Shown: positions 1 through 43,859 of the stretch, one piece after another
Layout of the letters: the number at the start of each line of letters is the position of its first letter
Numbering within the stretch: the first letter of the stretch is position 1
Virus genome (UHGV): UHGV-0870948
DNA length: 43,859 nucleotides
Direction: 5' to 3' (one strand)
Source of the DNA: a virus
Made by a program: the position numbers and the translations under genes
The notes under the pieces: generated by a model
What the model saw: the letters and a program-made list of their open reading frames with translations, nothing else
Databases searched by the model: none
Told to the model about the DNA's origin: nothing

Positions 1-67
1 TTTCACGATTACGCGCAATACCCCTGAGAACCGCCATGAACAAGGGCTTCATGATTTGTGATTTTAG

Positions 68-91
68 TTTGGTACGCAATTTGGTACACAA
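68..91 (+). repeat. Two tandem 12-bp direct repeats (TTTGGTACGCAA, TTTGGTACACAA); candidate integrase arm-type sites at the integrase-distal prophage end
   Basis: Core TGGTACRC is repeated here and three more times just upstream of int at 43654-43700, all in the same orientation. Confidence 0.4.
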
Positions 92-240
92 CACAATTTT
101 CACTTCAGCGGGTAGTCATCAAACTCACCATAACGAGCATCGTTAATGATGTATGTGATCACCACAAACATCACATCTGGACTAGTTCCGTTTTCATGCG
201 CAGGTATTTGTTCACGCCTCCCTTTCTGCAAATCCTAAAG

Positions 241-372
241 ATGAGATTTAAAGATGATGAACTGGCGCAATATAATTTGTGGCTGGATTATCTGGACGCA
301 CTGGAACTGGTTGATTCCTCCAGTGCGCCAGATATTGAATGGCCTACGCCTCCGGCTGTTCAGGCCAGATGA
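241..372 (+). pseudogene. Inverted C-terminal remnant of a tail fibre assembly (Tfa) gene
   Basis: Translation ...[32 protein letters not shown] parallels the C-terminus of the minus-strand Tfa (...[30 protein letters not shown]); only about 44 codons, convergent with the intact tfa. Confidence 0.45.
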
Positions 373-955
373 TATCCGGCGCGGTGCTGGTATCTGTTGC
401 CGTCACCGCGTCAATGTAATCCAGCACGGCGTTAAGTCGGGTTGTTTCTGCCTGCGTCAGCTTCCGCCCGGCCTGCAATTTCAGTTGAATCAGACTGATG
501 GAAGCCATTGCAGCATCAATCAGTGACTGTCGCTGTGCTTCCGCCGCTTCTACTGCGGCGCTATGCTGTGCCTCAGTATCCGTCACCCATTTTTGACCAT
601 CCCATTTATCATATGGCGTTAACTGGGGGATAGTGGTTGTATTTTCAGGGTAATCACCCGGAGCTGTGATTTCTTTTGATTCTCCTGTTTCGGTGCTAAA
701 GACGATTTCACCGCGATGGTCTGGCACATATTCCCATGAGTTAAAATCTGCAGAACGGCAGATTGCATAACCAGCTTTATGTGTAACTGGTGCATCTAAA
801 CAAGAACATGCCGGGATACCGACACCAACGGCAAGATATTCAGTTGATGTGGAAATATATTCCCGCGTTTCACCGCTGTAGTTGTAAACGGTGATGAAGC
901 CAGCTTCTGTTGCGAATCCGTTTTCATCTAAGGTGATTTTTTTTGTGGTCATCAT
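344..955 (-). CDS. Tail fibre assembly protein (Tfa)
   Basis: 203-aa ORF directly downstream of the tail fibre gene with 4-nt overlap; characteristic Tfa C-terminus ...[11 protein letters not shown]. Confidence 0.8.
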
Positions 956-1758
956 GCTGCCCTTACAATGTAGTTAAATGCAATGTTGCGCGGCCTTGTT
1001 TCAGCTGATGTTCTGGCACTCCTGGATAAATCAAGTGTGATACTATAGAAACTAAATGCACTACCAGCTGATGGAGCGGCATATTTAACCCCAGAACTAG
1101 AACCAATATTAAAAACTCCAGATGCTGAGAGAGAAGACCCCATAGTGTTATCACTCAGAGAACCCGTAACATTTTGCATAGCGTCAAGTTGTTCGCTTAA
1201 TAAAGCGCGTCCACTATCAACATCACGCCCGTCATCCCAGCCACGAATAAACTCACCACGTAAATCAGGCAATTTATTTGTCGGATAAACTTTTGCCAGT
1301 TCTGGATACTCTTCAGCAGAAAAAGGCGCTCCATTGCATTTCAGCCAGCCCGTTGGAGGAGTGGCTGAAGGCCACGGAACAGGTATGCCAACTGGTAACG
1401 CTGAGCCTTCTCCCAAACCAAGGTTTTCGAGAGCCGTTTTCACCGTGCCATCCGATTTGATATCACCAAACGGATTCTTGCGGCTCAGGTATTCAACAGC
1501 AAACCCCGATCCCAGCAATTCAACAAAACCGGGCAGATCACCATTATCAAGCACATCCCGTTGCGTTTTGTCACTTACAAACTGGGCCAGAGCTGCAGCA
1601 ATAAAGCTGGCCTGCCGAATAACCTTATTGACTTGCGCACTGGATGCTTTCCCTGCTGTAAATCCGGATAAAAGCGCAGGCAACGCTTCCCATTCCTCCT
1701 GCGACATAACATTGGCATTTCGATCAGTTGCAAACGCTTTAAAGTCATTTTTCGCCAT
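952..1758 (-). CDS. Tail fibre protein
   Basis: [36 protein letters not shown]..., Gly/Ser-rich C-terminus, followed by Tfa; start taken at the internal ATG overlapping the upstream stop. Confidence 0.7.
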
Positions 1759-2438
1759 CAGAGTAATACTCCCCATGCCCCTACATCAAAACCACTGATG
1801 AATTCGTTATCCATATCAAAACCAAAAAATTTAGAGCCTTCAGATGGAGTTTCCACCGAAGGTGTTTCAATGCCCCCCGCCCATACCCCGGCGGCTTTTA
1901 CTGTGAGATACCCCTGTTTAATTGCCGCAATTAACTCACGCGATACATCTGAAATATCAGTATCAGGAAAGACCCAGACCGATATCGTCATGTCCTGGTT
2001 ATCGACTATCTGCATTCGCAGCCCGGATCCTGCTGTTGCAGCGTCAAGAATTGCCGGAAGCGAATCATTCCGTCCGTCCCAGTTATTAATCGCAATCTTC
2101 GCTTTAAGGATGACACGATAAGTTTCATCGCTGAGGTACATGTATCCGGAATCAGGATCGTATGGCCCCTGCCATACACCCTGATCATATCCAAGCCCGT
2201 CGGTATCCCAGCTGAAATAGACACCTGAGATAGGCTGGCTGACAACACGGCTACGTCCGATCCACAATCCCAGAATGTCAAGTTGCACACCAACCGCAGA
2301 GTCAATATCAAATGCAGTAATCAGCCCTCTGGTGGCAGCCGCAACATCAATAAGTGGCCGGGTCATCAGATCAACATGCGCAAGAAATTTAGGTTTGGTG
2401 GCGTGGTAGTTCGTGATTAGTTCGGTGTATTTGCTCAT
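1758..2438 (-). CDS. Phage tail/baseplate protein (YmfQ-like, precedes tail fibre)
   Basis: 226-aa ORF between the baseplate J-like gene and the tail fibre gene; translationally coupled to both. Confidence 0.5.
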
Positions 2439-3634
2439 GACTCCACCGTTATAACGATATTTTCCGGGGTACAGGACGCAGATTCGTTGTATCTGATATC
2501 AATGTTTGATGACGACAAAGCCCCCGGGGATTTCCCAATCGTCAGTTCCTGAATATCGTAATAGCGTGCATTCCCGCCACTCACCACGCCAAGATTCGCC
2601 GGTGAGTAAATGCGACTTAAAAGGACCGAATCACCAATCGTCAAACTATTGATATAGTCGGAAATAGCCTGCTGGATCTGCTGCCCTATCTGTGAGGTAT
2701 AACCCGTAAAAACTTTTAATTTAATCCGGGCATAAACAGGCACATCACTGGAACGCGAGAATTTGATTACATGGGGATTGCCGTATTTATCCGGAACCGT
2801 AACGGATGTTGTACCGTGAGTGGCTGTCCCCTGGCCTTTATTCCCTCTGATAGCCTGAGCAATATCCGTCACATCACCGCCATCCACAATTACAGCAACA
2901 GAGTGTGGCGGTAACCCGTTACCGTCCTCCGAACCAGTATCGTTTTCATAGAGTTTGTGGCGGGTTACACCGGTAACATTAGAAACAGCACCATCCAGTG
3001 CTTCAAATGGGGTTATTGATGGCAACGCAACACTTTGCGACTGACGGATACGTAACTCAGCATCAGTTTCTGCCGGAGAACCAACAGTAGCCGCAGCAGG
3101 ATTAGTTACCGAAACCCAGCCACGGGTTGGCGTATTAATTTCAGTGATAGTTCCAGCCAGCGCCGCCACTGCACCACTGACGGAACATGTTGCGGTCGCC
3201 ATCACTGTACCATCCACGCCGACCACCACTGAAGCAGGCAAACGCCATATCACATTATTACTGTCTTTCACGCTGCCATTAATGATGGTTGTTCCGGCAG
3301 TTCCTGTAAGAAGCAAATCAACCGTAGAGTTCGTCGCGCCTTTACGTGAAATACCATTTATTTTCACGTTACTGGTCAGTGCAGCCCCATAGCCGGTTGC
3401 CGGTGAAAAACAGTTGTAGACAGTTATCGCCATATTATTGGCATCATGAATCGCCAGCGCCATCAGAGCCACCATCTGGCCGTCTTTGCTGTCCGGTTCG
3501 AGGTAGGCATCACTGCCATAAATCTGCTGAAAATAGCTAATCAGGGTGCTGAGTATCGTCTGATAATCAGGCGCACTGATCCCCTCCGCGGTTACCTTTG
3601 CAGATAAACCGAGAGAATCAAGGTTCAGAGCCAT
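2435..3634 (-). CDS. Baseplate J-like protein
   Basis: 399-aa ORF in the conserved position after the small baseplate protein; family assignment from memory. Confidence 0.65.
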   Translation of the reverse strand: MALNLDSLGLSAKVTAEGISAPDYQTILSTLISYFQQIYGSDAYLEPDSKDGQMVALMALAIHDANNMAITVYNCFSPATGYGAALTSNVKINGISRKGATNSTVDLLLTGTAGTTIINGSVKDSNNVIWRLPASVVVGVDGTVMATATCSVSGAVAALAGTITEINTPTRGWVSVTNPAAATVGSPAETDAELRIRQSQSVALPSITPFEALDGAVSNVTGVTRHKLYENDTGSEDGNGLPPHSVAVIVDGGDVTDIAQAIRGNKGQGTATHGTTSVTVPDKYGNPHVIKFSRSSDVPVYARIKLKVFTGYTSQIGQQIQQAISDYINSLTIGDSVLLSRIYSPANLGVVSGGNARYYDIQELTIGKSPGALSSSNIDIRYNESASCTPENIVITVES

Positions 3635-3987
3635 TACGCCTCCGATGTAACAGTCGTTATTCCATAGAGAGTGTCGATTTCAGCGGAAAACATGACACGT
3701 CGGGTCGTGGTATCCACCGTCGTATTGAAAGAGAGGATTGATTTAACGCCCTGCGTTTCGAGGATGCGCTTACGGATCGCCAGGTTGTAAGTTTCTGGTT
3801 TTTGCCTGCCCAGCACGGACTGGATCCACGGTGTTCCCTCTGTGGTATCAAGAAACCATTGCCCATACCACAATTCGAATCGCGTTTTCACAGCCTGCGC
3901 TACGGCCTCAGGCGAGTTAATCAGCCAGGTGTCATCACCGCTGCCAAAGGTGTAATCGCCATCGGCGTCTTCACGTCTGTATCGCAT
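3634..3987 (-). CDS. Small baseplate-associated protein (gp46/W-like)
   Basis: 117-aa ORF coupled between the spike and J-like genes. Confidence 0.45.
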   Translation of the reverse strand: MRYRREDADGDYTFGSGDDTWLINSPEAVAQAVKTRFELWYGQWFLDTTEGTPWIQSVLGRQKPETYNLAIRKRILETQGVKSILSFNTTVDTTTRRVMFSAEIDTLYGITTVTSEA

Positions 3988-4596
3988 CAGTTTACCCCGT
4001 CGGTACTGCTTCCACCACGCTGAACACCACCATGAGTGTGTGTATCATCGATTGGCTTGCCATTAGCCTTCACGCTCCCCAAAAACTCAACAGCACCAGT
4101 GATTTTTGAAGCCACACCAGAAACCACAGACCCCACCATGCCCCCCATCCAGGTTAACAGGCCATGAATGGTTACTTTCTCAGAAAAATCAGCCAGAGGG
4201 GCAACCACATCAAGACCACCTGGAGCGACAATTTTAATTTTCCTGGTATCAGGATTAAGCTCAAAATAGGTGCTGCCGTCATCACTACGCAACTGTGTGG
4301 CACTGGTATTAATACCGCTAATCTTCCTTGCCTGCGACTGGGGACCGACAATACAAAACGCATCCGATAAATCATGCATTCTGTCATCGACCGACTCCTG
4401 TATCCCGCCACTCTGCCACCAGAAATCAATACAACGATCGGCAAAAATCACCAAACATTCATCACCGGCTTTAACTGGGAACGTTAGCGTACATCCTCCG
4501 CCGCGCGGGAATACCACTGGCACATCCACCAGCAATGGGTAATTTTTGGTAATGCGGTTGCCGTCATTATCCTTTTCAACCGAACGGATAGCAGGC
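3987..4596 (-). pseudogene. Baseplate spike protein (gpV / Mu gp45-like), 3' portion separated from its 5' end by the IS66-family insertion
   Basis: Frame continues ...PAIRSVEKDNDGNRITKNYPLLVDVPVVF...; the PA codons lie in the left TSD copy and rejoin in frame with the fragment at 7138-7288. Confidence 0.7.
4589..4596. repeat. Target-site duplication, left copy (TAGCAGGC)
   Basis: Identical 8-mer abuts both ends of the IS66-family element. Confidence 0.8.
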
Positions 4597-4626
4597 GTAA
4601 GCGTCAACGGAGCACCGTATTGACGC

Positions 4627-6240
4627 TTATTTATTAGTGAGTACTACGTTCCATGGCAGGAGTTCGTCAACTCGGTTGGAAGGCCATTCCGGCAGTACGC
4701 TCAGGATATGGCGCAGATACGCTTCCGGATCGATACCATTCAACCGGCAGGTGCCGATCAGCCCGTACAACAGTGCACCACGCTCGCCTCCGTGATCGCT
4801 ACCGAAGAACACGTAATTTTTCTTTCCGAGACAGACTGCACGAAGCGCTCTTTCCGCTGTGTTATTGTCCGCCTCCGCCAGACCGTCATCACAGAAGTTG
4901 CACAACGCAACCCAGTGCTTCCTGATATACCGGAACGCATCTCTCAGACGGCATTTTTTCGATAACGTGTGTTCTTTCTCCTGCATCAGCTTATACAGGG
5001 AAGTCAGTAGCGGTTTACTCTGCATTTGCCTGACCGCCAGGCGTTCAGACACCGGCAACCCGCGTATTTCGTGCTCAATGGCGTACAGTTCGCCGATTAG
5101 TTTCAGTGCTTCTTCCGCCGTCGCGCTTTTGGTACTGATATATACATCGTGGATTTTGCGCCGTGCATGAGCCCAGCATCCTGCTTCCGTCAACGCGCCG
5201 CCTTCACGTTCGGCACTGAACAGCCGATCGTAACCTGCGAACGCATCTGCCTGCAGGATACCCCGGAAGGGACGAAGGTGTTGCTCCGGATGTTTACCCT
5301 GATGGTCCGGTGAGTAGGCGAACCAGACCGCCGGAGGTTCTGGCGAACCGGCATTTCGGTCATCCCGGACATACGTCCAGATATATCCTGTTTTCGCCTT
5401 CTTCCTGCCCGGTGCCAGTACTTTTACTGGTGTGTCATCAGTGTGAACCTTGCGGGTGTTCATCACATAACTGTACAGGGCATCATTCAGCGGAGTCATT
5501 AACTGGCAGCACGCATCAACCCAGTTGGAGAGTAAGGCACGGCTCAGTTCGACACCCTGGCGGGCAAAGATTTCACTCTGACGATACAGTGGCAGGTGTT
5601 CGCAGTATTTTCCCGTTAACACGCGGGCAAGTAACCCCGGGCCCGCGATACCACGCTCTATCGGACGGGATGGTGCCGGTGCTTCAACGATGCAGTCACA
5701 TTTTGTACAGGCTTTTTTTACCCGTTCTGTGCGGATCACTTTCAGGGCGCTGCTCACCAGTTCCAGTTGTTCTGCGCTGACTTCCCCCAGATAATCCAGC
5801 TCACCGCCACACTCCGGGCAACAGCTTTCTTCAGGCTCCAGGCGGTATATTTCACGGGGGAGATGTGCCGGTAACGGACGACGATGGCGCGACTGTCGCA
5901 ACTGGCGGGGAACCAGCGGGTCATCCTCACGCCCACTGTAACGATCGCTTTCCTGCTCGCGTTGTTTCAGCAGGGCTTCAGCCTGTTCAACCTCACGACG
6001 CAGTTTTTCAGAACGGGTTCCGAACAGCATCCGGCGCAGTTTTTCTATCTGAGCCCGCAGATGCTCTATTTCCCGTTCATCTTCTTCGATCTTTTCTTCG
6101 GCACGTGCCAGTGCAGAGCGCAGGAAGGCCTCCGTCTCTTCAACCAGACTCAGTTGCTGGTCTTTCTGACGGAGGGCTTCAGCCTGCTCAGAGAGCAGCC
6201 TTTCCAGCTCAGCGATGCGAATGAGGTATTTCTGACTCAT
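4627..6240 (-). CDS. tnpC: IS66-family transposase TnpC
   Basis: 537-aa ORF with N-terminal coiled-coil, CxxC...CxxC zinc motif and conserved IS66 transposase core. Confidence 0.85.
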   Translation of the reverse strand: MSQKYLIRIAELERLLSEQAEALRQKDQQLSLVEETEAFLRSALARAEEKIEEDEREIEHLRAQIEKLRRMLFGTRSEKLRREVEQAEALLKQREQESDRYSGREDDPLVPRQLRQSRHRRPLPAHLPREIYRLEPEESCCPECGGELDYLGEVSAEQLELVSSALKVIRTERVKKACTKCDCIVEAPAPSRPIERGIAGPGLLARVLTGKYCEHLPLYRQSEIFARQGVELSRALLSNWVDACCQLMTPLNDALYSYVMNTRKVHTDDTPVKVLAPGRKKAKTGYIWTYVRDDRNAGSPEPPAVWFAYSPDHQGKHPEQHLRPFRGILQADAFAGYDRLFSAEREGGALTEAGCWAHARRKIHDVYISTKSATAEEALKLIGELYAIEHEIRGLPVSERLAVRQMQSKPLLTSLYKLMQEKEHTLSKKCRLRDAFRYIRKHWVALCNFCDDGLAEADNNTAERALRAVCLGKKNYVFFGSDHGGERGALLYGLIGTCRLNGIDPEAYLRHILSVLPEWPSNRVDELLPWNVVLTNK

Positions 6241-6270
6241 GGCCGTTTTTATAATGCGGTCAGGAGTTTT

Positions 6271-6621
6271 TTACAACATTGTCAGTGCGTTAAGGCGGGA
6301 TGTTTTTGGCTGACGCCAGTCCAGCTTATCGAGGAGCATTGCCAGTTGCGAGCGGGTAATGGATATCTTACCGTCACGCACCGCAGGCCAGATAAACTGA
6401 CCTTCCTCAAGGCGTTTGGTGAACAGGCACAGACCATCAGCATCAGCCCACAGGATTTTAATCGTGTCTCCCCGTCGGCCACGGAAGATAAACAGGTGAC
6501 CGGAGAAGGGGTTATCATCCAGCACATGCTGTATTTGCTCCCCCAGACCGTTGAAGGATTTACGCATATCAGTAACGCCGGCAACGAGCCAGATACGGGT
6601 ACCTGATGGGAGTGAAATCAT
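6271..6621 (-). CDS. tnpB: IS66-family accessory protein TnpB (Orf2)
   Basis: 116-aa ORF MISLPSGTRIWLVAGVTDMRKSFNGL... typical of IS66 Orf2; overlaps tnpA. Confidence 0.8.
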   Translation of the reverse strand: MISLPSGTRIWLVAGVTDMRKSFNGLGEQIQHVLDDNPFSGHLFIFRGRRGDTIKILWADADGLCLFTKRLEEGQFIWPAVRDGKISITRSQLAMLLDKLDWRQPKTSRLNALTML

Positions 6622-7055
6622 CGTCCCCTCCCGGTCAGCTCACGGATCAACACCGTGAGCAGCTCTGGTGAAGGATTTTCCAGCATCATTTTACCGTAAT
6701 GGAATTCCACATGGCAGGAAGCTGCACAAGCAACTGATAATGCCTCCGGAGCAGGAGCATCTGTAGCACAGCGCGTGGTGTCGATAAGTTCCACTGGAAC
6801 CAGAGTCGGAGAGGCCGGAAAAGATTGTGATACTGTAGGGCCTACAATAGTTGGAGGCATTCTGCGAGAAATACGTCCTTCTCTTTGCCAGAGGCGTAGC
6901 CATTTAAAAATCAGGTTGTTATCAACGCCATGTTCCCGGGCCAGTTGTGCAACATTGGCATTTGGTTTCGAAGCCAGTTCAACCATATGAAGTTTAAATT
7001 CATTAGAAAATATCCGGCGGGTTCCGGAGCGCCAGTCTGTAGGTTTATCCATCAA
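6618..7055 (-). CDS. tnpA: IS66-family accessory protein TnpA (Orf1)
   Basis: 145-aa ORF with HTH-like segment (FSNEFKLHMVELASKPNANVAQLAREHGV), first gene of the IS66 operon. Confidence 0.75.
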   Translation of the reverse strand: MMDKPTDWRSGTRRIFSNEFKLHMVELASKPNANVAQLAREHGVDNNLIFKWLRLWQREGRISRRMPPTIVGPTVSQSFPASPTLVPVELIDTTRCATDAPAPEALSVACAASCHVEFHYGKMMLENPSPELLTVLIRELTGRGR

Positions 7056-7137
7056 TAGAACTCCGTCTAATTTAGAAGGAGCTCTAATTTAGTCTGCAAG
7101 GAGCAGGTGTTACAGACGGCATTGGCTTTACGCTTAC

Positions 7138-7145
7138 TAGCAGGC
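7138..7145. repeat. Target-site duplication, right copy (TAGCAGGC)
   Basis: Identical to 4589-4596. Confidence 0.8.
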
Positions 7146-7288
7146 TGCACAACTGCCGTCACCGCATCAGGATCGAATGACTGAATAATGCCAGGCAAGG
7201 CGACACGGATCTGGTTCTTTGTTGTTTCCCGTTCAGATTTGAATGTTTCGGCAAGGTCGCCGCTGCGGGTCTGGTCAGATACTGCCAT
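7138..7288 (-). pseudogene. Baseplate spike protein, 5' portion (first 50 codons) truncated by the IS insertion
   Basis: MAVSDQTRSGDLAETFKSERETTKNQIRVALPGIIQSFDPDAVTAVVQPA, then reads into IS sequence; rejoins in frame with 3987-4596 when the IS and one TSD copy are removed. Confidence 0.7.
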
Positions 7289-7307
7289 TTAGTAGGCTCC
7301 AGAAAGC

Positions 7308-7330
7308 AAAAAACCCGCCGAAGCGGGTTT
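7308..7330. terminator. Rho-independent (bidirectional) terminator downstream of the HEPN-like gene
   Basis: AAAAAA-CCCGC-CGAA-GCGGG-TTT: GC stem flanked by an A-run on one side and a T-run on the other. Confidence 0.65.
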
Positions 7331-7347
7331 GATAACGTTAATTTTAT

Positions 7348-7743
7348 TCATGAAACTCTAGCAGACTTTAGCTGTTCCCAGCGCTCAAAATAGAGTTCAG
7401 CAGCCTCGATTGCATCCTGTCCCATCTCTTTCGAAACAGTCACATTCGTCAGATCATAGTCAGCTTCATTTCTAGCATCCCGCCACTGGCGAAGTACGAA
7501 AGCTAGGGATTTCAGTGTATTTGTCGGGTATGGCTCTGATTTGCACTCTGAGGGCGTTGACATATAACCCACAGTATTTTTGTGATGCTCATGGGTAAAA
7601 TGCGGTATGGCAGTAAGTGAGCTAATAGACTCATGTAACATACTGTAATACGCCCTTGAGATAGCGCTTCGAAATCCACTCTCAATATTTTCAGACAGAC
7701 ATAATCGAGCGGTATCGAGAATCTGATTGCTAGTTACCGACAT
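7348..7743 (-). CDS. HEPN-like small helical protein (candidate toxin/RNase component)
   Basis: 131 aa; AISRAYYSMLHE (R-x6-H, resembles the conserved HEPN helix) and LRQWRDARNEADY; overlaps the upstream gene by 14 nt; region visibly AT-richer than flanks. Confidence 0.5.
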   Translation of the reverse strand: MSVTSNQILDTARLCLSENIESGFRSAISRAYYSMLHESISSLTAIPHFTHEHHKNTVGYMSTPSECKSEPYPTNTLKSLAFVLRQWRDARNEADYDLTNVTVSKEMGQDAIEAAELYFERWEQLKSARVS

Positions 7744-8503
7744 GGTAGCTCACCCCCGTATGCAACTGACGCGGAGAGGTAAATCTAGCTAACAGGGAAC
7801 AATCATCCAGTTTAGATTCAGCGCAGACTCTATCAGCCAAGTCGAAGTTCATTTTGGCAATAGTTTTAGGCTCAAGATTTTTAATATCAACAACATAGCA
7901 ACCGCTTCCACTAAGCTGAACGAAACCTGTCGTAGCCTTGTATTCACTTAGCAAGCCCCAGATTATGGATGCTAAGGTCTGGAACTGTTCCTTCGAGCAC
8001 TGTGTGGCGCTATAGAAATTATCCATTTCTGCAAGGAGTTCTTCTTTGTGCTTCATAGCATTACTCCTGCCTTCTGATTCAGAAAGAAGCTTAATGTGCT
8101 CTTCCATATAAAATTTTAACTGTTCACGCTCGCCGCAACGGTACGCCCAACTGTATGCGTTGTGACTAAAGAGTTTTGTCCGATACTTCTTTGCCAGCGG
8201 GACATAGACATCCTTGAGTTCATTATAGCTAAATGTATTAATTAAAATGTGATGATAGTGCATTGCCAACGTTACATCGTTTACTTCTAGGCTTATCCTG
8301 AGATAACGTAACGCGCTTTCAATCTTTCCGGTTATTGCATCCAGATAAGATAGTGCAATGTTGGTAGCAGGCGTTGGAGAGACAGAAAGTTCCTCTCGAA
8401 TTTTCTTTTCAGTGAAGGGATCTAAACTTTCCCTATCCAATAGAAGCGCATTGAATTGTTCAATATATTTTTGCGCTTTTTCTAATGGGATGCCTGCCGC
8501 CAT
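7730..8503 (-). CDS. Hypothetical protein, partner of the HEPN-like protein
   Basis: 257 aa, predicted mainly helical, no motif recognised; translationally coupled to the HEPN-like ORF. Confidence 0.55.
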   Translation of the reverse strand: MAAGIPLEKAQKYIEQFNALLLDRESLDPFTEKKIREELSVSPTPATNIALSYLDAITGKIESALRYLRISLEVNDVTLAMHYHHILINTFSYNELKDVYVPLAKKYRTKLFSHNAYSWAYRCGEREQLKFYMEEHIKLLSESEGRSNAMKHKEELLAEMDNFYSATQCSKEQFQTLASIIWGLLSEYKATTGFVQLSGSGCYVVDIKNLEPKTIAKMNFDLADRVCAESKLDDCSLLARFTSPRQLHTGVSYHVGN

Positions 8504-8598
8504 GGATTATTTCTCTTACTAAAGGGATTGTGATTGTGAACTTTGAACAATATCTCGTCAACCTTAAAGCGCTCATCTCGGAAGATTGACATCAAACT

Positions 8599-8940
8599 TT
8601 AGCGTAACGCCTTTTTACAAGGGAATGATCCGATGATTTTAGGCGCATCCATGCTGTTCTGCAGAAGCTGGACGTTCAGGAAACGCGTTTCGGTGCCAGG
8701 GCGACGAATGTATTCAAAGCCGTAGTTGTTACCGTCTTTGGCAGGCATAAGCCCCATGTCTACTTTCAAACCATTGGTACCCAGTTCGGTGATTTTTTGA
8801 GAGGTAACTCTTTCACCGTTAATTGTCGATAACTCGCCCTGGTTTGCAACCATAGTGTAGCCACCGCATTTAACCGTGAAGCCATCCGCCCACACGCTGC
8901 ACGCAGAAAAGACAGCTAACAGAAAAATGATACCCCTCAT
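8599..8940 (-). CDS. Secreted (periplasmic) protein with N-terminal signal peptide
   Basis: MRGIIFLLAVFSACSVWA-DG...: hydrophobic signal peptide with A-x-A-type cleavage site; two Cys in the mature part; starts 4 nt after the hub-like gene stop. Confidence 0.55.
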   Translation of the reverse strand: MRGIIFLLAVFSACSVWADGFTVKCGGYTMVANQGELSTINGERVTSQKITELGTNGLKVDMGLMPAKDGNNYGFEYIRRPGTETRFLNVQLLQNSMDAPKIIGSFPCKKALR

Positions 8941-8943
8941 TGC

Positions 8944-10005
8944 TCATCCCCTTTGCAAAGCCGATTGCGTATACAGATCCGCCGCGCCACGCGCTTCGCA
9001 CATCATATCCATGTACCACGCCTGGCCCCTTGTATCGCCAGTGTACATAATCCCGCGCACAATATAAACGCCATCCGTTGCGATGCTGGCAGGTTGTGCT
9101 GTGGTGCCGCTGAGCGTGATATTTCCGTCTGTGTTCTGGTCGGTGATCTGCCCACCAGCCATCGCGATATCATTGTTCGACAGCGCGGTGCGGTACACGG
9201 AAGCCTGATCCAGCTGAATAAGCCCGTTAACCCGGATGTTCGGATTAATAAGAGCGCGGACGTTTACGCCGTTACCGATAGTCTGCTGCGGCATGCCGAT
9301 AAGCCCGGTGGCGCTGTTGAGCACAATCGCGTCGTGAACATACTCGTTATTCGCCACCATCTGGCGCTGACCGTCCACAAATTGCCATGTTGCGCCACAT
9401 TGTCCGGCCACGTTATCCATAAGATGCCGTGTCATGCCGAACAGCACCCGCCCTCGAGGGTATACGGTAGCAGGCATTTCAGGCGTCAGTCCTTCGGTCG
9501 CGCCTTTGGCCTCAAAGTCTTTCATCAGCGCACGGTTCACATCTGCGACTGTGTAACCGGCAGCCAGCGTCTGTGAGGTTATACTGGTGGCAAATGCCAG
9601 ATCAGTATCTGCTGCCTGAATCAGGACGTAGGTATCAACCGGACTGTCTTTTCCTGTGACCGAGTAGCGAATTTCTCCGCTGAAAATCAGCCCGTAGTTG
9701 CGGCCATCACTCTGGCCCACGTCCGCCGCGTCAACTTCCCGCACAGTCCCGACGTCGCTTGCCGCCACCTCCGGCGCGATACCGTCGTAACCGGCAATCA
9801 GCCGCACTTTCGAAAACTCCTGCCCGGTAATTCGGTTCACAGTATCTGCCGAAAGGTTATAAATTTTGATAGTCCCTACCCGGGACGCGCTGCTGATGTT
9901 GAACCAGTCGATCGTAAAGGTGACTTTGAAATCACTTAGCTCAATTCCCTTACCGTTCCCGTCCACAAGCTGCAGCTCGAAATGTCTCATCCAGTTCTGT
10001 GACAT
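8944..10005 (-). CDS. Baseplate hub-like / tail protein
   Basis: 353-aa ORF in the tail operon shortly after the tape measure gene; functional call is positional. Confidence 0.45.
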   Translation of the reverse strand: MSQNWMRHFELQLVDGNGKGIELSDFKVTFTIDWFNISSASRVGTIKIYNLSADTVNRITGQEFSKVRLIAGYDGIAPEVAASDVGTVREVDAADVGQSDGRNYGLIFSGEIRYSVTGKDSPVDTYVLIQAADTDLAFATSITSQTLAAGYTVADVNRALMKDFEAKGATEGLTPEMPATVYPRGRVLFGMTRHLMDNVAGQCGATWQFVDGQRQMVANNEYVHDAIVLNSATGLIGMPQQTIGNGVNVRALINPNIRVNGLIQLDQASVYRTALSNNDIAMAGGQITDQNTDGNITLSGTTAQPASIATDGVYIVRGIMYTGDTRGQAWYMDMMCEARGAADLYTQSALQRG

Positions 10006-10007
10006 GC

Positions 10008-10310
10008 TTACTCCGTTGATACCAGCAAATGACTGCGCCCGCCCAGGTCAGTTTTCGTGGGATAATCCTGTGTGTTGTCATCGCAGACCACCAACAGCTT
10101 AAAACCAAGTCCCATACAGGCGTACTGCGCCAGCAGATCAGCGCCAGTGACGAGAGGAATACCGGAGATTACCGGCTCTCCTCTGTCGTTCTGCAGGTCC
10201 ATAATCCAGTAAGGATCGCGCCATATGATGCTAATCCGCCAGGTGACACCACCCAGGACGATGCTGAACTGCTGGTTGTCCGCTGTCAGCGGAATTTCCT
10301 GAATTGTCAT
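10008..10310 (-). CDS. Phage tail protein (hypothetical)
   Basis: 100-aa ORF coupled in the tail operon. Confidence 0.4.
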   Translation of the reverse strand: MTIQEIPLTADNQQFSIVLGGVTWRISIIWRDPYWIMDLQNDRGEPVISGIPLVTGADLLAQYACMGLGFKLLVVCDDNTQDYPTKTDLGGRSHLLVSTE

Positions 10311-10897
10311 TAGCCGCCTCCCAGTAATGACGCCACGTTACCCGTGATGCTTTTCAGCAGTGAAGTATCTGGAGGCTTTGTGGTTTTGTTACCGCTATTC
10401 TGTACCGCCGACGTGCTGGCCCCTTCCTTCATGTTGGTTTTATCCGCGACGGTAATCTGCTGTGTCCGGGAGATAATGACCTCCCTCAGGGTGAGGACGG
10501 CGGACAGGACGTTTTCGGTTGTCTTGTCCGTCGTCACTTCCAGCGCCCGGATCAACATGTTGCTGTACAGCCGTTTACCGGTTACCACATCGAAGGGGAT
10601 ACGGCTTTCCTGCAGATCCAGTAGCTCCTGATACGTCTGCTGAGGACTCAGGCCGAGCAGGCTGGTAGCTGTCAGATTACTGGCAAAATCCAGCAATGCG
10701 CCGCCACCGGCGAAACCAACCTCCATCACCACTTCTGACGGTTTTTTATAGGCATGATCAGCGACAGCGGCCCCGACCTCTACCGGATGCTCTGTTATTT
10801 CAAGCATATCTGTATGCTTCTCTGAAATAACAACACTGGGAACAATCATTCCTATTTTTCTGCTCTGCTGATGAAAAAGTGTAGAGAGAATATCCAC
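10310..10897 (-). CDS. Phage tail protein (hypothetical)
   Basis: 195-aa ORF immediately after the tape measure gene (stop/start overlap). Confidence 0.4.
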   Translation of the reverse strand: MDILSTLFHQQSRKIGMIVPSVVISEKHTDMLEITEHPVEVGAAVADHAYKKPSEVVMEVGFAGGGALLDFASNLTATSLLGLSPQQTYQELLDLQESRIPFDVVTGKRLYSNMLIRALEVTTDKTTENVLSAVLTLREVIISRTQQITVADKTNMKEGASTSAVQNSGNKTTKPPDTSLLKSITGNVASLLGGG

Positions 10898-12906
10898 TAA
10901 CCCACCCTCACCTGATTACTTCGCATGACCTGAGCATTTGCAGACTGTTGCCGACGTGCAACCTCATTACCGACAGCGTGCGGATCTCCGCCACCGTAAA
11001 TGTGGTAAGTATTTTGCTGGTTAACCTCTGTCATTTTGCCACTAATTCCCGCCACGGCAGCCTTATTAATCAGCTCTCGAGAATAGATATTTCTTCCATT
11101 TTCATGCTGGATAATGCTGCTCATCAATGCTGACATGGTTTGCGGATCGCTCATATTCAGGGCAGCCCGGGGATCCACTCCCAGTCGTTGCGATACAGCC
11201 CTGATATACGCAGTTGTGTTGTTATTATCAGACGCAGGTGCCCAGGTAGAGATAATTTTCTCCACACTGTTTATTCCCCGTCCGGCGTACAGCATTAACT
11301 GACGAGCAAGAGCCCGTAATCCATCAAAAGCAGTTTCAAATCTGGCAAATCGCCCGCCCGGGCGTTCAAGAGAAGCCCCTGCCTGACCAGCAAAATTAAG
11401 GTTTCCCGGATTGTTATTCCGTTCTCCTCGTTTCGTAGCCTGTGCATATTGTTCCGGCTCATCATCACCAAACCAGCCGCGTACCGTCCGGCCCACACTG
11501 CGGGGATCGAATCCCCAGTGCTCTTTAATCCAGTCGGCAGTACTGTTAGCGCTGTCTGTAACCATCGGCATCGCTGACGGATTTTCGCTGCCCTGATTAA
11601 GTATCTGTTTGCCGATGATGACGGCATCAGCCCAGCGGCCATCTTTGATAGCGTTGAGCAGGTCGGCGATCATGTTCAGCATTTTGCTGAATTCGCCCAT
11701 CTGGTCGATGAAGTTGCTGAAATCCCACTTCAGGGACCATGATTTGGGGTCAATATTGAGCAGTTTCGCCAGCGCTTTCGCCAGTTCATTAACAGACCCT
11801 TTCAGGTCACGAACCATCTTCAGCGCGGCATCGACCTCCGGCTTCCACTTGCCCCAGTCAATCAGGCTGTCGCCGCCTTCCTTCCAGGTCTGATAGTCCT
11901 CCCACAGAAGGGCAATCCCCGCCGCCAGCGCGGTAATGAGGCCAATCGGCGACATCCAGAACGTACTGTTCAGAATGCGCAGCGCAATCGTCAGCGCGCC
12001 AAACAGCGAGATGAGCTCCCGCGTTTGCTTATCCAGCGATTGCCACCAGGTGATAAGGCTGGATGTTCCCTCAATTAGCCTGAAGAACAGCCGCCCGATG
12101 ATGTCTCCGATCGCCAGAATGCCTTTTATGGCTTTCGTCAGGGTCTGCTCGATGCGCGGGAAGTTATCGAGGATGTGGCGGCGCAGTGTGTCCAGCGAAC
12201 CCGCCAGACCACCAGCAAGATTAGAGCCGATTTTGTCACGGGCCATGCCTGCCATCGCGCCGAACTCGCGCAGGGAGGTCATGAATTTGTTGGAGCTTCT
12301 GGCCGCCTCGTCAGCATTGAAGCCGATAGCTTTCGCCATTGCGCTGTACTGCCCGGAGAAATCACCCACACCCCGGCGCATCGCCATAAGGGTATTTTCG
12401 TCAATGCCTAGCATCTGCGCATACTGGTTAGCCCGGTAATACGGCATGCCGCTGAGCTTCTGGCCTACACCTGTAAAAATAGCGGCCATGTCACGCATGT
12501 TACCGCTGGCATCCCGTGTCTGTACCCCCAGGCGATTCAGGAATCCTTCCGCGCCGGGATTGTTACGAACAAACCGGGAGAGGCTTTCCAGAGAGGTTCG
12601 CGCCGCGTCCACGCTGCCGCCAACCTGCGAAACCGCATAGCCAATAGACTGAATTCCCTGGACTGTCGCGCCGGTGCGCTGTGACGCCCGGTAAAGATTA
12701 TCCAGGCCGGAGGCGATCTTAGCCGTGAAGGCCACCACGGACAGCGCAGCTCCTTCAACGGCCAGTCCCATTTTGATAGCATTTGCAGTTGTACCGGCGA
12801 GGACAGAACCGAACTTTTTCGCTCCTGCATCATCCACACTGAAGCCAAGCGAGACGAGGAAATCTTTAATAGTTTCAGCGTTCATTATCCTCTCTCCATT
12901 TCTCAA
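10897..12906 (-). CDS. Tail tape measure protein
   Basis: Largest ORF of the tail module (669 aa), Ala/Gly-rich helical, follows the chaperone gene. Confidence 0.6.
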   Translation of the reverse strand: MRNGERIMNAETIKDFLVSLGFSVDDAGAKKFGSVLAGTTANAIKMGLAVEGAALSVVAFTAKIASGLDNLYRASQRTGATVQGIQSIGYAVSQVGGSVDAARTSLESLSRFVRNNPGAEGFLNRLGVQTRDASGNMRDMAAIFTGVGQKLSGMPYYRANQYAQMLGIDENTLMAMRRGVGDFSGQYSAMAKAIGFNADEAARSSNKFMTSLREFGAMAGMARDKIGSNLAGGLAGSLDTLRRHILDNFPRIEQTLTKAIKGILAIGDIIGRLFFRLIEGTSSLITWWQSLDKQTRELISLFGALTIALRILNSTFWMSPIGLITALAAGIALLWEDYQTWKEGGDSLIDWGKWKPEVDAALKMVRDLKGSVNELAKALAKLLNIDPKSWSLKWDFSNFIDQMGEFSKMLNMIADLLNAIKDGRWADAVIIGKQILNQGSENPSAMPMVTDSANSTADWIKEHWGFDPRSVGRTVRGWFGDDEPEQYAQATKRGERNNNPGNLNFAGQAGASLERPGGRFARFETAFDGLRALARQLMLYAGRGINSVEKIISTWAPASDNNNTTAYIRAVSQRLGVDPRAALNMSDPQTMSALMSSIIQHENGRNIYSRELINKAAVAGISGKMTEVNQQNTYHIYGGGDPHAVGNEVARRQQSANAQVMRSNQVRVG

Positions 12907-13062
12907 TGCGCCGCTGGTTATCCGCTTTTACCGCCAGATGGTCATTCAAGAGAGCAATGTCGTACAAATCGACAGAGCCATCTTTAAGTGCTGTATAAGG
13001 AATTAACCCGGCGTCAACCGGATTGAGAAGGTAAGACAGCCCGTCCGGCAGGCTGTTAAACG

Positions 13063-13515
13063 TCAGCCCTGTTGCAGGCTCTGCGTCGTGCTGGTAAGGG
13101 GTGTAGGCAAAAAATTTCCCAGCGAATCGGCGACCACCCGCGCCACCAGATGCAGCATGACCAGCAAGTCAATATCATCAAACATCAGTTCGCCCTGGGT
13201 AAATACCGGAACCCATCCGTCCATATGACGCCGCGATACCACCGCAAGACAGGGATGAATAATCGCACTGGTGTCATCTTCGGTCAGGGAAGACAGTTCC
13301 TCAGCGATACGCGGGAGCATGGTTTCAAACACCGGTTTTAACTGCTCGAATTTCACGGTGTCGATTTTGCCATCAGCAGGCAAACGGGAGCGAATGCTCC
13401 CGAAATCTGACATCATTCCTGCCAGCACAGGCAGAAGTTTGCGGGTCACTTTCAGCTGATCAAAAACGCTGAGTTTTGCCGCGCGATATTTCACGCCTTT
13501 GATTTCGAATTCCAT
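13063..13515 (-). CDS. Tail assembly chaperone (putative)
   Basis: 150-aa ORF between the tail tube and tape measure genes. Confidence 0.45.
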   Translation of the reverse strand: MEFEIKGVKYRAAKLSVFDQLKVTRKLLPVLAGMMSDFGSIRSRLPADGKIDTVKFEQLKPVFETMLPRIAEELSSLTEDDTSAIIHPCLAVVSRRHMDGWVPVFTQGELMFDDIDLLVMLHLVARVVADSLGNFLPTPLTSTTQSLQQG

Positions 13516-13518
13516 GTA

Positions 13519-13959
13519 TTAAAACTCCCCGAGAACCTGGTCAATCTTGCCGCAGTCAAACACCCACGGCATCGTATTACCGGTTTTAGCGTTGGCATTA
13601 TCCGGTTGTTTCTGGAACGCAACACTACGTGCCGTGATGATGTCGCCGCTGACCTTGTTTCGGATCACAATAACGTTATTCCCCCATGTGGCAGAAGACT
13701 GGCTCTGTGCGTTATACGCCAGCGACAATTTTTTATTTGTCGGTGATGTCTTCAGAAGGTTAACGGTAATCGTCCCGCTTTTATCTGCATGGAGACTGTG
13801 CATCACTTCGCCATCAGCACCGATGGTCATGGTGTTTTTAGGGCCGCCCATCGCAACCACAATCCCCTCTTCAGAACTTGCAGAACCGTACCCGAGGTCA
13901 ATCGAACCGGTCGGCCCGGTCAGCGTCGCAGTGACATCCATAAAAGAATAGGTAGACAT
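13519..13959 (-). CDS. Tail tube protein (putative)
   Basis: 146-aa ORF immediately after the sheath gene. Confidence 0.55.
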   Translation of the reverse strand: MSTYSFMDVTATLTGPTGSIDLGYGSASSEEGIVVAMGGPKNTMTIGADGEVMHSLHADKSGTITVNLLKTSPTNKKLSLAYNAQSQSSATWGNNVIVIRNKVSGDIITARSVAFQKQPDNANAKTGNTMPWVFDCGKIDQVLGEF

Positions 13960-13969
13960 TCACTTCCCC

Positions 13970-15115
13970 TTAGCGAACAACGTTAATCTGTACGTCAGCG
14001 TAATGAACCGCGCCTGCAAGTTTTATTGCAGCCTGAATCACCGGAGCCTTACGGGCTTCACGTTCTGATTGTGCCTGTTCATCCAGCGGCTGGGCGTATA
14101 CGTAATAACCTTTGGGCAGCGTGTCACCTGATGACAACTGGCCAAGGTCGCCCCCGTTCCATACGCCCGGAGCAATCAGTCCATTCTGAACGGCCTGATC
14201 CAGTGATTTTTCAACATTTGATAACAGTCGGGTAATACCGGCTTCAGTCTGGGGAACTTTCGTGGCGCTGGTATAAAGCAGGTTATAGAGGTTGGTCTGC
14301 ACATAATTCTGTAACCAGTCCAGGCCGTGGCGTTCATCAAAGAAATCGCCGTTAGCCATCACTCCCTGCTGGAGGATAGCTGTATCATTCTGGTAGTACA
14401 CGAACACATTGCAGTTTTTTGCATCAAGTGCCGATGCCTGGCTGACTGTCAGTGTTTCATACCCGACACCCGGCTCCTGCTTAAACTTGAGCGTAATCGC
14501 GGTATTACTGCCATTGAAATTAACCGTGAATGCCCGGCCAAATGCAGATAACGCAGCGTATTTATTACCCGATGAATACTGAATAAAACTGCGTGAATAT
14601 CCGGCGGTTTTCAGTTTTGATGCCAAATCATCGCTGGATGCAGTCTGCAGGCATTTCTCATCGCTTGTCGTAATCGCCAGAATACGGCTTACAGAAGAGG
14701 ATTCGATCGCCGCAGCCACTTTCAGCCAGTCTGCATCCGGAATATCTTCATCGTCTGCAATCCCCAGCCCATACCATGAAGTATAATCGAGCATGGCATT
14801 CACAGCCTGCTCCAGCGTCTCAGTCGTGGCCTGTTCGCTGTCTCCCTTCGTTTTCACCCAACGACCAACAAAAACCTCCTGAGGTTTCGGTGATTGTGAG
14901 AAAAACACCTGCGCAGCCTTATATTCTGGTGATTCCACGCCAAAATCTTTTCCAATATCTTCCGCGGCAGAATAACGACGAATGCGCTCACTTACCGGAA
15001 TGATTGTGGACGGGCCGAGAATGAGTAATGCACCAAAATTTCGCCCTGATGCTGCACGCGGCGACATGATCACATCAACATTAACAACGTTTGATACAGG
15101 CAAGCCCTGTGCCAT
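13970..15115 (-). CDS. Tail sheath protein (putative)
   Basis: 381-aa ORF preceding the tube gene; sheath-tube-chaperone-tape measure order. Confidence 0.6.
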
Positions 15116-15118
15116 AGC

Positions 15119-15727
15119 TTAATCTCCGAAAAAGATGACTGGTGCTTCCACCAGCGATTTAATACCGTACTCGCGCACAACCTTCCGGCGCAGACGCACC
15201 GTCATATCGTAGCGGCGGACCCATTGCTGATTAATAAGTTCAGGGAAGGGAGTCAGACCTGTGTAATCGCCAAGAGACAGCCCCAGCGCATTCAGTGCTG
15301 CGTTGTTCTGCGGTACAGATATACCGTCACGAAACCGGGACGCATACACCATCCCCGCCGGACCATAAAACGAAGCCATACACTCAATCGTTTCATGCCG
15401 CCAGAGCTGAGAGCCATCATCGGTCTGTCTGGTGAATGCCGGACTGTCATCACCTGACCATCCGATAACCCCAAACGCACACCAGTTCGTTTCAACCGGT
15501 AGCAGTGGCGGCTGCTCTTTCTGCCAGCGCGGGCGAACCATCCCGGCAGACAGACCGGAAACGTTACGCATCCACTGGCTTAACAGCCTGTCGAGCGCTT
15601 CGTCATAATCCGGATCGCCACTGGTTGGTATCAGCCATCCGCGCTCTGTGCTGGTGTTATTGCTCAACCGGAATTCCCCCATCAAACGGCAGCAACTCAC
15701 AATGCGCCTGAACGAATCCGGCACCAT
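15119..15727 (-). CDS. Phage head-tail joining/tail completion protein (hypothetical)
   Basis: 202-aa ORF in the operon between the capsid and sheath genes. Confidence 0.35.
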   Translation of the reverse strand: MVPDSFRRIVSCCRLMGEFRLSNNTSTERGWLIPTSGDPDYDEALDRLLSQWMRNVSGLSAGMVRPRWQKEQPPLLPVETNWCAFGVIGWSGDDSPAFTRQTDDGSQLWRHETIECMASFYGPAGMVYASRFRDGISVPQNNAALNALGLSLGDYTGLTPFPELINQQWVRRYDMTVRLRRKVVREYGIKSLVEAPVIFFGD

Positions 15728-16046
15728 ACGCTGTATACGGGTCGACGAAAGTCACACGATAATCACGGCCCTGATACGTCACGATATCGGCATCACGGCC
15801 AGTCTGTCCCTGTGTCAGTAGCTCAGTCGTCACAATCAGAATTGCACCACTGATTACCTGCCCAGCCTGCATACGACGGTTTTCCAGAGAGCGATCAACA
15901 GTTACGACTCCGGCAAACTGCTTTTTAACTTCACTGTCGCTGCCGATCCCGTCATCGTCCACCGTTTGCACGCGACGCGTTACCCACAGGTTGAAGTCGC
16001 AAAAATCGGGGTCAAAAAGCACGTCTGTTACATCAAGAGTCGGCAT
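15657..16046 (-). CDS. Phage structural protein (hypothetical)
   Basis: 129-aa ORF in the operon. Confidence 0.35.
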   Translation of the reverse strand: MPTLDVTDVLFDPDFCDFNLWVTRRVQTVDDDGIGSDSEVKKQFAGVVTVDRSLENRRMQAGQVISGAILIVTTELLTQGQTGRDADIVTYQGRDYRVTFVDPYTAYGAGFVQAHCELLPFDGGIPVEQ

Positions 16047-16587
16047 CTTTATCCCTCACTACATGGGTAATAGCTCTGCGGTACTGTCCGGTGTCAATTA
16101 GCGGTTTCACCAGATCGGTTCCAGGAGACTCACCAGCAGCGCGCCGCGCAAGTTCCGCTTTTGCCCCTTTGCGCCCTCGACGTGCACGGGCTTCAACAGT
16201 GCTGTCAGCAAGCGGCGTAAAGCCGGTAATAGTCATGTAACGCCTGACGCCATTAGCGGCCAGCGTTCCGGCACGGTTGAGCGCTCTTTCCGCACCCGAC
16301 GCATTACCATCAAGCGCAGCCTGCGCAGCTGCTTTGAGCTGCGGCACTGTCTGTCCCTCTACCGATTTAACGCCGGGGGTCAGGTGCGGGCGTGGGGGGA
16401 TGTTTTGCGCTGGTGAGCCGTATTCGTTGACATAGCCGATCCCGGCATTACCAAACGGAACATCTTCACGCTCGCTGTCTTCCGAAGGGATGCCGACCAG
16501 CACATCCTTTTTGGTTAGCGATCTGAGCGCATCCAGAATGGCCTGAGCGTTATCCACCCTCGTTGTTACACCGCTTTTGAAGCTCAT
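16033..16587 (-). CDS. Phage structural protein (hypothetical)
   Basis: 184-aa ORF coupled in the operon. Confidence 0.4.
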
Positions 16588-16991
16588 AGCTGGCGACCGC
16601 CTGCACCAAACATCGTGATCAACTGATAAAATTCAGCGCCATATCGGGTGTTATTCCAGAAACCTGCATCAGGATTCAGCGTCGCGCTGGTGTCATAGCT
16701 GACGCTTACCTTGTCAACAGACTTAGAGGATTGAACACCATTGGTTGAACCGCCCGGGCCGCCAACCAGCATTGCCCGACTATCTGCCGCCCATAGCGTC
16801 ATGTAGTGCGCAACGAACAACCCGGCAAAGTACGGAAACAACTTTTTCCCGGTGACGTTTTCGCTCAGCAGTTCATCGGCCAGATTCAGACGAAACTGGA
16901 TTTGCGCTTCGGGATATTTGGCAGGGTCAGCAAACTGCGGGAAGTCGCGGCGAAAATCACTTACCGCTGGCAGACTTTGATTCTTTGGCAT
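16584..16991 (-). CDS. Phage head-tail connector-like protein (hypothetical)
   Basis: 135-aa ORF in the operon. Confidence 0.4.
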
Positions 16992-17178
16992 TTTTTACCT
17001 CGTTACGCGCGTCTGTGGCTTTGCCAACGGATACCTCCGCGTGCGCACGAGTGAACCAGTGCGTGGCAACTTCTTCCTCCACAGCATGACGGCCTTTAAC
17101 AAACTCGCGCCGTGAACCGTCGGGAAGCGTGAGCACAAACGGGGTATGTACGTGTATTACTGCATTATTTTTTGCCAT
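16957..17178 (-). CDS. Small phage protein (hypothetical)
   Basis: 73-aa ORF directly downstream of the capsid gene. Confidence 0.3.
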
Positions 17179-17220
17179 CGGGTCATCCTTAATGGCCCCC
17201 GCCAGGGGGCCATGTGGCTG

Positions 17221-18162
17221 TTAAATGCCATCAACGTACGAAATGGTTTCTTTGTACACTGGCTCAACCGCACCCAGCTTGCCGTAGTAGGTCGCAATCT
17301 GATACAGACCACGATACTGGATAGGAACGCTCTGCAACGGCACCAGCGGATAGCGCACGTATTTCTTGTCGTTGGTGTACGCAACCATGCGATCCTTATC
17401 CCCCACACCACGGCCTTTCAGCCATTTAACCGCGCGGATATTCAGCGGAACACCGTTCTGGTGATAGCTGATGGTGTTGGTCTGAAGATACGTCAACAGG
17501 GACTGGTTCCCCGCAGATGAAACGATGATGCTGGACAACAGAGCAAACTGCTCAGGCGGGATCAGCAAATCACGCGGAACCACAGAGTAACCGGAAGCGG
17601 CCCACGCATCAGACAGCACCTGGTTAATGCTTGCGCGGATTTCGTCCGGTGTTGAGGTTGCCCACGTTTTGGCAGCGTTGTTGACAGGAACACCGTTCAG
17701 GGTAACAAGGCCTTTCAGGTTTAATGCGGAATCGCCAACATACACCTGTTCATCGTTATCCATCTGCCATTTCAGTTGCATCCCGTCATACTTCTGCGTA
17801 TCAATCGGGCGTCCGACCTGCTGAGCAGCCTGCAATTCTATGACCGTCCAGCCAAGTTCCATCCCCCACAGGTTCAGCGGGTTACCGGATTTGCCGATAT
17901 CCACGTTCACGCCAGCAATAGCGGTTGAGTCTTTGCCTACCCAGTTTTTGCCATTCGGATTTGCGCCAGTACCCGCAGCGGCGAAGCTGGTATTCGTCCA
18001 GCTGGAAATGTCATCTGCGATGGAGACATCTTCACGCAGTTGGATATCGCGGGTCCAGGTGTACCCCACCAGTGGCAGGTTCAGCGTCTGGTCGAGTCGT
18101 TCCAGCTCCCCGATGAGAAAGGCACCAGAGCTGTCAACGGTTGCCTGATCAAAAGTAATCAT
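17221..18162 (-). CDS. Major capsid protein (putative)
   Basis: 313-aa ORF following the scaffold/decoration genes, with GC-rich hairpin downstream. Confidence 0.6.
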   Translation of the reverse strand: MITFDQATVDSSGAFLIGELERLDQTLNLPLVGYTWTRDIQLREDVSIADDISSWTNTSFAAAGTGANPNGKNWVGKDSTAIAGVNVDIGKSGNPLNLWGMELGWTVIELQAAQQVGRPIDTQKYDGMQLKWQMDNDEQVYVGDSALNLKGLVTLNGVPVNNAAKTWATSTPDEIRASINQVLSDAWAASGYSVVPRDLLIPPEQFALLSSIIVSSAGNQSLLTYLQTNTISYHQNGVPLNIRAVKWLKGRGVGDKDRMVAYTNDKKYVRYPLVPLQSVPIQYRGLYQIATYYGKLGAVEPVYKETISYVDGI

Positions 18163-18173
18163 TCGTCTGTTCC

Positions 18174-18677
18174 TTAAATCTTCCAGGAAATTTCTGCATT
18201 GCCGTTAGCATCACCGGCACCTGTGAATTCAGCGTTGGTCAGCACCACGTTTTTGCCACTGACTGACGTGGCCATGAATCCACCCAGCGGCACTTTGATG
18301 GATGCATCAGTGGAGACGACAACGTATACCGGGTCGCCTTTTTTGATGGTGCTGGCATCAAAATCAGAACCGAGATTAACGGTCACGTAGCCACGCTTCA
18401 TTGCGTCGCCCGGGAAGTTCTTGCCACTCCCCACCTGGCGAACCATGTCCGGCTGCGAAGTGGTCGGATAAGGGCGCACATAGATCCCCTTCACCTTGTC
18501 TGCGGTATCACCATCTGCCAGCGGCACGAAAAAACCGTCATCATCGTATTTACCAGCCAGCCCATAGGCAGCGAAGGCGTTATCGGATTTAAGGACCACC
18601 GGTTCGACGGTTAAGTCCTGCGGGCGAGAGATAGCCCCGGCAATGCCAACAGGCATCCGGTACAGATATGCAGTCAT
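18174..18677 (-). CDS. Head decoration/structural protein (putative)
   Basis: 167-aa ORF between the scaffold-like and capsid genes. Confidence 0.4.
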   Translation of the reverse strand: MTAYLYRMPVGIAGAISRPQDLTVEPVVLKSDNAFAAYGLAGKYDDDGFFVPLADGDTADKVKGIYVRPYPTTSQPDMVRQVGSGKNFPGDAMKRGYVTVNLGSDFDASTIKKGDPVYVVVSTDASIKVPLGGFMATSVSGKNVVLTNAEFTGAGDANGNAEISWKI

Positions 18678-18681
18678 TGGA

Positions 18682-19902
18682 TTATCCTTTGCGGTTAGAC
18701 CAGAATTCGGCGTTTTGTTTGTTCAGGGAAGCGATGCTGGTCATGCCCATATTTTGGCGCTGTGCATCGCCGGTGGTGGCGCGGGTGTTTCGCCCTTTGG
18801 CAATCTCAGACACGGCATTAAACGCCATGTCGACCGATTGTTTCGGCAATTTGCGGATATCCGCATCACCGACGATCTGGCGAACCAGCGTTTTATCTGC
18901 GGAAGCCAGAACCTCGCGTTTGAACGCGGTCGGTTTCATCTTACGGCTCAGATCGATACCCGGAACGATAACTTCGGCACGCCAGGCTGAGTCACCAGTA
19001 ATCGTGGTTTCCTCTTCATCGTCCTCGCCGTCACCGGTCGGATTATCGTCAGGCTTATTGTCGTTATCGCCCGTCGCATTTCCTTCCAGCTTAGCCAGCA
19101 GGGCTTTCAGTAATGTTTTGAGGTCATCATCACTGTCGCCGGTTGGACCTCCACCCATCTCTGGTGCTTTGTCCGGTAGTGGTTGCTGCGGGGACAGGTT
19201 GATGTTGAGATTAACGCCCTGCGGCAAATCCCCCTCATCTCCTGTAACCGATGCGGGAGCCGACTCCACCAGTTCGTTCATGGTGTCGGCATCTCCTGTC
19301 TTGATGGCTGCACGCATGCGGTTCCACCAGTTTTTCTTTTGATTTGCCATTGTGTCTCTGTCTCCAATTGCACAACGATTTCCGGCTCTGCCTTTGGGGA
19401 CAAGAGCCACATGGTTTCCGTTAATATCGACCTGCTCGGCTTTACCTGGCTCGGTCTGCTCGTACTCCGCGTCATAGCCGCACGACACTTCACGCAGGCC
19501 ATCTTCGATAAGCTGAATGGCGTTTTCGTCTTTGACGATAAGGTCAGCCAGCATCAAATCAGACTGCTCACCCGTCCCGCGCCGGACATTCTGGAGGTGC
19601 CCGACCGCAAGCTCTTTCCAGTTCTCGGGATTTACCAGCCGCACATTCCCGTTTTCATCTTCAGGATGCAGGATCGTGATGCTCATCCCTTCGAATGAGG
19701 CGAGCGTGGCCGGATGGAATACCTGCTCAGGAGAACGCGTTACGACTATCTCACCGAGCTTGTCGGGTTTGAGGTTTGGCAGATCGGCAGCGCCATAGAG
19801 CTGCTTACCCGTTCGACCTATCGGCACGTCTTTGCACAGCAGCGAGCCGTCAGCCAGCTGATAGCGGGTTTCCCCCAGCCGGGTATTGAAAAAATATTTC
19901 AT
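18682..19902 (-). CDS. Head scaffolding / prohead protein (putative)
   Basis: 406-aa ORF with highly acidic low-complexity central region (DSDDD, GDGEDDEEE). Confidence 0.45.
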   Translation of the reverse strand: MKYFFNTRLGETRYQLADGSLLCKDVPIGRTGKQLYGAADLPNLKPDKLGEIVVTRSPEQVFHPATLASFEGMSITILHPEDENGNVRLVNPENWKELAVGHLQNVRRGTGEQSDLMLADLIVKDENAIQLIEDGLREVSCGYDAEYEQTEPGKAEQVDINGNHVALVPKGRAGNRCAIGDRDTMANQKKNWWNRMRAAIKTGDADTMNELVESAPASVTGDEGDLPQGVNLNINLSPQQPLPDKAPEMGGGPTGDSDDDLKTLLKALLAKLEGNATGDNDNKPDDNPTGDGEDDEEETTITGDSAWRAEVIVPGIDLSRKMKPTAFKREVLASADKTLVRQIVGDADIRKLPKQSVDMAFNAVSEIAKGRNTRATTGDAQRQNMGMTSIASLNKQNAEFWSNRKG

Positions 19903-19916
19903 GGTTTACCTGCGAT

Positions 19917-20690
19917 TCAGGCGAGATAAGAATGAGGGTTGGGAAAAACGATTTCTTTATAACAGCGACAATTCGGGAGCTCGCCAGCGTGACCGGTCAT
20001 GCCATCAAGCGTTGGAGGTTTGCCCCATTCGACAAACTTACCTTCCATCTCCCGATGAGAATGCCGGACGTCGCCATCTTCGGCTGTACGCCAGATATAA
20101 CCATTCGAGCCGATTGACAGCGCACGCGCCTGATCCAGCGCGCCGGTTGCACGTCCAAGCTCGGTACGGGCGATAAGGTTCGCTCGTGAGCGTGACACGT
20201 CACCGGACGCTGCTATCTCTTTCGCGAATGGTTCAGCGCGGCCACCAGACACAACGGCCTCGATGGCCTTGTTCTGAATGTCATACACCCGATCGGCGGC
20301 CTCAAGAGGCAGTGACTTGATGTACTTAATTTGCTCGGCGACGATGGATTTCATCACCTGGCCTACCGGGGCGCGGTCGACCATGTTGCGCAGCTCTGCG
20401 CTGATGTTCCTGCTGTGCTGACGCCACTGCTTTTCATTCTGGCGCGCAATGTCGGCGGTAAAGTTCTCAGCAACCTTCGTCGCCCAGGGGGTGATGATTT
20501 CGCTGTAGCGCTCCAGCGCATCCATTATTTCGGTGACACTGTCATTTGAACCATCGTAGCGACCATTTACGATATCCCCGACCGCCCGCGCTATCTGCCG
20601 TAGGCTCGCTCGATATCGGATCTCCGCCTGGCGACTCTGGCGGTTTGTCGCCAAGTTCGCCGATGCCTGGCGGCGCTTCGTCTTCGGCAT
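19917..20690 (-). CDS. Minor head / head morphogenesis protein (Mu F / SPP1 gp7-like)
   Basis: 257-aa ORF after the portal gene; true start is probably an internal codon because the longest ORF overlaps the portal 3' end. Confidence 0.6.
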   Translation of the reverse strand: MPKTKRRQASANLATNRQSRQAEIRYRASLRQIARAVGDIVNGRYDGSNDSVTEIMDALERYSEIITPWATKVAENFTADIARQNEKQWRQHSRNISAELRNMVDRAPVGQVMKSIVAEQIKYIKSLPLEAADRVYDIQNKAIEAVVSGGRAEPFAKEIAASGDVSRSRANLIARTELGRATGALDQARALSIGSNGYIWRTAEDGDVRHSHREMEGKFVEWGKPPTLDGMTGHAGELPNCRCYKEIVFPNPHSYLA

Positions 20691-22008
20691 TCTCTATGTC
20701 CTCGTCGGTAATGGATGCCCCGATGCCGGTTACGTCAGAATTTTCGCGCAAATCGGTCATAGCGGCTTTCAGTGTCATCAGACCATCACCCAGCGCCGTA
20801 CTGATTGCGTTGGTAGTGTTTAACGCCACCGTTGAGCGGTCAACGTCAGACATTTGCCATAGCGGGTTAAACTCAAACGTGAAATCGTCCGGCAGCGGCT
20901 TACCGAGTTCCGAGCGGTGCATAATGTCCAGTATCCGGCGCATCGGCATACGTAAGCGGCGTTCCTGCAATGAGCTCACCCGGTCGTAATAGTTGGCAAG
21001 ATCTGCATCACCGGTAGAAAATCCTTTCGGGGACTGTCCGAACAACCGCACCAGTGGGATACCAACAGCGCCACTAATCTGTTCTGCAAACTGTGAAAGG
21101 ATGTCATCCAGACCACTGAAGCTGTACTGATGGGTTTCAAACTTATCCCGCGAGTCCATGAGCGTCATGCCTTCATTGCTCTGGAACTGTCGAATCAGGT
21201 CGATATTCTTCAGCAACGCTTCATACGCAGGACCACCAAGTGCGATAAGCTCACGTAGCTTCTCCACGCTGTAGGTACGCAGATGCGCCTTGTAGACCAG
21301 CTGCGCCGCACCGACAGTAGCGCTGTCGAACGCGGTAAGACGATCCCAGATACGCTCTACAACCGACATTCCCCATTCGTTCTCGGTCATCTTCTGCTGG
21401 AATGGCAGCGTCACCCCGTCGAAGCGAATCAGGCGACTGTGATGGATGCGCCAGGCTGGAATGCCCGTGGCAGTGGTCACCACATCGTAAAACTCAGGTT
21501 TGCCGAGATCCGGCCCCATCTCTTTAATGCGGCGTGTCAGCACCGGGTTAATCATCCAGCGGTCGAGCGGGAGAATGCCCTTAAACTTGCCTTCTCCAAT
21601 GGTTTCGAGCCGCAGCGGGGTCATTGGTGCCTGCCCCTCGATCATGATGAAGCCAACCGCACCGCCATAGAGACGCGACCATTTCAGCACGTCGTTCAGC
21701 GCATCCCAGATCTGCAACTCATCAAGTTGTGATTCGAGAATGCCGCGATCTTTTGCATCAATTTCCGAAGTGATGCGAATGCCTTTGCGGGTCATATCAT
21801 CCGGGATAGCGTCGACCGCTTCGCCGATGATCCAGGACGAACGATAGGACCATTCCACCAGCATGCGGTTGCGGCTGGTGAAGTTAGCCCGGTAGGTCGA
21901 TGCTGAGTGCTGGTTAGGCGTCTGCATTCCAACGCGGGCAACAAAGTTCTCATAGCCATCAGCGGTGGCCTGTGCCGTTCGCCGCGTGGCTTGTTTGTTT
22001 CGTGCCAT
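20542..22008 (-). CDS. Portal protein
   Basis: 488-aa ORF immediately after the terminase large subunit with ATGA-type overlap; acidic C-terminus. Confidence 0.7.
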   Translation of the reverse strand: MARNKQATRRTAQATADGYENFVARVGMQTPNQHSASTYRANFTSRNRMLVEWSYRSSWIIGEAVDAIPDDMTRKGIRITSEIDAKDRGILESQLDELQIWDALNDVLKWSRLYGGAVGFIMIEGQAPMTPLRLETIGEGKFKGILPLDRWMINPVLTRRIKEMGPDLGKPEFYDVVTTATGIPAWRIHHSRLIRFDGVTLPFQQKMTENEWGMSVVERIWDRLTAFDSATVGAAQLVYKAHLRTYSVEKLRELIALGGPAYEALLKNIDLIRQFQSNEGMTLMDSRDKFETHQYSFSGLDDILSQFAEQISGAVGIPLVRLFGQSPKGFSTGDADLANYYDRVSSLQERRLRMPMRRILDIMHRSELGKPLPDDFTFEFNPLWQMSDVDRSTVALNTTNAISTALGDGLMTLKAAMTDLRENSDVTGIGASITDEDIENAEDEAPPGIGELGDKPPESPGGDPISSEPTADSAGGRGYRKWSLRWFK

Positions 22009-23630
22009 CAGGCCTGTCTCCCTAGCAGCTCCCAGATGTTCAGGGCTGAATTCATTGGCGCGTAGCTGATCATCACCGAGTCGGCAAGGTTTGGCGACCG
22101 GGTTCCATCAGGCTGTTTATCAATAACGATTTTTCCCACACCATTAATGGAATAGGTCGGCTGCGAAAGCTCGATGATGAGTTTATCTTTGAGTGCCATG
22201 CTACTGCTGATTGAGATGATTTCGTCCGGGTTGTAAGCCATACCTTCAACCACGGCACGCCAGGTGTTCTGGAAAAGTTTACGTAACCGCCACCAGCTCT
22301 GGGCTTTGGCGTTAGCGAAGAAGTCCTTGTTCAGGCGGGCGGCCTGTCCGTTGTCACCGCGCACCGCTTCGTCGTCCGGATCAAATACCGCGCCACTACC
22401 TCGAAACGGTGTAGCGAGTATTGACGGTCGACGCGCAGCGTTACGCTGTTCGTTGATAGCGCGTGCATCGCCGCGAACGCCAGCGCCCAGCCCGTCCTCA
22501 TCAAAGCGAAACTCTTCGAGGTTGTCCTGTTCGCAAAAACCGAAGACCTTCTCGACGGACTGATAAATGTCGCTGCCCACACCGGACCATTCCCGCACAT
22601 TCTCCAGGAGGAAGCCATGACGGGTGGAAAAGGCATTTTTGTCCCTGCCTTCGTCGGCGACATCCATCGCGCCAAGTCGTTTGCCTGTTGGCTGGATCCC
22701 CAGTTTGATATGTGCATCAACGGCAGCCTGTACCCATTCGGATGGAATCAGGACGCCTTCCGCTGATGCGCTGTAGTTCAGGTCAAGTTCCTGTGCCACC
22801 ACCACCGGATTGTCGATTTTCTCGCATTCCCTGCGATACCACTCTTCATCCTTGCGAGGATCATCCCGCCAGTGGAATGTGAATACCGGTATCTTCCCGC
22901 CATGACGCTTCTGAGCGAACGGGTTCGCCATGCCGTTAACTGAACTCAGGTCAATACGGCAACGCGTCGTTTGTGACAACGCCGCATCAATCAGCAGAGG
23001 ACGCTGAAGGAATGCAGCCTCATCAACCAGATAAAGCGTGGTACGGTCACCACGGCCAATATTATCGCCAGCCTCACCTTTGATAACGGCACCAGTTTCA
23101 GGAAACTCAACGCGCATGTATGGTGCGTGCTTCTTTTCGTCCCACGAACCTCGAAACTCTACAGGTAGTGTTTCCACGAACTTGCGCGCCTTCCAGAACA
23201 ATGCTTTCGGGTCACCGGTGCTGTCGACGTATTCCTCTTTACGGGAGCCGAAACCGATAACCATTTCTTTGTTGAAGAGACAAAGCGAGCATGCCAGTCC
23301 GATCGCGGTCCAACTGAGCCCCATTTCACGGGATTTTTCGGTAATACCATTCTCCCGATTACCCCAGCGTTCCATAATCCAGTGGATCCACTCCTCCTGC
23401 TTAGGGAAGAGTAAAAACGGAATGGTCACCGGCAGGCCATAATCAATATTACGCGGGTCCGTTGTCATGCCCCAGTCGATGATGAACTGAGCCGGATTGG
23501 TGCGGTAAAACTGTTTTAGTGCAGGCAATATTTCAGGATTCTGGCGAATGCGCTGTAAGCGTTCCATCCGCCATTCAAAAACCATCTGGTAATCAGGATG
23601 TTTAAAATCGAAGGGGAATGGTAACGGCAT
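22008..23630 (-). CDS. Terminase large subunit
   Basis: 540-aa ORF following the small subunit; ATPase and nuclease-like segments. Confidence 0.8.
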
Positions 23631-23632
23631 AC

Positions 23633-24187
23633 TTAGCCCATCATTTTTCTATACGCCTCTGCAGCCTGCTCCGGCGTTAAGTTGGTAATTTCTGTTCTGA
23701 CTGGTCCTCCGTCAGCACCAGTCACTTCATTTTTGACATTGTCTTTAAACGCCTGAACAGAAACATGACGCCCGAGCAACTCAAGGTTTTTAACCTTATC
23801 AGGCCATTTGATTTTCTTCAGGAGAGCAGCACTATCTGCTGATGCCATCTCGACGACATCCATTCCTGATAGCGTTGTACGCCACACCTTAGGCCAGTCT
23901 TTAATCGGCTTCAGTTCGCCATTGGCAAGCAGAATGTCAAGCACGTCCATCTGATCGATTTCAGTCAGCCGTCGCAATACATAGGCAGCGTCTATACCTA
24001 CCTCTTCATTGCGTTCAGCCTTTAGCTCAGCAATGCGATCTGCTATGTCAGGTTTTGACAGGTTCTCGCTACCAGTGGCGCGAGCAGTTTTCTCGCTGTA
24101 ACCCGCCCTGATAGCTGCCTGAGTGGCGTTTAAATCTTTCAGGTACTCACGGGCAAACAGCTCTTGTTTGTCGGTGAGCTTTGCCAT
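23633..24187 (-). CDS. Terminase small subunit
   Basis: [31 protein letters not shown]... is the characteristic N-terminal HTH of this terminase small-subunit family. Confidence 0.8.
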
Positions 24188-24540
24188 TGTTGGCTCCGTT
24201 TATCCGTTAAAAGGGATATCAGTTAAGTTATCCCGTGTAGGGTATAAGCCATTGTCGAGACCACTCATTGAATGGCCTCTGCAATAACCGATGTCTTTCC
24301 ATCAGTCCGCCACCACAAAGAATCTTTTTTGCCATAAGGCAGGAGGTTCATCTTTCAGTGGCTGCCAGTGTTATTTCCCCACTTACTGCTTGGGTTGTTT
24401 CGTGGTACTGCCGTTAACTGGTGGCGCACAGATTTAGTTAAATCCGTTCTCGCATGATCCAGCTTTTACATACCTGGATTGTGAGGGATGTAAATCACGG
24501 TTTCATTATCAAGCCCACCAGTAGATGGGCTTTGGAATGG

Positions 24541-25059
24541 TCACTTTGGCAGTCCGGGGATCGATATTTGCGCCTGCTGCTCAAGCCTTTCGATTCTTGC
24601 TATGAGTTGCGGTTTTTTGATCCTGCCCCAGCGGTTCAGCAAGCGTCCTGACATACTGGCAACATCCTTTTCCTTCATGAACTCCAGCATTAACTCGTTG
24701 TGCTCTCTTTGGTATGAGTGAGCCAACTCCATCAGCCTGTCACGCATCCAATTAAATGCTTTGATAAACGCCTCTTTGATGGCGGCAGCTTTTTTGCCGG
24801 TAAACGACATGATGATGTACATCGCGCCGTCTTTGGAAATTTCATATTCAACATACTGATTACCCTTGTGTTCATAGGTAACCCGCGAAAAGTTGCTGGT
24901 TAGAAATTCATCCGAACAGTCTAGCTTTTCGATTTTCTGAATGATGTGGTGATGCTGCTTGTCGAAGTAAGCTGCTACCTTGCGGGAGGTTGTGATCACG
25001 CGATCACCAGAAACAACCACCATGTCCCGGAAATCGAGATTAGCCAATTGATGATTCAT
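24541..25059 (-). CDS. Rha-family phage regulatory protein (antirepressor-like)
   Basis: MNHQLANLDFRDMVVVSGDRVITTSRKVAAYFDKQHHHIIQKIEKL...; start taken at the internal ATG preceded by AAGG. Confidence 0.6.
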   Translation of the reverse strand: MNHQLANLDFRDMVVVSGDRVITTSRKVAAYFDKQHHHIIQKIEKLDCSDEFLTSNFSRVTYEHKGNQYVEYEISKDGAMYIIMSFTGKKAAAIKEAFIKAFNWMRDRLMELAHSYQREHNELMLEFMKEKDVASMSGRLLNRWGRIKKPQLIARIERLEQQAQISIPGLPK

Positions 25060-25203
25060 AGCGTCTTTACCTTTTAGAAAGTGAGCCTGTCTCACAGAAA
25101 AGCCGCCCGAGAGAGGTCGCCACCTATAACGGCTTTTCTCAGGCTCGCTTACTGAAAGGCTCTCGTTAATATGCGCGTGAGATGCGCTGTGAAATTCAGA
25201 TAT

Positions 25204-25228
25204 AAAAAAGCCCCGCACCGCGAGGCTC
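25204..25228 (-). terminator. Putative rho-independent terminator after the lysis cassette
   Basis: GC-rich imperfect hairpin followed by a T-run on the minus strand just downstream of the Rz stop. Confidence 0.4.
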
Positions 25229-25259
25229 ATTAAATTGACTTTGTGATTTGCAAAAAAAT

Positions 25260-25718
25260 TTATTTCAGGCATTGCGTCCTGATGTACTCCTGCAGGTAGT
25301 TAACCTGCGCGGTTATCTTGTCGATTCCACTTCGGAGACGGTAATAATTGAGTTCAGCATCTGCTGTAAGTCCTGGGCTTTCTCCATCGCCCATGCCGCT
25401 GGCTCCGGTCGTTGACTTTGCACAGGTGGCGGCGACTTGCAGGCGCTTACGACCAGCAGAAACATCAGCACGGAGACTTTCGATAGTCGCGTTAGCATCA
25501 GCAAGCTCCTTTGTATATCTGGCATCGAGTTCTGCTACGTCACGTTGACGCTTCTGCATGTCAGCGATGGTGGCGTTCGCCTTCTCCAGTTCACTGGCCT
25601 TGTTATCGCGCTGCTCTTTGTAGGTCATGGCGTTATCACGGTAATGATTAACAGCCCATGACAGACAGACGATGATGCAGATAACCAGAGCGGAGATAAT
25701 CGCGGTGACTCTGCTCAT
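25260..25718 (-). CDS. Rz: Spanin, inner-membrane subunit Rz
   Basis: 152 aa, N-terminal TM helix then coiled coil, directly after the endolysin gene. Confidence 0.85.
25313..25498 (-). CDS. Rz1: Spanin, outer-membrane lipoprotein subunit Rz1 (embedded in Rz, +1 frame)
   Basis: ORF inside Rz: [33 protein letters not shown] with lipobox VVSAC and Pro-rich mature part. Confidence 0.7.
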
Positions 25719-26191
25719 ACCTCAATCTCTCTGACCGTTCCGCCAGCTTCTTTGAATTTGGCAATCAGACTATCGATCTTGTGTTCATACTGACCGTAGC
25801 CAGCACCGGGCAATGAAGCCCAAATATTGCTGCAACGATCAATAGCCTGACGAATATCACCGCGATCAATCATCGGCAAAGCGCCACGTTCCTTAATCTG
25901 CTGCAGCGCAACAGCGTCCTGGCTTTTGGGAGAGAAGTCTTTCAGGCCAAGCTGCTTACGATAGGCATCCCACCAACGGGAAAGAAGCTGATAGCGACCG
26001 GCTGCTGTTGATTTGAGTTTTGGGTTTAGCGTGACAAGTTTGCGAGGGTGATCTGAGTAATCAGTGAATAGCTCTCCGCCTACAATGACGTCATAACCAT
26101 GATTTCTGGTTTTCTGCCGTCCGTTATCAGTTCCCTCCGACCACGCCAGCATATCGAGGAACGCCTTACGTTGATTATTGATTTCCACCAT
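25715..26191 (-). CDS. R: Endolysin R (lambda-type lytic transglycosylase)
   Basis: 158 aa, [39 protein letters not shown]...; essentially the lambda R sequence from memory. Confidence 0.9.
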
Positions 26192-26498
26192 CTTCTACTC
26201 CGGCTTTTTTAGCAGCGAAGCGTTTGATAAGCGAACCAATCGAGTCAGTACCGATGTAGCCGATGAACACGCTCGTTATATAAGCGAGATTGCTACTTAG
26301 TCCGGCGAGGTCGAGAAGATCACGAATGAACCAGGCGATAATGGCGCACATCGTTGCGTCGATTACTGTTTTTGTAAACGCACCGCCATTATATCTGCCG
26401 CGAAGGTACGCCATTGCAAACGCAAGGATTGCCCCGATGCCTTGTTCCTTTGCCGCGAGAATGGCGGCTAACAGGTCATTTTTTTCTGGCATCTTCAT
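26175..26498 (-). CDS. S: Holin S (lambda-type, dual-start MKM motif)
   Basis: 107 aa, [39 protein letters not shown]...; near-identical to lambda S. Confidence 0.9.
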
Positions 26499-26740
26499 GT
26501 CTTACCCCCAATAAGGGGATTTGCTCTATTTAATTAGGAATATGGTCGGTTACTGATAGAACAAATCCAGGCTACTGTGTTTAGTAATCAGATTTGTTCG
26601 TGACCGATATGCACGGGCAAAACGGCAGGAGGTTGTTAGGGCAACCTCATGCCACCCGCTTTCACGAAGGTCATGCGTAGAATGCCGCAGCGTAACTATC
26701 ACTGATGAATTCAGGATAGCCAGTGGCTACGGCTCAGTTA

Positions 26741-26816
26741 TGGTGCTGGTTAACGGACTTGAACCGCTACCCATTCGCTTACAAGGCGACTGCTCTACCA
26801 TTGGAGCTAAACCAGC
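26741..26816 (-). tRNA. tRNA-Thr (anticodon UGU)
   Basis: Hand-folded cloverleaf: 7-bp perfect acceptor stem, D stem GCTC/GAGC, anticodon loop CTTGTAA, T loop TTCAAGT, 3' ACCA; 76 nt. Confidence 0.65.
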
Positions 26817-26821
26817 ATATT

Positions 26822-26896
26822 TGGCGGGACAGCGTGGACTCGAACCACGATAAGAAGGTTAACAGCCTTCCGTAATGACCTTTATACGACTGACCC
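26822..26896 (-). tRNA. tRNA-Asn-like (anticodon GUU), possibly degenerate
   Basis: T arm CGTGG-TTCGAGT-CCACG, anticodon arm GAAGG-CTGTTAA-CCTTC, 3' GCCA; one acceptor-stem and one D-stem mismatch. Confidence 0.4.
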
Positions 26897-26959
26897 AAAT
26901 AAAAAAAGCCACCGTTGCAACTTAAGAGTCACTAACGGCAGCTTACCCTCTAATTATGG

Positions 26960-28141
26960 CTAAATGGCTAATTGCATGTCAAGGCTTTTAACGGCAACAT
27001 GCTTAACTTTCTCAACACGTTTACGCATTTTGAAAGCATTTTGCATTGGCTGGTATAAAACAAATAATGACGCTTTCAGGATGTCGTCAATTTCGTTTCT
27101 ACAGGTTGCCAGTGAAGGTTTTCTCCATCCCTCGCCACCACGTCCACACATCTTGCGTGGCTTTGCAGTCGCGTGATAGTAGGATGCAATTGCTCGCTTA
27201 GATGAACCATGAGCGTAGTAGCTGAGGAGGATGCCAAAGGCTTTCTTGTCAATGTACATGACGGAATCGACGACCTGAGAAATCAACATTCCATCATCAT
27301 CATTGCACATTGGCCTTGTCATAACTCTTCCCGGCTCTACGCTCTCCATGAACTTCGCTATTACGCTGCTCATGCGCTTTTCCAGACGACCTGAATAAAC
27401 CCATGCGCCCCACAGTTCAAGCCAGCCATTCAGCCACTCGTGCTGCTCTTTGGTGAGGTTTAGTTCTCTTATGCCCACGCGCCTTCTCCCTGTACCTGAA
27501 TCAATGTGAGGTTTTCCGCAGAACACTGCGCCGGTATCGATATACATCTGGTTGGCAAACTTGAGTAGTTTCACTGCTGGCGTATGACCAAAGATGAACG
27601 TGTCAGCTCCTTTGATTTCTTTCACGATCCCGTCTTGTGAGTTGCTGATTCGTTCGCGGTTCCAGATTACCTGCTGATGATCAACTGGCTTTCCAAATTC
27701 GTATTCGTCACAAGGATAATCGGCGTGGCAGATGACATATTTTTTACCTTCGCTCACCAGTTCGATGATTAACGGAAGTTCATCTGCTTTATGGGCAAGA
27801 GCTTTAGCCAGAATTTCTTTGTCGTAATCGAGATTAAAGAACCAGCCACCGCCATTAAACAGCCAGTGATTGACGTTTCCGCGCTCTGATAAGCCATCAA
27901 TCATCATTTGCTCATGGTTTCCACGTACAACTCGGAACCAGGGGAATGTGATTAATTCCAGACATTCGACGTTCTCTGTACCGCGATCGACCAAATCGCC
28001 AACCGAGATAAGCAGGTCTTTTTTGGTGTCGAATCCTATCGTCTCCAGTTTTTTCATCAGGTTCGTGTAGCATCCGTGCAGATCGCCAACTACCCAAATA
28101 TTTCGGTATTTGCTGCCATCAATTCTTTCGTAATAGCGCAT
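26960..28141 (-). CDS. NinI-type Ser/Thr phosphatase domain continuous in frame with a Q-like late antiterminator domain (fusion or frameshift)
   Basis: N-terminal part matches lambda NinI (GDLHGC...GNHE); C-terminal part has Q-like motifs LELWGAW and [11 protein letters not shown]; no stop between them; the alternative frame after the A4 run encodes [14 protein letters not shown]-stop. Confidence 0.6.
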
Positions 28142-28325
28142 CTCTTTCACTCCATCCGCGATGAACCATGAGAACGTCGTTGACGATGGCGTGCATTTTC
28201 CCGTCTTTATCATCAACGTATTTTCTGACCGTGCCGCGACTACATTTCAGTCTGCGTGCTACTTCTGTCTGGTTTCCGTATGCTTCAACGAGCATGTCTG
28301 GAATGGTTTTTACTGAGAACGTCAT
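28119..28325 (-). CDS. ninH: NinH
   Basis: 68 aa, [36 protein letters not shown]...; lambda NinH-like HTH. Confidence 0.8.
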
Positions 28326-28927
28326 GCGGCCTCACTTCTGCTATTTCGCAGGTCTTTGAGTTTCTGTTGGTACTCTGCCTTGATCGCCTTGCACTCTTCG
28401 ATAGTCCAGCGATGGCGGTTATGGTTTGATTCGATTTCGTCTACTGCTTCCTGCCCGATGCGGATAATCAGTTCGACGCGATACGGAACGAGATTTCCAC
28501 TTTTGTGCTGGTTGCACACCACGCATTGCTTGTGAATATTGCGTTCATCAAATCGGAGTTGAGGTGCCGCAGCAGTTGTCCGGTAATGTCCGGCATCCCA
28601 CTGAGCAGACGTGAGCGTTCCGCACGAGATACATGGTAAGTCGCGGTCTCTTTCTCTGATGAAGGCGTTTACGGCTTGTTGGGCTTGTTTAATCCAGTAA
28701 CTGCGGGGCTTTAAGGCGAGTTTTCGAATCTTCAGTTTATCTTTCTGTTTCTGCTCCTCTCGTCGTCGTTTCTTCTCTGCTGCTTTTTCCGCTTTTTTTC
28801 GCTGTTTACTTTGTAGTTTGAGTGCTAACTGAGTTCCGTGTTCCGGGCAGCACCACCACTGATTTGAGAATGCCGGGTGAAACCATTCCTTGCATATTTT
28901 GCATTTCCTTCGCGCTGGTTTAGCCAT
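28322..28927 (-). CDS. ninG: NinG (Rap) recombination endonuclease
   Basis: 201 aa, [31 protein letters not shown]...; lambda NinG-like. Confidence 0.85.
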
Positions 28928-29096
28928 CGTCTTCTTCCTCGTACATTGAGCTATTCGGATCGCTCATCAGTTCTGCGCAGCAGTGCTCACACACGTGAAC
29001 TTCCAGCACATGCAGCTTTTGACCGCAGTTAGCGCACGTTAAAGCCCGCTCGACGCTTTCTTTCTGGTATTGAAGGGATTGGGATGGGCTAAGCAT
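28920..29096 (-). CDS. ninF: NinF-like small Cys-rich protein
   Basis: 58 aa not in the ORF track: [58 protein letters not shown]; stop overlaps the ninG start. Confidence 0.65.
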
Positions 29097-29454
29097 TATT
29101 GGCGTCCTGCATCATGAGAAAGACAATCATGGCGGCGCGGAGTGGGTTTTCATCTTGAGTCATATGATATGGGGTACTATCACTGCCAACTTTTCTATGC
29201 GCTGCCTTCCATAATCCATTTTCTGGCGCTGGAATAATGCCAATTCTGTTCTCTACGATAATCGGCTCTGCGTCTGATGGGCTTTTACAGTAATCAACCG
29301 TTTTTATTGCATAACCAGTTTCGTCATCCCACTCAACACCAACGATTGATGTTCCCAACTTTGCGATTTCGCAATCTTCGGGAGCAAATCCACAGCAAAT
29401 TGCCACTCGCTTGTTAATTTCAAAATCACTTAACTGTGAATAATCCATTGTCAT
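29089..29454 (-). CDS. nin-region protein (hypothetical)
   Basis: 121 aa from internal ATG ([23 protein letters not shown]...); ATGA overlap with the upstream small gene. Confidence 0.5.
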
Positions 29455-29627
29455 TTCCTCGCACGATGTCTTAGCCACCGGATATCCCACAGGTGAGCCG
29501 TGTAGTTGAAGGTTTTTACGTCAGATTCTTTTGGGATTGGCTTGCGTTTATTTCTGGAGCGCTTCGTTGGAAGGTATTTGCAGTTTTCGCAGATGATGTC
29601 GGTGATACTTCGTCGCTGTCGTCTCAT
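29451..29627 (-). CDS. NinD/NinE-family small basic protein
   Basis: 58 aa not in the ORF track: [58 protein letters not shown]; preceded by AGGAGG. Confidence 0.65.
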
Positions 29628-30034
29628 TCGTACCTCCTGTCGGTAAATCTGACACCCTTACCAATAGCCCATGCTGTCGTGTACTCAATCAGACTTGCCA
29701 TACGCTTCACGCTCATCTGTGCGCTGCTCTCACGAATGTTGACGTATTCGCCTTCAAGCCCGGGCAAAACATCAGCTTCCTGCTTTGTCGCCACTGCATG
29801 ACCGCTTATCAACAAAACCTTCCATTGTTCTGGTTTTAACCATTTATCGCACCATTGAACCTGACGTGCGATATCCGCCAGCATCGCGTGAAATTTTGCG
29901 TTCTGGTCAAGGTTGCGCTTGTAGTCAGTAATGCGGATTGTGACTGGCTTGTCTTTATCGAGTGGTGTTGCGAGGATGGCATTTATTGCAGCTTGCTGTT
30001 GTTGCTTAGTTCGGAGGAAGATTGTTTGCTTCAC
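29624..30034 (-). CDS. ninB: NinB recombination protein
   Basis: 136 aa, lambda NinB-like (…[31 protein letters not shown]…). Confidence 0.8.
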
Positions 30035-30045
30035 TGAATACTCCT

Positions 30046-30237
30046 TTATTTTTTATGCCTGTAACCCCATTCTTCCAGCAACCTTGCGGCGTACCACCCA
30101 AGAAACAAAGGAAAGAACATTACAATGAGATATTCCCCGCCACGGTCAATGTTCGAAATTGACCAGATTACGATGTAACCAGTGCAGGACAGGAATATTA
30201 CAAACCCCAAAAAGCTACTTCGTCGACTCATGCTCAC
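30046..30237 (-). CDS. Small membrane protein (hypothetical)
   Basis: 63 aa with two hydrophobic segments. Confidence 0.4.
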   Translation of the reverse strand: MSMSRRSSFLGFVIFLSCTGYIVIWSISNIDRGGEYLIVMFFPLFLGWYAARLLEEWGYRHKK

Positions 30238-30530
30238 TCCTTCACTTTGATTCCAGCAGCGCGGATGTTTTCCTCATAAGCATCCATTGCATCACCGAAG
30301 CCATTGGAATAATCAACAGTAAACCCTTTGGCTAATGCTTCTCTGCTGTCGATAAACTTTGGCGCGGTTATTTCAATATCTGCTCGCGATGCCTGCCACG
30401 CCTCCCATGCAATCTCGACCTTGATGTGCATAATCTTCATCACGTCACTTGAAACGTGATATTTGTTTTTAAACCATTCTTCAAACTGCTTTCTTGATTC
30501 GTCCATATCACTCTCCGTTAGTAGTTTCAC
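30234..30530 (-). CDS. Hypothetical early protein
   Basis: 98-aa ORF coupled to neighbours. Confidence 0.4.
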   Translation of the reverse strand: MKLLTESDMDESRKQFEEWFKNKYHVSSDVMKIMHIKVEIAWEAWQASRADIEITAPKFIDSREALAKGFTVDYSNGFGDAMDAYEENIRAAGIKVKE

Positions 30531-30729
30531 TCACGAATCTGACAAAACCAGCCATGTTAATTTGCATGAGTTTTTTCAACACCTTGTCTCTTCGACTACG
30601 TTTTGGTTTTGGCCTGTGGTTGAATCTTTCACAAACTGGAAGTCTCGATGATTTCCAGTACCTATTACGCCTTGCTCCATCTTCAGCCATATCGGCATGA
30701 ATAAGGTCTGCGAGTGTGCTCATATTCAC
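30508..30729 (-). CDS. Hypothetical early protein
   Basis: 73-aa basic ORF. Confidence 0.35.
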   Translation of the reverse strand: MNMSTLADLIHADMAEDGARRNRYWKSSRLPVCERFNHRPKPKRSRRDKVLKKLMQINMAGFVRFVSETTNGE

Positions 30730-30738
30730 CTCTTCCAG

Positions 30739-30921
30739 TTACATTGGTTTTGTAATGTTGCTAGTCATCGTTCGAATAACAAAATGCGTAAGTAACCTTG
30801 CTTTCCACATGTAAATCTCTTCAAGGCGAGATAAATCTACGAATACCGGACCTTTGTAATCTGGTCTTGATGCCCTTATGTATGAGCTAATAGTTTGTGC
30901 ATCTTGCTCGTCAAGATTCAT
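30739..30921 (-). CDS. Hypothetical early protein
   Basis: 60-aa ORF. Confidence 0.3.
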   Translation of the reverse strand: MNLDEQDAQTISSYIRASRPDYKGPVFVDLSRLEEIYMWKARLLTHFVIRTMTSNITKPM

Positions 30922-31114
30922 GACTTCCCTCTCTAACAGATTTCAGGTTATTCCACTCCGTTACCGCACTGCGATAATTCGCGGCCGCCACAGCGGCGTG
31001 GTTAGCGCAGTAGATTTGGCACCCGTTCTCCATGTCGAATATTGTCGGTAATTTTCCGCATTTACATTTTTTGGCACGCGGTGCGTCTGAACACATTCCG
31101 TTAACGGTGTCCAT
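30911..31114 (-). CDS. Small Cys-rich protein (putative zinc-binding)
   Basis: 67 aa with C-x-C...C-x3-C pattern, downstream of the helicase gene. Confidence 0.4.
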   Translation of the reverse strand: MDTVNGMCSDAPRAKKCKCGKLPTIFDMENGCQIYCANHAAVAAANYRSAVTEWNNLKSVREGSHES

Positions 31115-31195
31115 CAGGATCCCCCTCGTTCTTAATCCAATAAAAAAGGGCTACTGTGTAAATAGCCCCTGTTATTAGCTCAGTGATGTAGATGG

Positions 31196-32572
31196 TCATA
31201 CGTCCGCCCCTTGTGCATATCGTCTGCCACGCGCAGCAGGTGCATTTGATGCTGTGCAAATCTGTCTGGCTTCATCCTGGTCACATGCAACAAAGTGTCC
31301 GTTACAGAACCGCTGGTAAACCGTACCAAGTGAGCCAAAACGGTTTTTCGTCACGATGATTTCAGCAAATGGTGCGGCGCTACTGTTCTCGTCATATACC
31401 GCTTCCCGATAGAGCATGATGATTGAGTCTGCGTCCTGTTCAATGCTTCCTGAATCACGCAAATCTGCGTTTGTCGGGCGTTTGTTTGGTCGCTTCTCAA
31501 CATCGCGCGAAAGCTGACTCAGGGAGATAACAGGCGTTTTCAGGTCTTTCGCCATCGCCTTCAGGCTTCCTGAGATGTGAGCAATTGCGAGGTCGTTGCG
31601 ATCTGCTTTCGGCTTCTCAATCAGGCCAAGATAATCCGCCATGATGAGTGACAGGTTTGGATTTTCCTGTTTGTGTCGTTCTGCGATTGAGCGTATTTCT
31701 TCGACCGATAACCGCGAGGCATCGACTACCCATACATCCAAATCTGCAAGCTGACTCATGCCGTTAGCAACACGCGCCCAGCCTTCGTCATCCATCGATG
31801 CAGGATTTCGCAGTACGCTAACCGACATCCTCCCGGCGTTGGCAATGCTTCGCTCTGCAATCTGCAATGCGCTCATTTCCATTGAGAAAATCAACACTCC
31901 GCGCCGGACGTCAGAACCAGGAATAACGCGGCTTGCAACGCCTTCGGCAATCTTCAGCGCCAGTTCGGTTTTCCCCATACCCGGACGAGCAGCGATAATC
32001 ACCAGGTCTTCCGCGTTCATCCCTCCGGTGATGGCGTCAAGTTCTTCGATTCCGGTCTTCAGGGTATCTGATTCCTCTCCGTTCCTCAGACGCCTGTCAA
32101 GCGTGTCAGTGTAGTCAGTGATGATTTCCCCTAACCGTACAGGTTTAACCTCGTCACGGGGCTTTCTGATGGCTGAAAGACGCTTTACAAGCTCATCCAT
32201 CGCCTGACTCGATGCGTCGATGGTTCCGCTCTGAATTGGTTCACGCATTTCATCCATGATTTCCAGCACCAGACGGCGGTGATAGTTATCCGCGACCATT
32301 CCGGCATATCCCTTCAGGTTTGCGGCACTCGGGCAGTTTTTGCTGGTCATCAGGATTGACGTGAAATGCTCCTCTCCGCACGCCTCGGCAACCATCAGCG
32401 CATCGATTAGGTTTCTGTTTCGCGCCTGCTTGCGGATAACCTCGAAGGCTTTCCGGTAGAGCGGAATTGAAAACGCTTCCGGCTCCAGCGTTGCAAGAAC
32501 GTCACTGGCGGTTGGAGTTAATCCACCAATCAGCAGGCCACCGATAACGCTCGCTTCGATATCCTGTCTCAT
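31196..32572 (-). CDS. Replicative DNA helicase (DnaB family)
   Basis: 458 aa; Walker A GMGKT, Walker B-like IMADYLGL, overall DnaB-like layout; follows the O-like gene. Confidence 0.85.
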
Positions 32573-33390
32573 GCAATCCCCCTGTCTGCAAACTTCCCTT
32601 CCCGTACTCCCGTTAACGAATCTTCCCTCAGCAGGTAATCAAAATCTGCCGTCCAGCCAGTGTCGTTGTCTCCGAAGTAAAACGGCTTGGCCTGATGCAC
32701 AAACGCCCTGACATACGCTCTGAAACCGTCCACGTTTGGCGTTTTCAGTTGCGGGATGATTTTCTTCAGGCGGCGTTTGCGTTTCTCGTTGACCGCAACA
32801 GCGTGTGGCAGTCTGTCACCGACTTCGGTGTTGTAGGCGTTCAGGAAGGATTCGTAGTCGATTCGTTCTGCCTTGCGACGTTCAGGTTTAACCTGCCCAT
32901 CGCCACCCCCGTTAGGGGGTAAGGGGGTATTTGTATTTATTGTCTTTTGTATATTGTCTTTTGTGTTTAGCTGACTTGGCTTATACCCATTAGCCGACTT
33001 GGCTAATGTTTTATTAGCTGTTTTAGCTAATGTTAAGCTGTCCTGGCTAATCCACTGAGAAACCACCTTGTTCACTCCGATTTTCACGCCATCAGCAATG
33101 AGGAATTTACGCTCGATAAGCTGGCGCTTGGCAGCGCAAACATGAGTGTGATGAATACCTGTCATGGCTGCTATCTGCGTGTTTGTGAGTCGATCCATCG
33201 GCTTATTGAATCCGTATGTCTTGCGCATGATAGCGAGCATCACCTTCAACTGCCGGACGGTTAAATCAGCCATCAGCAGACTGTCGGTAATCTCGTTAGC
33301 AACGCGCATGAAACCATCTTCGGTATCTGCCACGCGATGCTCCACGACCTCAAGTTGAGGCCTGTAATCAGCTAACTTAACGACGCCCAT
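32569..33390 (-). CDS. Replication initiator (lambda O-like) containing ori
   Basis: 273 aa; N-terminal HTH-like region; iteron array lies inside the coding sequence. Confidence 0.7.
32936..33051. repeat. Origin of replication: four ~17-bp iterons plus adjacent AT-rich direct repeats
   Basis: TAGCTGACTTGGCTTAT, TAGCCGACTTGGCTAAT, TAGCTGTTTTAGCTAAT, AAGCTGTCCTGGCTAAT spaced 20-24 bp; ATTGTCTTTTGT repeated twice next to them. Confidence 0.7.
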
Positions 33391-33572
33391 GTTTCACTCC
33401 TGCTTTGGCTAGTCTGTAAACACCAACAAGGCGCTCTGCGAACGCCCTGTTATTTGCTGCGGCTACCACTAATCCCTCAGGTGAATCAGGGTGTCGAATC
33501 TCTTCTTTTTCCTGGTATTTCTTACGACGTTTTGTCATAATTACTCCTGTGGATTGATCCAGTCTTTCTACA

Positions 33573-33851
33573 TCAGGCCTCGAAGAATTCGCCGTTCTTC
33601 GGGGCTTTTTCTTTTGTCAGCATTCTGGCTACTTTCTTAGCCAGTTCCGCCAACTCCTCGTCTTCAACACCCCATTCAAGAACAGCAAGAAGCATTCCCA
33701 TTTTGGGGATGAAGCTGTCTTTCCATCGCGAAATTTGCGATTCATTAATCCCTAACGCGTCGGCAACCTTTCGCTGACCACGTACAGCAATTCGATTCAG
33801 GATGTTGCTTGTAATTGCATTCGCTTTCTTGCGAGTACTTGTAAGTTGCAT
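33573..33851 (-). CDS. cII: CII-like transcriptional activator
   Basis: 92 aa, ...ADALGINESQISRWKDSFIPKMGMLLAVLEWGVEDEELAELAK... closely parallels lambda CII. Confidence 0.8.
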   Translation of the reverse strand: MQLTSTRKKANAITSNILNRIAVRGQRKVADALGINESQISRWKDSFIPKMGMLLAVLEWGVEDEELAELAKKVARMLTKEKAPKNGEFFEA

Positions 33852-33900
33852 ATGTAAGTATTTCCTTAACTAATAAGAAGTTATGCGCATCAACTTATGC

Positions 33901-33943
33901 GCGTTGTATTCCCGCATTTCGGCTGGAATGAGGACCATGACTG
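33901..33943 (-). promoter_or_regulatory. nutR-like site (boxA CGCTCTTTAACA plus imperfect boxB hairpin)
   Basis: Minus strand between cro and cII reads CGCTCTTTAACA...CCAGCCGAAATGCGGG; boxA and the loop are identical to the nutL copy. Confidence 0.5.
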
Positions 33944-33959
33944 TTAAAGAGCGGTGTTA

Positions 33960-34154
33960 CTATTTGTTTTTCTTGTTGCTTGGGAAAGGACGAACTTCCT
34001 CTCCAATCACACTGCCATCAGGCTTTACCGTAACCATAATGTTACGGCCTGCCAGAATGGCCTTGCTGATAGCGCACTGGATTACACCAAAGTCACTGGC
34101 TGCTTTAGCCTGTCCATGGATTTTGGCGTAATCGGCAAGTGTCATTCGAATCAT
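33960..34154 (-). CDS. cro: Cro repressor
   Basis: [64 protein letters not shown]; lambda Cro-like throughout. Confidence 0.85.
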
Positions 34155-34184
34155 ATGCACTCTCCGTTATTAACCATGAACAAA

Positions 34185-34226
34185 GAATACTACAGGTATT
34201 CAAAGCAATCAATACTCAGGGTATTT
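34185..34226. promoter_or_regulatory. OR operators (two 17-bp sites) overlapping divergent PR/PRM promoters
   Basis: GAATACTACAGGTATTC and CAATACTCAGGGTATTT, 25 bp centre to centre, in the cro-cI intergenic region; minus-strand -35 TTGATT / -10 TATTCT candidates. Confidence 0.65.
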
Positions 34227-34319
34227 TTAGTTTAAGTACCTTAGCTATTAGAATTAAGCTATGGAAAATAAAAATCACTGACGACAGAACAGCTGGAAGA
34301 CGCTAAGCGGCTTAAGGCT

Positions 34320-34976
34320 TTGTATGAGTCAAAAAAGAAAGAATTGGGAATAACACAATACTCAATCGCTGATGAACTGGGTATCACCCAAGGAGCGGTA
34401 GGGCATTATCTTAATGGCAGAAACGCGCTAAACGTTGAGGTTGCATCTGGTTTTGCACGACTGTTGCAAGTCTCAATTGCTGATTTTAGCCAGTCAATTG
34501 CTGCCAAGGTTGCAGAACAGGCAGAAAGCCTTAAGAGCGATGCCAACGTAAGGTATGCAGGGGAATACAGAGCAGGAAAGAGGTATCCGGTGTTAAGCAG
34601 TATCCAGGCTGGCTCGTGGTGTGAAGCATGCGAACCATACACCATTAAAGACATAGATGTTTGGCTTGAGTCTGACGCGCATATTCAAGGTAATGCGTTC
34701 TGGCTTAAAGTGGAAGGTGATTCAATGACGGCACCGGTTGGGTTAAGCATTCCAGAGGGAACATTCGTTCTTTTCGATACCGGAAGGGAGGCGATCAACG
34801 GCAGCTTGGTCATAGCAAAACTTTCTGACTCTAACGAAGCAACATTCAAGAAGCTGATAATCGACGGCGGAAATAAATACCTCAAGGGACTTAATCCTGC
34901 ATGGCCTCTCGTGCCAATCAATGGAAACTGCAAGATTATAGGCGTTGCAATTGAGACAAAACTAAGGCTGGTTTGA
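34320..34976 (+). CDS. cI: CI-type prophage repressor (HTH plus LexA-like S24 peptidase domain); N-terminus frame-disrupted upstream
   Basis: ORF-track product 218 aa from TTG; the frame stays open back to 34272 and encodes conserved KSLTTEQLEDAKRLKAL, but the only ATG (34261) is in another frame. Confidence 0.8.
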   Translation: MYESKKKELGITQYSIADELGITQGAVGHYLNGRNALNVEVASGFARLLQVSIADFSQSIAAKVAEQAESLKSDANVRYAGEYRAGKRYPVLSSIQAGSWCEACEPYTIKDIDVWLESDAHIQGNAFWLKVEGDSMTAPVGLSIPEGTFVLFDTGREAINGSLVIAKLSDSNEATFKKLIIDGGNKYLKGLNPAWPLVPINGNCKIIGVAIETKLRLV

Positions 34977-34993
34977 TCACGCAAGGGGCGATT

Positions 34994-35362
34994 ATGGTTG
35001 GAACCGCTATAGCAAGCTTTTTTGGGATGTTGGCAATCTCGACAATTTACGGCTTAGCGCATGCTTTTATTGCGAAATCTCTATCAGAAAAAATAAGCCA
35101 GGCTTGGGCGCATAGATTAGCTCGTTTCATGATTCTGGTGATCATAGCAATACAAGGGATATCTGCATTTATCCTCTATGGTTCAAGCTTATACCTGTTG
35201 TATCAAGGCGCGACATTTACGCCTTACACCAGTGATTACGGAACGCTATACGATGGTAGTGAAGACATCTCTATGGCTTGGATCGTCTTTGGTTTATCTA
35301 TGGCCGTGTCTGTTGTAGCAGACATCATTAAGGTAATTCTCGTCTTAACCTTCGCTGACTAA
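34994..35362 (+). CDS. Small polytopic membrane protein in the rexAB position (candidate exclusion protein)
   Basis: About 122 aa from ATG 34994 with AAGGGG RBS; three to four hydrophobic helices; overlaps or abuts the cI stop. Confidence 0.5.
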   Translation: MVGTAIASFFGMLAISTIYGLAHAFIAKSLSEKISQAWAHRLARFMILVIIAIQGISAFILYGSSLYLLYQGATFTPYTSDYGTLYDGSEDISMAWIVFGLSMAVSVVADIIKVILVLTFAD

Positions 35363-35492
35363 CCTATAATCCCGGCAGCAATAGCTATCGGGATCCACTT
35401 CACATATCCCGCATAAAAAGCACTGAACAAGCAGACACCGAAAAAATAAATATCCTTTGTATTCATTTGCTTATCATTATTTCATCAAAAAT

Positions 35493-35535
35493 AAATACCT
35501 TGGGTATTTACACAATAAAATACCTACAGTATTCT
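35493..35535 (+). promoter_or_regulatory. OL operators (two 17-bp sites) overlapping PL
   Basis: AAATACCTTGGGTATTT and AAATACCTACAGTATTC, 25 bp apart; -35 TTTACA (35507-35512), 17-bp spacer, -10 TATTCT (35530-35535). Confidence 0.65.
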
Positions 35536-35580
35536 TTAGCCATCAGCAGGACGCTGGAAGCCAAACGGAACAGATTGGCA

Positions 35581-35621
35581 GGCTCTTTAACATTGATGGG
35601 ATTGTCCCGCCGAAATGCGGG
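35581..35621 (+). promoter_or_regulatory. nutL (boxA GCTCTTTAACA and boxB hairpin CCCGC-CGAAAT-GCGGG)
   Basis: Located between PL and the N gene; same boxA and loop as nutR. Confidence 0.6.
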
Positions 35622-35729
35622 AACCAAAGAGTAGTTGGCTTTGGGGTGACGTGAAGTGCAGCTGCACGACGGCAACCGGAAGATAAGCACCCGGCGCGTC
35701 ACCGCCAAAGTCAATCATCGGAGGTCAAC

Positions 35730-36035
35730 ATGACAGTAGTCATTACATATCTGGCTGACGATAACGCCAGAAATCGCCGCAGAGCACGCAGACAGGCTCA
35801 ACGTGAACAGGCAATGCAAGAGCAGCGACTGGCGCGAAAAATTGCGCTAAAGCTCTCTGGTTGCGTCAGGGCAGACAAAGCAGCATCACTCGGAAGCCTT
35901 CGCTGCCAGAAGGCAGAAGAAGTCGAGCGTAAACAGAACCGTATTTACTACCGCAAGCCACGCAGTGAAATGGGTGTGACATGCTCAGGCCGCCAGAAGC
36001 AACGCGGAAAATCAATTCCAGCTTATTACGATTGA
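35730..36035 (+). CDS. N: N-type transcription antiterminator
   Basis: Arg-rich N-terminus (NARNRRRARRQAQREQ) and C-terminus ...YYRKPRSEMGVTCSGRQKQRGKSIP matching lambda N. Confidence 0.8.
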   Translation: MTVVITYLADDNARNRRRARRQAQREQAMQEQRLARKIALKLSGCVRADKAASLGSLRCQKAEEVERKQNRIYYRKPRSEMGVTCSGRQKQRGKSIPAYYD

Positions 36036-36043
36036 GGTGAGCC

Positions 36044-36181
36044 ATGCTCAAGAAAGTCAAACGCCGACTTTACAAAGAAGGTAGATATTCATGCCAGTTG
36101 CCAAAATGCGACACAGCAAAATGGAGTGTCGATGATTGGTGTAACTGGATAGATAGATACGGAACTTGGTGGGATAAATAA
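36044..36181 (+). CDS. Small Cys/Trp-rich protein (hypothetical)
   Basis: 45 aa not in the ORF track: MLKKVKRRLYKEGRYSCQLPKCDTAKWSVDDWCNWIDRYGTWWDK; RBS GAGGTGAG abuts the N stop. Confidence 0.3.
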   Translation: MLKKVKRRLYKEGRYSCQLPKCDTAKWSVDDWCNWIDRYGTWWDK

Positions 36182-36235
36182 CAGGTAACTTAAGCATATT
36201 TACTTTCGCAGCAAACCACTTATTTGAGGTGAGAT

Positions 36236-36706
36236 ATGACAAAATCATGGAGCGTACCTTTTCCTGAATCAGAAACTGAACATGATGGAATGCCTGTTTT
36301 CTGGAGATTCCAAGCGACAGTTGAAGAAGATGGAATCAAAATATTCGCACTTCAATATATAGCTTTTCATCAGACAGAGCATTATGCATGGTTGGTTCCT
36401 GCGAATTGGATTGTTAATTTTAAACCAGCACCAAATCAGTGGTTACAGGAATGGAAACAAAGGAGAAATAGATATGCAATTAAGAAAGTAGCAAAAAATG
36501 CAGAAAGATCTTTTGCATTCCCAACGAAGAAACTTGCCATTGAGAGTTTATTGCGCCGGAAGAAATACCATTTAATGAGAATCAAACAAGATTTGGCTGT
36601 TGTATCAACTCTTGTTGATGGGATGAAAAATATTGATACATCAACACCAGATATTGAATATAACTTTGGACACAACCAAGAAACAGAAAATTGGGTATTT
36701 TATTAG
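36236..36706 (+). CDS. Hypothetical protein in an AT-rich segment downstream of N
   Basis: 156 aa; RBS TTGAGGTGAG identical to that of the preceding small ORF; visibly AT-rich codon usage. Confidence 0.5.
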   Translation: MTKSWSVPFPESETEHDGMPVFWRFQATVEEDGIKIFALQYIAFHQTEHYAWLVPANWIVNFKPAPNQWLQEWKQRRNRYAIKKVAKNAERSFAFPTKKLAIESLLRRKKYHLMRIKQDLAVVSTLVDGMKNIDTSTPDIEYNFGHNQETENWVFY

Positions 36707-36810
36707 TACGAATAAGCACTGTGTATTCATTCCAACGAGTGAATACACGGAGCAATGTCGCTCGTAACTAAACAGGAGCCGACTTGTTCTGATTATTGGA
36801 AATCTTCTTT

Positions 36811-36836
36811 GCCCTCCAGTGTGAGGGCCTTTTTAT
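36811..36836 (+). terminator. Rho-independent terminator (tL-like)
   Basis: GCCCTC-CAGTGT-GAGGGC followed by CTTTTTAT. Confidence 0.55.
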
Positions 36837-36897
36837 ATGCATACCAATAACGCTTCACTCGAGGCGTTTTTCGTTATGTATAAATAAGGAGCACACC

Positions 36898-37038
36898 ATG
36901 CAATATGCCATTGCAGGGTGGCCTGTTGCTGGCTGCCCTTCCGAATCTTTACTTGAACGAATCACACGTAAATTACGTGATGGATGGAAACGCCTTATCG
37001 ACATACTTAATCAGCCAGGAGTTCCCAAAAATGGATAA
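36898..37038 (+). CDS. Small hypothetical protein
   Basis: 46 aa from ATG preceded by TAAGGAGC. Confidence 0.4.
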   Translation: MQYAIAGWPVAGCPSESLLERITRKLRDGWKRLIDILNQPGVPKNG

Positions 37039-37144
37039 AACACTTATGGCTATCCAGACTAAATTCACTATCGCCACTTTTATTGGCGATGAAAAGATGT
37101 TTCGTGAAGCCGTAGAAGCCTACAGAAAATGGAGGTCAAAATGA
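37031..37144 (+). CDS. Small hypothetical protein
   Basis: 37 aa (MDKTLMAIQTKFTIATFIGDEKMFREAVEAYRKWRSK), overlaps neighbours. Confidence 0.3.
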   Translation: MDKTLMAIQTKFTIATFIGDEKMFREAVEAYRKWRSK

Positions 37145-37329
37145 TTCCGGTAGAACTGGCGAAAACTCCAGAGTTAAGTCGATTAAAAAGAGAATATCAC
37201 ATTGCTGAGGCTCGTTACTGGCGTAAAGCGGGAGATAAATCAAAGAAACAACTTTGTTTATGGCAGGCGCAAAGAGAGCGCATGAATGAGCGCGAATTTC
37301 TTCCCCCCCCATCCGAATTACCATTCTGA
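37141..37329 (+). CDS. Small hypothetical protein
   Basis: 62 aa from ATG preceded by GGAGG. Confidence 0.4.
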   Translation: MIPVELAKTPELSRLKREYHIAEARYWRKAGDKSKKQLCLWQAQRERMNEREFLPPPSELPF

Positions 37330-37337
37330 GGTGAATT

Positions 37338-38018
37338 ATGGGAACTGCGACATTAATACTCGGTGAGTCTGGCACCGGAAAATCAACCAGCATGAGAAAT
37401 ATCAATCCAGAGGAAGCAATACTTATAAAACCAATAGGCAAGCCACTACCATTTAAATCAAAAGACTGGCTTGCATGGGATGCCAGAGCCAAAAAAGGAA
37501 CCGTAGTTACCACTGACAAATGGGACGTAATAGTTGCCGTAATTAAGCGTGCTCACGAATACGGGAAAAGAATCGTTATTGTTGATGACTTCCAGTATGT
37601 GATGAGCAATGAGTTTATGCGCCGCTCAGAAGAAAAATCGTTTGATAAATTCACTGAGATAGGCCGTCACGCATGGGAGGTGATTAAGGCTGCGCAGGAT
37701 GCACCTGATGACCTGAGAGTCTATTTTCTTGCGCACACCGAAGAAACCCCTATGGGGCGCGTGAAAATGAAGACTATCGGCAAAATGCTGGACGAGAAAA
37801 TCACTGTCGAAGGCATGTTTACTATAGTTCTTCGCACCCTTACCCGTGATGACCAGTTCTTTTTCACCACGAAAAACAACGGTGCAGACACTGTTAAATC
37901 CCCAATTGGAATGTTTGACTCCAATGAGATTGATAACGATCTCTCTTTCGTCGATGCCACTGTTTGTGATTACTACGGCATCAATAATGTTCATCAAATT
38001 AAGGAAAACGCCGCATGA
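37338..38018 (+). CDS. P-loop ATPase (Sak4-like recombination protein)
   Basis: Walker A GESGTGKST near the N-terminus and Walker B IVIVDD; 226 aa. Confidence 0.6.
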   Translation: MGTATLILGESGTGKSTSMRNINPEEAILIKPIGKPLPFKSKDWLAWDARAKKGTVVTTDKWDVIVAVIKRAHEYGKRIVIVDDFQYVMSNEFMRRSEEKSFDKFTEIGRHAWEVIKAAQDAPDDLRVYFLAHTEETPMGRVKMKTIGKMLDEKITVEGMFTIVLRTLTRDDQFFFTTKNNGADTVKSPIGMFDSNEIDNDLSFVDATVCDYYGINNVHQIKENAA

Positions 38019-38602
38019 GCAACGTGATTTTTACTTATAACGAAGAAGCAGCACTGACCGCAGGGCAAGGTGGTTTTATTAACGAAACTGGCGCTCATAT
38101 CATTACCATTACTGAAGCAGAACTAAAGCAATCAGAAAAAGGCGCAAAATTTATTGAGTTTTCTGGCGAATCCGACGACGGACGTAAAATCCAATATCTT
38201 AGCGTCTGTGTTCAGAAAAATGACGGAACGGAAAACAAATTTGGCGCAAATGTCGTTCACGCCATGATGGGGTGTGCCGGGATTGGACAATTAACGCAGC
38301 ATATGGTTTCCGCCAGTAAATTTGTTGCACCTGAATTTCATGGAAAGAAAATCGGGTTAGTGCTCCAGAAAGTATTAACCACAAACAAAAAGACTGGCGC
38401 AGACAGCTACCAGATGGAAATACGCATCCCGTTTATTGCACAAACAGGTCAAACCCTTAAAGAAAAGGCAGAAGGCAAGCAACCAGAAACTATCGCCAAC
38501 ATGGTTGCCAATCTCAAAGATAAAGACAATCGCTCTAAAAACGTAAGCCAGAATCATGCAGATGATTATGGTTACAGCCAGAACGATTACCCTCCTTTCT
38601 GA
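38015..38602 (+). CDS. SSB-like phage protein with acidic C-terminal tail
   Basis: 195 aa coupled to the ATPase; C-terminus ...DDYGYSQNDYPPF resembles the SSB acidic tip. Confidence 0.45.
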   Translation: MSNVIFTYNEEAALTAGQGGFINETGAHIITITEAELKQSEKGAKFIEFSGESDDGRKIQYLSVCVQKNDGTENKFGANVVHAMMGCAGIGQLTQHMVSASKFVAPEFHGKKIGLVLQKVLTTNKKTGADSYQMEIRIPFIAQTGQTLKEKAEGKQPETIANMVANLKDKDNRSKNVSQNHADDYGYSQNDYPPF

Positions 38603-38625
38603 TTACTGAAAATAAGGCTCCCATT

Positions 38626-38922
38626 ATGCCAGCGCCTCTGTATGGTGCGGATGACCCGCGCAATTGCTCCGGTAGCTCCAAGGCGGAGGTGCTGGAAAAT
38701 ATCAAAAACATTTTCGACACGTTTATTGATCTGCCACCAGAAACAAAAGCAGAACGGATGTACCGACGCGATATACAACTCGCGTTAAAAGATGAGAAGG
38801 ACCGAACAAACGAAACAGCAATGAGACCGTTGCGAAAAGCGACAATAGACAAATTCCCTGAATATATCGACCCGCGCCTGCGTAATTACCGCTCACGCTA
38901 TGGCGCTATCAGTAATGACTGA
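38626..38922 (+). CDS. Hypothetical early protein
   Basis: 98-aa ORF. Confidence 0.4.
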
Positions 38923-38932
38923 GGAATTTACC

Positions 38933-39100
38933 ATGAGAGGACTTGCATACAATCCCGGCATTCTTCCGGCAGAAATGATTATTCGCCAACGCGTAAAGCC
39001 AATGCCATCGAGAGAGGAATTGCTTAAGAGAAATAGTTTCGGTTCTGTTAATGACAACAAATATCTGAATGCGATGTGGCGTAAAGGAGGCAGCCAGTGA
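38933..39100 (+). CDS. Small hypothetical protein
   Basis: 55 aa from internal ATG with GAGG RBS. Confidence 0.35.
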
Positions 39101-39741
39101 ATAACCGTTTTTACATGATGTGCTTGCGTGAAACTGTGGGTAATAACGCCTCATTCCATTGCCATAACGGCAATGGTTACAGTTCTGATATCGATCGCGC
39201 TCATGTTTACACGCTGGAAGAAGCCCAAAAAGCCTGGAATTGTGGACGAGATATCGATCAGCCTGTTTGCGCTGATAGCGTGGATGCAATGGCAGTGTGG
39301 CACGTTGATTGCCAGTACATCCCTACAGAAAACCTGATTGAGCCAGATTGCACTGCGTATGTAGCCTACAAAAAAGGTAGCTGGAACGGCAACGACGTCT
39401 ACTGGCTTCAACATGGTGGGCTACCAACCGATGACTTCAGTCAAGCAACCATCTTTAGCGTCGCTAACAAAAACGAGCCAGGAATAGTTTGGTTGCCATT
39501 TTCCATTGCTGATGCAGCAAAGCGCCGGACGTTCAATATCAATAACTTTAACCGCAGAACAATGGTTCAGGGCGCAGGTTTGGTCATGCCTGACTGGTTG
39601 AAAAAGCAAAACAGAAGAAAGAAGTCGCGAAGCGGGAAAGTGCGCTGGAATTGTCCGCATTGCGGAAAAATAACCTGGCAGTACAGCCCATATGATTTTG
39701 AAGGCTGTAGTGATTACAACTGTGAAGGATGGCGAGAATGA
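39097..39741 (+). CDS. Hypothetical protein with C-terminal Cys cluster
   Basis: 214 aa; C-terminus CPHCG...CSDYNC suggests a zinc ribbon. Confidence 0.45.
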
Positions 39742-40538
39742 CAATTGACTATCAGGCACTGCGTGAAAAAGCAGAGAAAGCAACTAAAGGAAGCTACATC
39801 GTAGGGAATACATCTGTTAACCAGCACGGCAATTTAACAGGAGTTTTTGTTTGTCAAAAATGGAAAGGAGAACCCGGTGGCGTGATTGCAGAATGTCACG
39901 TTAACTGCCTGGTTGAAACAGATGCTCAGGCTTACGCAAACGCTGAATTCATAGCAGAGGTTAACCCAGCTACCATGCTGGCACTGCTGGATGAACGGGA
40001 AGCCCAAAACAAGTGTATCGCAGAACTGGAAAAAATCGCCACTGACTATGCACTGAAATTTCAGAAAGCCCAGGACGCATTAAAGCACGTTGTTTTGATG
40101 CGCAAATCAGAGCAGGAAGCCGCAGAGAACAACCTTATTGATAGTGAATGCCATGTTGCTGAACTGGAAGAAGCGCTACGCGATAAGCAGGCGTTACTTG
40201 AAGCCTCAGAAAAGCGCAACGCGAAATTACAAAGCGAGAATGCATACATCCGCAACCGGTTCAAAGAACTGGACCTATTAATCGGGAAAAACATTCTGGT
40301 CATGCAGGCTGCCATTATCGAATGGCAGGCAACTGGCGACGCTAAGAGCGGACTGGCATGGATTTATAACACACTGTTTGGCCCTGGCGAATTGCCGGAC
40401 GAATCTGAGAAAGATGCTCAGGCCTACTTTAATCGCAAATATGCACCGATTGACGAAAAGCTTATGGCGCTTCACAAGTGGTTTTGGGAACAAAGTGAAG
40501 CCGAGCGCGTCGCTGGCATTTGCATCAAAGGAGAGTGA
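39729..40538 (+). CDS. Ea22-like coiled-coil protein
   Basis: 269 aa with long central coiled coil; typical of lambdoid early-left regions. Confidence 0.5.
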   Translation: MARMTIDYQALREKAEKATKGSYIVGNTSVNQHGNLTGVFVCQKWKGEPGGVIAECHVNCLVETDAQAYANAEFIAEVNPATMLALLDEREAQNKCIAELEKIATDYALKFQKAQDALKHVVLMRKSEQEAAENNLIDSECHVAELEEALRDKQALLEASEKRNAKLQSENAYIRNRFKELDLLIGKNILVMQAAIIEWQATGDAKSGLAWIYNTLFGPGELPDESEKDAQAYFNRKYAPIDEKLMALHKWFWEQSEAERVAGICIKGE

Positions 40539-40539
40539 G

Positions 40540-40920
40540 ATGAGCGCTATAACCAAAGAACGTATCAAATTATTCATTAAAAATCCGCTTGATAACGGAC
40601 TTACTCGTGGCGAACAAATGGAACTGGCACGAATTGCACTGACATCGCTGGAAGCAGAGCCGGTGGCATGGACTGATGAAGAGGAACTGCGCGATGTCAA
40701 GCAGTATGGTTTCGGTGAGATATTTCAGTGCCCGCCAGATAAATACGCGGACTCGCGTCGTGTAATCCCGCTGTATCGCGAGCTGCCAGCGCAGGTAGTC
40801 CCGGAGGAAATCAGCATGTCCTCATCACTGCCTCTCATGAGTGATCAGTTGATGGCGTTGGGGTATGTGAAGGGCTGGAACGCCTGCCGTGCCGCTATGC
40901 TTCAGGGGAAAGGAGAGTGA
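40540..40920 (+). CDS. Hypothetical early protein (shares N-terminal motif with the DUF551-like gene)
   Basis: 126 aa from ATG with AAGGAGAG RBS; contains ELARIALTSLEAEPVAWT. Confidence 0.45.
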   Translation: MSAITKERIKLFIKNPLDNGLTRGEQMELARIALTSLEAEPVAWTDEEELRDVKQYGFGEIFQCPPDKYADSRRVIPLYRELPAQVVPEEISMSSSLPLMSDQLMALGYVKGWNACRAAMLQGKGE

Positions 40921-40921
40921 T

Positions 40922-41119
40922 ATGGACAAAAACACACCTGCTTACTGGAGTTTATCACTTGATACTGAATGCCCAAAATGCGGCCACAATTTCGATCTGC
41001 TTTGCGATGCTGATTTCTGGGAATTTTCTGGAGCAAAACAGGCATGTGAAGAAATAAAAGGTTACGAAACATGCTGTCCAGAATGTAACCATGAATTTAA
41101 AACAGATTTCGTGTATTGA
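40922..41119 (+). CDS. Small zinc-ribbon protein
   Basis: 65 aa; CPKCGH...CCPECNH. Confidence 0.45.
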   Translation: MDKNTPAYWSLSLDTECPKCGHNFDLLCDADFWEFSGAKQACEEIKGYETCCPECNHEFKTDFVY

Positions 41120-41129
41120 GGCATAACAA

Positions 41130-41660
41130 ATGACCACTATTACCAGAGAACAAGCTCTGAAAATTATTGAGGCAGCCGATGAGGTTATTAGTGCGCTTGC
41201 CGGAACTCACGAGGATGTTCACCCTGGTAGCGATAACATGCTACGCCTGTGGGATGACCTGAATGACCGTTACGCGCCGCCGGAAGTTGTGCGTGAGCTG
41301 GCACGGATTGCGCTGGCATCGCTGGAAGCAGAGCCTGTAAGCCAAACTTACAAGTTGAACGAGCTGTCGGGCAACTCTCAGGTAACTCCGGATGGTTGGA
41401 TAAGCTGTAGTGAGCGAATGCCTATAATCGGCGAGCTAAATTGGAGAACTGGTTTTCCTTTGCTGATTACGTGTGAGATCGGCGTTATACCAGCTTATTA
41501 CGGCTTTGTGAGCGTTAATGGGAATAAGCATTATGGTTTTATGGAGAGTCTTAAATACGGAGACGATAACGGCAACCATCCTCAAACTAATGAATATGGT
41601 CTGATTAGCAATGTCACACACTGGATGCCGCTACCGGAACCGCCGCAGGAGGTGAAGTGA
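41130..41660 (+). CDS. DUF551-like phage protein
   Basis: 176 aa; C-terminal ...HWMPLPEPP; N-terminal ELARIALASLEAEPV motif. Confidence 0.5.
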   Translation: MTTITREQALKIIEAADEVISALAGTHEDVHPGSDNMLRLWDDLNDRYAPPEVVRELARIALASLEAEPVSQTYKLNELSGNSQVTPDGWISCSERMPIIGELNWRTGFPLLITCEIGVIPAYYGFVSVNGNKHYGFMESLKYGDDNGNHPQTNEYGLISNVTHWMPLPEPPQEVK

Positions 41661-41938
41661 TGGACTCCTTCGCGAAATATACGATTATTGACTGGATAGC
41701 ATTCCTTCAGGTTTTGCTCATCTGGTTTTATATGGCTTACAGGAGTGGACAGTGGATTGTCAGTGTAGCCTGTAGCAAGGGATGGCGTTGGTGGAACCGG
41801 AAGAACAAAAAAGCACTGGCATTGGATTCGTTTTACGAAGCATTCAATCTTAACAGCCTTCAGCCTGGTTCTGTCATTGTAGCCACCACTCAAAGCGGCA
41901 TGACCATTCAGATTCATAAACCAAAAGAGGAAAAATGA
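41657..41938 (+). CDS. Hypothetical protein with N-terminal hydrophobic segment
   Basis: 93-aa ORF coupled to the upstream gene. Confidence 0.35.
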   Translation: MMDSFAKYTIIDWIAFLQVLLIWFYMAYRSGQWIVSVACSKGWRWWNRKNKKALALDSFYEAFNLNSLQPGSVIVATTQSGMTIQIHKPKEEK

Positions 41939-42255
41939 TGTGGCCTATATGTGTTAATTGCGGACGGATGTGCCTATCTGGATGGTGCCGAAAGTGCGAC
42001 AAATGCACGAAGAAAAGACAATAACAATCCTCGAACTCGCGGGGATTTCTTTTATCTGAACTCGCTACAGCGAGTTTTGTTTTATGGAGATGATAAATGC
42101 ACTTCCGAGTCACAGGTGAATGGAATGGATAACCATTCAACAGAGTTATCGAAGCAGAGGACATCAACGACTGCTATGCCCACTGGATGCTGTGGGCGCA
42201 GATAGCACATGCAGACGTAACCAACATTCGAATTGAAGAACTGAAAGAACACCAA

Positions 42256-42279
42256 GCCGCCTGATGGCGGTTTCTTTTT
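42256..42279 (+). terminator. Rho-independent terminator ending the early-left operon
   Basis: GCCGCC-TGAT-GGCGGT followed by TTCTTTTTG. Confidence 0.6.
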
Positions 42280-42294
42280 GCCTGGAGAATTAAG

Positions 42295-42486
42295 ATGACC
42301 GATACCAGCCTGATTCCTGAGAAAGAAGTGATGAACAAGCTCGGTGTTTCATCACGTCAGACAATCTGGAACTATACCAAACGGCACGGATTTCCGAAGC
42401 CAGTCAGAACCCACCCCAAATCATACCTTCGTGAAGCTGTTGAGGGGTGGATTCTTAACGGTGGCGTTAATCAGAAATGCTCCTGA
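42295..42486 (+). CDS. xis: AlpA/Xis-family excisionase-like DNA-binding protein
   Basis: 63 aa, ...EVMNKLGVSSRQTIWNYTKRHGFPKPVRTHPKSYLREAVEGWI; convergent with and overlapping the int 3' end. Confidence 0.6.
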   Translation: MTDTSLIPEKEVMNKLGVSSRQTIWNYTKRHGFPKPVRTHPKSYLREAVEGWILNGGVNQKCS

Positions 42487-43645
42487 TGTGCCAGAACAAT
42501 TTATCAGCGTGAAGCTCATACGCTTTGCGCTGAGCCTCTATCCAATCGTGTTTATTGTATACTGACATTATCCCGCCAAGTTCATGACCGAGCATTCGCT
42601 CAGTAACATGAGGCTCGACATTCATCTCGGACAGACGTGTAACAAGCGTTCTTCTGAAATCATGTGTTCGCCAGTAACCTAGGTCCACCCCTCCCCTTAT
42701 TCGATTTACGAATCGGTTGGCTGCAGCGATGCTGATCGGTTTGTTTATGTCTTCTCCAGGGAAAAGAACATCATTGTACGTTGTCATGGCCTTTTCGAGG
42801 AAAGGCTTAATTTGTTCGAAGATTGGACGGCGGATAACATTACCCATCTTGCTATGCTCTTTCGGTACGGTCCATACGTTGTCCAGCAGGTCAAACTCTG
42901 TCTTTGTTGCCAGCCTAAGCTCTGAGAGCCTCGCCCCCCACAGCATAAGCATCTGATGAAGTAGCTTATTTGACGTAGACGCACGGCTTCTTTCAATAGC
43001 AAGCCAAATCTTAGCCAGTTCGTGATACGACAGTACCCGATCCCCTACCTCAGCGCGGGAGCCGAAGTCCCTTGGTTGGATGCTCATAATTGCGCAACTA
43101 TCTATCAACTGACGCCGCATGCACCAACTTATTGCTGATCTTAGTTGACTTAGCACCTGTCTTGCTCGGCGTGGATTATCTCTTTCTTCTTCGGTAAGCA
43201 GGTCAACCCATTGCTTAACCGTGATAGAAGATGCCGGACGATTAGGAAAGGCGTCATGCATGCGCTTCATAACCGTTGATCGGTAAAGTGCCTGGGTCTT
43301 TTCTCTGAGAGTTGTAGAGACGTAGTTGTCGAACCAGTAGTCGAGACACTGGGCGACCGTCATGGAGTTCTCCACCTTCTCTTCAAAATAAGTGCGTGGA
43401 TCCGTTCCTGAGAAATAGAGCTTTCGCAAGTCAGCAGTGATCTGTCTGGCATCCTTCAAAGACAGGGATGGGTATCGACCAAGCCCAAGTCGATTAGGCT
43501 TGCCATGCCAGCGATAGCGGTACTGGAACTGGATGACCCCCTTCGGTGAAATTCGTACGCTGAGGCCATCGGCATCAGCCACTTCTTGTGGGCCCGAATA
43601 TGGTTTACCATAAATAGTACGCAGTTTTGTGTCGCTTATAGCCAT
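42467..43645 (-). CDS. int: Tyrosine-type site-specific integrase
   Basis: 392 aa; C-terminal catalytic region with HDFRRT and LGH...SVYNKHDW (R...H-x-x-R...Y pattern). Confidence 0.9.
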   Translation of the reverse strand: MAISDTKLRTIYGKPYSGPQEVADADGLSVRISPKGVIQFQYRYRWHGKPNRLGLGRYPSLSLKDARQITADLRKLYFSGTDPRTYFEEKVENSMTVAQCLDYWFDNYVSTTLREKTQALYRSTVMKRMHDAFPNRPASSITVKQWVDLLTEEERDNPRRARQVLSQLRSAISWCMRRQLIDSCAIMSIQPRDFGSRAEVGDRVLSYHELAKIWLAIERSRASTSNKLLHQMLMLWGARLSELRLATKTEFDLLDNVWTVPKEHSKMGNVIRRPIFEQIKPFLEKAMTTYNDVLFPGEDINKPISIAAANRFVNRIRGGVDLGYWRTHDFRRTLVTRLSEMNVEPHVTERMLGHELGGIMSVYNKHDWIEAQRKAYELHADKLFWHIRSISD

Positions 43646-43653
43646 AAATAATA

Positions 43654-43700
43654 TTTGGTACGCTCAAAAATAATGGTTTGGTACACATCTGGTACACAAT
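43654..43700 (+). repeat. Three direct copies of the TGGTACRC arm-type motif immediately upstream of int
   Basis: TTTGGTACGCTC, TTTGGTACACAT, CTGGTACACAAT; same motif and orientation as 68-91. Confidence 0.45.
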
Positions 43701-43859
43701 ATCACATGGACAACAGCGCACAGTAAACAACTATATTTGACGTTCGTAGACATACTCAGGTGAAAAAATGGTTGTTTTTCGAGTTATAACAGACAGTTAA
43801 TTAACTACAGTGGACAATGCTAGACAATGACAGACACAGATAAACAACCTACCTTCCTC

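What the first reader, a model, noticed from the sequence alone, without database searches (positions are those of the whole stretch)
68..43700. TGGTACRC arm-type repeats at both ends suggest the att layout and a core site left of the window
Seen in sequence: two tandem copies at 68-91 next to the tail-fibre end and three copies at 43654-43700 directly upstream of int, all in the same orientation. By analogy with lambda, this predicts the left att core about 100 bp beyond the window start and the right core within roughly 43740-43830. No shared core repeat could be found inside the window.
Basis: partly seen in the sequence, partly recalled or inferred. Interest (0 to 1): 0.45.

Follow-up and report, generated by a model that had tools for sequence, protein, structure and literature searches.

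The report
Integrase arm sites of sbcB-targeting phage
The repeated TGGTACRC motifs at the two ends of the window are real and are very probably the sites where the phage integrase grips the arms of its attachment site.

Summary
Observation confirmed. Five same-strand copies of TTTGGTACRCAA sit at 68-91 (two) and 43654-43699 (three). One stray copy lies elsewhere, against about 1.6 expected per window.

The window is one phage genome opened at its attachment core. Its two ends are contiguous in free phages mEp234 and HK140. The 13-bp core TTTCACGATTACG is window 1-13 and is annotated in GenBank as "attP type 2851". In lysogens the second copy follows base 43859 directly, inside codons 13-17 of sbcB.

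The arm-site reading is well supported. Int has a P4-type arm-binding N-domain. In 27 distinct upstream regions of Int relatives (49-100% identity), three GTAC-centred sites keep near-constant positions: -50/-39/-16 from the int ATG in 26, about 10 bp closer in one. Every intact attP also has a tandem pair about 250 bp further out, and the motif drifts with Int divergence. Phage P4's annotated attP has the same 3-core-2 layout.

The triple abuts a conserved extended -10-like element, so Int autoregulation as in KplE1 is inferred. The long arm also carries a replacement 5' end for sbcB.

Ordinary biology: a new member of a known kind, low interest.

The parts
1..13 (+). 13-bp identity core TTTCACGATTACG shared by attP and attB (sbcB codons F13-E17). 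This is the single copy present in the window.
   Evidence: It is annotated as 'prophage attachment site (type 2851)' in mEp234 and as 'duplication due to insertion' at both ends of prophage 1717. The four-way alignment of attB, both junctions and attP is A1. The Sf101 paper PMC4159516 gives CGTAATCGTGAAA as the attP.
68..91 (+). Distal (short-arm) pair of arm-type sites, TTTGGTACGCAA and TTTGGTACACAA, in tandem with 12-bp spacing, starting 54 bp after the core.
   Evidence: The pair is retained in HK140 and in L015, whose distal arm is about 19% diverged. Equivalent pairs lie at about -301/-289 in the other intact attPs. P4 has an annotated tandem pair 53 bp beyond its core.
43654..43699 (+). 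Proximal (long-arm) triple of arm-type sites at 43654-65, 43677-88 and 43688-99. In int sense the GTAC cores are at -16, -39 and -50 from the int ATG.
   Evidence: GTAC columns are invariant in the alignment of 27 unique upstream regions of Int relatives; untransformed positions are -50/-39/-16 (within 2 bp) in 26 and -38/-27/-7 in ENT39118.
42467..43645 (-). int: a P4-type tyrosine integrase with an N-terminal arm-binding domain, transcribed away from the att core.
   Evidence: Pfam Arm-DNA-bind_3 (residues 4-85, E 8e-18) plus Phage_integrase. It is 99% identical to the Int of phages 2851, 1717 and Sf101, 25% to P4 Int and 22% to KplE1 IntS.
43698..43706 (-). Conserved extended -10-like element TGTGATATT immediately upstream of the first proximal arm site; candidate int promoter.
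   Evidence: The block GTCCATGyGATATTG is conserved in most of the 27 sequences and degenerate in three. No -35/-10 consensus promoter was found by the scan. The promoter role is inferred.
43827..43859 (+). Phage-borne start codon plus 10 further codons (11 in all, MTDTDKQPTFL), in frame with the core; replaces the first 12 codons of sbcB after integration.
   Evidence: Reading. PGAP starts sbcB at this ATG in lysogen PV15-279. In 8 of the 10 relatives that could be scored, the start codon is the first one in the frame at this position, and (Q/H)(P/L)TFLFHDYE is kept.
43707..43847 (+). Same-strand TRRACAA / RRACA repeats at 43707, 43724, 43811, 43821, (43831) and 43841, partly phased at 10 bp. 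Candidate binding sites for the excision factor or another accessory protein.
   Evidence: Five of the 24 copies in the window fall in these 141 bp, all on the + strand. The positions are partly conserved in relatives. The function is inferred only.
42295..42486 (+). Candidate recombination directionality factor (AlpA/HTH_17-like, 63 aa), convergent with int and overlapping its 3' end.
   Evidence: Weak Pfam hits below the curated cut-offs: Phage_AlpA E 0.003 and HTH_17 E 0.008. The mEp234 homologue is annotated as excisionase-like HTH_17. PGAP calls it a helix-turn-helix regulator.
100..234 (-). 3' remnant of an S24/UmuD-like peptidase gene; marks the outer edge of the short arm.
   Evidence: It is a PGAP pseudogene in TB06053. 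The intact gene occupies this position in HK140. The fragment has no Pfam hit of its own.

Best explanation
The window is a complete temperate-phage genome linearised exactly at its attachment core. Joined end to end, 43646-43859 plus 1-91 form a roughly 305-bp P4-type attP. The five TTTGGTACRCAA repeats are arm-type sites bound by the N-terminal Arm-DNA-bind_3 domain of Int. The catalytic domain acts at the 13-bp core TTTCACGATTACG (window 1-13), which is identical to codons 13-17 of host sbcB. Bridging of arm and core by the two-domain Int assembles the recombination complex. Integration places the pair at the tail-fibre junction and the triple at the int junction. The triple sits between a conserved extended -10-like element and the int ATG, so bound Int should repress its own promoter, as shown experimentally for KplE1 IntS. 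The core-proximal end of the long arm supplies a new start codon and N-terminus, so sbcB stays intact. Shown here: the positions, the core, the contiguity of the window ends, the Int domains, and the conservation and drift of the sites. Inferred: Int binding, autoregulation, and binding sites for the excision factor.
For: The window ends are contiguous in mEp234 and HK140. The core is annotated and duplicated in prophage 1717. The empty K-12 site, both junctions and attP align as BOB', BOP', POB' and POP'. The left flank of a 97%-identical prophage end is dacD plus an sbcB stub that abuts window base 1. Int carries an arm-binding domain. De novo repeat finding in relatives with 54-61% identical Int gives their own motif with spacings 252/11/24 and 244/11/24, against 251/11/23 here. 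Twenty-seven unique upstream regions keep GTAC in three aligned columns (positions -50/-39/-16 within 2 bp in 26, -38/-27/-7 in ENT39118), whatever the host target. The motif changes from GTACCA to GTACA as Int diverges. In L015 the distal arm is about 19% diverged but both GTACCAAA units are kept. P4's record annotates three arm repeats at the int start, a core, and a tandem pair 53 bp beyond it. KplE1 autoregulation is described in PMC2951348.
Against: There is no binding or genetic data for these sites. No strict IHF consensus occurs in the attP and no canonical -35/-10 promoter was found. The motif drift could partly reflect plain linkage with int rather than co-adaptation. The original phage 2851 paper could not be read, so whether the repeats were already noted there is unknown.
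Confidence: 0.85

Rival explanations
1. One reading: lambda-like spacing, with the left core about 100 bp outside the window and the right core inside 43740-43830.
For: It rests only on the analogy with lambda's 2+3 arm sites. No tool result supports it.
Against: The core is window 1-13 and the second copy starts directly after 43859. No sequence within 43740-43830 is shared with attB beyond the sbcB-mimic similarity near 43845-43859.
Confidence: 0.01
2. The repeats are operators for another regulator (the AlpA-like excision factor or a repressor) that controls the int promoter, and are not Int arm sites.
For: The triple lies on the presumed int promoter. In KplE1 the excision factor TorI also binds this arm.
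Against: Two copies lie about 250 bp away, on the far side of the core, where no gene starts. That is the same place as the annotated arm repeats of P4. Int has a dedicated arm-binding domain. A separate repeat family (TRRACAA) is available for the excision factor.
Confidence: 0.08
3. The clustering is chance or a compositional artefact of an AT-rich intergenic region.
For: A degenerate 8-mer is expected about 1.6 times per window. With two mismatches the 12-mer is not enriched window-wide.
Against: The probability of five copies in about 314 bp is roughly 1.5e-12. All five share a strand. Positions are conserved across 27 diverged relatives.
Confidence: 0.01

Closest known systems
attP 'type 2851' of sbcB-integrating lambdoid phages (2851, 1717, Sf101, mEp234, HK544, HK140)
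   Same: The 13-bp core is identical, Int is 99% identical, and the arms are 96-100% identical. The target is the 5' end of sbcB.
   Different: Nothing at the att/int module itself. The rest of the genome is a different mosaic, with SEN34/vB_EcoM-611R5-like virion genes. The records and the one paper that could be read annotate only the core, or a 147-bp 'putative attP', and not the arm repeats.
Satellite phage P4 attP/int (arm repeats annotated in NC_001609)
   Same: int is transcribed away from att. Three arm repeats lie next to the int start, then a core, then a tandem pair with 12-bp spacing 53-54 bp beyond the core. Int has the Arm-DNA-bind_3 domain.
   Different: Int is only 25% identical. 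The motif is GGGGGCAYA, not GYGTACCA. P4's third proximal repeat is inverted and covers the ATG, whereas here it is direct and 11 bp upstream. The long arm here is about 48 bp longer. The record annotates a 20-bp core; from my own knowledge P4 targets a tRNA-Leu gene, whereas this phage targets a protein-coding gene.
KplE1 (CPS-53) IntS/TorI module and relatives HK620, Sf6, CUS-3 (Panis et al. 2010, PMC2951348)
   Same: The int promoter lies inside the int-proximal att arm and is overlapped by arm-type sites. The excision-factor gene is uncoupled from int. There is a tandem pair of arm sites in the other arm.
   Different: IntS is 22% identical. The motif is GGGTAAAA, in both orientations near intS. 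The target is argW. Autoregulation is shown experimentally there and only inferred here.
Lambda attP (P1, P2 / P'1-P'3)
   Same: A two-domain Int and a 2+3 count of arm-type sites on either side of a short core (general knowledge; Ross and Landy 1982, as cited in PMC2951348).
   Different: In lambda the triple lies on the short arm next to the 3' end of int, and int is co-transcribed with xis toward att. Here the triple lies on the long arm at the 5' end of int. Lambda Int uses a different arm-binding domain family (PF09003, as cited in PMC2951348).

Membership tests
attP type 2851 (sbcB-integrating) | 13-bp core CGTAATCGTGAAA upstream of int | tested here: met
   Window 1-13 is its reverse complement and lies 215 bp upstream of the int ATG across the junction.
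attP type 2851 (sbcB-integrating) | Integrase near-identical to 2851 Int | tested here: met
   99.0% identity to phage 2851 Int and 99.2% to 1717 and Sf101 Int by tblastn.
attP type 2851 (sbcB-integrating) | Prophage junctions inside the 5' end of sbcB, with the core duplicated | tested here: met
   Junctions of 1717, TB06053 and PV15-279 and the empty K-12 site. The int arm lies next to sbcB in all 12 records listed, out of 582 of 5426 E. coli genomes that carry it.
Arm-site-dependent (two-domain) tyrosine integrase attP | Int carries an N-terminal arm-type DNA-binding domain | tested here: met
   PF13356 Arm-DNA-bind_3, E 8e-18, 64.8 bits against a cut-off of 27.
Arm-site-dependent (two-domain) tyrosine integrase attP | A repeated motif, distinct from the core, on both arms | tested here: met
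   2+3 copies, conserved in position across relatives.
Arm-site-dependent (two-domain) tyrosine integrase attP | Int N-domain physically binds the repeats | not testable with these tools
   Needs gel-shift or footprinting experiments.
Arm-site-dependent (two-domain) tyrosine integrase attP | Sites for a DNA-bending host factor (IHF) between arm sites and core | tested here: inconclusive
   There is no WATCARNNNNTTR match in the window's attP. By eye, relatives phi346 and L067 have one between the pair and the core (sequences).
P4-type attP layout | int start codon faces the core; three proximal repeats, a core, and a distal tandem pair with 12-bp spacing | tested here: met
   Window geometry compared with the P4 annotation.
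P4-type attP layout | One proximal repeat inverted over the int ATG | tested here: not met
   All five copies here are direct. The nearest ends 9 bp upstream of the ATG.
P4-type attP layout | Target is the 3' end of a tRNA gene | tested here: not met
   The target is the 5' end of the sbcB coding sequence. That P4 targets a tRNA gene is from my own knowledge; no call checked it.
KplE1-type autoregulated integrase gene | int promoter lies within the int-proximal att arm and overlaps Int sites | tested here: inconclusive
   The geometry requires it: only 214 bp of phage DNA lie upstream of int in a lysogen. A conserved extended -10-like element abuts site 1, but no canonical promoter was found and no transcription start site is known.
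KplE1-type autoregulated integrase gene | Int represses its own transcription | not testable with these tools
   Needs a reporter fusion with and without Int.
Lambda-type attP layout | Triple of arm sites on the short arm next to the 3' end of int | tested here: not met
   The triple lies 160 bp from the core, at the 5' end of int.

The most novel reading that the evidence does not exclude
A whole clade of P4-type integrases (49-100% identical to this one, with echoes in cdtI at 33% and in P4 at 25%) uses a near-constant 3-core-2 arm-site scaffold. The site positions stay nearly fixed, to within 2 bp in 26 of the 27 regions, while the motif drifts from GTACCA to GTACA and the host target changes (sbcB, a PfpI-like gene, and others not identified here). 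The scaffold would combine three functions in about 300 bp: recombination, self-repression of int through an extended -10 promoter, and rebuilding of the interrupted host gene with a phage-encoded N-terminus.
Probability: 0.5. Interest if true: 0.3.

Novelty: new member of a known kind. Interest (0 to 1): 0.2.

Why it matters
The result gives a usable map of the attachment site of a common E. coli and Shigella prophage family. The module is present in 582 of 5426 complete E. coli genomes and includes Stx1a-, Stx2a- and Stx2c-converting phages. The map shows where Int should bind, where int is probably regulated, and that sbcB is probably not inactivated in lysogens. It also corrects a plausible but wrong extrapolation from lambda. 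The biology itself is standard site-specific recombination.

Tried and rejected
- The sigma-70 promoter and terminator scan of 43400-43859 found nothing. In 1-400 it found only one match, at 247-276, unrelated to att.
- A strict IHF consensus search over the circular junction found nothing.
- The exact motif GYGTACCA was searched in relatives with 49-61% identical Int and was absent. This led to finding their own GTACA motif at the same positions.
- A literature search for the motif strings returned only unrelated papers.
- The original phage 2851 paper (PMC2583581) is not held, so prior description of the repeats could not be excluded.
- KplE1 IntS was tested as a possible close homologue, because some relatives integrate at argW. 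It is only 22% identical, so it serves as a mechanistic analogue only.
- The 12-mer with two mismatches is not enriched window-wide, so no further degenerate copies are claimed.
- The Pfam scan of the 100-234 remnant found nothing. Its identity rests on PGAP's pseudogene call and on HK140.
Full report
**1. The observation**

TGGTACRC occurs six times in the window. Five copies are on the + strand, at 70-77, 82-89, 43656-63, 43679-86 and 43690-97. One is on the - strand at 30089-96. Shuffles give 1.58 copies per window.

The five clustered copies extend to a 12-mer, TTTGGTACRCAA: 68-79 and 80-91 match exactly, and 43654-65, 43677-88 and 43688-99 have 1-2 mismatches. The stray copy does not match the flanks. 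Five or more copies in the roughly 314-bp att region has a Poisson probability of about 1.5e-12.

The right-hand triple lies 11-52 bp upstream of the start codon of the ORF at 42467-43645 on the - strand.

**2. What the window is**

- Megablast of the two window ends against phage records shows they are adjacent in free phage mEp234. Window 43400-43859 maps to 21570-21111 and window 1-249 maps to 21110-20862. HK140 shows the same contiguity.
- mEp234 annotates its bases equivalent to window 1-13 as "prophage attachment site (type 2851)".
- Prophage 1717 annotates the same 13 bp, TTTCACGATTACG, as "duplication due to insertion" at both ends. One copy corresponds to window 1-13. The other lies immediately after the base equivalent to 43859.
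- The Sf101 paper gives CGTAATCGTGAAA as the attP of phage 2851 and confirms integration at the 5' end of sbcB by junction sequencing (PMC4159516).

The window is therefore one genome-length of a temperate phage, opened at the crossover core and carrying one core copy.

**3.

- *Extend leftward.* E. coli TB06053 has a prophage end 97% identical to window 1-623. Immediately left of the base equivalent to window 1 are the first 12 codons of sbcB, then its upstream region and dacD.
- *Int-side junction.* In lysogen PV15-279 the base after 43859 starts TTTCACGATTACG and continues into sbcB.
- *Empty site.* K-12 sbcB reads ...ACCTTTTTG TTTCACGATTACG AAACCTTTGGC....
- *Four-way comparison.* Alignment A1 shows the classic pattern for attB, the two junctions and attP, with a 13-bp identity segment. 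attB contains the inverted repeat GTTTC-ACGATTAC-GAAAC around this segment (my reading).

The observation that no core repeat exists inside the window is explained, because only one copy is present.

**4. Are the repeats arm-type sites?**

*Int domains.* Int has the P4-type arm-binding domain (PF13356, residues 4-85, E 8e-18) plus the catalytic Phage_integrase domain.

*Relatives with 49-61% identical Int.* tblastn found SEN34, Klebsiella ST340-VIM1phi10.1, Stx phage phi346, Proteus Brookers and Cronobacter ENT39118. They lack GYGTACCA. De novo repeat finding gives each its own GTAC-centred motif, such as TGAGTACATAA or ATTGTGTACAT. Start-to-start spacings are 252/11/24 in SEN34 and 244/11/24 in Brookers. 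The window, read in int sense across the junction, gives 251/11/23.

*Wider sampling.* A scan of viral contigs, pooled with the window and the five phage-record relatives, gave 27 distinct upstream regions at 49-100% Int identity.
- All 27 have GTAC in three aligned columns. Untransformed positions are -50/-49, -39/-38 and -16/-15 from the ATG in most, -52/-41/-17 in phi346 and Brookers, and -38/-27/-7 in ENT39118, which the alignment fits with gaps.
- Every intact attP also has a tandem pair, at about -301/-289 in most and at -296/-284 or -280/-268 in three.
- Contigs that are prophage junctions lack the pair, as expected, because it lies at the other prophage end.
- The motif is GYGTACCA down to about 74% identity, mixed at 68-73%, and GTACA at 61% and below.
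- In L015 (Int 100% identical) the distal arm is about 19% diverged. Both GTACCAAA units are intact, and within the 8-bp motif only the degenerate Y position changes.

*Annotated precedent.* The P4 record annotates "attP arm sequence repeats". Three lie at the int start, one of them inverted over the ATG. Then come a 20-bp core and a tandem pair with 12-bp spacing that begins 53 bp beyond the core. The window's pair begins 54 bp after its core. P4 Int is 25% identical. Phage cdtI (33%) shows TTGTACAT repeats in a comparable arrangement.

Together these results make the arm-type reading strong, although binding itself is inferred.

**5. How it most likely works**

Joined, 43646-43859 plus 1-91 form a roughly 305-bp attP. 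Reading in int sense from far to near:
1. the distal pair;
2. 54 bp of spacer;
3. the 13-bp core;
4. 160 bp of long arm;
5. the proximal triple;
6. 8 bp, then the int ATG.

*Recombination.* The two-domain Int would bridge arm and core sites. Strand exchange must occur inside the 13-bp identity segment.

*Regulation of int.* int is transcribed away from the core, so in a lysogen only 214 bp of phage DNA lie upstream of it. The family alignment shows a conserved block, GTCCATGyGATATTG, directly upstream of site 1. This is an extended -10-like TGnGATATT at window 43698-43706 on the - strand. A transcript starting about 7 bp downstream would begin inside site 1, with sites 2 and 3 in the leader. 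Int occupancy should therefore repress int. This is the arrangement shown experimentally for KplE1 intS, and also reported for P4, in PMC2951348. IntS is only 22% identical, so KplE1 is an analogue, not evidence of membership. No canonical promoter and no strict IHF site were found, so these steps remain inferred.

*Excision factor.* A 63-aa AlpA/HTH_17-like ORF at 42295-42486 (+), convergent with int, is the likely excision factor, on weak Pfam hits and on annotation in mEp234 and PV15-279. A second repeat family, TRRACAA, has 5 of its 24 window copies in 43707-43847, all on the + strand and partly at 10-bp phasing. Partial positional conservation in relatives makes these repeats candidates for its binding sites.

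**6. A feature of the long arm**

Window 43827-43859 reads ATG ACA GAC ACA GAT AAA CAA CCT ACC TTC CTC, in frame with the core. After integration it replaces host MMNDGKQQSTFL with MTDTDKQPTFL. PGAP annotates sbcB (474 aa) from exactly this ATG in a lysogen.

Of the 12 relatives compared, 10 could be scored. In 8 of them the start codon (ATG, TTG or GTG) is the first one in the frame, at this position; in the other two it is present further into a longer open frame. All ten keep TFLFHDYE, preceded by QP in most. The phage therefore rebuilds the gene it interrupts. The displaced original 5' stub reads into the short arm and stops after a few codons.

Most relatives at 68-94% Int identity sit in sbcB of other enterobacteria, where the core is CGTAATCGTGGAA. 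The Klebsiella group at 61% sits in the 5' end of a PfpI-like protease gene.

**7. Comparison with known systems, and novelty**

The att/int module is the known 2851 type: the core is identical, Int is 99% identical, and the arms are 96-100% identical. It occurs in 582 of 5426 complete E. coli genomes, and lies next to sbcB in all 12 records listed.

The remainder of the window is a mosaic. The virion genes are SEN34/vB_EcoM-611R5-like, and the early region is lambdoid.

The layout is P4-like and differs from lambda. The triple lies on the long arm at the 5' end of int, and int and the excision-factor gene are uncoupled.

Neither the GenBank records seen nor the accessible literature mention the arm repeats. 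The original 2851 paper could not be read.

I rate this a new member of a known kind, of low general interest. Its practical value is a corrected and more complete att map for a common prophage family that includes Stx-converting phages.

Noticed in passing
window 43827-43859 (+): The phage arm encodes a start codon and 10 further codons (MTDTDKQPTFL) in frame with the core, which rebuilds sbcB after integration. PGAP starts sbcB here in a lysogen, and the feature is conserved in relatives with ATG, TTG or GTG starts.
   Followed up: yes
window 43707-43847 (+) and 37-43 (+): A second same-strand repeat family (TRRACAA/RRACA), partly phased at 10 bp next to the core. These are candidate binding sites for the excision factor; 5 of the 24 window copies fall in 141 bp.
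   Followed up: partly
window 43698-43706 (-): A conserved extended -10-like TGTGATATT directly upstream of the first proximal arm site, present across most of the Int clade. It is the likely int promoter, although no -35 was found.
   Followed up: partly
window 100-234 (-): A 3' remnant of an S24/UmuD-like peptidase gene. It is intact in HK140 at the same place and is called a pseudogene in E. coli TB06053.
   Followed up: partly
window 244-372 (+) versus 344-955 (-): A partial tail-fibre-assembly pseudogene faces the intact tfa gene. It looks like a relic of an alternative or invertible tail-fibre cassette. Homology to P2-like and Klebsiella phage tfa genes starts abruptly at base 250, where the att module ends.
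   Followed up: no
L006, L071 (junctions) and L067 (free attP): Klebsiella phages with 61% identical Int integrate into the 5' end of a PfpI/DJ-1-like protease gene. Their site shares only GTAATC with the sbcB core, and they may also supply a substitute 5' end (one possible GTG frame, read by eye).
   Followed up: partly
L005 (Salmonella phage SEN34): SEN34 has the same 13-bp sbcB core and similar virion genes (82.7% identity). Its Int is only 60% identical and its arm motif differs (GAGTACA), so the same target is reached with a diverged arm code.
   Followed up: partly
window 30089-30096 (-): A lone TGGTACGC copy with no flank similarity to the 12-mer; judged to be chance.
   Followed up: yes

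What the first reader, a model, noticed from the sequence alone, without database searches (positions are those of the whole stretch)
241..372. Inverted Tfa C-terminal remnant: vestige of an invertible tail-fibre segment
Seen in sequence: the plus strand encodes a Tfa-like C-terminus whose last codons overlap the intact minus-strand tfa tail-to-tail. Such convergent Tfa copies are the signature of host-range switching cassettes driven by a Gin/Pin/Cin invertase. No invertase gene or alternative fibre C-terminus is present in the window, so the switch appears decayed or lies off-window to the left.
Basis: partly seen in the sequence, partly recalled or inferred. Interest (0 to 1): 0.45.

Follow-up and report, generated by a model that had tools for sequence, protein, structure and literature searches.

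The report
Leftover end of inverted tail-fibre chaperone gene
The flagged 130 bases are the dead last third of a second, oppositely oriented tail-fibre chaperone gene, left when a deletion destroyed a prophage's Pin-type host-range inversion switch; this is a common, already annotated kind of prophage decay.

Summary
Window 250-372 (+) encodes the last 40 codons and stop of a tail-fibre assembly gene (tfa'). It matches Pfam Caudo_TAP positions 96-131 (E 4.5e-11) and is 43% identical to the C-terminus of the intact tfa at 344-955 (-). The two overlap tail-to-tail by 29 bp. Bases 241-249, including the ATG, are not tfa DNA. They belong to a truncated humD/S24-peptidase remnant fused at a deletion joint at 249|250.

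The fibre gene (952-1776, -) carries a 26/26 match to e14 pixL at 1408-1433. The window has no pixR, no invertase and no alternative fibre C-terminus. A sister prophage (L007, E. coli QML220601) has the complete cassette: pinE, pixR, Sv', a 146-aa tfa', tfa, and stf with pixL.

The switch is decayed, not off-window. The four relatives checked with the same joint have host gene dacD 244 bp to the left, and two carry a nonsense codon in the remnant. Other breakpoints exist in other phages, including HK97. RefSeq already annotates this remnant as a tfa pseudogene.

A strong hairpin inside the remnant might explain its retention, but no covariation supports that. Ordinary; low interest.

The parts
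250..372 (+). 3' remnant of the inverted tail-fibre assembly gene tfa' (last 40 codons plus TGA); pseudogene
   Evidence: Pfam Caudo_TAP positions 96-131, E 4.5e-11. DNA homology to full-length tfa' genes starts at 250 (93% to L001; 87-92% to L007 and L008). PGAP annotates the equivalent stretch in relatives as 'tail fiber assembly protein, incomplete, missing N-terminus'.
241..249 (+). Fortuitous ATG AGA TTT supplied by the flanking humD-remnant DNA; not part of tfa'
   Evidence: Identical in E. coli MB10 (L005), where the sequence continues as humD pseudogene rather than tfa'.
249..250 (.). Deletion joint fusing a truncated humD to a truncated tfa', with no obvious microhomology
   Evidence: Three-way comparison of window, L005 and L007. 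The identical joint occurs in L002, L003, L004 and L009. L006 has a joint that retains 104 bp more.
100..249 (-). C-terminal remnant of a humD / S24-peptidase gene, cut at 249
   Evidence: PGAP pseudogene annotations in L003, L004 and L005. There was no Pfam hit for the 43-aa piece alone.
344..372 (.). 29-bp tail-to-tail overlap of the two convergent tfa reading frames
   Evidence: Stop codons at 344-346 (-) and 370-372 (+). The same overlap is present in L001, L007 and L008 and in nearly all IMG/VR relatives.
344..955 (-). Intact tail-fibre assembly gene tfa (203 aa)
   Evidence: Caudo_TAP E 1e-33, residues 81-202. About 94% DNA identity to HK97 tfa.
952..1776 (-). Tail-fibre gene stf (274 aa): constant N-terminal part, pixL, then a variable HK97-like C-terminal part
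   Evidence: Pfam Collar domain E 9e-15. Homology to sister prophages breaks at 1406, and homology to HK97 runs 292-1431.
1408..1433 (+). Orphan crossover site, identical to e14 pixL (TTCTCCCAAACCAAGGTTTTCGAGAG); encodes LENLGLGEG in stf
   Evidence: It is the only match in the window with up to 3 mismatches allowed, and is 26/26 to pixL in Table 3 of PMC3241671. No pixR is present.
293..334 (.). Strong inverted repeat / hairpin inside the remnant, 10 nt downstream of the tfa(-) stop
   Evidence: RNA folds have z = -6.9 on the minus strand and -7.9 on the plus strand. The hairpin is also predicted in L007, L003 and HK97. No covariation support was found.
378..411 (+). Mirror-image hairpin inside the tfa(-) coding end, 6 nt downstream of the tfa' stop
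   Evidence: Fold z = -3.1. A terminator-like hit lies at 376-390.

Best explanation
Window 250-372 is a non-functional leftover. It is the 3' third of tfa', the second and oppositely oriented tail-fibre chaperone gene of a Pin-type (e14 P-segment-like) invertible host-range cassette. In the ancestral phage, Pin recombined pixL, inside the fibre gene, with pixR, next to pin. This flipped a segment of about 1.9 kb so that the constant fibre N-terminus was joined either to Sv with tfa or to Sv' with tfa'. In this prophage, one deletion or two nested deletions removed the 5' two-thirds of tfa', together with Sv', pixR, pin and the 5' part of a neighbouring humD gene. The fibre is therefore locked in one orientation, using an HK97-like Sv/tfa pair. 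PixL is an orphan site, and the 40-codon tfa' stub is drifting as a pseudogene. Shown here: the homology, the joint, the orphan pixL, the absence of pin, pixR and Sv', and the intact cassette in a sister phage. Inferred: the direction of change (loss rather than gain) and the lack of expression.
For: The remnant is a Tfa C-terminus. Homology to full-length tfa' begins exactly at 250, and the DNA to the left is a humD pseudogene module that continues differently in other strains. An exact pixL lies in stf. There is no pixR, Pin or Sv' anywhere in the window. Sister prophage L007 has pinE (184 aa), pixR (4298-4323, identical to e14 pixR), Sv', a 146-aa tfa', tfa, and stf with pixL, with the same 29-bp overlap. 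Of 52 IMG/VR loci with a full tfa' and at least 1300 bp upstream, 38 have a Pin homologue, 28 of them near full length, usually with two inverted pix-like sites 1.8-1.9 kb apart. The same joint in L003 and L009 carries TGG>TGA in the remnant frame. Other truncation states exist: L006 keeps 59 codons and HK97 keeps 27, and 12 of 119 IMG/VR loci have short stubs with several different breakpoints. In the four same-joint relatives checked, dacD ends 244 bp left of window position 1, and the window's right end abuts sbcB, so no room remains for an off-window invertase. The prophage is otherwise decaying too, with an IS66-family insertion in the spike gene.
Against: The window's own genome was not found, so its left flank is inferred from relatives (one search found nothing; the best relative, TB06053, is 99.0% identical over 1-420). 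In this window the stub's frame is still open, with an in-frame ATG, and a sigma-70-like match lies at 247-276, so expression cannot be formally excluded. The hairpin at 293-334 leaves room for a retained cis function.
Confidence: 0.93

Rival explanations
1. The stub is retained because it carries a cis-acting stem-loop (293-334). On the minus-strand transcript this lies 10 nt after the tfa stop and would act as a terminator or 3'-end stabiliser for the late fibre operon. The convergent tfa pair would then be a bidirectional terminator module. This is compatible with the vestige origin.
For: The hairpin folds far better than shuffled sequence on both strands in the window, L007, L003 and HK97 (z -3.4 to -7.9). 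A mirror hairpin follows the tfa' stop (z -3.1; terminator-like hit at 376-390). HK97's shorter vestige ends at the foot of the hairpin. The two paralogous arms (GCACTG/CAGTGC against GCGGTG/CACCGC) differ in a compensatory way.
Against: No U-tract follows the stem on the minus strand, and the scan found no minus-strand terminator there. Among 42 distinct tfa' 3' ends, all stem changes are one-sided, giving mismatch or wobble and no compensatory pairs. Some stubs (L118, L120, L149) and full-length alleles (...[21 protein letters not shown]) lack the 5' arm. The paralogue comparison rests on only two sequences, and the arms encode conserved residues (LDAL / SAPD).
Confidence: 0.15
2. The 43-codon ORF 241-372 is expressed as a small protein, a free Tfa C-terminal peptide that modulates fibre assembly.
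For: The frame is open with an ATG in this window. The Tfa C-terminal motif is intact. A promoter-like match lies at 247-276.
Against: The ATG comes from unrelated DNA and has no recognisable Shine-Dalgarno sequence upstream (cctaaagATG). The promoter-like hexamers lie downstream of the ATG. Two of the four relatives with the same joint have a nonsense codon in this frame. Only 36 of 131 domain positions remain. Promoter-like hits were not enriched over shuffles.
Confidence: 0.03
3. The switch is still functional, with the invertase and the alternative arm lying just outside the window on the left.
For: The window begins only 249 bp left of the remnant, and its own flank is unseen.
Against: The alternative chaperone gene is truncated inside the window at a joint with humD DNA. 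In the four same-joint relatives checked, dacD ends 244 bp left of position 1. Integrase arm-type repeats at 70-92 and 43656-43700 mark both prophage ends inside the window.
Confidence: 0.02
4. The similarity is a chance or antisense artefact of reading the opposite strand of tfa.
For: The two frames overlap.
Against: Only 29 of 123 nt overlap. The Pfam E-value is 4.5e-11. The stretch is about 93% identical in DNA to bona fide 146-aa tfa' genes.
Confidence: 0.005

Closest known systems
e14 P-segment / PinE invertible tail-fibre cassette of E. coli K-12 (Plasterk & van de Putte 1985; PMC4272514; PMC12529663)
   Same: The crossover site in the fibre gene is identical to pixL (26/26). The sister prophage L007 has the identical pixR and a gene annotated pinE. 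The layout is the same: stf constant part, pix, Sv, tfa, then convergent tfa', Sv', pix and pin.
   Different: Here pin, pixR, Sv' and two-thirds of tfa' are deleted. The host phage is a contractile-tailed prophage between dacD and sbcB, not e14. The surviving Sv/tfa pair is HK97-like.
Mu G segment / Gin and P1 C segment / Cin (Din-family invertases)
   Same: The principle is the same: convergent U/U' (tfa) genes in the middle of the invertible segment, and a crossover site inside the fibre gene encoding a conserved LGLGE-type motif.
   Different: The site is the pix variant rather than gix or cix, and the system is not functional in this window.
HK97 stf-tfa region
   Same: It is 94% identical to window 292-1431. 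It also has a pix-like site in stf and a 27-codon tfa' stub downstream of tfa, with no invertase.
   Different: HK97 is a siphovirus. Its stub is shorter and abuts the att/sib region instead of humD.
RefSeq/PGAP pseudogene 'tail fiber assembly protein, incomplete, missing N-terminus' next to dacD (for example ACVF3E_RS09165 in TB06053, ECRM12581_RS31050 in O145:H28 RM12581)
   Same: It is the same locus, the same 249|250 joint and the same remnant, at 97-99% identity.
   Different: Nothing material differs. Some of these alleles carry an additional nonsense codon.

Membership tests
Din-family (Pin/Gin/Cin) invertible tail-fibre segment | Adjacent serine DNA invertase gene | tested here: not met
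   tblastn of L007 PinE against the whole window gave nothing better than E 1.5.
Din-family (Pin/Gin/Cin) invertible tail-fibre segment | Two 26-bp crossover sites in inverted orientation | tested here: not met
   Only pixL is present, at 1408-1433. There is no pixR within 3 mismatches and no second core palindrome beyond chance.
Din-family (Pin/Gin/Cin) invertible tail-fibre segment | Two alternative fibre C-terminal exons (Sv and Sv') | tested here: not met
   No homologue of the L007 Sv' is present (best E 0.21). Only one Sv, at 952 to about 1407, is fused in frame.
Din-family (Pin/Gin/Cin) invertible tail-fibre segment | Two convergent tfa genes in the middle of the segment | tested here: inconclusive
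   One tfa is intact (344-955). The other is reduced to its last 40 codons (250-372). This shows descent from such a segment, not current membership.
Din-family (Pin/Gin/Cin) invertible tail-fibre segment | Observed inversion (both orientations present in a population) | not testable with these tools
   No read data are available.
Caudo_TAP (PF02413) tail-fibre assembly protein | Match to the family HMM above the gathering score | tested here: met
   The remnant scores 43.5 bits against a cut-off of 22.1, but covers only model positions 96-131 of 131, so it is a fragment.
Caudo_TAP (PF02413) tail-fibre assembly protein | Complete domain or full-length ORF, as in functional homologues (about 146 aa) | tested here: not met
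   105 N-terminal codons are missing relative to the L007 tfa'.

The most novel reading that the evidence does not exclude
The 3' ends of the two convergent tfa genes form a conserved bidirectional RNA hairpin module (293-334 and 378-411). Each hairpin is embedded in one gene's last codons and serves as the terminator or 3' stabiliser of the other gene. Selection for the hairpin downstream of the surviving tfa would then explain why tfa' stubs persist after the inversion switch is lost, here and in HK97.
Probability: 0.12. Interest if true: 0.35.

Novelty: already known. Interest (0 to 1): 0.12.

Why it matters
It matters little beyond annotation. The result shows that this prophage's fibre is locked in a single, HK97-like specificity and that the element is decaying: the switch is deleted and an IS sits in the spike gene. 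The stub and the orphan pixL are useful markers. They show that the conserved tfa/tfa' junction and the pix site act as the boundaries across which fibre-specificity cassettes are exchanged between unrelated phages. The only open point of some interest is whether the embedded hairpin has a cis function.

Tried and rejected
1. An exact 48-nt search for the joint in genome contigs found nothing, so the source genome and its own left flank were not recovered. Relatives were used instead.

2. The hairpin-as-terminator idea was tested. The folds are strong. However, an alignment of 42 distinct tfa' ends shows only one-sided changes. Several stubs and alleles lack the 5' arm. The scan saw no U-tract or minus-strand terminator. 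The idea is kept only as a low-probability rival.

3. The tblastn alignment of Tfa' to window 106-369 (88 aa with gaps) was examined. Only the part from 250 onward is true homology. The extension is an artefact of the chance-open frame 58-372.

4. I considered that window 1-249 might be host DNA. This was rejected. The module recurs next to a different prophage near prfC (L006) and contains integrase arm-type repeats shared with the right end.

5. No Pfam hit was obtained for the 43-aa humD piece. Its identity rests on PGAP annotations in relatives.

6. Literature searches for an explicit description of tfa' stubs found only general papers on e14/Pin and Mu.

Full report
**What is in the sequence**

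The plus-strand frame 241-372 reads [43 protein letters not shown]. The minus strand carries an intact 203-aa gene at 344-955. This gene is a Caudo_TAP tail-fibre assembly protein (Pfam PF02413, E 1e-33). It is preceded by a 274-aa fibre gene at 952-1776 with a Collar domain, and by baseplate genes (DUF2612-type and baseplate J).

The short plus-strand peptide aligns with residues 165-201 of the intact Tfa at 16/37 identity, E 8e-10. On its own it hits Caudo_TAP at model positions 96-131 of 131, E 4.5e-11 and 43.5 bits. The two stop codons lie at 344-346 (-) and 370-372 (+), so the frames overlap tail-to-tail by 29 bp. It is not an antisense artefact, because 94 of the 123 homologous bases lie outside the overlap.

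**Exact limits**

Homology to full-length tfa' genes begins at base 250, not 241.

- Window 1-249 is a separate module. It is 99.6% identical to DNA that in other E. coli strains continues as a humD / S24-peptidase pseudogene (L005, strain MB10).
- A three-way comparison places a clean joint at 249|250. The window reads ...GATGAGATTT|AAAGATGATGAACTGGCGC. L005 reads ...GATGAGATTT|TGGGGTTTTGGG. L007 reads ...GGCCGGCTG|AAAGGTGAGGAACTGGCGC.
- The ATG at 241 is therefore supplied by unrelated DNA, and the true remnant is 40 codons plus the stop.

**Evidence that the remnant comes from an invertible cassette**

1. The fibre gene contains TTCTCCCAAACCAAGGTTTTCGAGAG at 1408-1433. This is the only such site in the window. 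It matches 26/26 the pixL crossover site of the e14 P segment listed in Table 3 of PMC3241671. It encodes LENLGLGEG at the constant/variable boundary of the fibre.
2. The window has no pixR, no Pin homologue and no second fibre C-terminus (tblastn).
3. A sister prophage carries the complete cassette. L007 (E. coli QML220601) is 95-99% identical over the fibre-constant and baseplate region. Its cassette consists of:
   - pinE (184 aa);
   - a site identical to e14 pixR at 4298-4323;
   - an alternative fibre end Sv';
   - a 146-aa tfa' whose last 123 nt correspond to window 250-372;
   - the convergent tfa, with the same 29-bp overlap;
   - stf with pixL, 1.9 kb from pixR in inverted orientation.
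4. Among 52 IMG/VR loci with a full tfa' and enough upstream DNA, 38 have a Pin homologue, 28 of them near full length. Most of these loci show two inverted pix-like sites 1.8-1.9 kb apart.
5. The pinE-Sv'-tfa' allele of L007 is present nearly complete in 102 of 5,426 complete E. coli genomes. Parts of it occur in 3,001.

**Decayed rather than off-window**

The window's right end abuts sbcB. The identical 249|250 joint occurs in E. coli TB06053, KCJ3K291, CUPS SST 5/1 and O145:H28 RM12581. In each of these four, the host gene dacD ends 244 bp to the left of window position 1. Repeats of TTTGGTAC(G/A)C at 70-92 and 43656-43700 look like integrase arm sites at both prophage ends. There is therefore no room for an invertase to the left.

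PGAP already annotates the stretch in these genomes as 'tail fiber assembly protein, incomplete, missing N-terminus'. Two of the four relatives (L003, L009) carry TGG>TGA in the remnant frame, at the position equivalent to 342. That position is just outside the constraint of the overlapping tfa, as expected for a drifting pseudogene.

**A series of decay states**

- L006 has humD extended by 28 nt and fused to the last 59 codons of another tfa' allele. The window's joint is 104 bp shorter.
- HK97 keeps only 27 codons of tfa' downstream of its tfa, plus a pix-like site in stf.
- Among 119 IMG/VR loci that share the last 32 nt of tfa', 12 have short stop-to-stop frames with several different breakpoints.
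- The specific 249|250 joint is rare. About five complete E. coli genomes have it contiguous at 97% identity or more, whereas the tfa/tfa' junction itself occurs in about 2,600 genomes.

**Mechanism: shown and inferred**

The ancestor switched host range by Pin-mediated inversion between pixL and pixR. One deletion or two nested deletions between humD and tfa' removed pin, pixR, Sv' and 105 codons of tfa'. The fibre is now locked with an Sv/tfa pair that is 94% identical to that of siphovirus HK97.

Homology to the window's closest same-joint relatives is interrupted between 624 and 1405 (L004, L009). The conserved tfa C-terminal junction and the pix site therefore behave as the borders of an exchangeable specificity cassette.

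The loss direction is inferred from the truncation of both genes at the joint and from the intact sister cassette. The prophage is also decaying elsewhere. A 2,541-bp IS66-family element at 4597-7137, with GTAAGCGT termini and the 8-bp duplication TAGCAGGC, interrupts the baseplate spike gene.

**A side lead, tested and left open**

The remnant contains a strong inverted repeat at 293-334. It lies 10 nt downstream of the tfa stop on the minus-strand transcript.

In favour of a function:
- Predicted RNA hairpins are far more stable than shuffled sequence in the window, L007, L003 and HK97 (z -3.4 to -7.9).
- A mirror hairpin at 378-411 follows the tfa' stop (z -3.1).
- HK97's stub ends at the foot of the hairpin.

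Against a function:
- No U-tract follows the stem.
- All variation in 42 distinct sequences is one-sided.
- Some stubs and alleles lack the 5' arm.

I rate a cis function as possible but unsupported, at about 0.12-0.15.

**Comparison with known systems and verdict**

This works like nothing at present. It descends from the e14 P-segment / Mu G / P1 C class of Din-invertase fibre switches. As a functional member it fails three defining tests: invertase, second crossover site and second fibre end. As a vestige it is a textbook case and is already annotated as a pseudogene in RefSeq relatives.

The start is 250, not 241. The cassette is decayed, not off-window.

Novelty: already known. Interest: low.

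Noticed in passing
window 4597-7137: A 2,541-bp IS66-family insertion sequence interrupts the baseplate spike gene. It has a 537-aa transposase at 4627-6240 plus two small upstream ORFs, GTAAGCGT terminal inverted repeats and the 8-bp target duplication TAGCAGGC. The spike gene is 753 nt in sister phage L007. The prophage is probably defective.
   Followed up: yes
window 100-249 (-): A C-terminal remnant of a humD / S24-peptidase (UmuD-like) gene is truncated at the same joint as tfa'. The 1-249 module recurs at 97-99.6% identity next to quite different prophages at dacD, and also near prfC (L006).
   Followed up: partly
window 70-92 and 43656-43700: Repeated TTTGGTAC(G/A)C motifs occur near both ends of the window: two copies on the left and three on the right. 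They are probably integrase arm-type binding sites marking attR and attL of a prophage between dacD and sbcB. The core att site was not determined.
   Followed up: partly
window 292-1431; L010 (HK97) 2501-3663: The fibre-variable part plus tfa of this contractile-tailed prophage is about 94% identical to stf-tfa of siphovirus HK97. HK97 itself carries a 27-codon tfa' stub and a pix-like site (TTCTCCCAAACCAAGGTTTGTGCGAG) in stf, although it has no invertase.
   Followed up: partly
window 293-334 and 378-411: Two mirror-image strong hairpins are embedded in the last codons of the convergent tfa' and tfa genes. Each lies just downstream of the other gene's stop (z down to -7.9). There is no covariation support. 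A possible bidirectional terminator role is untested.
   Followed up: partly
window 26741-26896 (-): tRNA-Thr(TGT) and tRNA-Asn(GTT) genes lie inside the prophage, just downstream of the Q-like antiterminator region.
   Followed up: no
window 26960-28216 (-): A single 418-aa ORF combines a NinI-like Ser/Thr phosphatase (residues 23-235) with a Q-like antiterminator (residues 248-410). It may be a gene fusion or a read-through of two normally separate genes.
   Followed up: no
L006 3830-4523 (E. coli EC6, near prfC): A lambdoid prophage carries three tfa fragments in a row, interleaved with the same humD-remnant module and a piece of DNA that flanks pinE in L007. It is a more scrambled decay state of the same cassette.
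   Followed up: partly

What the first reader, a model, noticed from the sequence alone, without database searches (positions are those of the whole stretch)
4589..7145. IS66-family element with perfect 8-bp TSD interrupts the baseplate spike gene
Seen in sequence: a tnpA-tnpB-tnpC element of about 2.5 kb with termini GTAAGCGT.../...ACGCTTAC is flanked by the direct repeat TAGCAGGC (4589-4596 and 7138-7145). Removing the element and one repeat copy joins MAVSD...AVVQPA (7288 downward) in frame to IRSVEKDNDG... (4588 downward), restoring a spike protein of about 250 aa. The prophage is therefore probably tail-defective, and the insertion is recent enough that the duplication is still perfect.
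Basis: seen in the sequence. Interest (0 to 1): 0.6.

Follow-up and report, generated by a model that had tools for sequence, protein, structure and literature searches.

The report
ISEc43 insertion splitting a prophage spike gene
A known E. coli jumping gene (ISEc43, IS66 family) has recently inserted into the tail-tip spike gene of an otherwise intact prophage, almost certainly disabling its tail; this is real but an ordinary kind of event.

Summary
Window 4597-7137 (2541 bp) is 100% identical to ISEc43, a catalogued IS66-family insertion sequence. It carries tnpA, tnpB and tnpC on the minus strand, has GTAAGCGT termini, and is flanked by a perfect 8-bp duplication, TAGCAGGC (4589-4596 and 7138-7145). 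Four of five other ISEc43 copies examined have their own perfect 8-bp duplications at exactly the same element ends. Removing the element and one repeat copy gives a 250-aa ORF identical to RefSeq WP_000301074.1, a gp138-type membrane-puncturing central spike. The excised 2-kb sequence matches six E. coli genomes at 100% in a single piece, so these are empty sites. The insertion lies between codons 50 and 51, inside the conserved N-terminal domain. The host element is a SEN34-like prophage with lambda-like early genes and a contractile tail. Its other virion, lysis and replication genes are full length, so the IS is the only structural lesion seen. The exact junction was found in none of 5,426 complete E. 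coli genomes or the other collections scanned, so it appears private and recent. Tail deficiency is a well-grounded inference, not shown here. Nothing is novel: a known IS behaves as known in a known gene. Interest is low.

The parts
4589..4596 (.). Left copy of the 8-bp target-site duplication, TAGCAGGC
   Evidence: Read directly. It abuts the ISEc43 end that was defined by comparison with other copies.
4597..7137 (-). ISEc43 (IS66 family), 2541 bp, complete, with its genes on the minus strand in the same direction as the phage late operon
   Evidence: 100% identical over its full length to three annotated ISEc43 copies and at least 99.8% identical to the other twelve copies listed. It has the same ends as five other copies.
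4597..4620 (.). Terminal inverted repeat at the tnpC-proximal end (GTAAGCGTCAACGGAGCACCGTAT...). It also contains an internal 9-bp palindrome, AAGCGTCAA / TTGACGCTT.
   Evidence: Alignment of the two ends and the sequence itself.
4627..6240 (-). tnpC, the 537-aa DDE transposase
   Evidence: Pfam DDE_Tnp_IS66 1e-95, plus zf-IS66, LZ_Tnp_IS66 and IS66_C. NCBIfam transpos_IS66 3e-134. Annotated as WP_000080172.1 in identical copies.
6271..6621 (-). tnpB, the 116-aa IS66 accessory protein (unrelated to IS200/IS605 TnpB)
   Evidence: Pfam TnpB_IS66 3e-36. NCBIfam IS66_TnpB 6e-35.
6618..7052 (-). tnpA, a 144-aa HTH accessory protein. Its stop overlaps the tnpB start by 4 nt.
   Evidence: Pfam HTH_Tnp_1 2e-10. 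NCBIfam IS66 TnpA models, below their cut-offs. RefSeq annotates 435 nt in identical copies.
7114..7137 (.). Terminal inverted repeat at the tnpA-proximal end (...ACGCTTAC)
7138..7145 (.). Right copy of the 8-bp target-site duplication, TAGCAGGC
7138..7288 (-). 5' fragment of the spike gene (codons 1-50). As it stands it reads on into the IS as a 73-aa ORF, 7067-7288.
   Evidence: tblastn of the TUM2820 spike gives residues 1-50 at 100% identity at 7288-7139.
3987..4596 (-). 3' fragment of the spike gene (codons 51-250 plus stop). The mechanical ORF 3987-4607 starts at a TTG inside the IS end. The spike stop overlaps the start of the next gene, the gp25-like sheath initiator, as TGATG at 3985-3989.

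Best explanation
A copy of ISEc43 transposed into the central spike gene of a resident SEN34-like prophage. Its DDE transposase TnpC, with the accessory proteins TnpA and TnpB, made staggered cuts 8 bp apart in the target, and repair of the gaps produced the TAGCAGGC duplication. The insertion falls between codons 50 and 51 of a 250-aa gp138-type membrane-puncturing spike, inside its conserved N-terminal domain. The gene is therefore split into a 50-codon head that runs into IS sequence and stops after 23 foreign codons, and a 200-codon tail with no native start. No intact spike can be made. On induction the prophage should therefore fail to assemble a functional baseplate and contractile tail, and should yield no infectious particles unless the IS is lost or the spike is supplied in trans. 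The event is recent and appears private to this isolate. Shown here: the identity of the element, its ends, the duplication, the empty site, the identity of the rejoined gene and the intactness of the other late genes. Inferred: the loss of spike function, the tail defect and any polar effect on the downstream baseplate genes.
For: The element is 100% identical to ISEc43 over 2541 bp. Four of five other copies carry their own 8-bp duplications at the same ends. A published ISEc43 insertion is also flanked by an 8-bp direct repeat (PMC6531882). IS66-family domains are present in all three ORFs. The excised 2 kb is 100% identical, in one piece, to six E. coli chromosomes that carry an uninterrupted spike gene. 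The rejoined protein is identical to WP_000301074.1 and is present as an exact sequence on at least 1000 contigs. It matches Pfam PF18352 at E=4e-44 over residues 31-132, and the apex motif at residues 232-248. It also matches solved spikes, including phi92 gene product 138 (3pqi), 4ru3 'puncturing protein gp41', 8eon 'baseplate spike' and 7yfz 'Pam3 spike'. These alignments start at residues 17-32, so the break at residue 50/51 lies inside the aligned domain. All 26 other tail, head, packaging and lysis proteins of the relative TUM2820 that have a counterpart in the window align full length, or nearly so, at 81-100% identity. The structural module is about 84% identical in DNA to phage SEN34, a plaque-forming temperate phage with a long contractile tail (PMC5261728). 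The exact junction is absent from 5,426 complete E. coli genomes, from the exact-protein index of public assemblies and from three contig collections.
Against: No experiment shows that this spike is essential in this phage type; that rests on what is known for other contractile-tail phages (P2 gpV, Mu gp45, T4 gp5). An ORF starting at a TTG inside the IS end (4607) could in principle yield a 206-aa N-terminally truncated spike. The rest of the host genome is unseen, so a related prophage could supply a compatible spike. The window also has a 1-bp frameshift in the NinI-like phosphatase gene, so the IS may not be the only lesion, although that gene is non-essential in lambda.
Confidence: 0.9

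Rival explanations
1. The prophage was already defective, and the IS insertion is a neutral secondary hit in a decaying element rather than the lesion that disables it.
For: A 1-bp insertion in a T run at about 27509-27512 frameshifts the 3' end of the Ser/Thr phosphatase gene and fuses it to the Q reading frame. Relatives of this prophage are often degraded: the PK8276 copy is truncated after the baseplate plug gene.
Against: All other late, lysis, replication and regulatory genes that could be compared are full length. Q's own start lies downstream of the frameshift. The integrase has both of its domains. The frameshift sits in a homopolymer and may be a sequencing error. The IS and its flanks show no divergence, so there has been no long period of decay since the insertion.
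Confidence: 0.1
2. The insertion does not abolish infectivity. Either a truncated spike is translated from the TTG at 4607, or a spike from another prophage in the same genome substitutes.
For: The ORF 3987-4607 exists and keeps residues 47-250. Related spike alleles are common in E. coli: 316 of 5426 genomes match this region.
Against: The missing 50 residues include the first ~20 residues matched by the N-terminal domain model PF18352 (which spans residues 31-132). No promoter-like site reading outward was found at that IS end, and no obvious ribosome-binding site precedes the TTG. No second spike gene lies in the window.
Confidence: 0.06
3. The insertion is an assembly artefact: a repeated IS was wrongly placed inside the prophage by the assembler.
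For: ISEc43-like sequence is multi-copy in E. coli, with a median of 3 places per genome. Repeats are a classic source of misjoins.
Against: A misjoin would not create a perfect 8-bp duplication of target sequence at both ends of a complete element, nor leave flanks that rejoin exactly into a known gene.
Confidence: 0.01

Closest known systems
ISEc43 (IS66 family; the name used by RefSeq/PGAP after ISfinder)
   Same: 100% nucleotide identity over all 2541 bp, the same three ORFs, the same ends and an 8-bp duplication. A published ISEc43 insertion in SGI1-B-Ec1 ORF S023 is likewise flanked by an 8-bp direct repeat (PMC6531882).
   Different: Only the insertion site differs. This junction was not found in any other sequence searched.
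IS66 / IS679 prototypes (Han et al. 2001, J Bacteriol 183:4296; Gourbeyre et al. 2010, Res Microbiol 161:136; both cited from my own knowledge, not read here)
   Same: tnpA-tnpB-tnpC organisation with an overlap of tnpA and tnpB, a DDE TnpC, imperfect terminal repeats starting GTAA, an 8-bp duplication, and a length of about 2.5 kb.
   Different: A different member of the family. No functional data on ISEc43 itself were found.
Phage phi92 gp138 and related central spikes (PDB 3pqi, 4ru3, 8eon, 9b45, 7yfz, 9ndy)
   Same: The rejoined protein has the N-terminal domain of this family (PF18352, 4e-44), a C-terminal apex motif with THTH, similar length (250 aa against 207-247), and the same gene position between the baseplate hub and the gp25-like/J genes.
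   Different: Sequence similarity to the solved proteins is distant (E from 3e-13 to 8e-6). The structure of this protein was not predicted or solved here.
Salmonella phage SEN34 and E. coli phages vB_EcoM-606R2/689R2 (lambda-like early genes with a contractile tail)
   Same: The window's late region matches them at 84% (SEN34) and 95% (vB_EcoM) nucleotide identity over 59-64% of 22.9 kb. SEN34 forms plaques and has a long contractile tail. In vB_EcoM-606R2 the 753-nt spike gene is uninterrupted.
   Different: The window's copy carries the IS. It also has different cargo genes between hub and spike, and different early-region alleles.
Independent IS2 insertion in the same spike gene in E. coli S1-IND-01-A (NZ_CP145657.1)
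   Same: The same prophage gene (99.6% identical flanks) is interrupted by an insertion sequence.
   Different: A different IS family (IS3/IS2), a 5-bp duplication, and a different position (equivalent to window 4194-4198).

Membership tests
IS66 family insertion sequence | A DDE transposase of the IS66 type (TnpC) | tested here: met
   Pfam DDE_Tnp_IS66 1.2e-95, with zf-IS66, LZ_Tnp_IS66 and IS66_C. NCBIfam transpos_IS66 at 448 bits against a cut-off of 180.
IS66 family insertion sequence | Accessory genes tnpA and tnpB upstream of tnpC, with tnpA and tnpB overlapping | tested here: met
   TnpB_IS66 3e-36 and IS66_TnpB at 119 bits against a cut-off of 50. TnpA has an HTH_Tnp_1 domain, and its matches to the IS66 TnpA models fall below their cut-offs. 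The 4-nt overlap lies at 6618-6621.
IS66 family insertion sequence | Imperfect terminal inverted repeats beginning GTAA | tested here: met
   Both ends read GTAAGCGT. About 16 of the first 24 positions match.
IS66 family insertion sequence | An 8-bp target-site duplication | tested here: met
   TAGCAGGC on both sides. Four other copies have their own 8-bp duplications. The same is reported in the literature.
IS66 family insertion sequence | Transposition activity that requires TnpA, TnpB and TnpC | not testable with these tools
   Activity is inferred from many identical copies at different sites, each with its own duplication.
ISEc43 (specific element) | Near-identity to the reference element over its full length | tested here: met
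   100% identity over 2541 bp to copies that RefSeq labels 'IS66-like element ISEc43 family transposase'. The ISfinder reference sequence itself was not available for comparison.
gp138-type central spike (membrane-puncturing spike of contractile tails) | The N-terminal domain of the family | tested here: met
   PF18352 at 149 bits against a cut-off of 26.1, over residues 31-132 of the rejoined protein.
gp138-type central spike (membrane-puncturing spike of contractile tails) | A C-terminal apex motif with metal-binding histidines | tested here: met
   PF18946 Apex at 22.1 bits against a cut-off of 20.8, over residues 232-248. DDTHTHGG is visible in the sequence.
gp138-type central spike (membrane-puncturing spike of contractile tails) | A trimeric beta-helical needle fold | not tested
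   Only sequence matches to solved spikes were obtained. No structure prediction was run.
gp138-type central spike (membrane-puncturing spike of contractile tails) | Gene position within a baseplate module | tested here: met
   The gene lies between the baseplate hub (8944-10005; phrog_196, E217_GP41) and the gp25-like, baseplate J and DUF2612 genes.

The most novel reading that the evidence does not exclude
The spike gene of this prophage type may be a recurrent target of IS inactivation (ISEc43 here, IS2 independently in strain S1-IND-01-A). This could reflect selection on the host to disarm the virion while keeping the prophage and its cargo, such as the HEPN-like two-gene moron immediately upstream. 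That would be an early step of prophage domestication. In addition, the IS lies in the same direction as the late operon, so prophage induction might drive transposase expression.
Probability: 0.07. Interest if true: 0.4.

Novelty: already known. Interest (0 to 1): 0.12.

Why it matters
The practical value is for annotation and strain biology. The split fragments should be annotated as one pseudogene interrupted by ISEc43. The prophage should be scored as probably non-infectious even though it looks complete to prophage-prediction tools. The private junction could serve as a strain marker. It adds one clean, fully reconstructable example of IS-mediated prophage inactivation, but it raises no new question about IS66 elements or phage spikes.

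Tried and rejected
I looked for the same insertion elsewhere and found none.
- 600-nt queries across each junction against 5,426 complete E. coli genomes gave no place covering both sides.
- Exact look-ups of the two hybrid ORFs (73 aa and 206 aa) in the public gene-position index found nothing. Gene callers may not call these ORFs, or may pick other starts, so this is weak negative evidence.
- An exact 37-nt junction scan of the genome, viral and metagenome contig collections gave 0 hits in each.

I considered whether the two flanking frames could belong to different genes. This is rejected by the single-piece 100% matches and the identical annotated protein.

I considered target-site preference. 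The five duplications seen share no obvious consensus, but the sample is too small to conclude anything.

I looked for outward promoters or terminators in the IS that would bear on polarity. The consensus scan gave no more sites than shuffled sequence does.

For the neighbouring cargo genes, PADLOC and Pfam gave no significant hits. There is only a weak PDB HEPN match.

The PHROGs scan returned no family for the spike, for reasons I could not determine. Han et al. 2001 (PMC95320) is not held in the library, so the IS66-family defining features are cited from my own knowledge.
Full report
OBSERVATION

TAGCAGGC occurs at 4589-4596 and again at 7138-7145. The 2541 bp between the two copies (4597-7137) begin GTAAGCGT and end ACGCTTAC. 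The two ends form an imperfect inverted repeat: the first 8 bases match perfectly and about 16 of the first 24 match without gaps.

Three ORFs lie on the minus strand:
- tnpA: a 144/145-aa HTH protein at 6618-7052/7055.
- tnpB: a 116-aa protein at 6271-6621, overlapping tnpA by 4 nt.
- tnpC: a 537-aa protein at 4627-6240.

Pfam and NCBIfam identify these as IS66-type TnpA, TnpB and the DDE transposase TnpC. DDE_Tnp_IS66 scores 1e-95, TnpB_IS66 3e-36, and NCBIfam transpos_IS66 reaches 448 bits against a cut-off of 180.

IDENTITY AND BOUNDARIES OF THE ELEMENT

A megablast of 4597-7137 against 5,426 complete E. coli genomes gave three full-length matches at 100% identity: the AST46 chromosome, plasmid pAST81_1 and an ETEC plasmid. 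The other twelve copies listed are 99.8-99.9% identical. All are annotated 'IS66-like element ISEc43 family transposase' with tnpB.

I fetched five of these copies with 100-bp flanks. In every one, similarity to the window stops exactly at window positions 4597 and 7137. Four of the five are flanked by their own perfect 8-bp direct repeats: GGACTTCG, GATTAACG, GAACATTA and TGCCATTC. The fifth lies among other IS fragments and has none.

The element's ends are therefore defined independently of the repeat in the window. With the ends fixed, the chance that the two flanking 8-mers agree is about 1.5e-5. A published ISEc43 insertion, in SGI1-B-Ec1, is likewise reported to be flanked by an 8-bp direct repeat (PMC6531882).

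THE INTERRUPTED GENE

Deleting 4597-7145 (the element plus one repeat copy) joins the two flanking frames into a 250-aa ORF. A 2000-bp query made of 1 kb from each side of the excised site matches six E. coli chromosomes at 100% identity in one uninterrupted piece, and more than twenty others at 95.7-99.6%. These are empty sites.

In strain PK8276 the gene is annotated as WP_000301074.1, a 'family membrane-puncturing spike protein' of 753 nt. Its translation is identical to the rejoined ORF. The same exact protein is on record on at least 1000 contigs.

Three lines place the protein among gp138-type central spikes:
- It matches the gp138-type N-terminal domain (PF18352, 4e-44, residues 31-132) and the GpV apex motif (residues 232-248, containing THTH).
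- It matches solved central spikes of contractile tails: 9ndy 'puncture apparatus', 4ru3 'puncturing protein gp41', 8eon 'baseplate spike', 7yfz 'Pam3 spike' and 3pqi 'gene product 138' of phi92.
- It sits within a baseplate module, described under prophage context below.

The insertion point lies between codons 50 and 51, inside the aligned N-terminal domain. As it stands, the 5' fragment reads 23 codons into the IS and stops (ORF 7067-7288). The 3' fragment has no native start. The mechanical ORF 3987-4607 begins at a TTG inside the IS end.

PROPHAGE CONTEXT

The window is essentially one prophage, with lambda-like early genes and a contractile-tail late module. The late region is 95% identical to the E. 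coli phages vB_EcoM-606R2/689R2 and 84% identical to Salmonella phage SEN34. SEN34 is a plaque-forming temperate phage with a long contractile tail and lambda-like early genes (PMC5261728).

I took the annotated proteins of the closest complete relative (E. coli TUM2820) and ran tblastn against the window. The following all align over their full length, or nearly so, at 81-100% identity:
- baseplate wedge, baseplate J, the gp25-like sheath initiator, hub, plug and a further baseplate protein;
- tape measure, tail chaperone, tube and sheath;
- neck, adaptor, major capsid, cement, portal and head morphogenesis proteins;
- both terminase subunits;
- holin, endolysin and lysis protein;
- replication helicase and O-like protein.

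Only the spike appears in two pieces, and no second spike gene exists in the window. The integrase at 42467-43645 has both of its domains. The IS insertion is therefore the only structural-gene lesion seen.

One other lesion exists. A 1-bp insertion in a T run at about 27509-27512 frameshifts the last dozen codons of the NinI-like phosphatase gene into the Q reading frame, giving a 418-aa ORF. Q's own start lies downstream of the indel, so Q is probably intact. A homopolymer sequencing error is also possible.

AGE AND DISTRIBUTION

The IS has no differences from other copies, the duplication is perfect, and the flanks are identical to empty-site alleles. Neither junction is spanned in any of 5,426 complete E. 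coli genomes. The two hybrid ORFs are absent from the exact-protein index of public assemblies. A 37-nt junction string is absent from the genome, viral and metagenome contig collections. The insertion is therefore recent and, as far as can be seen, private to this isolate.

MECHANISM AND CONSEQUENCE

Shown here: a standard transposition of a known, evidently active IS, with the 8-bp staggered-cut signature. Inferred: the spike gene is null.

Central spikes are required components of contractile-tail baseplates. This is established for P2 gpV, Mu gp45 and T4 gp5 (my own knowledge). In the solved baseplates matched, the related chains are named as the tail tip, the baseplate spike or the puncture apparatus. 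The prophage should therefore not produce infectious particles. I put this phenotypic step at roughly 0.75-0.8.

Three further points are inference only:
- The IS genes run in the same direction as the late operon, so Q-modified late transcription probably reads through them.
- The spike stop overlaps the next gene's start (TGATG at 3985-3989). Loss of spike translation could therefore lower expression of the gp25-like protein.
- A strong terminator at 7330-7311 lies just upstream of the spike start. It closes the cargo genes and would shield the IS from their transcription in the lysogen.

RIVALS

- An already-decaying prophage (about 0.1). The only support is the NinI frameshift.
- Retained function through a truncated spike or a spike supplied in trans (about 0.06). 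No promoter or ribosome-binding site is evident, part of the conserved domain is lost, and the rest of the genome is unseen.
- An assembly artefact (about 0.01). This is incompatible with a perfect duplication and exact reconstitution of a known gene.

COMPARISON WITH WHAT IS KNOWN, AND VERDICT

Every defining feature of the IS66 family that could be tested is met, and the element is an exact copy of ISEc43. The target is a catalogued spike family in a described phage type. IS interruption of prophage genes is commonplace; another strain, S1-IND-01-A, carries an independent IS2 insertion with a 5-bp duplication in the same gene.

Novelty: already known. Interest: about 0.12. The most novel reading not excluded is that recurrent IS inactivation of this spike reflects selection to disarm the prophage while keeping its cargo. 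Two independent hits are far too few to support this (probability about 0.07).

Noticed in passing
window 27509-27512 (ORF 26960-28216, minus strand): A 1-bp insertion in a T run (TTTT here, TTT in close relatives) frameshifts the 3' end of the NinI-like Ser/Thr phosphatase gene. It fuses that gene in frame to antiterminator Q, giving a 418-aa ORF with Metallophos and Phage_antitermQ domains. Q's own start, at about 27478, lies downstream of the indel. This may be a real lesion or a homopolymer sequencing error.
   Followed up: yes
window 7348-8503 (minus strand), with a terminator at 7311-7330: A two-gene cargo cassette lies between the baseplate hub and the spike. It consists of a 257-aa protein (phrog_17809; no significant Pfam or PADLOC hit) and a 131-aa protein that overlaps it by 14 nt. 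The 131-aa protein (phrog_5176) is called UPF0332/HEPN by some sources, matches a PDB HEPN protein at E=0.002 and has an R-x6-H motif, RAYYSMLH. A strong intrinsic terminator closes the cassette just upstream of the spike start. The slot is variable among relatives (TUM2820 has a DUF4282 gene there). PGAP does not annotate the 131-aa ORF in PK8276. It may be a toxin-antitoxin or defence moron.
   Followed up: partly
NZ_CP145657.1 (locus L010), equivalent to window 4194-4198: E. coli S1-IND-01-A carries an independent IS2 insertion, with a 5-bp duplication, in the same spike gene of a 99.6%-identical prophage.
   Followed up: yes
window 26741-26896 (minus strand): Two phage-borne tRNA genes, tRNA-Thr (tgt) and tRNA-Asn (gtt), lie between the Q gene and the holin gene.
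   Followed up: no
window 58-372 (plus strand) and 344-955 (minus strand): A plus-strand ORF encodes what looks like the C-terminal part of a tail-fibre assembly protein. It converges on the complete minus-strand tail-fibre assembly gene. This is the layout expected for an invertible tail-fibre segment, or the remnant of one; relatives have a DNA invertase nearby. The window edge cuts it off.
   Followed up: no
window 4597-4630: The tnpC-proximal end of ISEc43 contains a 9-bp palindrome, AAGCGTCAA...TTGACGCTT, that overlaps the terminal repeat. Its role is unknown.
   Followed up: no
window 8599-8940 (minus strand): A 113-aa protein with an N-terminal signal-like hydrophobic segment sits between the hub and the cargo cassette. 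It belongs to the STY1065/STY2022 family and to phrog_3443, and is 62% identical to the TUM2820 homologue. It is conserved in this phage type, but its function is unknown.
   Followed up: partly

What the first reader, a model, noticed from the sequence alone, without database searches (positions are those of the whole stretch)
7348..8503. Overlapping two-gene cassette (257-aa unknown + 131-aa HEPN-like) inserted in the baseplate operon: candidate toxin/defence module
Seen in sequence: two ORFs overlapping by 14 nt lie between the baseplate hub-like gene and the spike gene, where related tail operons have only structural genes. The segment is visibly AT-richer than its flanks and ends in a strong terminator (7308-7330). 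The 131-aa protein carries AISRAYYSMLHE (an R-x6-H arrangement on a helix resembling the conserved HEPN helix) and a second RDARNEADY segment. The 257-aa partner has no motif I recognise and is not a minimal nucleotidyltransferase. Inference: a prophage-borne toxin-antitoxin-like or abortive-infection pair with a HEPN-type effector and an uncharacterised partner.
Basis: partly seen in the sequence, partly recalled or inferred. Interest (0 to 1): 0.8.

Follow-up and report, generated by a model that had tools for sequence, protein, structure and literature searches.

The report
Mobile two-gene HEPN cassette in prophage
A self-contained two-gene unit, a repeat-protein partner plus a small HEPN protein of the kind that usually cuts RNA, sits in a swap-prone slot of a prophage tail operon and recurs in unrelated phages, so it is probably an untested toxin-antitoxin-like phage-defence module.

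Summary
The two ORFs exist as described: 257 aa at 7730-8503 and 131 aa at 7348-7743, minus strand, overlapping by 14 nt. The segment has 42% GC against 54% in the flanks and ends at a hairpin terminator. The 131-aa protein is a real HEPN domain of the PF05168/UPF0332 "AF0298-like" type. The canonical site is R91-NEADY-D97, where D replaces the His that sister subfamilies keep. The 257-aa partner is a TPR array followed by a C-terminal alpha/beta domain with no known match. It is not a nucleotidyltransferase. The two genes were adjacent in 82 of 83 loci, down to about 20-30% identity, and they diverge together (r = 0.97). A promoter-like element travels with them. The pair occurs in at least six phage contexts. 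In 78 near-identical tail modules this slot holds at least eight alternative cargoes, and TPR-HEPN pairs fill 35 of them. One alternative cargo includes a YafO toxin. The pair matches no known defence model. The best reading is a prophage moron encoding a HEPN effector controlled by a TPR sensor or antitoxin. Toxicity, RNase activity and defence have not been tested.

The parts
8533..8561 (-). Promoter-like element of the cassette (TTGACG, 17 nt, CACAAT), about 30-60 nt upstream of the 257-aa start codon
   Evidence: Found by the consensus scan. That scan alone is not above the shuffle expectation. However, a TTGAC[G/T]-17/18-[T/C]A[G/C]AAT element lies at the same distance upstream of the pair in diverged cassettes and in other genomic contexts (L014, L019, L022, L024, L027, L028, L034, L004, L032). 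Transcription was not tested.
7730..8503 (-). Gene for the 257-aa partner. It has an N-terminal TPR-like array (about residues 7-139), two long helices (146-187) and a small beta-beta-alpha-beta domain (192-242), with conserved flexible N- and C-terminal tails.
7348..7743 (-). Gene for the 131-aa HEPN protein of the PF05168/UPF0332, AF0298-like type. Invariant residues are E21, R25, R30, Y32, Y33, H37, H54, Y60, R91, D95 and Y96. The motif position reads R91-NEADY-D97.
   Evidence: ORF. phrog_5176 at 9e-40. Model with pLDDT 91.1, a four-helix bundle with an insert. Top Foldseek match is 2hsb/AF0298 HEPN (prob 1.0, TM 0.68/0.71), followed by sacsin HEPN. The family profile matches 9xbd 'HEPN domain-containing protein' at 3e-6 and 2hsb at 2e-3. 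Relatives carry precomputed PF05168.
7301..7330 (-). Intrinsic terminator (AAACCCGC-TTCG-GCGGGTTT followed by TTTGCTTTCT) closing the cargo slot just upstream of the spike start codon
   Evidence: The same hairpin is conserved upstream of the spike gene with different cargoes, so it belongs to the slot rather than to this cassette.
7321..8611 (-). Extent of the exchangeable segment (cargo slot). Homology with phages carrying other cargo stops at about 8612 on the hub side and resumes at about 7320-7329 on the spike side.
   Evidence: blastn breakpoints against L001, L002, L003 and L042. GC is 0.421 here against 0.540 in the flank.
8599..8940 (-). Context: 113-aa signal-peptide (lipoprotein-like) gene between the hub gene and the cassette. 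It is not part of the pair.
   Evidence: phrog_3443 at 1e-46. Named 'STY1065/STY2022 family phage-derived protein' in RefSeq. Present in 69 of 78 related slots.
8944..10005 (-). Context: baseplate hub gene (353 aa), the upstream anchor of the slot
   Evidence: Pfam E217_GP41 baseplate hub at 1.8e-5 and NCBIfam orf58_phage_fam at 1e-48. Annotated as baseplate hub in SEN34 and YP3.
7138..7288 (-). Context: N-terminal fragment of the membrane-puncturing spike gene, the downstream anchor of the slot. It is truncated by an insertion sequence. The ORF runs on into the IS, to 7067.
   Evidence: Homology to intact 250-aa spike genes ends at 7138. Intact spike genes are annotated in E. coli F11 and P4.
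4597..7137 (-). Context: IS66-family insertion sequence (tnpA 6618-7055, tnpB 6271-6621, tnpC 4627-6240) that interrupts the spike gene
   Evidence: ORFs. Terminal inverted repeats GTAAGCGTCAA / TTTACGCTTAC at 4597-4607 and 7127-7137. The family assignment from the three-ORF layout rests on my own knowledge.

Best explanation
The cassette is a prophage 'moron', an autonomous accessory unit with its own promoter-like element, two translationally coupled genes and a terminator, placed in an exchangeable cargo slot of the tail operon.

It encodes a two-component conflict module. The 131-aa protein is an AF0298-like HEPN domain and is the likely effector, probably a dimeric RNase. The 257-aa protein sits in the upstream position that MNT antitoxins occupy in HEPN/MNT modules. 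It probably binds the HEPN protein through its conserved C-terminal half and tails. Its more variable N-terminal TPR surface would be used to recognise a signal from an infecting phage.

In a lysogen the complex would be inert. Binding of a trigger, or loss of the partner, would free or activate the HEPN protein. That would stop translation and abort the infection.

Shown: the fold and family of both proteins, strict pairing, co-divergence, mobility between phage types, and the hotspot location. Inferred: expression in lysogens, physical complex, RNase activity, toxicity, the trigger, and the defence phenotype.
For: 1. HEPN identity. The model has pLDDT 91. The best structural match is AF0298/2hsb (prob 1.0, TM about 0.7). 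The family profile matches 9xbd at 3e-6 and AF0298 at 2e-3. Relatives carry PF05168.

2. Active-site pattern. It fits the AF0298/AbiV-type variant described by Anantharaman et al. 2013 (PMC3710099). In that variant the R is retained at the end of helix 3, D replaces H, and an alternative conserved His comes from the insert between helices 2 and 3. Here these are R91, D97 and invariant H54. Sister subfamilies keep R91-x5-H97. AbiV shares this fold neighbourhood and is a proven Abi RNase (bioRxiv 10.1101/2024.05.05.592566).

3. Obligate pairing. In 82 of 83 loci with a partner homologue, the HEPN gene directly follows or overlaps it. No HEPN homologue in these loci lacked the partner. Identities of the two proteins to the window pair correlate (Pearson 0.97, n = 46), and the partner diverges faster.

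4. Orphan partner. The single orphan is the partner, not the HEPN protein (Yersinia phage YP3). That is the pattern expected of an antitoxin and a toxin.

5. Mobility.
   - SEN34-like myovirus tail slot
   - Klebsiella siphophage, upstream of the tape-measure gene
   - lambda-like phages, between the genes I read as gpM and gpL; in L046 it lies next to a pair I read as HicAB-like from sequence
   - Vibrio P2-like phage, in the region I equate with the old/tin hotspot
   - lambdoid nin region
   - Mu-like prophage, between mor and gemA

6. Hotspot. Among 78 tail modules with a hub at least 96% identical, the slot holds at least 8 cargo types. TPR-HEPN pairs fill 35, in three types that are under 35% identical to each other. 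Another cargo pairs a 192-aa protein with a YafO toxin (PF13957, 4e-17).

7. Moron anatomy. A conserved promoter-like element travels with the pair. There is a terminator and GC is 12 points below the flanks.

8. Partner features. The TPR helices 1-6 are the most variable part of the partner (0.43-0.46 per-column identity, against 0.60-0.66 for the rest). No catalytic-looking residues are conserved across distant members.

9. Precedents. HepS and Tha are prophage HEPN Abi proteins triggered by tail proteins (PMC13043305, PMC11087260).
Against: - There is no experimental datum of any kind for this family.
- No defence model matches either protein (PADLOC). The papers searched do not mention it.
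- The window's HEPN protein lacks the canonical His (R91-x5-D97). Position 97 varies across the family (D/E/H/R/K), so RNase activity is uncertain.
- The protein is acidic (pI 5.7), which is unusual for an RNA-binding toxin.
- Class II PF05168 HEPN proteins are not described as biochemically characterised in the papers read here.
- In two related contigs the partner gene is frameshifted near codon 40 while the HEPN gene is intact. This argues that the HEPN protein is not lethally toxic without a full-length partner, although an internal start leaves most of the protein.
- The promoter-like site is a weak consensus match (9 of 12), and the scan found no more sites than shuffles give.
- No prediction of the complex could be run.
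Confidence: 0.55

Rival explanations
1. The pair is a plain addiction (toxin-antitoxin) module. It stabilises the prophage or simply spreads selfishly, and it has no role in excluding other phages.
For: The architecture is TA-like: a putative neutraliser upstream, a 14-nt overlap, strict pairing and a single orphan partner. The same slot can hold a YafO-toxin module. TA-like pairs sit beside the cassette in L046.
Against: The partner has no DNA-binding domain for autoregulation and is twice the size of the putative toxin. It carries a variable TPR surface typical of sensors. Very diverged alleles are exchanged at one slot between near-identical phages, which resembles arms-race turnover more than simple addiction. 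Many TA modules in prophages also act as defence, so the two readings overlap.
Confidence: 0.15
2. The HEPN protein is non-catalytic. The pair would then be a binding or regulatory complex, for example one that sequesters RNA or a nucleotide or controls lysogeny. The HEPN protein would act as an adaptor, and the module would have no toxic effector.
For: The canonical His is absent in the window protein, and position 97 is unconstrained in the family. The protein is acidic. Anantharaman et al. note that HEPN domains lacking the motif can be RNA- or ligand-binding. The partner gene can be frameshifted while the HEPN gene stays intact.
Against: A set of polar residues is invariant down to 26% identity (R25, R30, H37, H54, R91, D95, Y96). 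These occupy helix 2, the insert and the end of helix 3, the positions described for the alternative active site of AF0298/AbiV-type HEPN domains. One E. coli genome has IS2 inserted exactly after R91-N92-E93 with the partner intact. That fits selection against an active effector, but it is a single case.
Confidence: 0.15
3. The pair is a phage counter-defence or host-takeover module used during lytic growth, for example to degrade host or competitor RNAs or to neutralise a host HEPN-type system.
For: It lies inside a late (tail) operon and could be read through from the late promoter. Phage YP3 carries an orphan partner with no HEPN gene, which could be an antitoxin-mimic anti-defence gene.
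Against: The cassette brings its own promoter-like element and is closed by a terminator. It is also found in early or accessory regions: nin, mor-gemA and the P2 region I equate with old/tin. All contexts found are temperate phages or prophages.
Confidence: 0.1
4. The two proteins are tail-assembly or virion accessory proteins specific to this tail type.
For: Only the position between the baseplate hub and spike genes.
Against: Neither protein matches a virion family. Near-identical tail modules lack the pair or carry unrelated cargo. The pair occurs next to non-tail genes in P2-like, lambdoid and Mu-like phages. HEPN and TPR are not structural folds in the baseplate proteins of this operon.
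Confidence: 0.03

Closest known systems
Class II HEPN/MNT modules (PF05168 HEPN + PF01909 MNT; Yao et al. 2020, PMC7641770; 'HEPN-T' of Anantharaman et al. 2013, PMC3710099)
   Same: The small standalone HEPN protein belongs to the same sequence and fold family (UPF0332/AF0298-like). It lacks the RX4HXY motif of class I. It is encoded second in a tightly coupled two-gene operon.
   Different: The upstream partner is not an MNT. It has no GSX10DXD motif (0 of 34 close relatives) and no NTP_transf_2 hit. It is a 257-aa TPR array plus a novel alpha/beta domain, so neutralisation by AMPylation is excluded. The context here is temperate phages of Enterobacterales and Vibrionaceae, not archaeal or thermophile chromosomes.
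AbiV (Lactococcus abortive-infection HEPN RNase with RNA antitoxin; bioRxiv 10.1101/2024.05.05.592566)
   Different: No sequence-level match to the AbiV models in PADLOC. AbiV is 201 aa and is inhibited by an RNA (type III TA). Here the partner is a protein, and the His at position 97 is replaced.
HepS (Gifsy-1 prophage solo HEPN; PMC13043305) and Tha (S. aureus prophage HEPN; PMC11087260)
   Same: Both are prophage-encoded HEPN effectors held inactive until phage structural (tail) proteins appear, and both work by abortive infection. They show how a prophage HEPN module can work and why self-targeting must be avoided.
   Different: They are single-protein systems with canonical Rx4-6H motifs in which sensing is built into the HEPN protein. 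Here a separate TPR protein would do the sensing or inhibition. No homology was detected.
HEPN families associated with TPR/Sel1 proteins (LA2681: fused to or in operon with TPR; AbiU2: operon with Sel1 repeats; Table 1 of PMC3710099) and the single-gene 'HEPN-TPR' from the P4 hotspot tested by Rousset et al. 2022 (PMC9122126, Table S2B)
   Same: They repeat the pairing of a HEPN domain with a helical-repeat protein in defence or hotspot contexts.
   Different: Those HEPN domains belong to other families with canonical Rx4-6H motifs. The Rousset protein reads ...RSSFVHE... and is one large fusion. Here an AF0298-type HEPN domain is paired with a compact 257-aa TPR-plus-C-terminal-domain protein. 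I found no description of that combination.
DefensePredictor DS-28 (HEPN family nuclease 163 aa + 252-aa hypothetical; PMC13092281)
   Same: A validated two-gene E. coli defence system of similar sizes with a small HEPN protein.
   Different: The gene order is reversed and the HEPN protein has a canonical motif (MRNSVAH). The partner sequence is unrelated and does not look TPR-like by eye. The window proteins' accessions are absent from that paper's tables.

Membership tests
HEPN superfamily | Four-helix up-down bundle with an insert between helices 2 and 3 | tested here: met
   The AlphaFold model has pLDDT 91.1, with helices 5-17, 21-42, an insert at 53-67, 74-95 and 105-130. The top Foldseek matches are HEPN structures 2hsb (prob 1.0, TM 0.68/0.71), 3o10, 1wol and 8xeh_B.
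HEPN superfamily | Rx4-6H motif at the end of helix 3 | tested here: not met
   The window protein reads R91-N-E-A-D-Y-D97, with no His at positions +4 to +6. Sister subfamilies at about 50% identity read R91-NEADY-H97, that is Rx5H. The literal R30-x6-H37 match is in helix 2, and H37 is Tyr in the nearest solved relative, 9xbd.
HEPN-T / PF05168 / UPF0332 (AF0298-like subtype) | Sequence or profile match to PF05168 or to AF0298 | tested here: inconclusive
   The window protein alone has no Pfam hit at E<=1, and phmmer against 9xbd gives 2e-3. The family profile matches 9xbd at 3e-6 and AF0298 at 2e-3. Distant members score 18.8-19.6 bits against PF05168, whose cut-off is 22. Several relatives carry precomputed PF05168 and are named UPF0332 by their sources.
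HEPN-T / PF05168 / UPF0332 (AF0298-like subtype) | R of the motif retained, H replaced (often by D), and an alternative conserved His from the insert between helices 2 and 3 (PMC3710099) | tested here: met
   R91 is invariant, position 97 is D, and H54 is invariant within the insert at 43-73. Spatial proximity of H54 and R91 was not measured.
HEPN ribonuclease (function) | Metal-independent RNA cleavage by a dimer | not testable with these tools
HEPN/MNT type VII toxin-antitoxin system | Adjacent minimal nucleotidyltransferase with a GSX10DXD motif | tested here: not met
   The partner has no NTP_transf_2 hit. G[SG]x9-13Dx[DE] is absent in 34 of 34 close relatives, and there are only 4 chance matches among 62 distant ones. 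The fold is a TPR array plus a beta-beta-alpha-beta domain.
Tetratricopeptide-repeat proteins (for the 257-aa partner) | Stack of paired antiparallel helices that matches TPR structures and profiles | tested here: met
Type II toxin-antitoxin systems | Small antitoxin with a DNA-binding domain (HTH/RHH/AbrB) that neutralises the toxin by binding | tested here: not met
   No DNA-binding domain appears in the partner by Pfam, NCBIfam or fold. The partner is larger than the putative toxin. Neutralisation by binding cannot be tested here.
Known anti-phage defence systems (PADLOC-DB v2.0.0) | Match to any model of a described or candidate system | tested here: not met
   Neither window protein gives a hit at E<=1. 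A Chronis-like HEPN allele gives only a weak HEPN_IX hit at 1.6e-4, and its partner gives none.
Phage moron (autonomous accessory unit in a late operon) | Own promoter and terminator, deviant base composition, and presence or absence among otherwise near-identical phages | tested here: met
   The promoter-like element is conserved with the cassette. There is a terminator. GC is 0.42 against 0.54. The slot holds at least 8 cargo types among 78 tail modules with a hub at least 96% identical. Actual transcription was not tested.

The most novel reading that the evidence does not exclude
The TPR-plus-C-terminal-domain protein and the AF0298-type HEPN protein form a previously undescribed family of two-component anti-phage (abortive-infection) systems. 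In it a dedicated TPR protein replaces the MNT enzyme as the controller of a class II-type HEPN effector that uses a non-canonical active site.

The slot between the baseplate hub and spike genes of SEN34-like prophages would then be a previously unrecognised defence hotspot inside a tail operon. The orphan partner in phage YP3 would be an antitoxin-mimic counter-defence.
Probability: 0.4. Interest if true: 0.7.

Novelty: new variant of a known kind. Interest (0 to 1): 0.6.

Why it matters
- PF05168 (class II) HEPN proteins are abundant, yet none of the papers read here characterises one biochemically. This phage-borne version comes with a protein partner other than MNT, sits in E. coli prophages and is easy to clone. 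It would therefore give a tractable handle on whether, and how, His-less HEPN domains cleave RNA.
- It would add a new sensor-effector logic (a TPR protein gating a HEPN protein) to the catalogue of prophage defences. It would also point to a cargo slot inside a tail operon, which defence-island searches do not look at, as a reservoir of further systems. The same slot carries a YafO-toxin module and several membrane proteins.
- RefSeq annotation omits the HEPN gene in some genomes, so tools that work from annotated proteins would miss the pair there.

Tried and rejected
- **Library scans.** Pfam, NCBIfam and PADLOC scans of both window proteins gave nothing usable. PHROGs gave only 'unknown function' families.
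- **R30-x6-H37 as the HEPN motif.** I considered this and rejected it as the canonical site because it lies in helix 2 and is not conserved in 9xbd. The residues are invariant in the family, so they remain candidates for function.
- **Identity with published systems.** I checked DefensePredictor DS-28, the Rousset 'HEPN-TPR' protein, HEC-08 and HepS. All are different proteins.
- **Literature searches.** Searches for the accession WP_000718774, for PDB codes 9xbd and 9xbc, for HEPN with UPF0332, and for SEN34 hotspots found nothing relevant.
- **RNA families.** An Rfam scan of 7000-9000 found none.
Full report
**1. What is in the sequence**

On the minus strand the window carries a contractile-tail operon.
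- Tape measure: 10897-12906.
- Dit-like protein: 10310-10897.
- Pam3-gp18-like plug: 10008-10310.
- Baseplate hub: 8944-10005.
- A 113-aa signal-peptide protein: 8599-8940.
- The two ORFs of the finding: 257 aa at 7730-8503 and 131 aa at 7348-7743.
- A 73-aa N-terminal piece of the spike gene: 7067-7288.

The two ORFs overlap by 14 nt, and a Shine-Dalgarno-like GGGGGTGAG precedes the second start codon. GC falls to 0.39-0.45 across the cassette, against 0.52-0.57 in the hub and tape-measure genes. Over the exchangeable segment it is 0.421, against 0.540 in the flank. An 8-bp hairpin with a T-run lies at 7330-7301.

The spike gene is cut at 7137/7138 by an IS66-family element with terminal inverted repeats at 4597-4607 and 7127-7137. 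The rest of the spike gene is the ORF at 3987-4607. The tail module of this prophage copy is therefore probably defective, while the cassette is intact.

**2.

Evidence for the HEPN assignment:
- The window protein alone gives no Pfam, NCBIfam or PADLOC hit.
- It belongs to phrog_5176.
- phmmer finds the solved 'HEPN domain-containing protein' 9xbd at 2e-3.
- A profile of 23 relatives improves that to 3e-6 and also finds AF0298 (2hsb, 'UPF0332') at 2e-3.
- The AlphaFold model (pLDDT 91) is a four-helix bundle with an insert. Its best PDB match is 2hsb (prob 1.0, TM 0.68/0.71), followed by other HEPN structures.
- More distant relatives score just under the PF05168 cut-off or carry precomputed PF05168.

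Anantharaman et al. (PMC3710099) place the Rx4-6H motif at the end of helix 3. They describe an AF0298/AbiV-type variant in which the R is kept, the H is replaced (often by D), and an alternative conserved His comes from the insert between helices 2 and 3. The window protein shows this pattern. R91 is invariant at the end of helix 3 (residues 74-95). The motif reads R91-NEADY-D97. H54 is invariant in the insert.

Sister subfamilies at about 50% identity read RNEADYH, a canonical Rx5H. Position 97 varies across the family (D/E/H/R/K).

It is not the canonical motif. Helix-2 residues can border the HEPN active site, so these residues remain worth mutating.

**3. The 257-aa partner**

It gives a confident model (pLDDT 92). 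Eight TPR-like helices span residues 7-139, two long helices span 146-187, and a beta-beta-alpha-beta unit spans 192-242. The N-terminus (MAAGIPxEK) and the C-terminal tail (SPRQLHTGVSY) are flexible but conserved.
- TPR Pfam models match 12 of 62 diverse relatives and Chronis gp57.
- Nothing matches the C-terminal half.
- It is not an MNT. The GSX10DXD signature is absent, and the only invariant Asp is not part of a DxD/E.
- Across distant members no catalytic-looking residues are conserved, so it is probably a binding protein.
- The family is small and uniform: 120 representatives at 50% identity among 1.84 billion proteins, nearly all 245-270 aa, with no fusions to HEPN.

**4. The two genes form an obligate, co-evolving unit**

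Across all fetched loci, 82 of 83 partner genes are directly followed or overlapped by a HEPN gene. No HEPN gene of this family lacked the partner. This holds down to about 20% identity for the partner and 28% for the HEPN protein.

Identities of the two proteins to the window pair correlate (Pearson 0.97, 46 distinct pairs), and the partner diverges faster. Within the closer subfamily, TPR helices 1-6 are the most variable region.

The single exception is Yersinia phage YP3, which has an orphan 266-aa partner homologue in the same slot and no HEPN remnant.

Three anecdotes bear on toxicity:
- One E. coli contig has an IS2 end inserted right after R91-N92-E93 of the HEPN gene. I recognised the IS2 end from memory.
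- Two related contigs (their closest database match is a Yersinia enterocolitica protein) have the partner frameshifted near codon 40 with the HEPN gene intact.
- RefSeq omits the HEPN ORF in some genomes.

**5. It is a mobile moron in a cargo hotspot**

Homology with phages carrying other cargo stops at about 8612 and resumes at about 7320-7329. SEN34, vB_EcoM-689R2 and YP3 carry unrelated genes at this position.

I fetched 78 IMG/VR tail modules whose hub is at least 96% identical to the window's. Their slot contents were:

| Cargo | Loci |
|---|---|
| TPR-HEPN pair | 35 |
| 79-aa DUF4282 membrane protein | 14 |
| 192-aa protein + YafO toxin (PF13957, 4e-17) | 8 |
| 176-aa membrane protein, weak PycTM similarity | 4 |
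| DUF2335 protein and other rare cargoes | remainder |
| Nothing beyond the 113-aa gene | 4-5 |

The 35 pairs fall into three types that are mutually under 35% identical: the window type, the L042 type and a Chronis-like type. Some loci combine 97-100% identical tail genes with a pair only 32% identical to the window's, which indicates cassette replacement.

The terminator hairpin is shared by different cargoes, so it belongs to the slot. A TTGAC[G/T]-17/18-[T/C]A[G/C]AAT element at a fixed distance upstream of the partner gene travels with the pair into other genomic contexts.

The pair also occurs in these contexts:
- Klebsiella siphophages, upstream of the tape-measure gene.
- Lambda-like phages, between the genes I read as gpM and gpL; once it lies beside a pair I read as HicAB-like from sequence.
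- A Vibrio P2-like phage, between the portal/ogr genes and repA. I equate this region with P2's old/tin hotspot from my knowledge of the P2 map and Rousset et al.
- The nin region of Klebsiella phage Chronis.
- A Mu-like prophage, between mor and gemA.
- Next to a DUF3987 gene.

In E. coli this allele is in 27 of 5426 complete genomes, always chromosomal.

**6. Mechanism**

The data show an autonomous, exchangeable two-gene module whose conserved member is a HEPN domain with an AF0298/AbiV-type residue pattern. Its faster-evolving member is a non-enzymatic TPR protein in the upstream position that MNT antitoxins occupy.

My best inference, at confidence 0.55, is a toxin-antitoxin-like abortive-infection system. 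The partner would hold the HEPN effector inactive, through its conserved C-terminal half and perhaps its conserved tails. Its variable TPR face would sense an invading phage. Released or activated HEPN protein would then cleave RNA.

Precedents:
- HepS and Tha are prophage HEPN systems triggered by tail proteins.
- Other HEPN families associate repeatedly with TPR or Sel1 proteins.

Points against:
- No experiment exists for this family.
- The window protein has no canonical His.
- Its pI is acidic, 5.7.
- The promoter match is weak.
- One lineage tolerates a truncated partner.

Rival explanations are a pure addiction module, a non-catalytic regulatory pair, a counter-defence function and, very unlikely, a tail accessory role.

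**7. Comparison and novelty**

By sequence and fold the HEPN protein belongs with the class II (PF05168) HEPN proteins of HEPN/MNT modules (PMC7641770). The defining MNT partner was tested for and is absent, so the pair is not a HEPN/MNT system.

It matches no PADLOC model. It is not DefensePredictor DS-28, Rousset's HEPN-TPR, HEC-08 or HepS. I found no paper describing it.

I classify it as a new variant of a known kind: a HEPN-based two-gene conflict module with a new class of partner. A bonus observation is that the hub-spike junction of SEN34-like prophages is a multi-cargo hotspot.

Interest is moderate to high (0.6). The anatomy and distribution are clear and directly testable, but function is still inferred.

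Noticed in passing
window 4597-7137 (with 3987-4607 and 7138-7288): An IS66-family element (tnpA, tnpB, tnpC; terminal inverted repeats GTAAGCGTCAA) splits the membrane-puncturing spike gene into a 73-aa N-terminal ORF and a 206-aa C-terminal ORF. The tail module of this prophage copy is therefore probably non-functional, while the cassette is intact.
   Followed up: partly
window 8599-8940 (-): A 113-aa protein with a signal peptide and a possible lipobox (FSAC) sits between the hub gene and the cargo slot. It is phrog_3443, named 'STY1065/STY2022 family phage-derived protein' in RefSeq. It is present in 69 of 78 related slots but diverges from 99% down to about 27% identity. It may itself be a surface or exclusion factor.
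   Followed up: partly
L047 (E. coli F11) 4049-4444 and L048 (RIVM_C036204) 3049-3444: RefSeq/PGAP leaves the 131-aa HEPN ORF unannotated in these genomes, although the DNA is 99.9-100% identical to the window. It is annotated in strain P4 (WP_042108964.1). Surveys that start from annotated proteins would miss the pair there.
   Followed up: partly
L001 (Yersinia phage YP3, PV092592.1) 2775-3575 (-): An orphan 266-aa member of the TPR-partner family (hmmsearch 5e-13; 37% identical to a paired homologue in L113) occupies the same hub-spike slot. It has no HEPN gene and no HEPN remnant. It may be an antitoxin-like counter-defence gene or a decayed cassette.
   Followed up: partly
L082 588-1584 of the slot segment (also L084, L095 and 5 further loci); L085, L123, L117: Alternative cargoes occupy the same slot in near-identical tail modules. 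They include a 192-aa protein followed by a YafO-family toxin (PF13957, 4e-17), a 79-aa DUF4282 membrane protein, a 176-aa membrane protein with weak PycTM similarity, and a DUF2335 membrane protein. The slot looks like an unexplored hotspot for conflict genes.
   Followed up: partly
L010 7040-7151 (IMGVR_UViG_2585427779_000001): In one E. coli-derived contig the HEPN gene is interrupted right after codons R91-N92-E93 by what looks like an IS2 end (TAGACTGGCCCCCTGAATCTCCAGACAACC...), while the partner gene is intact. The IS2 identification is from memory.
   Followed up: no
L036 4369-5162 and L037 5897-6690: The partner gene carries a frameshift near codon 40, compared with the intact allele in L028, while the HEPN gene is intact. 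A 223-aa N-terminally shortened form (P0065) is annotated in Yersinia enterocolitica.
   Followed up: no
L046 6677-9215: In a lambda-like prophage the pair lies in a small island between the genes I read as gpM and gpL. The island also holds a pair I read as HicA/HicB-like from sequence and another small TA-like pair on the opposite strand.
   Followed up: no
alignment A2 vs PDB: The HEPN family profile also matches residues 568-615 of Legionella IcmE/DotG at E about 1.7e-5, over profile positions 63-111. This is unexplained. It is probably a repeat or compositional effect rather than homology.
   Followed up: no
(cluster look-up): The 257-aa and 131-aa proteins are reported as members of one and the same 90%-identity cluster of 136 sequences. 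That cannot reflect sequence similarity and looks like a database artefact of the overlapping genes.
   Followed up: no

What the first reader, a model, noticed from the sequence alone, without database searches (positions are those of the whole stretch)
8599..8940. Signal-peptide protein wedged between baseplate hub-like and HEPN cassette genes
Seen in sequence: 113-aa ORF with a classic cleavable signal peptide (MRGIIFLLAVFSACSVWA-DG) and two Cys in the mature part, starting 4 nt after the hub-like gene stop. A periplasmic protein is not an expected baseplate component. It may be a superinfection-exclusion or envelope-modifying moron product, or the third member of the adjacent cassette.
Basis: partly seen in the sequence, partly recalled or inferred. 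Interest (0 to 1): 0.5.

Follow-up and report, generated by a model that had tools for sequence, protein, structure and literature searches.

The report
Exported beta-barrel protein in phage tail operon
This small gene in a defective E. coli prophage encodes a protein exported to the periplasm; it is a conserved but uncharacterised accessory gene of this phage group's tail operon, not part of the neighbouring gene cassette, and it may block entry of rival phages, which is untested.

Summary
Window 8599-8940 (minus strand) encodes a 113-aa protein. It has a Sec/signal-peptidase-I type leader (MRGIIFLLAVFSACSVWA|DG) and two Cys that are invariant across the family.

The gene is real and under selection: dN/dS is 0.11 over residues 40-113. 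It belongs to a tiny uncharacterised family (phrog_3443), with no Pfam, NCBIfam or PADLOC match. The mature domain models confidently (pLDDT 90.7) as a closed 8-stranded beta-barrel. That fold is generic: avidins score highest and PliC/PhiA score lower.

The gene is not part of the neighbouring cassette. In 74 of 80 hub-anchored loci, and in SEN34-like phages of Salmonella, Klebsiella and Yersinia, it sits directly after the hub gene. What follows it, before the spike gene, varies.

In the other 6 loci an unrelated exported protein or lipoprotein fills the same position. More distant relatives (Pam3, an Acinetobacter phage, an Edwardsiella phage) have hub directly followed by spike, so the gene is not a baseplate part.

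Alleles range from 53 to 99% identity next to a 96-100% identical hub. They recombine independently of the cassette.

Function is unproven. The best guess is a late-expressed periplasmic entry or superinfection blocker.

The parts
8599..8940 (-). CDS of the 113-aa exported protein (family phrog_3443), including its stop codon
   Evidence: purifying selection
8887..8940 (-). Signal peptide, residues 1-18, with predicted signal-peptidase-I cleavage after VWA
   Evidence: n/h/c architecture conserved in 49 distinct leaders, Ala at -1 in 47. C14 is not conserved, so the protein is not a lipoprotein.
8602..8886 (-). Mature domain, 95 aa: predicted closed 8-stranded up-and-down beta-barrel with invariant C25 and C108. 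Residues 19-39 are variable and residues 40-113 are conserved.
8947..8953 (-). Shine-Dalgarno-like AAGGGGA inside the end of the hub gene, 6 nt before the ATG. No promoter-like site lies upstream.
8944..10005 (-). Baseplate hub gene (E217 gp41 / Pam3 gp19-like). The exported-protein gene follows its stop after 3 nt.
   Evidence: phrog_196 at E 9e-90, PF22759 at E 1.8e-5
7311..8561 (-). Separate self-contained accessory unit: promoter-like sites 8561-8506, the 257-aa gene (7730-8503), the 131-aa gene (7348-7743) and a terminator at 7330-7311. It is not functionally tied to the finding.
   Evidence: independent assortment
7138..7288 (-). 5' fragment of the spike gene, the downstream edge of the hub-spike accessory slot
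   Evidence: 98.7% identical to bases 603-753 of the intact BY63 spike gene in window (+ strand) orientation, i.e. the 5' end of the minus-strand gene; PF18352
4597..7137 (-). IS66-family element (three transposase ORFs) inserted in the spike gene with an 8-bp target duplication. The 3' part of the spike gene lies at 3987-4596.

Best explanation
The gene encodes a non-structural accessory protein of SEN34-like temperate myophages.

Shown or strongly supported:
- It is translated as part of the late tail operon, directly after the baseplate hub gene.
- Its conserved leader has the features of a Sec/signal-peptidase-I signal, which would release a roughly 95-residue soluble periplasmic protein after Ala18.
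- The mature domain is predicted with high confidence to fold as a closed 8-stranded beta-barrel carrying two invariant Cys.
- It occupies a dedicated position between hub and spike. In this phage group that position always holds a tightly coupled exported protein, from at least three unrelated families. A second, freely variable cargo slot follows it.

Inferred:
- A C25-C108 disulfide staples the first and last strands of the barrel.
- During the productive cycle the protein sits in the periplasm and blocks entry of further phages that share this tail type. This would be superinfection exclusion, protection from lysis-from-without, or protection of progeny from being wasted on infected cells.
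- It does so by binding, through its strongly conserved face (residues 40-113), a conserved partner that is exposed in the periplasm.

The partner is unknown. My tentative choice is the incoming tail tip, meaning the hub-capped tube end or the tape-measure protein after the spike is lost, rather than the outer-membrane receptor.
For: Export:
- The leader is conserved in architecture but not in sequence, with Ala at -1 in 47 of 49 distinct leaders.
- The two Cys are invariant across the whole family.
- One relative is a lipoprotein fusion with an LSGC lipobox, at the same locus position.

Fold: pLDDT 90.7, a closed 8-strand barrel.

Non-structural:
- Hub is directly followed by spike in Pam3, whose solved baseplate is complete without such a protein (PMC9942802), and in Edwardsiella ZHS and Acinetobacter BUCTT20.
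- E217 gp42, encoded between hub gp41 and tip gp43, is not among the modelled virion proteins (PMC10329688).
- In 6 of 80 loci whose hub is at least 96% identical, the position holds an unrelated 241-aa lipoprotein or a roughly 150-aa signal-peptide protein. Hafnia phage yong1 carries the latter family. Burkholderia phage vB_E192a has yet another signal-peptide protein there.

Late-operon expression:
- In the loci read, the hub-gene spacing ranges from an ATGA overlap to about 20 nt.
- There is no promoter-like site upstream, whereas the next cassette has its own promoter-like sites and terminator.

Arms-race signature:
- There are 7 allele classes (53-99% identity) next to a single hub class.
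- Gene-sized recombination tracts surround the gene.
- dN/dS is 0.11 in the core versus about 0.6 in the N-terminal strands.
- The other variable genes of the module are the tape measure, spike and fibres, the parts I take (from general knowledge of contractile tails) to meet the host envelope.

Precedents:
- T4 Spackle is a cleaved-signal, disulfide-bonded periplasmic protein that inhibits the tail lysozyme of superinfecting phage (PMC7677548).
- T5 Llp is a periplasm-facing lipoprotein encoded next to a tail gene (PMC9586334).
Against: - No experiment and no informative homology bears on function. There are no Pfam, NCBIfam or PADLOC hits and no solved relative.
- The gene appears to be expressed only with late genes, so it would not protect a lysogen as classical prophage exclusion genes do.
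- Alleles show no association with the alleles of the tape measure, its lysin domain, the spike or the fibre N-terminus (AMI <= 0.05, p >= 0.1). No phage partner is therefore indicated by co-variation.
- A chromosomal, non-phage copy exists in one metagenomic contig. That copy hints at a possible cellular role.
Confidence: 0.4

Rival explanations
1. Peptidoglycan-hydrolase inhibitor, working like Spackle or PliC. The periplasmic barrel would bind and inhibit the lysin domain carried at the C-terminus of the tape-measure protein of incoming phages. This would stop cell-wall penetration and lysis-from-without.
For: - The tape-measure C-terminus (about residues 492-623) is homologous to a solved phage endolysin (7q47, E 9.5e-14) and to Gp29 of 9vvp (E 1.4e-20).
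- Relatives are annotated as lytic transglycosylase or carry an SLT domain.
- A related Acinetobacter phage carries an LprI-family lysozyme-inhibitor gene beside its tape-measure gene.
- T4 Spackle is a precedent (PMC7677548).
Against: - There is no Pfam MliC/PliC match.
- Avidins and other barrels score higher than the inhibitors.
- Alleles 96-98% identical to the window's occur with a tape-measure C-terminal domain that is only about 31% identical. There is no allele association (AMI 0.02, p 0.17).
Confidence: 0.12
2. Receptor jamming, working like Llp or Cor. The protein would bind the periplasmic face of the outer-membrane receptor used by this phage and make it unusable. This would prevent superinfection and loss of progeny on debris.
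For: - The protein is exported and encoded within the tail module.
- The position is sometimes filled by a lipoprotein, and one family member is a lipoprotein fusion.
- T5 Llp is a precedent (PMC9586334).
Against: - The protein is soluble rather than lipid-anchored in almost all members.
- The gene sits beside the hub, not beside the fibre or receptor-binding genes.
- Its alleles do not track fibre N-terminal classes or spike classes.
- The core is nearly invariant across phages of E. coli, Salmonella, Klebsiella and Yersinia, whose fibres differ widely.
- The fibre receptor-binding tips themselves were not tested.
Confidence: 0.13
3. A fitness or ligand-binding factor unrelated to phage exclusion. 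It would be a calycin- or avidin-like periplasmic barrel that binds a small molecule or envelope component for the benefit of the phage or host.
For: - One relative sits in a purely chromosomal context between clsA-yciY and yciI-tonB.
Against: - There is no avidin-family sequence signal.
- There is no own promoter, so expression in lysogens is doubtful.
- The family is almost confined to one phage tail module.
- Replacement by unrelated exported proteins at the same position suggests a phage-cycle role.
Confidence: 0.15
4. A virion or assembly component. The hydrophobic N-terminus would be an uncleaved membrane-active segment of a tail-tip protein, or the protein would chaperone hub or spike assembly.
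For: - The gene has a conserved position inside the baseplate gene block and tight coupling to the hub gene.
Against: - The leader is hypervariable in sequence while keeping a small -3/-1 cleavage motif. That pattern is typical of a cleaved signal, not of a packed structural helix.
- Homologous baseplates lack any such gene.
- The gene is replaced by unrelated exported proteins next to near-identical hubs.
Confidence: 0.05
5. A lysis accessory: a periplasmic regulator or helper of holin, endolysin or spanin action.
For: - Expression appears to be late and the location periplasmic.
Against: - The gene lies about 16 kb from the lysis block, which has its own Rz spanin.
- No similarity to any lysis family was found.
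Confidence: 0.05

Closest known systems
T4 Spackle (gp61.3)
   Same: Both are small phage-encoded proteins with a cleaved periplasmic targeting signal and one disulfide (PMC7677548). Spackle acts in the periplasm on the tail of superinfecting phage. It is the best working analogy for the mechanism proposed here.
   Different: Spackle is an alpha-helical bundle and an early gene of a virulent phage. This protein is predicted to be all-beta and sits in a late tail operon of a temperate phage. There is no sequence relationship, and inhibition of a lysin is not supported by allele pairing.
T5 Llp / Cor superinfection-exclusion lipoproteins
   Same: All are small envelope-targeted proteins encoded within or beside tail genes. 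Llp has an intramolecular disulfide and acts from the periplasmic side (PMC9586334).
   Different: Llp and Cor are outer-membrane lipoproteins of about 60 residues, encoded next to the receptor-binding protein. This protein lacks a conserved lipobox Cys, is larger, has a barrel fold, and lies next to the hub gene.
PliC/MliC and Brucella PhiA periplasmic inhibitors of peptidoglycan hydrolases
   Different: There is no Pfam or HMM match. Sequence identity is 6-9%. Other barrels such as avidins and Cap15 match better.
Phage morons in tail regions (own knowledge: lambda lom, HK97 gp15)
   Same: Both are accessory, non-structural, envelope-targeted products embedded among tail genes.
   Different: From my own knowledge, morons are typically autonomous units with their own promoter and terminator and are expressed from the prophage. 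Here that description fits the neighbouring 257+131-aa cassette, not this gene. This gene is coupled to the hub gene and near-universal in its phage group.

Membership tests
Sec-dependent, signal-peptidase-I cleaved secreted proteins | Basic n-region, uncharged hydrophobic h-region, and small residues at -3/-1 before the mature N-terminus | tested here: met
   The window leader is MR-GIIFLLAVFSACS-VWA|DG. Across 49 distinct family leaders, 43 have K/R early, 48 have an uncharged run of at least 9, 49 have a small -3/-1 site, and -1 is Ala in 47. This was rule-based; no SignalP run was possible.
Sec-dependent, signal-peptidase-I cleaved secreted proteins | Actual export and cleavage in vivo | not testable with these tools
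   This needs PhoA or BlaM fusions, fractionation, or N-terminal sequencing.
Bacterial lipoproteins (signal peptidase II) | A conserved lipobox ending in an invariant Cys that becomes residue +1 | tested here: not met
   FSAC (residues 11-14) loosely fits a lipobox. However, the Cys is replaced by G, S, F or Y in most homologues, while the A-x-A site is kept. Only the 292-aa fusion relative P0146 has a true LSGC lipobox.
MliC/PliC lysozyme-inhibitor family (PF09864) | Match to the family HMM | tested here: not met
   There is no Pfam hit for the window protein at E<=0.1, nor for nine distant relatives at E<=1.
MliC/PliC lysozyme-inhibitor family (PF09864) | Eight-stranded periplasmic beta-barrel fold | tested here: inconclusive
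T4 Spackle family | Sequence or fold relationship to the helical-bundle Spackle | tested here: not met
   A profile search of PDB sequences found nothing below E 1. The model is all-beta, whereas Spackle is an alpha-helical bundle (PMC7677548).
Avidin/streptavidin family | Sequence family membership | tested here: not met
   There is no Pfam hit. Identity in the structural alignments is 6-11%. Biotin-binding residues were not examined.
Baseplate structural proteins of Pam3/E217-type myophages | Corresponds to a component of the solved baseplates and is present in homologous operons | tested here: not met
   Pam3 has six baseplate components with hub gp19 next to spike gp20. No gene lies between hub and spike in Edwardsiella ZHS or Acinetobacter BUCTT20. 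The position is filled by unrelated exported proteins in 6 of 80 loci. Virion proteomics of a SEN34-like phage were not found.
Moron (autonomous accessory unit) | Own promoter and terminator, with variable presence among related phages | tested here: not met
   No promoter-like site lies upstream, and the gene follows the hub stop after 3 nt. It is present in 74 of 80 loci. The adjacent 257+131-aa cassette does meet this definition.
The adjacent 257-aa + 131-aa cassette (as a third member) | Co-inheritance with the cassette | tested here: not met
   The identical cassette occurs with 99, 65 and 56% alleles of this gene. An identical allele occurs with unrelated cargo. Breakpoints flank the gene.

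The most novel reading that the evidence does not exclude
The hub-spike junction of SEN34-like myophages would be a dedicated slot for periplasmic 'tail-tip blockers'. In this reading, the barrel protein, and the unrelated exported proteins that replace it, bind the hub-capped end of an incoming tail tube once the spike has dissociated in the periplasm, and plug DNA or tape-measure exit. This would be superinfection exclusion aimed at the most conserved part of the rival's baseplate, by a protein co-translated with the phage's own hub but kept away from it by export. It would be a new exclusion family with a new target.
Probability: 0.12. Interest if true: 0.65.

Novelty: new member of a known kind. 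Interest (0 to 1): 0.38.

Why it matters
The gene is found in about 5% of complete E. coli genomes (288 of 5426), including EPEC E2348/69. It also occurs in prophages and phages of Salmonella, Klebsiella, Yersinia and Citrobacter, yet it has no annotation in any family library.

It marks a position in the tail operon that always encodes an exported protein, from at least three unrelated families. That makes a compact, testable set of candidate envelope-level phage-exclusion factors.

If the role is confirmed, it would add a new fold, and possibly a new target, to the short list of periplasmic entry blockers. It would also matter for predicting cross-resistance among temperate myophages and phage-therapy isolates of this type. 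If the protein does not exclude phages, it is simply one more conserved hypothetical accessory gene.

Tried and rejected
- Pfam, NCBIfam, PADLOC and PDB-sequence searches of the protein, its distant relatives and the alternative occupants of the position all gave nothing.
- The exhaustive representative search listed giant proteins (4267 aa, 5298 aa and others) at E down to 1e-35. Local hmmsearch showed that, for P0124, whose alignments I read, the score comes from about 20 repeats of roughly 5 bits each. The domain table shows the other giant proteins also have only weak individual domains (best 6-19 bits). I treat these hits as artefacts.
- The first structure model, which included the signal peptide, was mediocre (pLDDT 73). 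I replaced it with a mature-domain model built on a deeper alignment.
- Foldseek against viral predicted structures gave no hit at E<=0.001. The afdb50 library was unavailable.
- I tested whether alleles co-vary with the tape measure, its lysin domain, the spike or the fibre N-terminus. There was no association. The fibre receptor-binding tips were not tested.
- I considered programmed read-through from the hub gene, because hub stop + 3 nt + ATG is in frame in the window. I rejected it because the spacing elsewhere is 2, 5, 11 or 20 nt, or an ATGA overlap.
- The SEN34 paper contains no virion proteomics.
- Literature searches found no study of this family.

Full report
**Observation.** The ORF lies at 8599-8940 on the minus strand and encodes 113 aa beginning MRGIIFLLAVFSACSVWADG. 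It follows the 353-aa baseplate hub gene (8944-10005), which matches phrog_196 at E 9e-90 and PF22759 E217_GP41. The junction reads hub stop TGA, then GCA, then ATG, and an AAGGGGA Shine-Dalgarno-like motif sits 6 nt upstream. The surrounding window is a lambdoid-type myovirus prophage. On the minus strand the tail module runs: tape measure (10897-12906), Dit-like tube initiator (10310-10897), Pam3 gp18-like plug (10008-10310), hub, this gene, a 257-aa plus 131-aa cassette, spike, sheath initiator, baseplate J, DUF2612, fibres.

**The gene is real.** It matches phrog_3443 (unknown function) at E 1e-46. It has 396 homologues at E<=1e-3 in the 5.8-billion-protein collection; the 120 listed are unnamed or called hypothetical, and those named are from Enterobacteriaceae. 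An exhaustive HMM search of 1.84 billion cluster representatives found only 41 clusters. Several of those are fragments, and five are giant repeat proteins whose high scores are sums of many weak repeats rather than true homology. Over residues 40-113, dN/dS is 0.11, although synonymous differences are near saturation (pS about 0.55).

**Export.** No signal-peptide predictor was available, so I used conservation as the test. Leader sequences are hypervariable but keep the architecture of a Sec signal. Of 49 distinct leaders, 43 have K/R in the first six residues, 48 have an uncharged run of at least 9, and all have small residues at -3/-1. Ala is at -1 in 47. The lipobox-like FSAC in the window protein is not conserved, so cleavage is by signal peptidase I and the protein is not a lipoprotein. 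Across 34 members down to 25% identity, the only invariant residues are C25, C108 and one Leu. One relative of 292 aa is a genuine lipoprotein (LSGC) that carries this domain at its C-terminus.

**Position in related genomes.**
- The gene follows the hub directly in E. coli BY63, PD7, F637 and E2348/69.
- It does so in Salmonella phage SEN34, Klebsiella phages Mulock, RCIP0034 and ST340-VIM1phi10.1 (26% identity), Yersinia phage YP3 and E. coli phage 683R1.
- It does so in metagenomic relatives at about 30% identity.
- To avoid bias from searching with the gene itself, I anchored on the hub instead. Of 80 IMG/VR loci with a hub at least 96% identical, 74 carry a homologue immediately downstream.
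- The other six carry, at the same tightly coupled position, an unrelated 241-aa lipoprotein (LTSC lipobox) or an unrelated signal-peptide protein of about 150 aa.
- Hafnia phage yong1 has the latter family. Burkholderia phage vB_E192a has a further, reverse-strand signal-peptide protein between hub and spike.
- In Pam3, Edwardsiella phage ZHS and Acinetobacter phage BUCTT20 the hub gene is followed directly by the spike gene. The solved Pam3 baseplate is complete with six components (PMC9942802).
- In E217 the gene between hub gp41 and tip gp43 is not among the modelled virion proteins (PMC10329688).

The protein is therefore not a baseplate part. The position is a lineage-specific slot for an exported protein.

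**Relation to the neighbouring cassette.** The sequence between this gene and the spike varies from 241 to 1511 bp and holds unrelated cargo, including a DUF4282 membrane protein, several two-gene cassettes and small membrane-anchored proteins. In the window, that cargo has promoter-like sites at 8561-8506 and a strong terminator at 7330-7311, whereas this gene has no promoter-like site upstream. Binned identity shows two patterns. Loci L061 and L070 are 94-99% identical to the window through the hub, fall to 40-68% across this gene, and are 100% identical across the cassette. L017 is 100% identical through the hub and this gene, then unrelated. The gene and the cassette are independent modules.

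**Population pattern.** Among the 80 loci, Dit, plug, hub and sheath initiator are about 90-100% identical. Baseplate J and DUF2612 fall mostly into one 90% class each. This gene spans 53-99% identity in seven classes. The other strongly variable genes are the tape measure, spike and fibres. Variation is concentrated in the leader and in residues 19-39 (dN/dS about 0.6), while the rest is nearly invariant. Allele classes show no association with tape-measure, tape-measure lysin-domain, spike or fibre N-terminal classes (AMI <= 0.05, p >= 0.1). Weak signals with baseplate J (AMI 0.06, p 0.05) and DUF2612 (AMI 0.09, p 0.02) were not corrected for multiple tests, and I give them no weight.

**Mechanism.** Three things are well supported: an exported, disulfide-containing periplasmic barrel; co-expression with late tail genes; and a non-structural role. 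The function itself is inferred. I favour a periplasmic block to entry of further phages of this tail type, for four reasons:
- non-homologous exported proteins substitute for one another at one position, as is typical of exclusion or counter-defence genes;
- the gene shows deep allelic diversity and gene-sized exchange;
- the other variable genes of the module are the tape measure, spike and fibres, which I take, from general knowledge of contractile tails, to be the parts that meet the host envelope;
- T4 Spackle (PMC7677548) and T5 Llp (PMC9586334) are precedents.

A Spackle/PliC-like inhibition of the tape-measure lysin is attractive because the tape-measure C-terminus is homologous to an endolysin (7q47, E 9.5e-14). 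It is weakened because near-identical alleles pair with lysin domains only 31% identical. Receptor jamming is weakened by the lack of a lipid anchor and the lack of linkage to fibre or spike alleles. A lysis role is unlikely because the phage has its own Rz in a lysis block about 16 kb away. The main caveat for any exclusion model is the apparently late-only expression, which would protect infected cells rather than lysogens.

**Verdict.** This is an uncharacterised but widespread family in a conserved exported-protein slot. It is a good candidate for a new periplasmic exclusion factor, but nothing here proves that. Interest is moderate.

Noticed in passing
window 4597-7137 (flanks 3987-4596 and 7138-7288): An IS66-family element with three transposase ORFs is inserted in the spike gene and has an 8-bp target-site duplication. 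Bases 603-610 of the intact BY63 spike gene are present on both sides. The prophage's tail is therefore almost certainly defective.
   Followed up: yes
window 7311-8561: The 257-aa plus 131-aa cassette is a self-contained unit with promoter-like sites and a terminator. It has no Pfam, NCBIfam or PADLOC match (phrog_17809 and phrog_5176 only). Diverged versions (30-44% identity, and 87%) sit in the same slot in other loci, and E. coli F637 has a cassette of similar architecture there. It is a candidate uncharacterised two-gene defence or toxin-antitoxin system. The 'HEPN' label was not verified.
   Followed up: partly
L074/L077 (about 6068-6793 in L077); L075, L083, L091, L095; L173 4122-4532: Two further uncharacterised exported families replace the barrel protein directly after a hub that is at least 96% identical. 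One is a 241-aa lipoprotein. The other is a signal-peptide protein of about 150 aa, also present in Hafnia phage yong1, where the annotated start seems to cut off the leader.
   Followed up: partly
L175 3915-4286 (Burkholderia phage vB_E192a, reverse strand): A 123-aa protein with a clear signal peptide (MKKLLLTAALLAPLAAVA|DD) and two Cys lies between hub and spike in a distant relative, on the opposite strand. It has no Pfam match.
   Followed up: partly
L176 1166-1522 (Acinetobacter phage BUCTT20): A gene annotated as an LprI-family lysozyme inhibitor is inserted on the reverse strand between the tape-measure and tube-initiator genes of a homologous tail module.
   Followed up: no
L015 6001-6357: A distant family member (P0157, 118 aa, with a signal peptide and both Cys) sits in a non-phage chromosomal context, between clsA-yciY and yciI-tonB, in a 122-kb metagenomic contig. 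No close relative was found in the reference-genome collection.
   Followed up: partly
window 10900-11499 (tape-measure residues 470-669): The tape-measure C-terminus is homologous to a solved phage endolysin (7q47) and to the N-terminus of Gp29 in 9vvp, though Pfam does not recognise it. In 7 of 70 related loci this domain is replaced by one that is only about 31% identical.
   Followed up: partly
Hub-spike cargo in L004, L005, L002, L009: Many cargo genes in the variable slot encode membrane-anchored proteins. These include SEN34_21 and Mulock_21 (N-terminal transmembrane segments), a DUF4282 protein, and an RCIP0034 reverse-strand gene with a C-terminal transmembrane segment. The whole junction looks enriched for envelope-targeted products.
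   Followed up: no

What the first reader, a model, noticed from the sequence alone, without database searches (positions are those of the whole stretch)
27469..27520. ninI reads through into a Q-like antiterminator because of an A4 run
Seen in sequence: the 418-aa ORF joins a lambda NinI-type phosphatase domain to a Q-like domain ([15 protein letters not shown]) with no stop. At the minus-strand GGAAAACC (plus 27512-27515 TTTT), dropping one A makes the phosphatase frame read ...[18 protein letters not shown]-stop, the expected NinI C-terminus. A GGAGAAGG-N5-GTG candidate start for a separate Q lies at 27478. The two genes are either fused or artefactually joined.
Basis: partly seen in the sequence, partly recalled or inferred. 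Interest (0 to 1): 0.5.

Follow-up and report, generated by a model that had tools for sequence, protein, structure and literature searches.

The report
One extra base joins ninI and Q
Two ordinary, normally overlapping prophage genes (the NinI phosphatase and a phage-21-type Q late-gene antiterminator) read as one long gene here only because of a single extra A found in no related sequence, so this is a sequencing error or a recent private mutation, not a new fusion protein.

Summary
A continuous ORF at 26960-28216(-) is 418 aa from TTG, or 393 aa from the real ATG at 28141. It joins a lambda NinI phosphatase to a phage-21-type Q.

The cause is one extra A in ninI codon 210 (GGAAAACC; plus-strand T4 at 27512-27515). 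Removing it restores a 223-aa NinI ending ...[15 protein letters not shown]-stop, 222/223 identical to WP_089602605.1. The stop then lies 10 nt inside Q.

Q starts at GTG 27478, behind GGAG. It is 100% identical to WP_015973887.1, and its first residue matches residue 1 of solved Q21.

The extra A is private:
- 0 of 1098 E. coli complete-genome records carry it.
- 0 of 72 phage records carry it.
- The exact pattern has no match in IMG/VR, species-representative genomes or metagenomes.
- No fused homologue appears in a search of 5.8 billion protein clusters.

A second private homopolymer indel (A6 to A5) breaks the cI repressor at codon 5, which a lysogen should not survive. That points to assembly error (about 0.55). 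A real mutation in a decaying prophage (about 0.40) is supported by an IS66 element that splits the tail spike gene. Either way Q remains a separate gene. Interest is low.

The parts
26960..28141 (-). Continuous 393-codon ORF as read in the window. It consists of NinI residues 1-209, a 12-residue out-of-frame linker ([12 protein letters not shown]), then the whole of Q. The mechanical ORF list extends it to a TTG at 28216, giving 418 aa.
27516..28141 (-). ninI in its native frame, from ATG 28141 to codon 209. This is lambda-type Ser/Thr phosphatase with all metal-binding motifs present (GDLHG, GDLVDRG, GNHE, H139, H186).
   Evidence: aligns to 1G5B residues 1-210, E 9e-138. PF00149; invariant columns.
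27512..27515 (-). The A4 run (plus-strand TTTT) in ninI codons 209/210. Relatives have A3 (GGAAACC or GGAAATC). It lies 33 nt upstream of the Q start codon.
27469..27511 (-). Displaced 3' end of ninI. It reads (N)[16 protein letters not shown] only if one A is removed. It carries the conserved last beta-strand of the phosphatase.
27482..27489 (-). Shine-Dalgarno-like GGAGAAGG for Q. The GGAG core lies 7 nt before the GTG. It is kept in relatives that have lost ninH-ninI.
26960..27478 (-). Q gene: GTG start, 172 aa plus stop. It is a phage-21-type antiterminator, 100% identical to WP_015973887.1.
27567..27567 (-). Private substitution, plus-strand A versus G in 134/134 aligned relatives. It changes CCA to CTA, giving NinI P192L at a nearly invariant proline, 52 nt from the extra A.
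28119..28325 (-). ninH, the upstream neighbour. It overlaps the ninI start by 23 nt, as in relatives.
26953..26982 (-). Late-promoter-like site (TTGACA-18-CATAAT, 11 of 12) at the 3' end of Q. It is followed by tRNA-Asn, tRNA-Thr and the lysis cassette.
   Evidence: This is a consensus match only.
34261..34281 (+). Start of the lambda-cI-like repressor gene, carrying the second private homopolymer indel. A5 at 34270-34274 replaces the A6 of relatives, giving M-E-N-K-N-H-stop. It is listed because it bears on whether the ninI insertion is an artefact.

Best explanation
ninI and Q are the ordinary last two genes of a lambdoid nin region. In every relative, ninI ends at a TAA that lies 10 nt inside Q (GTGGGCATAA). 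Q is translated from its own GGAG-N7-GTG/ATG start.

In this window a single extra A in ninI codon 210 moves ninI into the Q frame. The ninI stop is therefore skipped, and the two genes read as one 393-codon ORF. I judge the extra A most likely to be a homopolymer-length error of the assembly rather than biology. Under that reading the real DNA encodes a normal 223-aa NinI and a normal 172-aa Q21-type antiterminator.

Shown: the insertion, its privacy, the independent Q start, and a second private indel in cI.

Inferred: that the cause is a sequencing or assembly error.
For: Privacy of the extra A:
- A 64-nt query centred on it matched 1098 E. coli complete-genome records, none at 99% or above.
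- An 80-nt query gave 79-nt spans in all listed E. coli hits.
- 72 phage records matched, none at 99% or above.
- The exact A4 pattern had 0 matches in IMG/VR, GTDB species representatives and JGI metagenomes. The A3 pattern hit at least 120 IMG/VR contigs.
- Over 4659 nt at 99.27% identity to strain TB06053, the only gap is this base.

Normal state of the locus:
- Repairing the base gives a NinI 222/223 identical to WP_089602605.1, and Q is 100% identical to WP_015973887.1.
- The exact 172-aa Q is called as a separate gene in 3686 blocks of the collection. In 7 of the 10 places shown a 223-aa phosphatase overlaps it by 10 nt.

Evidence for error specifically:
- The window holds a second private single-base homopolymer change, A6 to A5 at 34270-34274. 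It truncates the cI repressor after 6 codons. None of 146 E. coli records and none of the IMG/VR contigs carry it.
- The repaired protein aligns to lambda cI 3BDN from residue 3 (E 3e-52), so helix 1 would be lost.
- The window is a prophage cut at its att core in sbcB. From established lambda biology, a repressor-null prophage with apparently intact N, O, DnaB, Q and lysis genes should kill its host. The cI change is therefore hard to accept as real.
- The assembly runs through a 2.5-kb IS66 element, which hints at long-read data.
Against: - No reads or platform information are available.
- A3 to A4 is an unusual error. All 23 runs of 6 or more bases that could be compared have a length also seen in relatives. 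No other coding indel was found in about 35 kb with at least two relatives aligned. The assembly is therefore not generally homopolymer-noisy.
- A private non-synonymous change (P192L) sits 52 nt away. That would fit a gene already drifting.
- The prophage is really defective, because an IS66 element splits the tail spike gene. Relaxed selection on ninI is therefore plausible.
- ninI is dispensable in lambda (PMC10695390).
Confidence: 0.55

Rival explanations
1. The extra A is a real, recent, strain-private insertion in a decaying prophage. NinI loses its conserved C-terminal strand and becomes a pseudogene. Ribosomes that start at the ninI ATG run on into Q and make a NinI(1-209)-linker-Q chimera. 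Normal Q can still be made from its untouched GGAG-GTG start. The mutation is neutral or slightly harmful and has no new function.
For: - The prophage is demonstrably defective. An IS66-family element at 4597-7137, with an 8-bp target duplication TAGCAGGC, splits the tail spike gene.
- A private P192L substitution at a nearly invariant proline lies 52 nt from the insertion, while the rest of ninI-Q has no private change among more than 100 relatives.
- ninI is non-essential in lambda when Q is supplied (PMC10695390).
- Other database copies of ninI also carry lesions: singleton indels in its A6 runs in 2 of about 108 IMG/VR loci, a disrupted ninI in L126, and ninH-ninI deletions in L127 and L129.
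- A different in-frame NinI-lambda-Q allele occurs in at least 4 independent assemblies.
- Long homopolymers in the window are otherwise correct.
Against: - The allele is seen nowhere else.
- The companion private indel in cI is biologically implausible as a real change in a lysogen, which suggests the assembly contains indel errors.
- A run of three A's is a poor slippage target compared with the three A6 runs in the same gene.
Confidence: 0.4
2. The fusion is real and functional. A NinI phosphatase domain is tethered to a Q21-type antiterminator and rides on the late-gene elongation complex, or it regulates Q.
For: - Residues 1-6 of Q21 are disordered in the loading and loaded RNAP complexes, so an N-terminal extension is not excluded by the structures (bioRxiv 10.1101/651190).
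- An independent in-frame NinI-lambda-Q ORF exists in several assemblies.
Against: - The fusion is not conserved in any homologue.
- The junction is 12 residues of out-of-frame sequence.
- The fusion removes the phosphatase's conserved terminal beta-strand, residues 213-217 in the model, and the GNLTLxQVQG motif.
- Relatives with the identical Q do without ninI altogether (L127, L129, L138).
Confidence: 0.03
3. The A run is a programmed recoding site: ribosomal +1 frameshifting or transcriptional slippage yields both NinI and NinI-Q.
For: None beyond the presence of a short A run.
Against: - Relatives have A3 and need no recoding.
- GGA-AAA-CCU is not a known slippery motif, and A4 is far too short for transcriptional slippage (established knowledge).
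- The predicted local RNA structure is not significant (z -0.9) and is the same with A3 or A4.
- Rfam finds nothing here.
Confidence: 0.01

Closest known systems
Lambda ninI (orf221, lambda Ser/Thr phosphatase, PDB 1G5B) followed by Q, in the 'chain of interlinked genes' of the nin region
   Same: - Same gene order: ninG-ninH-ninI-Q, then the late promoter and lysis genes.
- The NinI part aligns to 1G5B residues 1-210 (E 9e-138).
- Stop and start overlap as in lambda, where the overlap is ATGA (seen in L140).
   Different: - Here the overlap is 10 nt (GTGGGCATAA) and Q belongs to the phage-21 family, not the lambda family.
- In this window one extra A abolishes the ninI stop.
Q of phage 21 (Q21; PDB 6JNX/6JNY, 6P18-6P1C), which forms a 'nozzle' on the RNA exit channel of RNA polymerase
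   Same: - Residues 222-383 of the ORF align colinearly to all 162 residues of Q21, starting at its Met1 (E 1e-90).
- PF06530 scores 88.6 bits against a cut-off of 26.
   Different: - This Q is 172 aa, with a diverged C-terminal third and a 10-residue tail.
- Its activity and Q-binding element were not tested here.
WP_089602605.1 and WP_015973887.1, the same locus in E. coli TB06053 and YZ22PE165 prophages
   Same: - 99.3% DNA identity over 4.7 kb, with the same prophage site next to sbcB in TB06053.
- Q is identical, and NinI is identical apart from P192L once the base is removed.
   Different: Those records have A3 and two annotated genes.
In-frame NinI-lambda-Q ORF (P0007, 427 aa, 'hypothetical protein C2705_004883')
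   Same: - A phosphatase ORF that runs without a stop into a Q gene.
- It is found in real assemblies from at least 4 samples.
   Different: - The Q family differs (PF03589).
- The cause differs: a junction 2 nt shorter, GGGGAAGACCATGA versus GGGAGAAGGCGCATGA.
- It keeps the full NinI C-terminal strand and recurs across samples, so it is a real allele.
Homopolymer-length errors of sequencing and assembly, and frameshift pseudogenes of decaying prophages
   Same: A single-base length change in a mononucleotide run, private to one sequence, paired with a second such change in cI.
   Different: The run is only 3-4 bases long, and the longer runs in the window have lengths also seen in relatives. 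Neither explanation is a perfect fit.

Membership tests
Lambda NinI / PP-lambda metallophosphoesterase | Sequence homology to lambda phosphatase and a Pfam Metallophos hit | tested here: met
   1G5B residues 1-210, E 9e-138. PF00149 scores 61.4 bits against a cut-off of 21.5.
Lambda NinI / PP-lambda metallophosphoesterase | Metal-binding motifs GDxHG, GDxVDRG, GNHE and the later histidines | tested here: met
   D20, H22, D49, R53, N75, H76, H139 and H186 are present in the window's protein. They are invariant in 35 homologues.
Lambda NinI / PP-lambda metallophosphoesterase | Complete C-terminus (conserved GNLTLxQVQG, last beta-strand) and its own stop codon | tested here: not met
   As read, the frame changes at codon 210 and there is no stop. 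Removing one A restores both. The strand at 213-217 comes from the model and the conservation.
Lambda NinI / PP-lambda metallophosphoesterase | Position between ninH and Q in the nin region | tested here: met
   NinG at 28322-28927 and NinH at 28119-28325 lie upstream, and Q lies downstream.
Q21-type antiterminator (PF06530) | Family profile above the curated cut-off and full-length colinearity with solved Q21 | tested here: met
   PF06530 scores 88.6 bits against 26. 6JNX residues 1-162 align with E 1e-90.
Q21-type antiterminator (PF06530) | Independent translation start, as a separate gene | tested here: met
   - GTG 27478 aligns with Met1 of Q21.
- GGAG lies 7 nt upstream.
- Four of ten relatives have ATG at that codon.
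- The start and SD persist where ninI is deleted.
- The exact 172-aa product is called separately in 3686 blocks.
Q21-type antiterminator (PF06530) | Late promoter with Q-binding element and terminator downstream, followed by lysis genes | tested here: inconclusive
   There is a promoter-like TTGACA-18-CATAAT at 26982-26953. Two tRNAs and then holin and lysozyme ORFs follow. The Q-binding element and terminator were not identified.
Q21-type antiterminator (PF06530) | Antitermination activity on RNA polymerase | not testable with these tools
   Needs a reporter or in vitro transcription assay.
Evolved two-domain fusion protein | The fused architecture recurs in homologues with a conserved junction | tested here: not met
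   - All 120 listed hits in a search of 5.8 billion clusters cover about 53% of the query, that is NinI alone.
- The exact protein is not on record.
- None of 1098 E. coli records carries the extra base.
Programmed frameshift / recoding site | Conserved slippery sequence with a stimulatory element | tested here: not met
   The A4 is not conserved. No significant structure is predicted. There is no Rfam match.

The most novel reading that the evidence does not exclude
The extra A is real. The resulting NinI(1-209)-Q21 chimera is made and still loads onto RNA polymerase, helped by the disordered N-terminus of Q21. This would place a possibly crippled Ser/Thr phosphatase domain at the RNA exit channel of the late-gene elongation complex. 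Together with the recurrent in-frame NinI-lambda-Q allele (P0007), it would suggest that phosphatase-Q fusions are a tolerated, perhaps used, state of lambdoid phages.
Probability: 0.03. Interest if true: 0.45.

Novelty: already known. Interest (0 to 1): 0.1.

Why it matters
It matters mostly for annotation. The 418-aa 'phosphatase-antiterminator' should not be reported as a new domain architecture. The locus should be annotated as a frameshifted (or to-be-verified) ninI plus a normal Q starting at 27478.

If the base is real, the practical question is whether Q dosage changes. Q sets the timing of late transcription and lysis. Ribosomes from ninI would now read through the Q start instead of terminating next to it. 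The prophage already has an IS66 element in its tail spike gene, so the consequence for phage production would be small.

The case also shows how easily overlapping nin-region genes fuse, since one indel in the last 45 nt is enough. Private indels in this record, including the one in cI, should be checked against reads before any biological reading.

Tried and rejected
- Looked for the same fused ORF elsewhere, by exact look-up from both the ATG and the TTG start and by homology search. Nothing was found.
- Tried to locate the source assembly through exact A4 patterns in IMG/VR, GTDB representatives and metagenomes, and through the DnaB protein. The A4 pattern is absent, and DnaB is too common (12421 blocks) to be informative. 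The sequencing platform therefore stays unknown.
- Tested for a generally error-prone assembly in three ways:
  - An indel scan against 137 related loci.
  - A split-gene scan.
  - A homopolymer audit.
  - These found only two frame-breaking private indels, in ninI and cI, and no deviation in runs of 6 or more. The window is not broadly noisy.
- Considered programmed frameshifting. The RNA fold is not significant and is identical for A3 and A4, there is no Rfam hit, and the site is not conserved. Rejected.
- One relative (L137) appeared to share the T4 run. It proved to be a C-to-A substitution (N210K) of unchanged length.
- Literature search for ninI-Q fusions returned nothing relevant. One search matched only authors named Nini and one call failed on a short term.

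Full report
**What is in the sequence**

The minus strand of 26960-28216 is one open frame of 418 codons from a TTG. The homologous start is the ATG at 28141, which gives 393 codons.

Pfam places Metallophos on residues 14-187 and Phage_antitermQ on residues 236-326. Against solved structures, residues 1-210 match lambda Ser/Thr phosphatase 1G5B (E 9e-138). Residues 222-383 match the Q protein of phage 21 (6JNX, 6P18) from its first residue to its last (E 1e-90).

The alignment to lambda phosphatase stops exactly at residue 210, where the window reads K instead of N. That is the GGAAAACC site, plus-strand TTTT at 27512-27515.

Removing one A in silico yields a 223-aa protein ending ...[18 protein letters not shown], with TAA at 27469-27471. 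It is 222/223 identical to WP_089602605.1, and the 172-aa Q frame from GTG 27478 is 100% identical to WP_015973887.1.

The only slip is the spacing, which is GGAGAAGG-N3-GTG rather than N5.

**What the normal state is**

In annotated relatives the two genes are separate and overlap by 10 nt. An example is ninI at 7208-7879 and Q at 7870-8388 in strain YZ22PE165. The same layout holds in TB06053, RM12581, S1 and E189.

The exact 172-aa Q of this window is called as a gene of its own in 3686 blocks of the public collection. In seven of the ten places shown it is preceded by a 223-aa phosphatase overlapping it by 10 nt.

Four of those ten relatives have ATG instead of GTG at the Q start. In two relatives that have lost ninH-ninI, the GGAG-like box and the start codon remain directly after ninG. 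Other relatives put the same Q straight after ninH.

**How special the extra A is**

- A 401-nt query found 419 full-length E. coli matches. All those listed span 400 nt, and the same holds for 30 phage records.
- A 64-nt query centred on the run matched 1098 E. coli complete-genome records, none at 99% or above. 72 phage records matched the 80-nt query, again none at 99% or above.
- The exact A4 pattern has no match in IMG/VR, in one genome per species of GTDB, or in JGI metagenomes.
- Among 137 loci fetched, every one has one base fewer. One (L137) has AAAA through a C-to-A substitution of unchanged length.
- Over 4659 nt at 99.27% identity to TB06053, this base is the only gap.
- No protein in a search of 5.8 billion clusters covers both halves of the ORF. 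The exact fused product is not on record.

The fusion is private to this sequence. It is not an evolved architecture.

**Artefact or mutation?**

The reads are not available, so I looked for indirect evidence in the rest of the window.

*The second private indel.* A scan of all indels against the relatives found only two that are private and lie in coding sequence: the ninI base and a one-base loss in an A6 run at 34270-34274.

That second indel sits in codons 4-5 of the lambda-cI-like repressor, which starts at ATG 34261. It gives M-E-N-K-N-H-stop. It too is absent from all 146 E. coli records with this gene and from IMG/VR. The repaired protein aligns to full-length lambda repressor 3BDN from residue 3 (E 3e-52). 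The frameshift would therefore remove the N-terminal arm and helix 1.

*The window is a chromosomal prophage.* Its last bases and first bases join into an sbcB-like N-terminal coding stretch around a core TTTCACGATTACG. Relatives have the same integrase next to sbcB.

From established lambda biology, a prophage without repressor but with apparently intact N, O, DnaB, Q and lysis genes should kill its host. This makes the cI change hard to accept as real. By extension it makes an assembly with occasional single-base indel errors the most economical explanation for both changes.

*A hint at long reads.* The assembly also runs through a 2.5-kb IS66-family element, which suggests long-read data.

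*Points against an artefact.*
- The window is not generally noisy. No other gene is split.
- All 23 comparable runs of six or more bases have a length also seen in relatives.
- An insertion in a three-base run is an unusual error.
- The prophage is really decaying. The IS66 element at 4597-7137 has terminal repeats GTAAGCG and an 8-bp target duplication TAGCAGGC. It splits the tail spike gene after about codon 52.
- ninI carries a private P192L change at a nearly invariant proline only 52 nt from the insertion. The rest of ninI-Q has no private change among more than 100 relatives.
- ninI is dispensable in lambda (PMC10695390).
- Lesions of ninI occur in other database copies.

I put the artefact at about 0.55 and a real private mutation at about 0.40.

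**What would happen if it is real (inference)**

The phosphatase would keep all its metal ligands. It would lose the conserved GNLTLxQVQG segment, which is a beta-strand (213-217) in a model of the wild-type protein (pLDDT 78, pTM 0.83). It would probably be unstable.

Ribosomes starting at the ninI ATG would no longer terminate 7 nt past the Q start. They would continue and make a chimera of about 45 kDa. The Q ribosome-binding site and GTG are untouched, so normal Q could still be made.

Residues 1-6 of Q21 are disordered in its RNA polymerase complexes (bioRxiv 10.1101/651190). An N-terminal extension is therefore not excluded by the structures, but nothing suggests it is useful.

A recoding site is not supported. 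The run is not conserved, the local RNA fold is not significant (z -0.9) and is the same with A3 or A4, and Rfam reports nothing here.

**Comparison with what is known**

This is the lambda nin-region pattern of interlinked genes, ninG-ninH-ninI-Q, with a phage-21-family Q in place of lambda Q.

Membership in the NinI family is met for homology, motifs and position. It fails only on the complete C-terminus, and one base restores that. Membership in the Q21 family is met for profile, colinearity and independent start. The downstream promoter-like site, the tRNAs and the lysis genes fit, but the Q-binding element and activity were not tested.

The closest thing to a true fusion is a different allele. 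It is a 427-aa NinI-lambda-Q ORF present in at least four independent assemblies, caused by a junction 2 nt shorter. That shows such read-through alleles arise and persist, but it is unrelated to this A4.

**Verdict**

The feature is an ordinary gene pair joined by one private base. It is most likely an assembly error, otherwise a recent pseudogenising mutation in a defective prophage. Novelty: already known components. Interest: low (0.1).

Noticed in passing
window 34261-34281 (A5 run at 34270-34274): The lambda-cI-like repressor gene is frameshifted at codons 4-5. The window has A5 where 5/5 fetched relatives and 146/146 E. coli records have A6, giving M-E-N-K-N-H-stop. The repaired protein aligns to lambda cI 3BDN from residue 3. 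A repressor-null prophage should be lethal, so this is either an assembly error or a sign of something else keeping the prophage silent.
   Followed up: yes
window 4597-7137 (target duplication at 4589-4596 and 7138-7145): A 2541-bp IS66-family element splits the tail spike gene after about codon 52, so the prophage cannot make normal tails. Its three ORFs are HTH_Tnp_1 at 6618-7055, TnpB_IS66 at 6271-6621 and the DDE_Tnp_IS66 transposase at 4627-6240. It has terminal repeats GTAAGCG and an 8-bp duplication TAGCAGGC.
   Followed up: yes
window 27567: A private substitution (A versus G in 134/134 aligned relatives) gives NinI P192L at a nearly invariant proline. It lies 52 nt from the extra A and is the only private base change in the deeply covered ninI-Q stretch.
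   Followed up: partly
window 1-100 and 43640-43859: The two ends of the window join into a short sbcB-like N-terminal coding stretch (...PTFL|FHDY...) around TTTCACGATTACG. The window is therefore a prophage opened at its att core in the 5' end of sbcB, and the phage supplies a replacement sbcB start. Both ends also carry repeated TTTGGTAC(G/A)C motifs (68-92 and 43654-43700), which may be integrase arm sites.
   Followed up: partly
loci L148-L151 (protein P0007): A 427-aa in-frame NinI-lambda-Q ORF occurs in at least four independent assemblies: two NCBI genomes and two SRA-derived assemblies. Its junction is GGGGAAGACCATGA instead of GGGAGAAGGCGCATGA. This is a real, recurrent read-through allele of the same gene pair with a different Q family.
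   Followed up: partly
loci L126, L127, L129, L138: Relatives with the identical Q protein lack a normal ninI. In L127 and L129, ninG is followed directly by Q with its own SD and ATG. In L138, ninH is followed by Q. L126 has a disrupted ninI. Two IMG/VR relatives have singleton indels in A6 runs of ninI (window positions 27746 and 28026).
   Followed up: partly
window 26741-26896: tRNA-Thr(TGT) and tRNA-Asn(GTT) genes lie between Q (with its late-promoter-like site) and the holin gene, as in the closest relatives.
   Followed up: no
window 17196-17210: An intergenic GC hairpin (GGCCCCCGCCAGGGGGCC) has C5/G5 where strain BY63 has C4/G4. This is a compensated length change in a terminator-like stem between two head genes.
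   Followed up: partly
window 36885-36943: Rfam match to the lambda cIII thermoregulator element (88.5 bits, gathering 50). This is ordinary for a lambdoid early-left operon.
   Followed up: no
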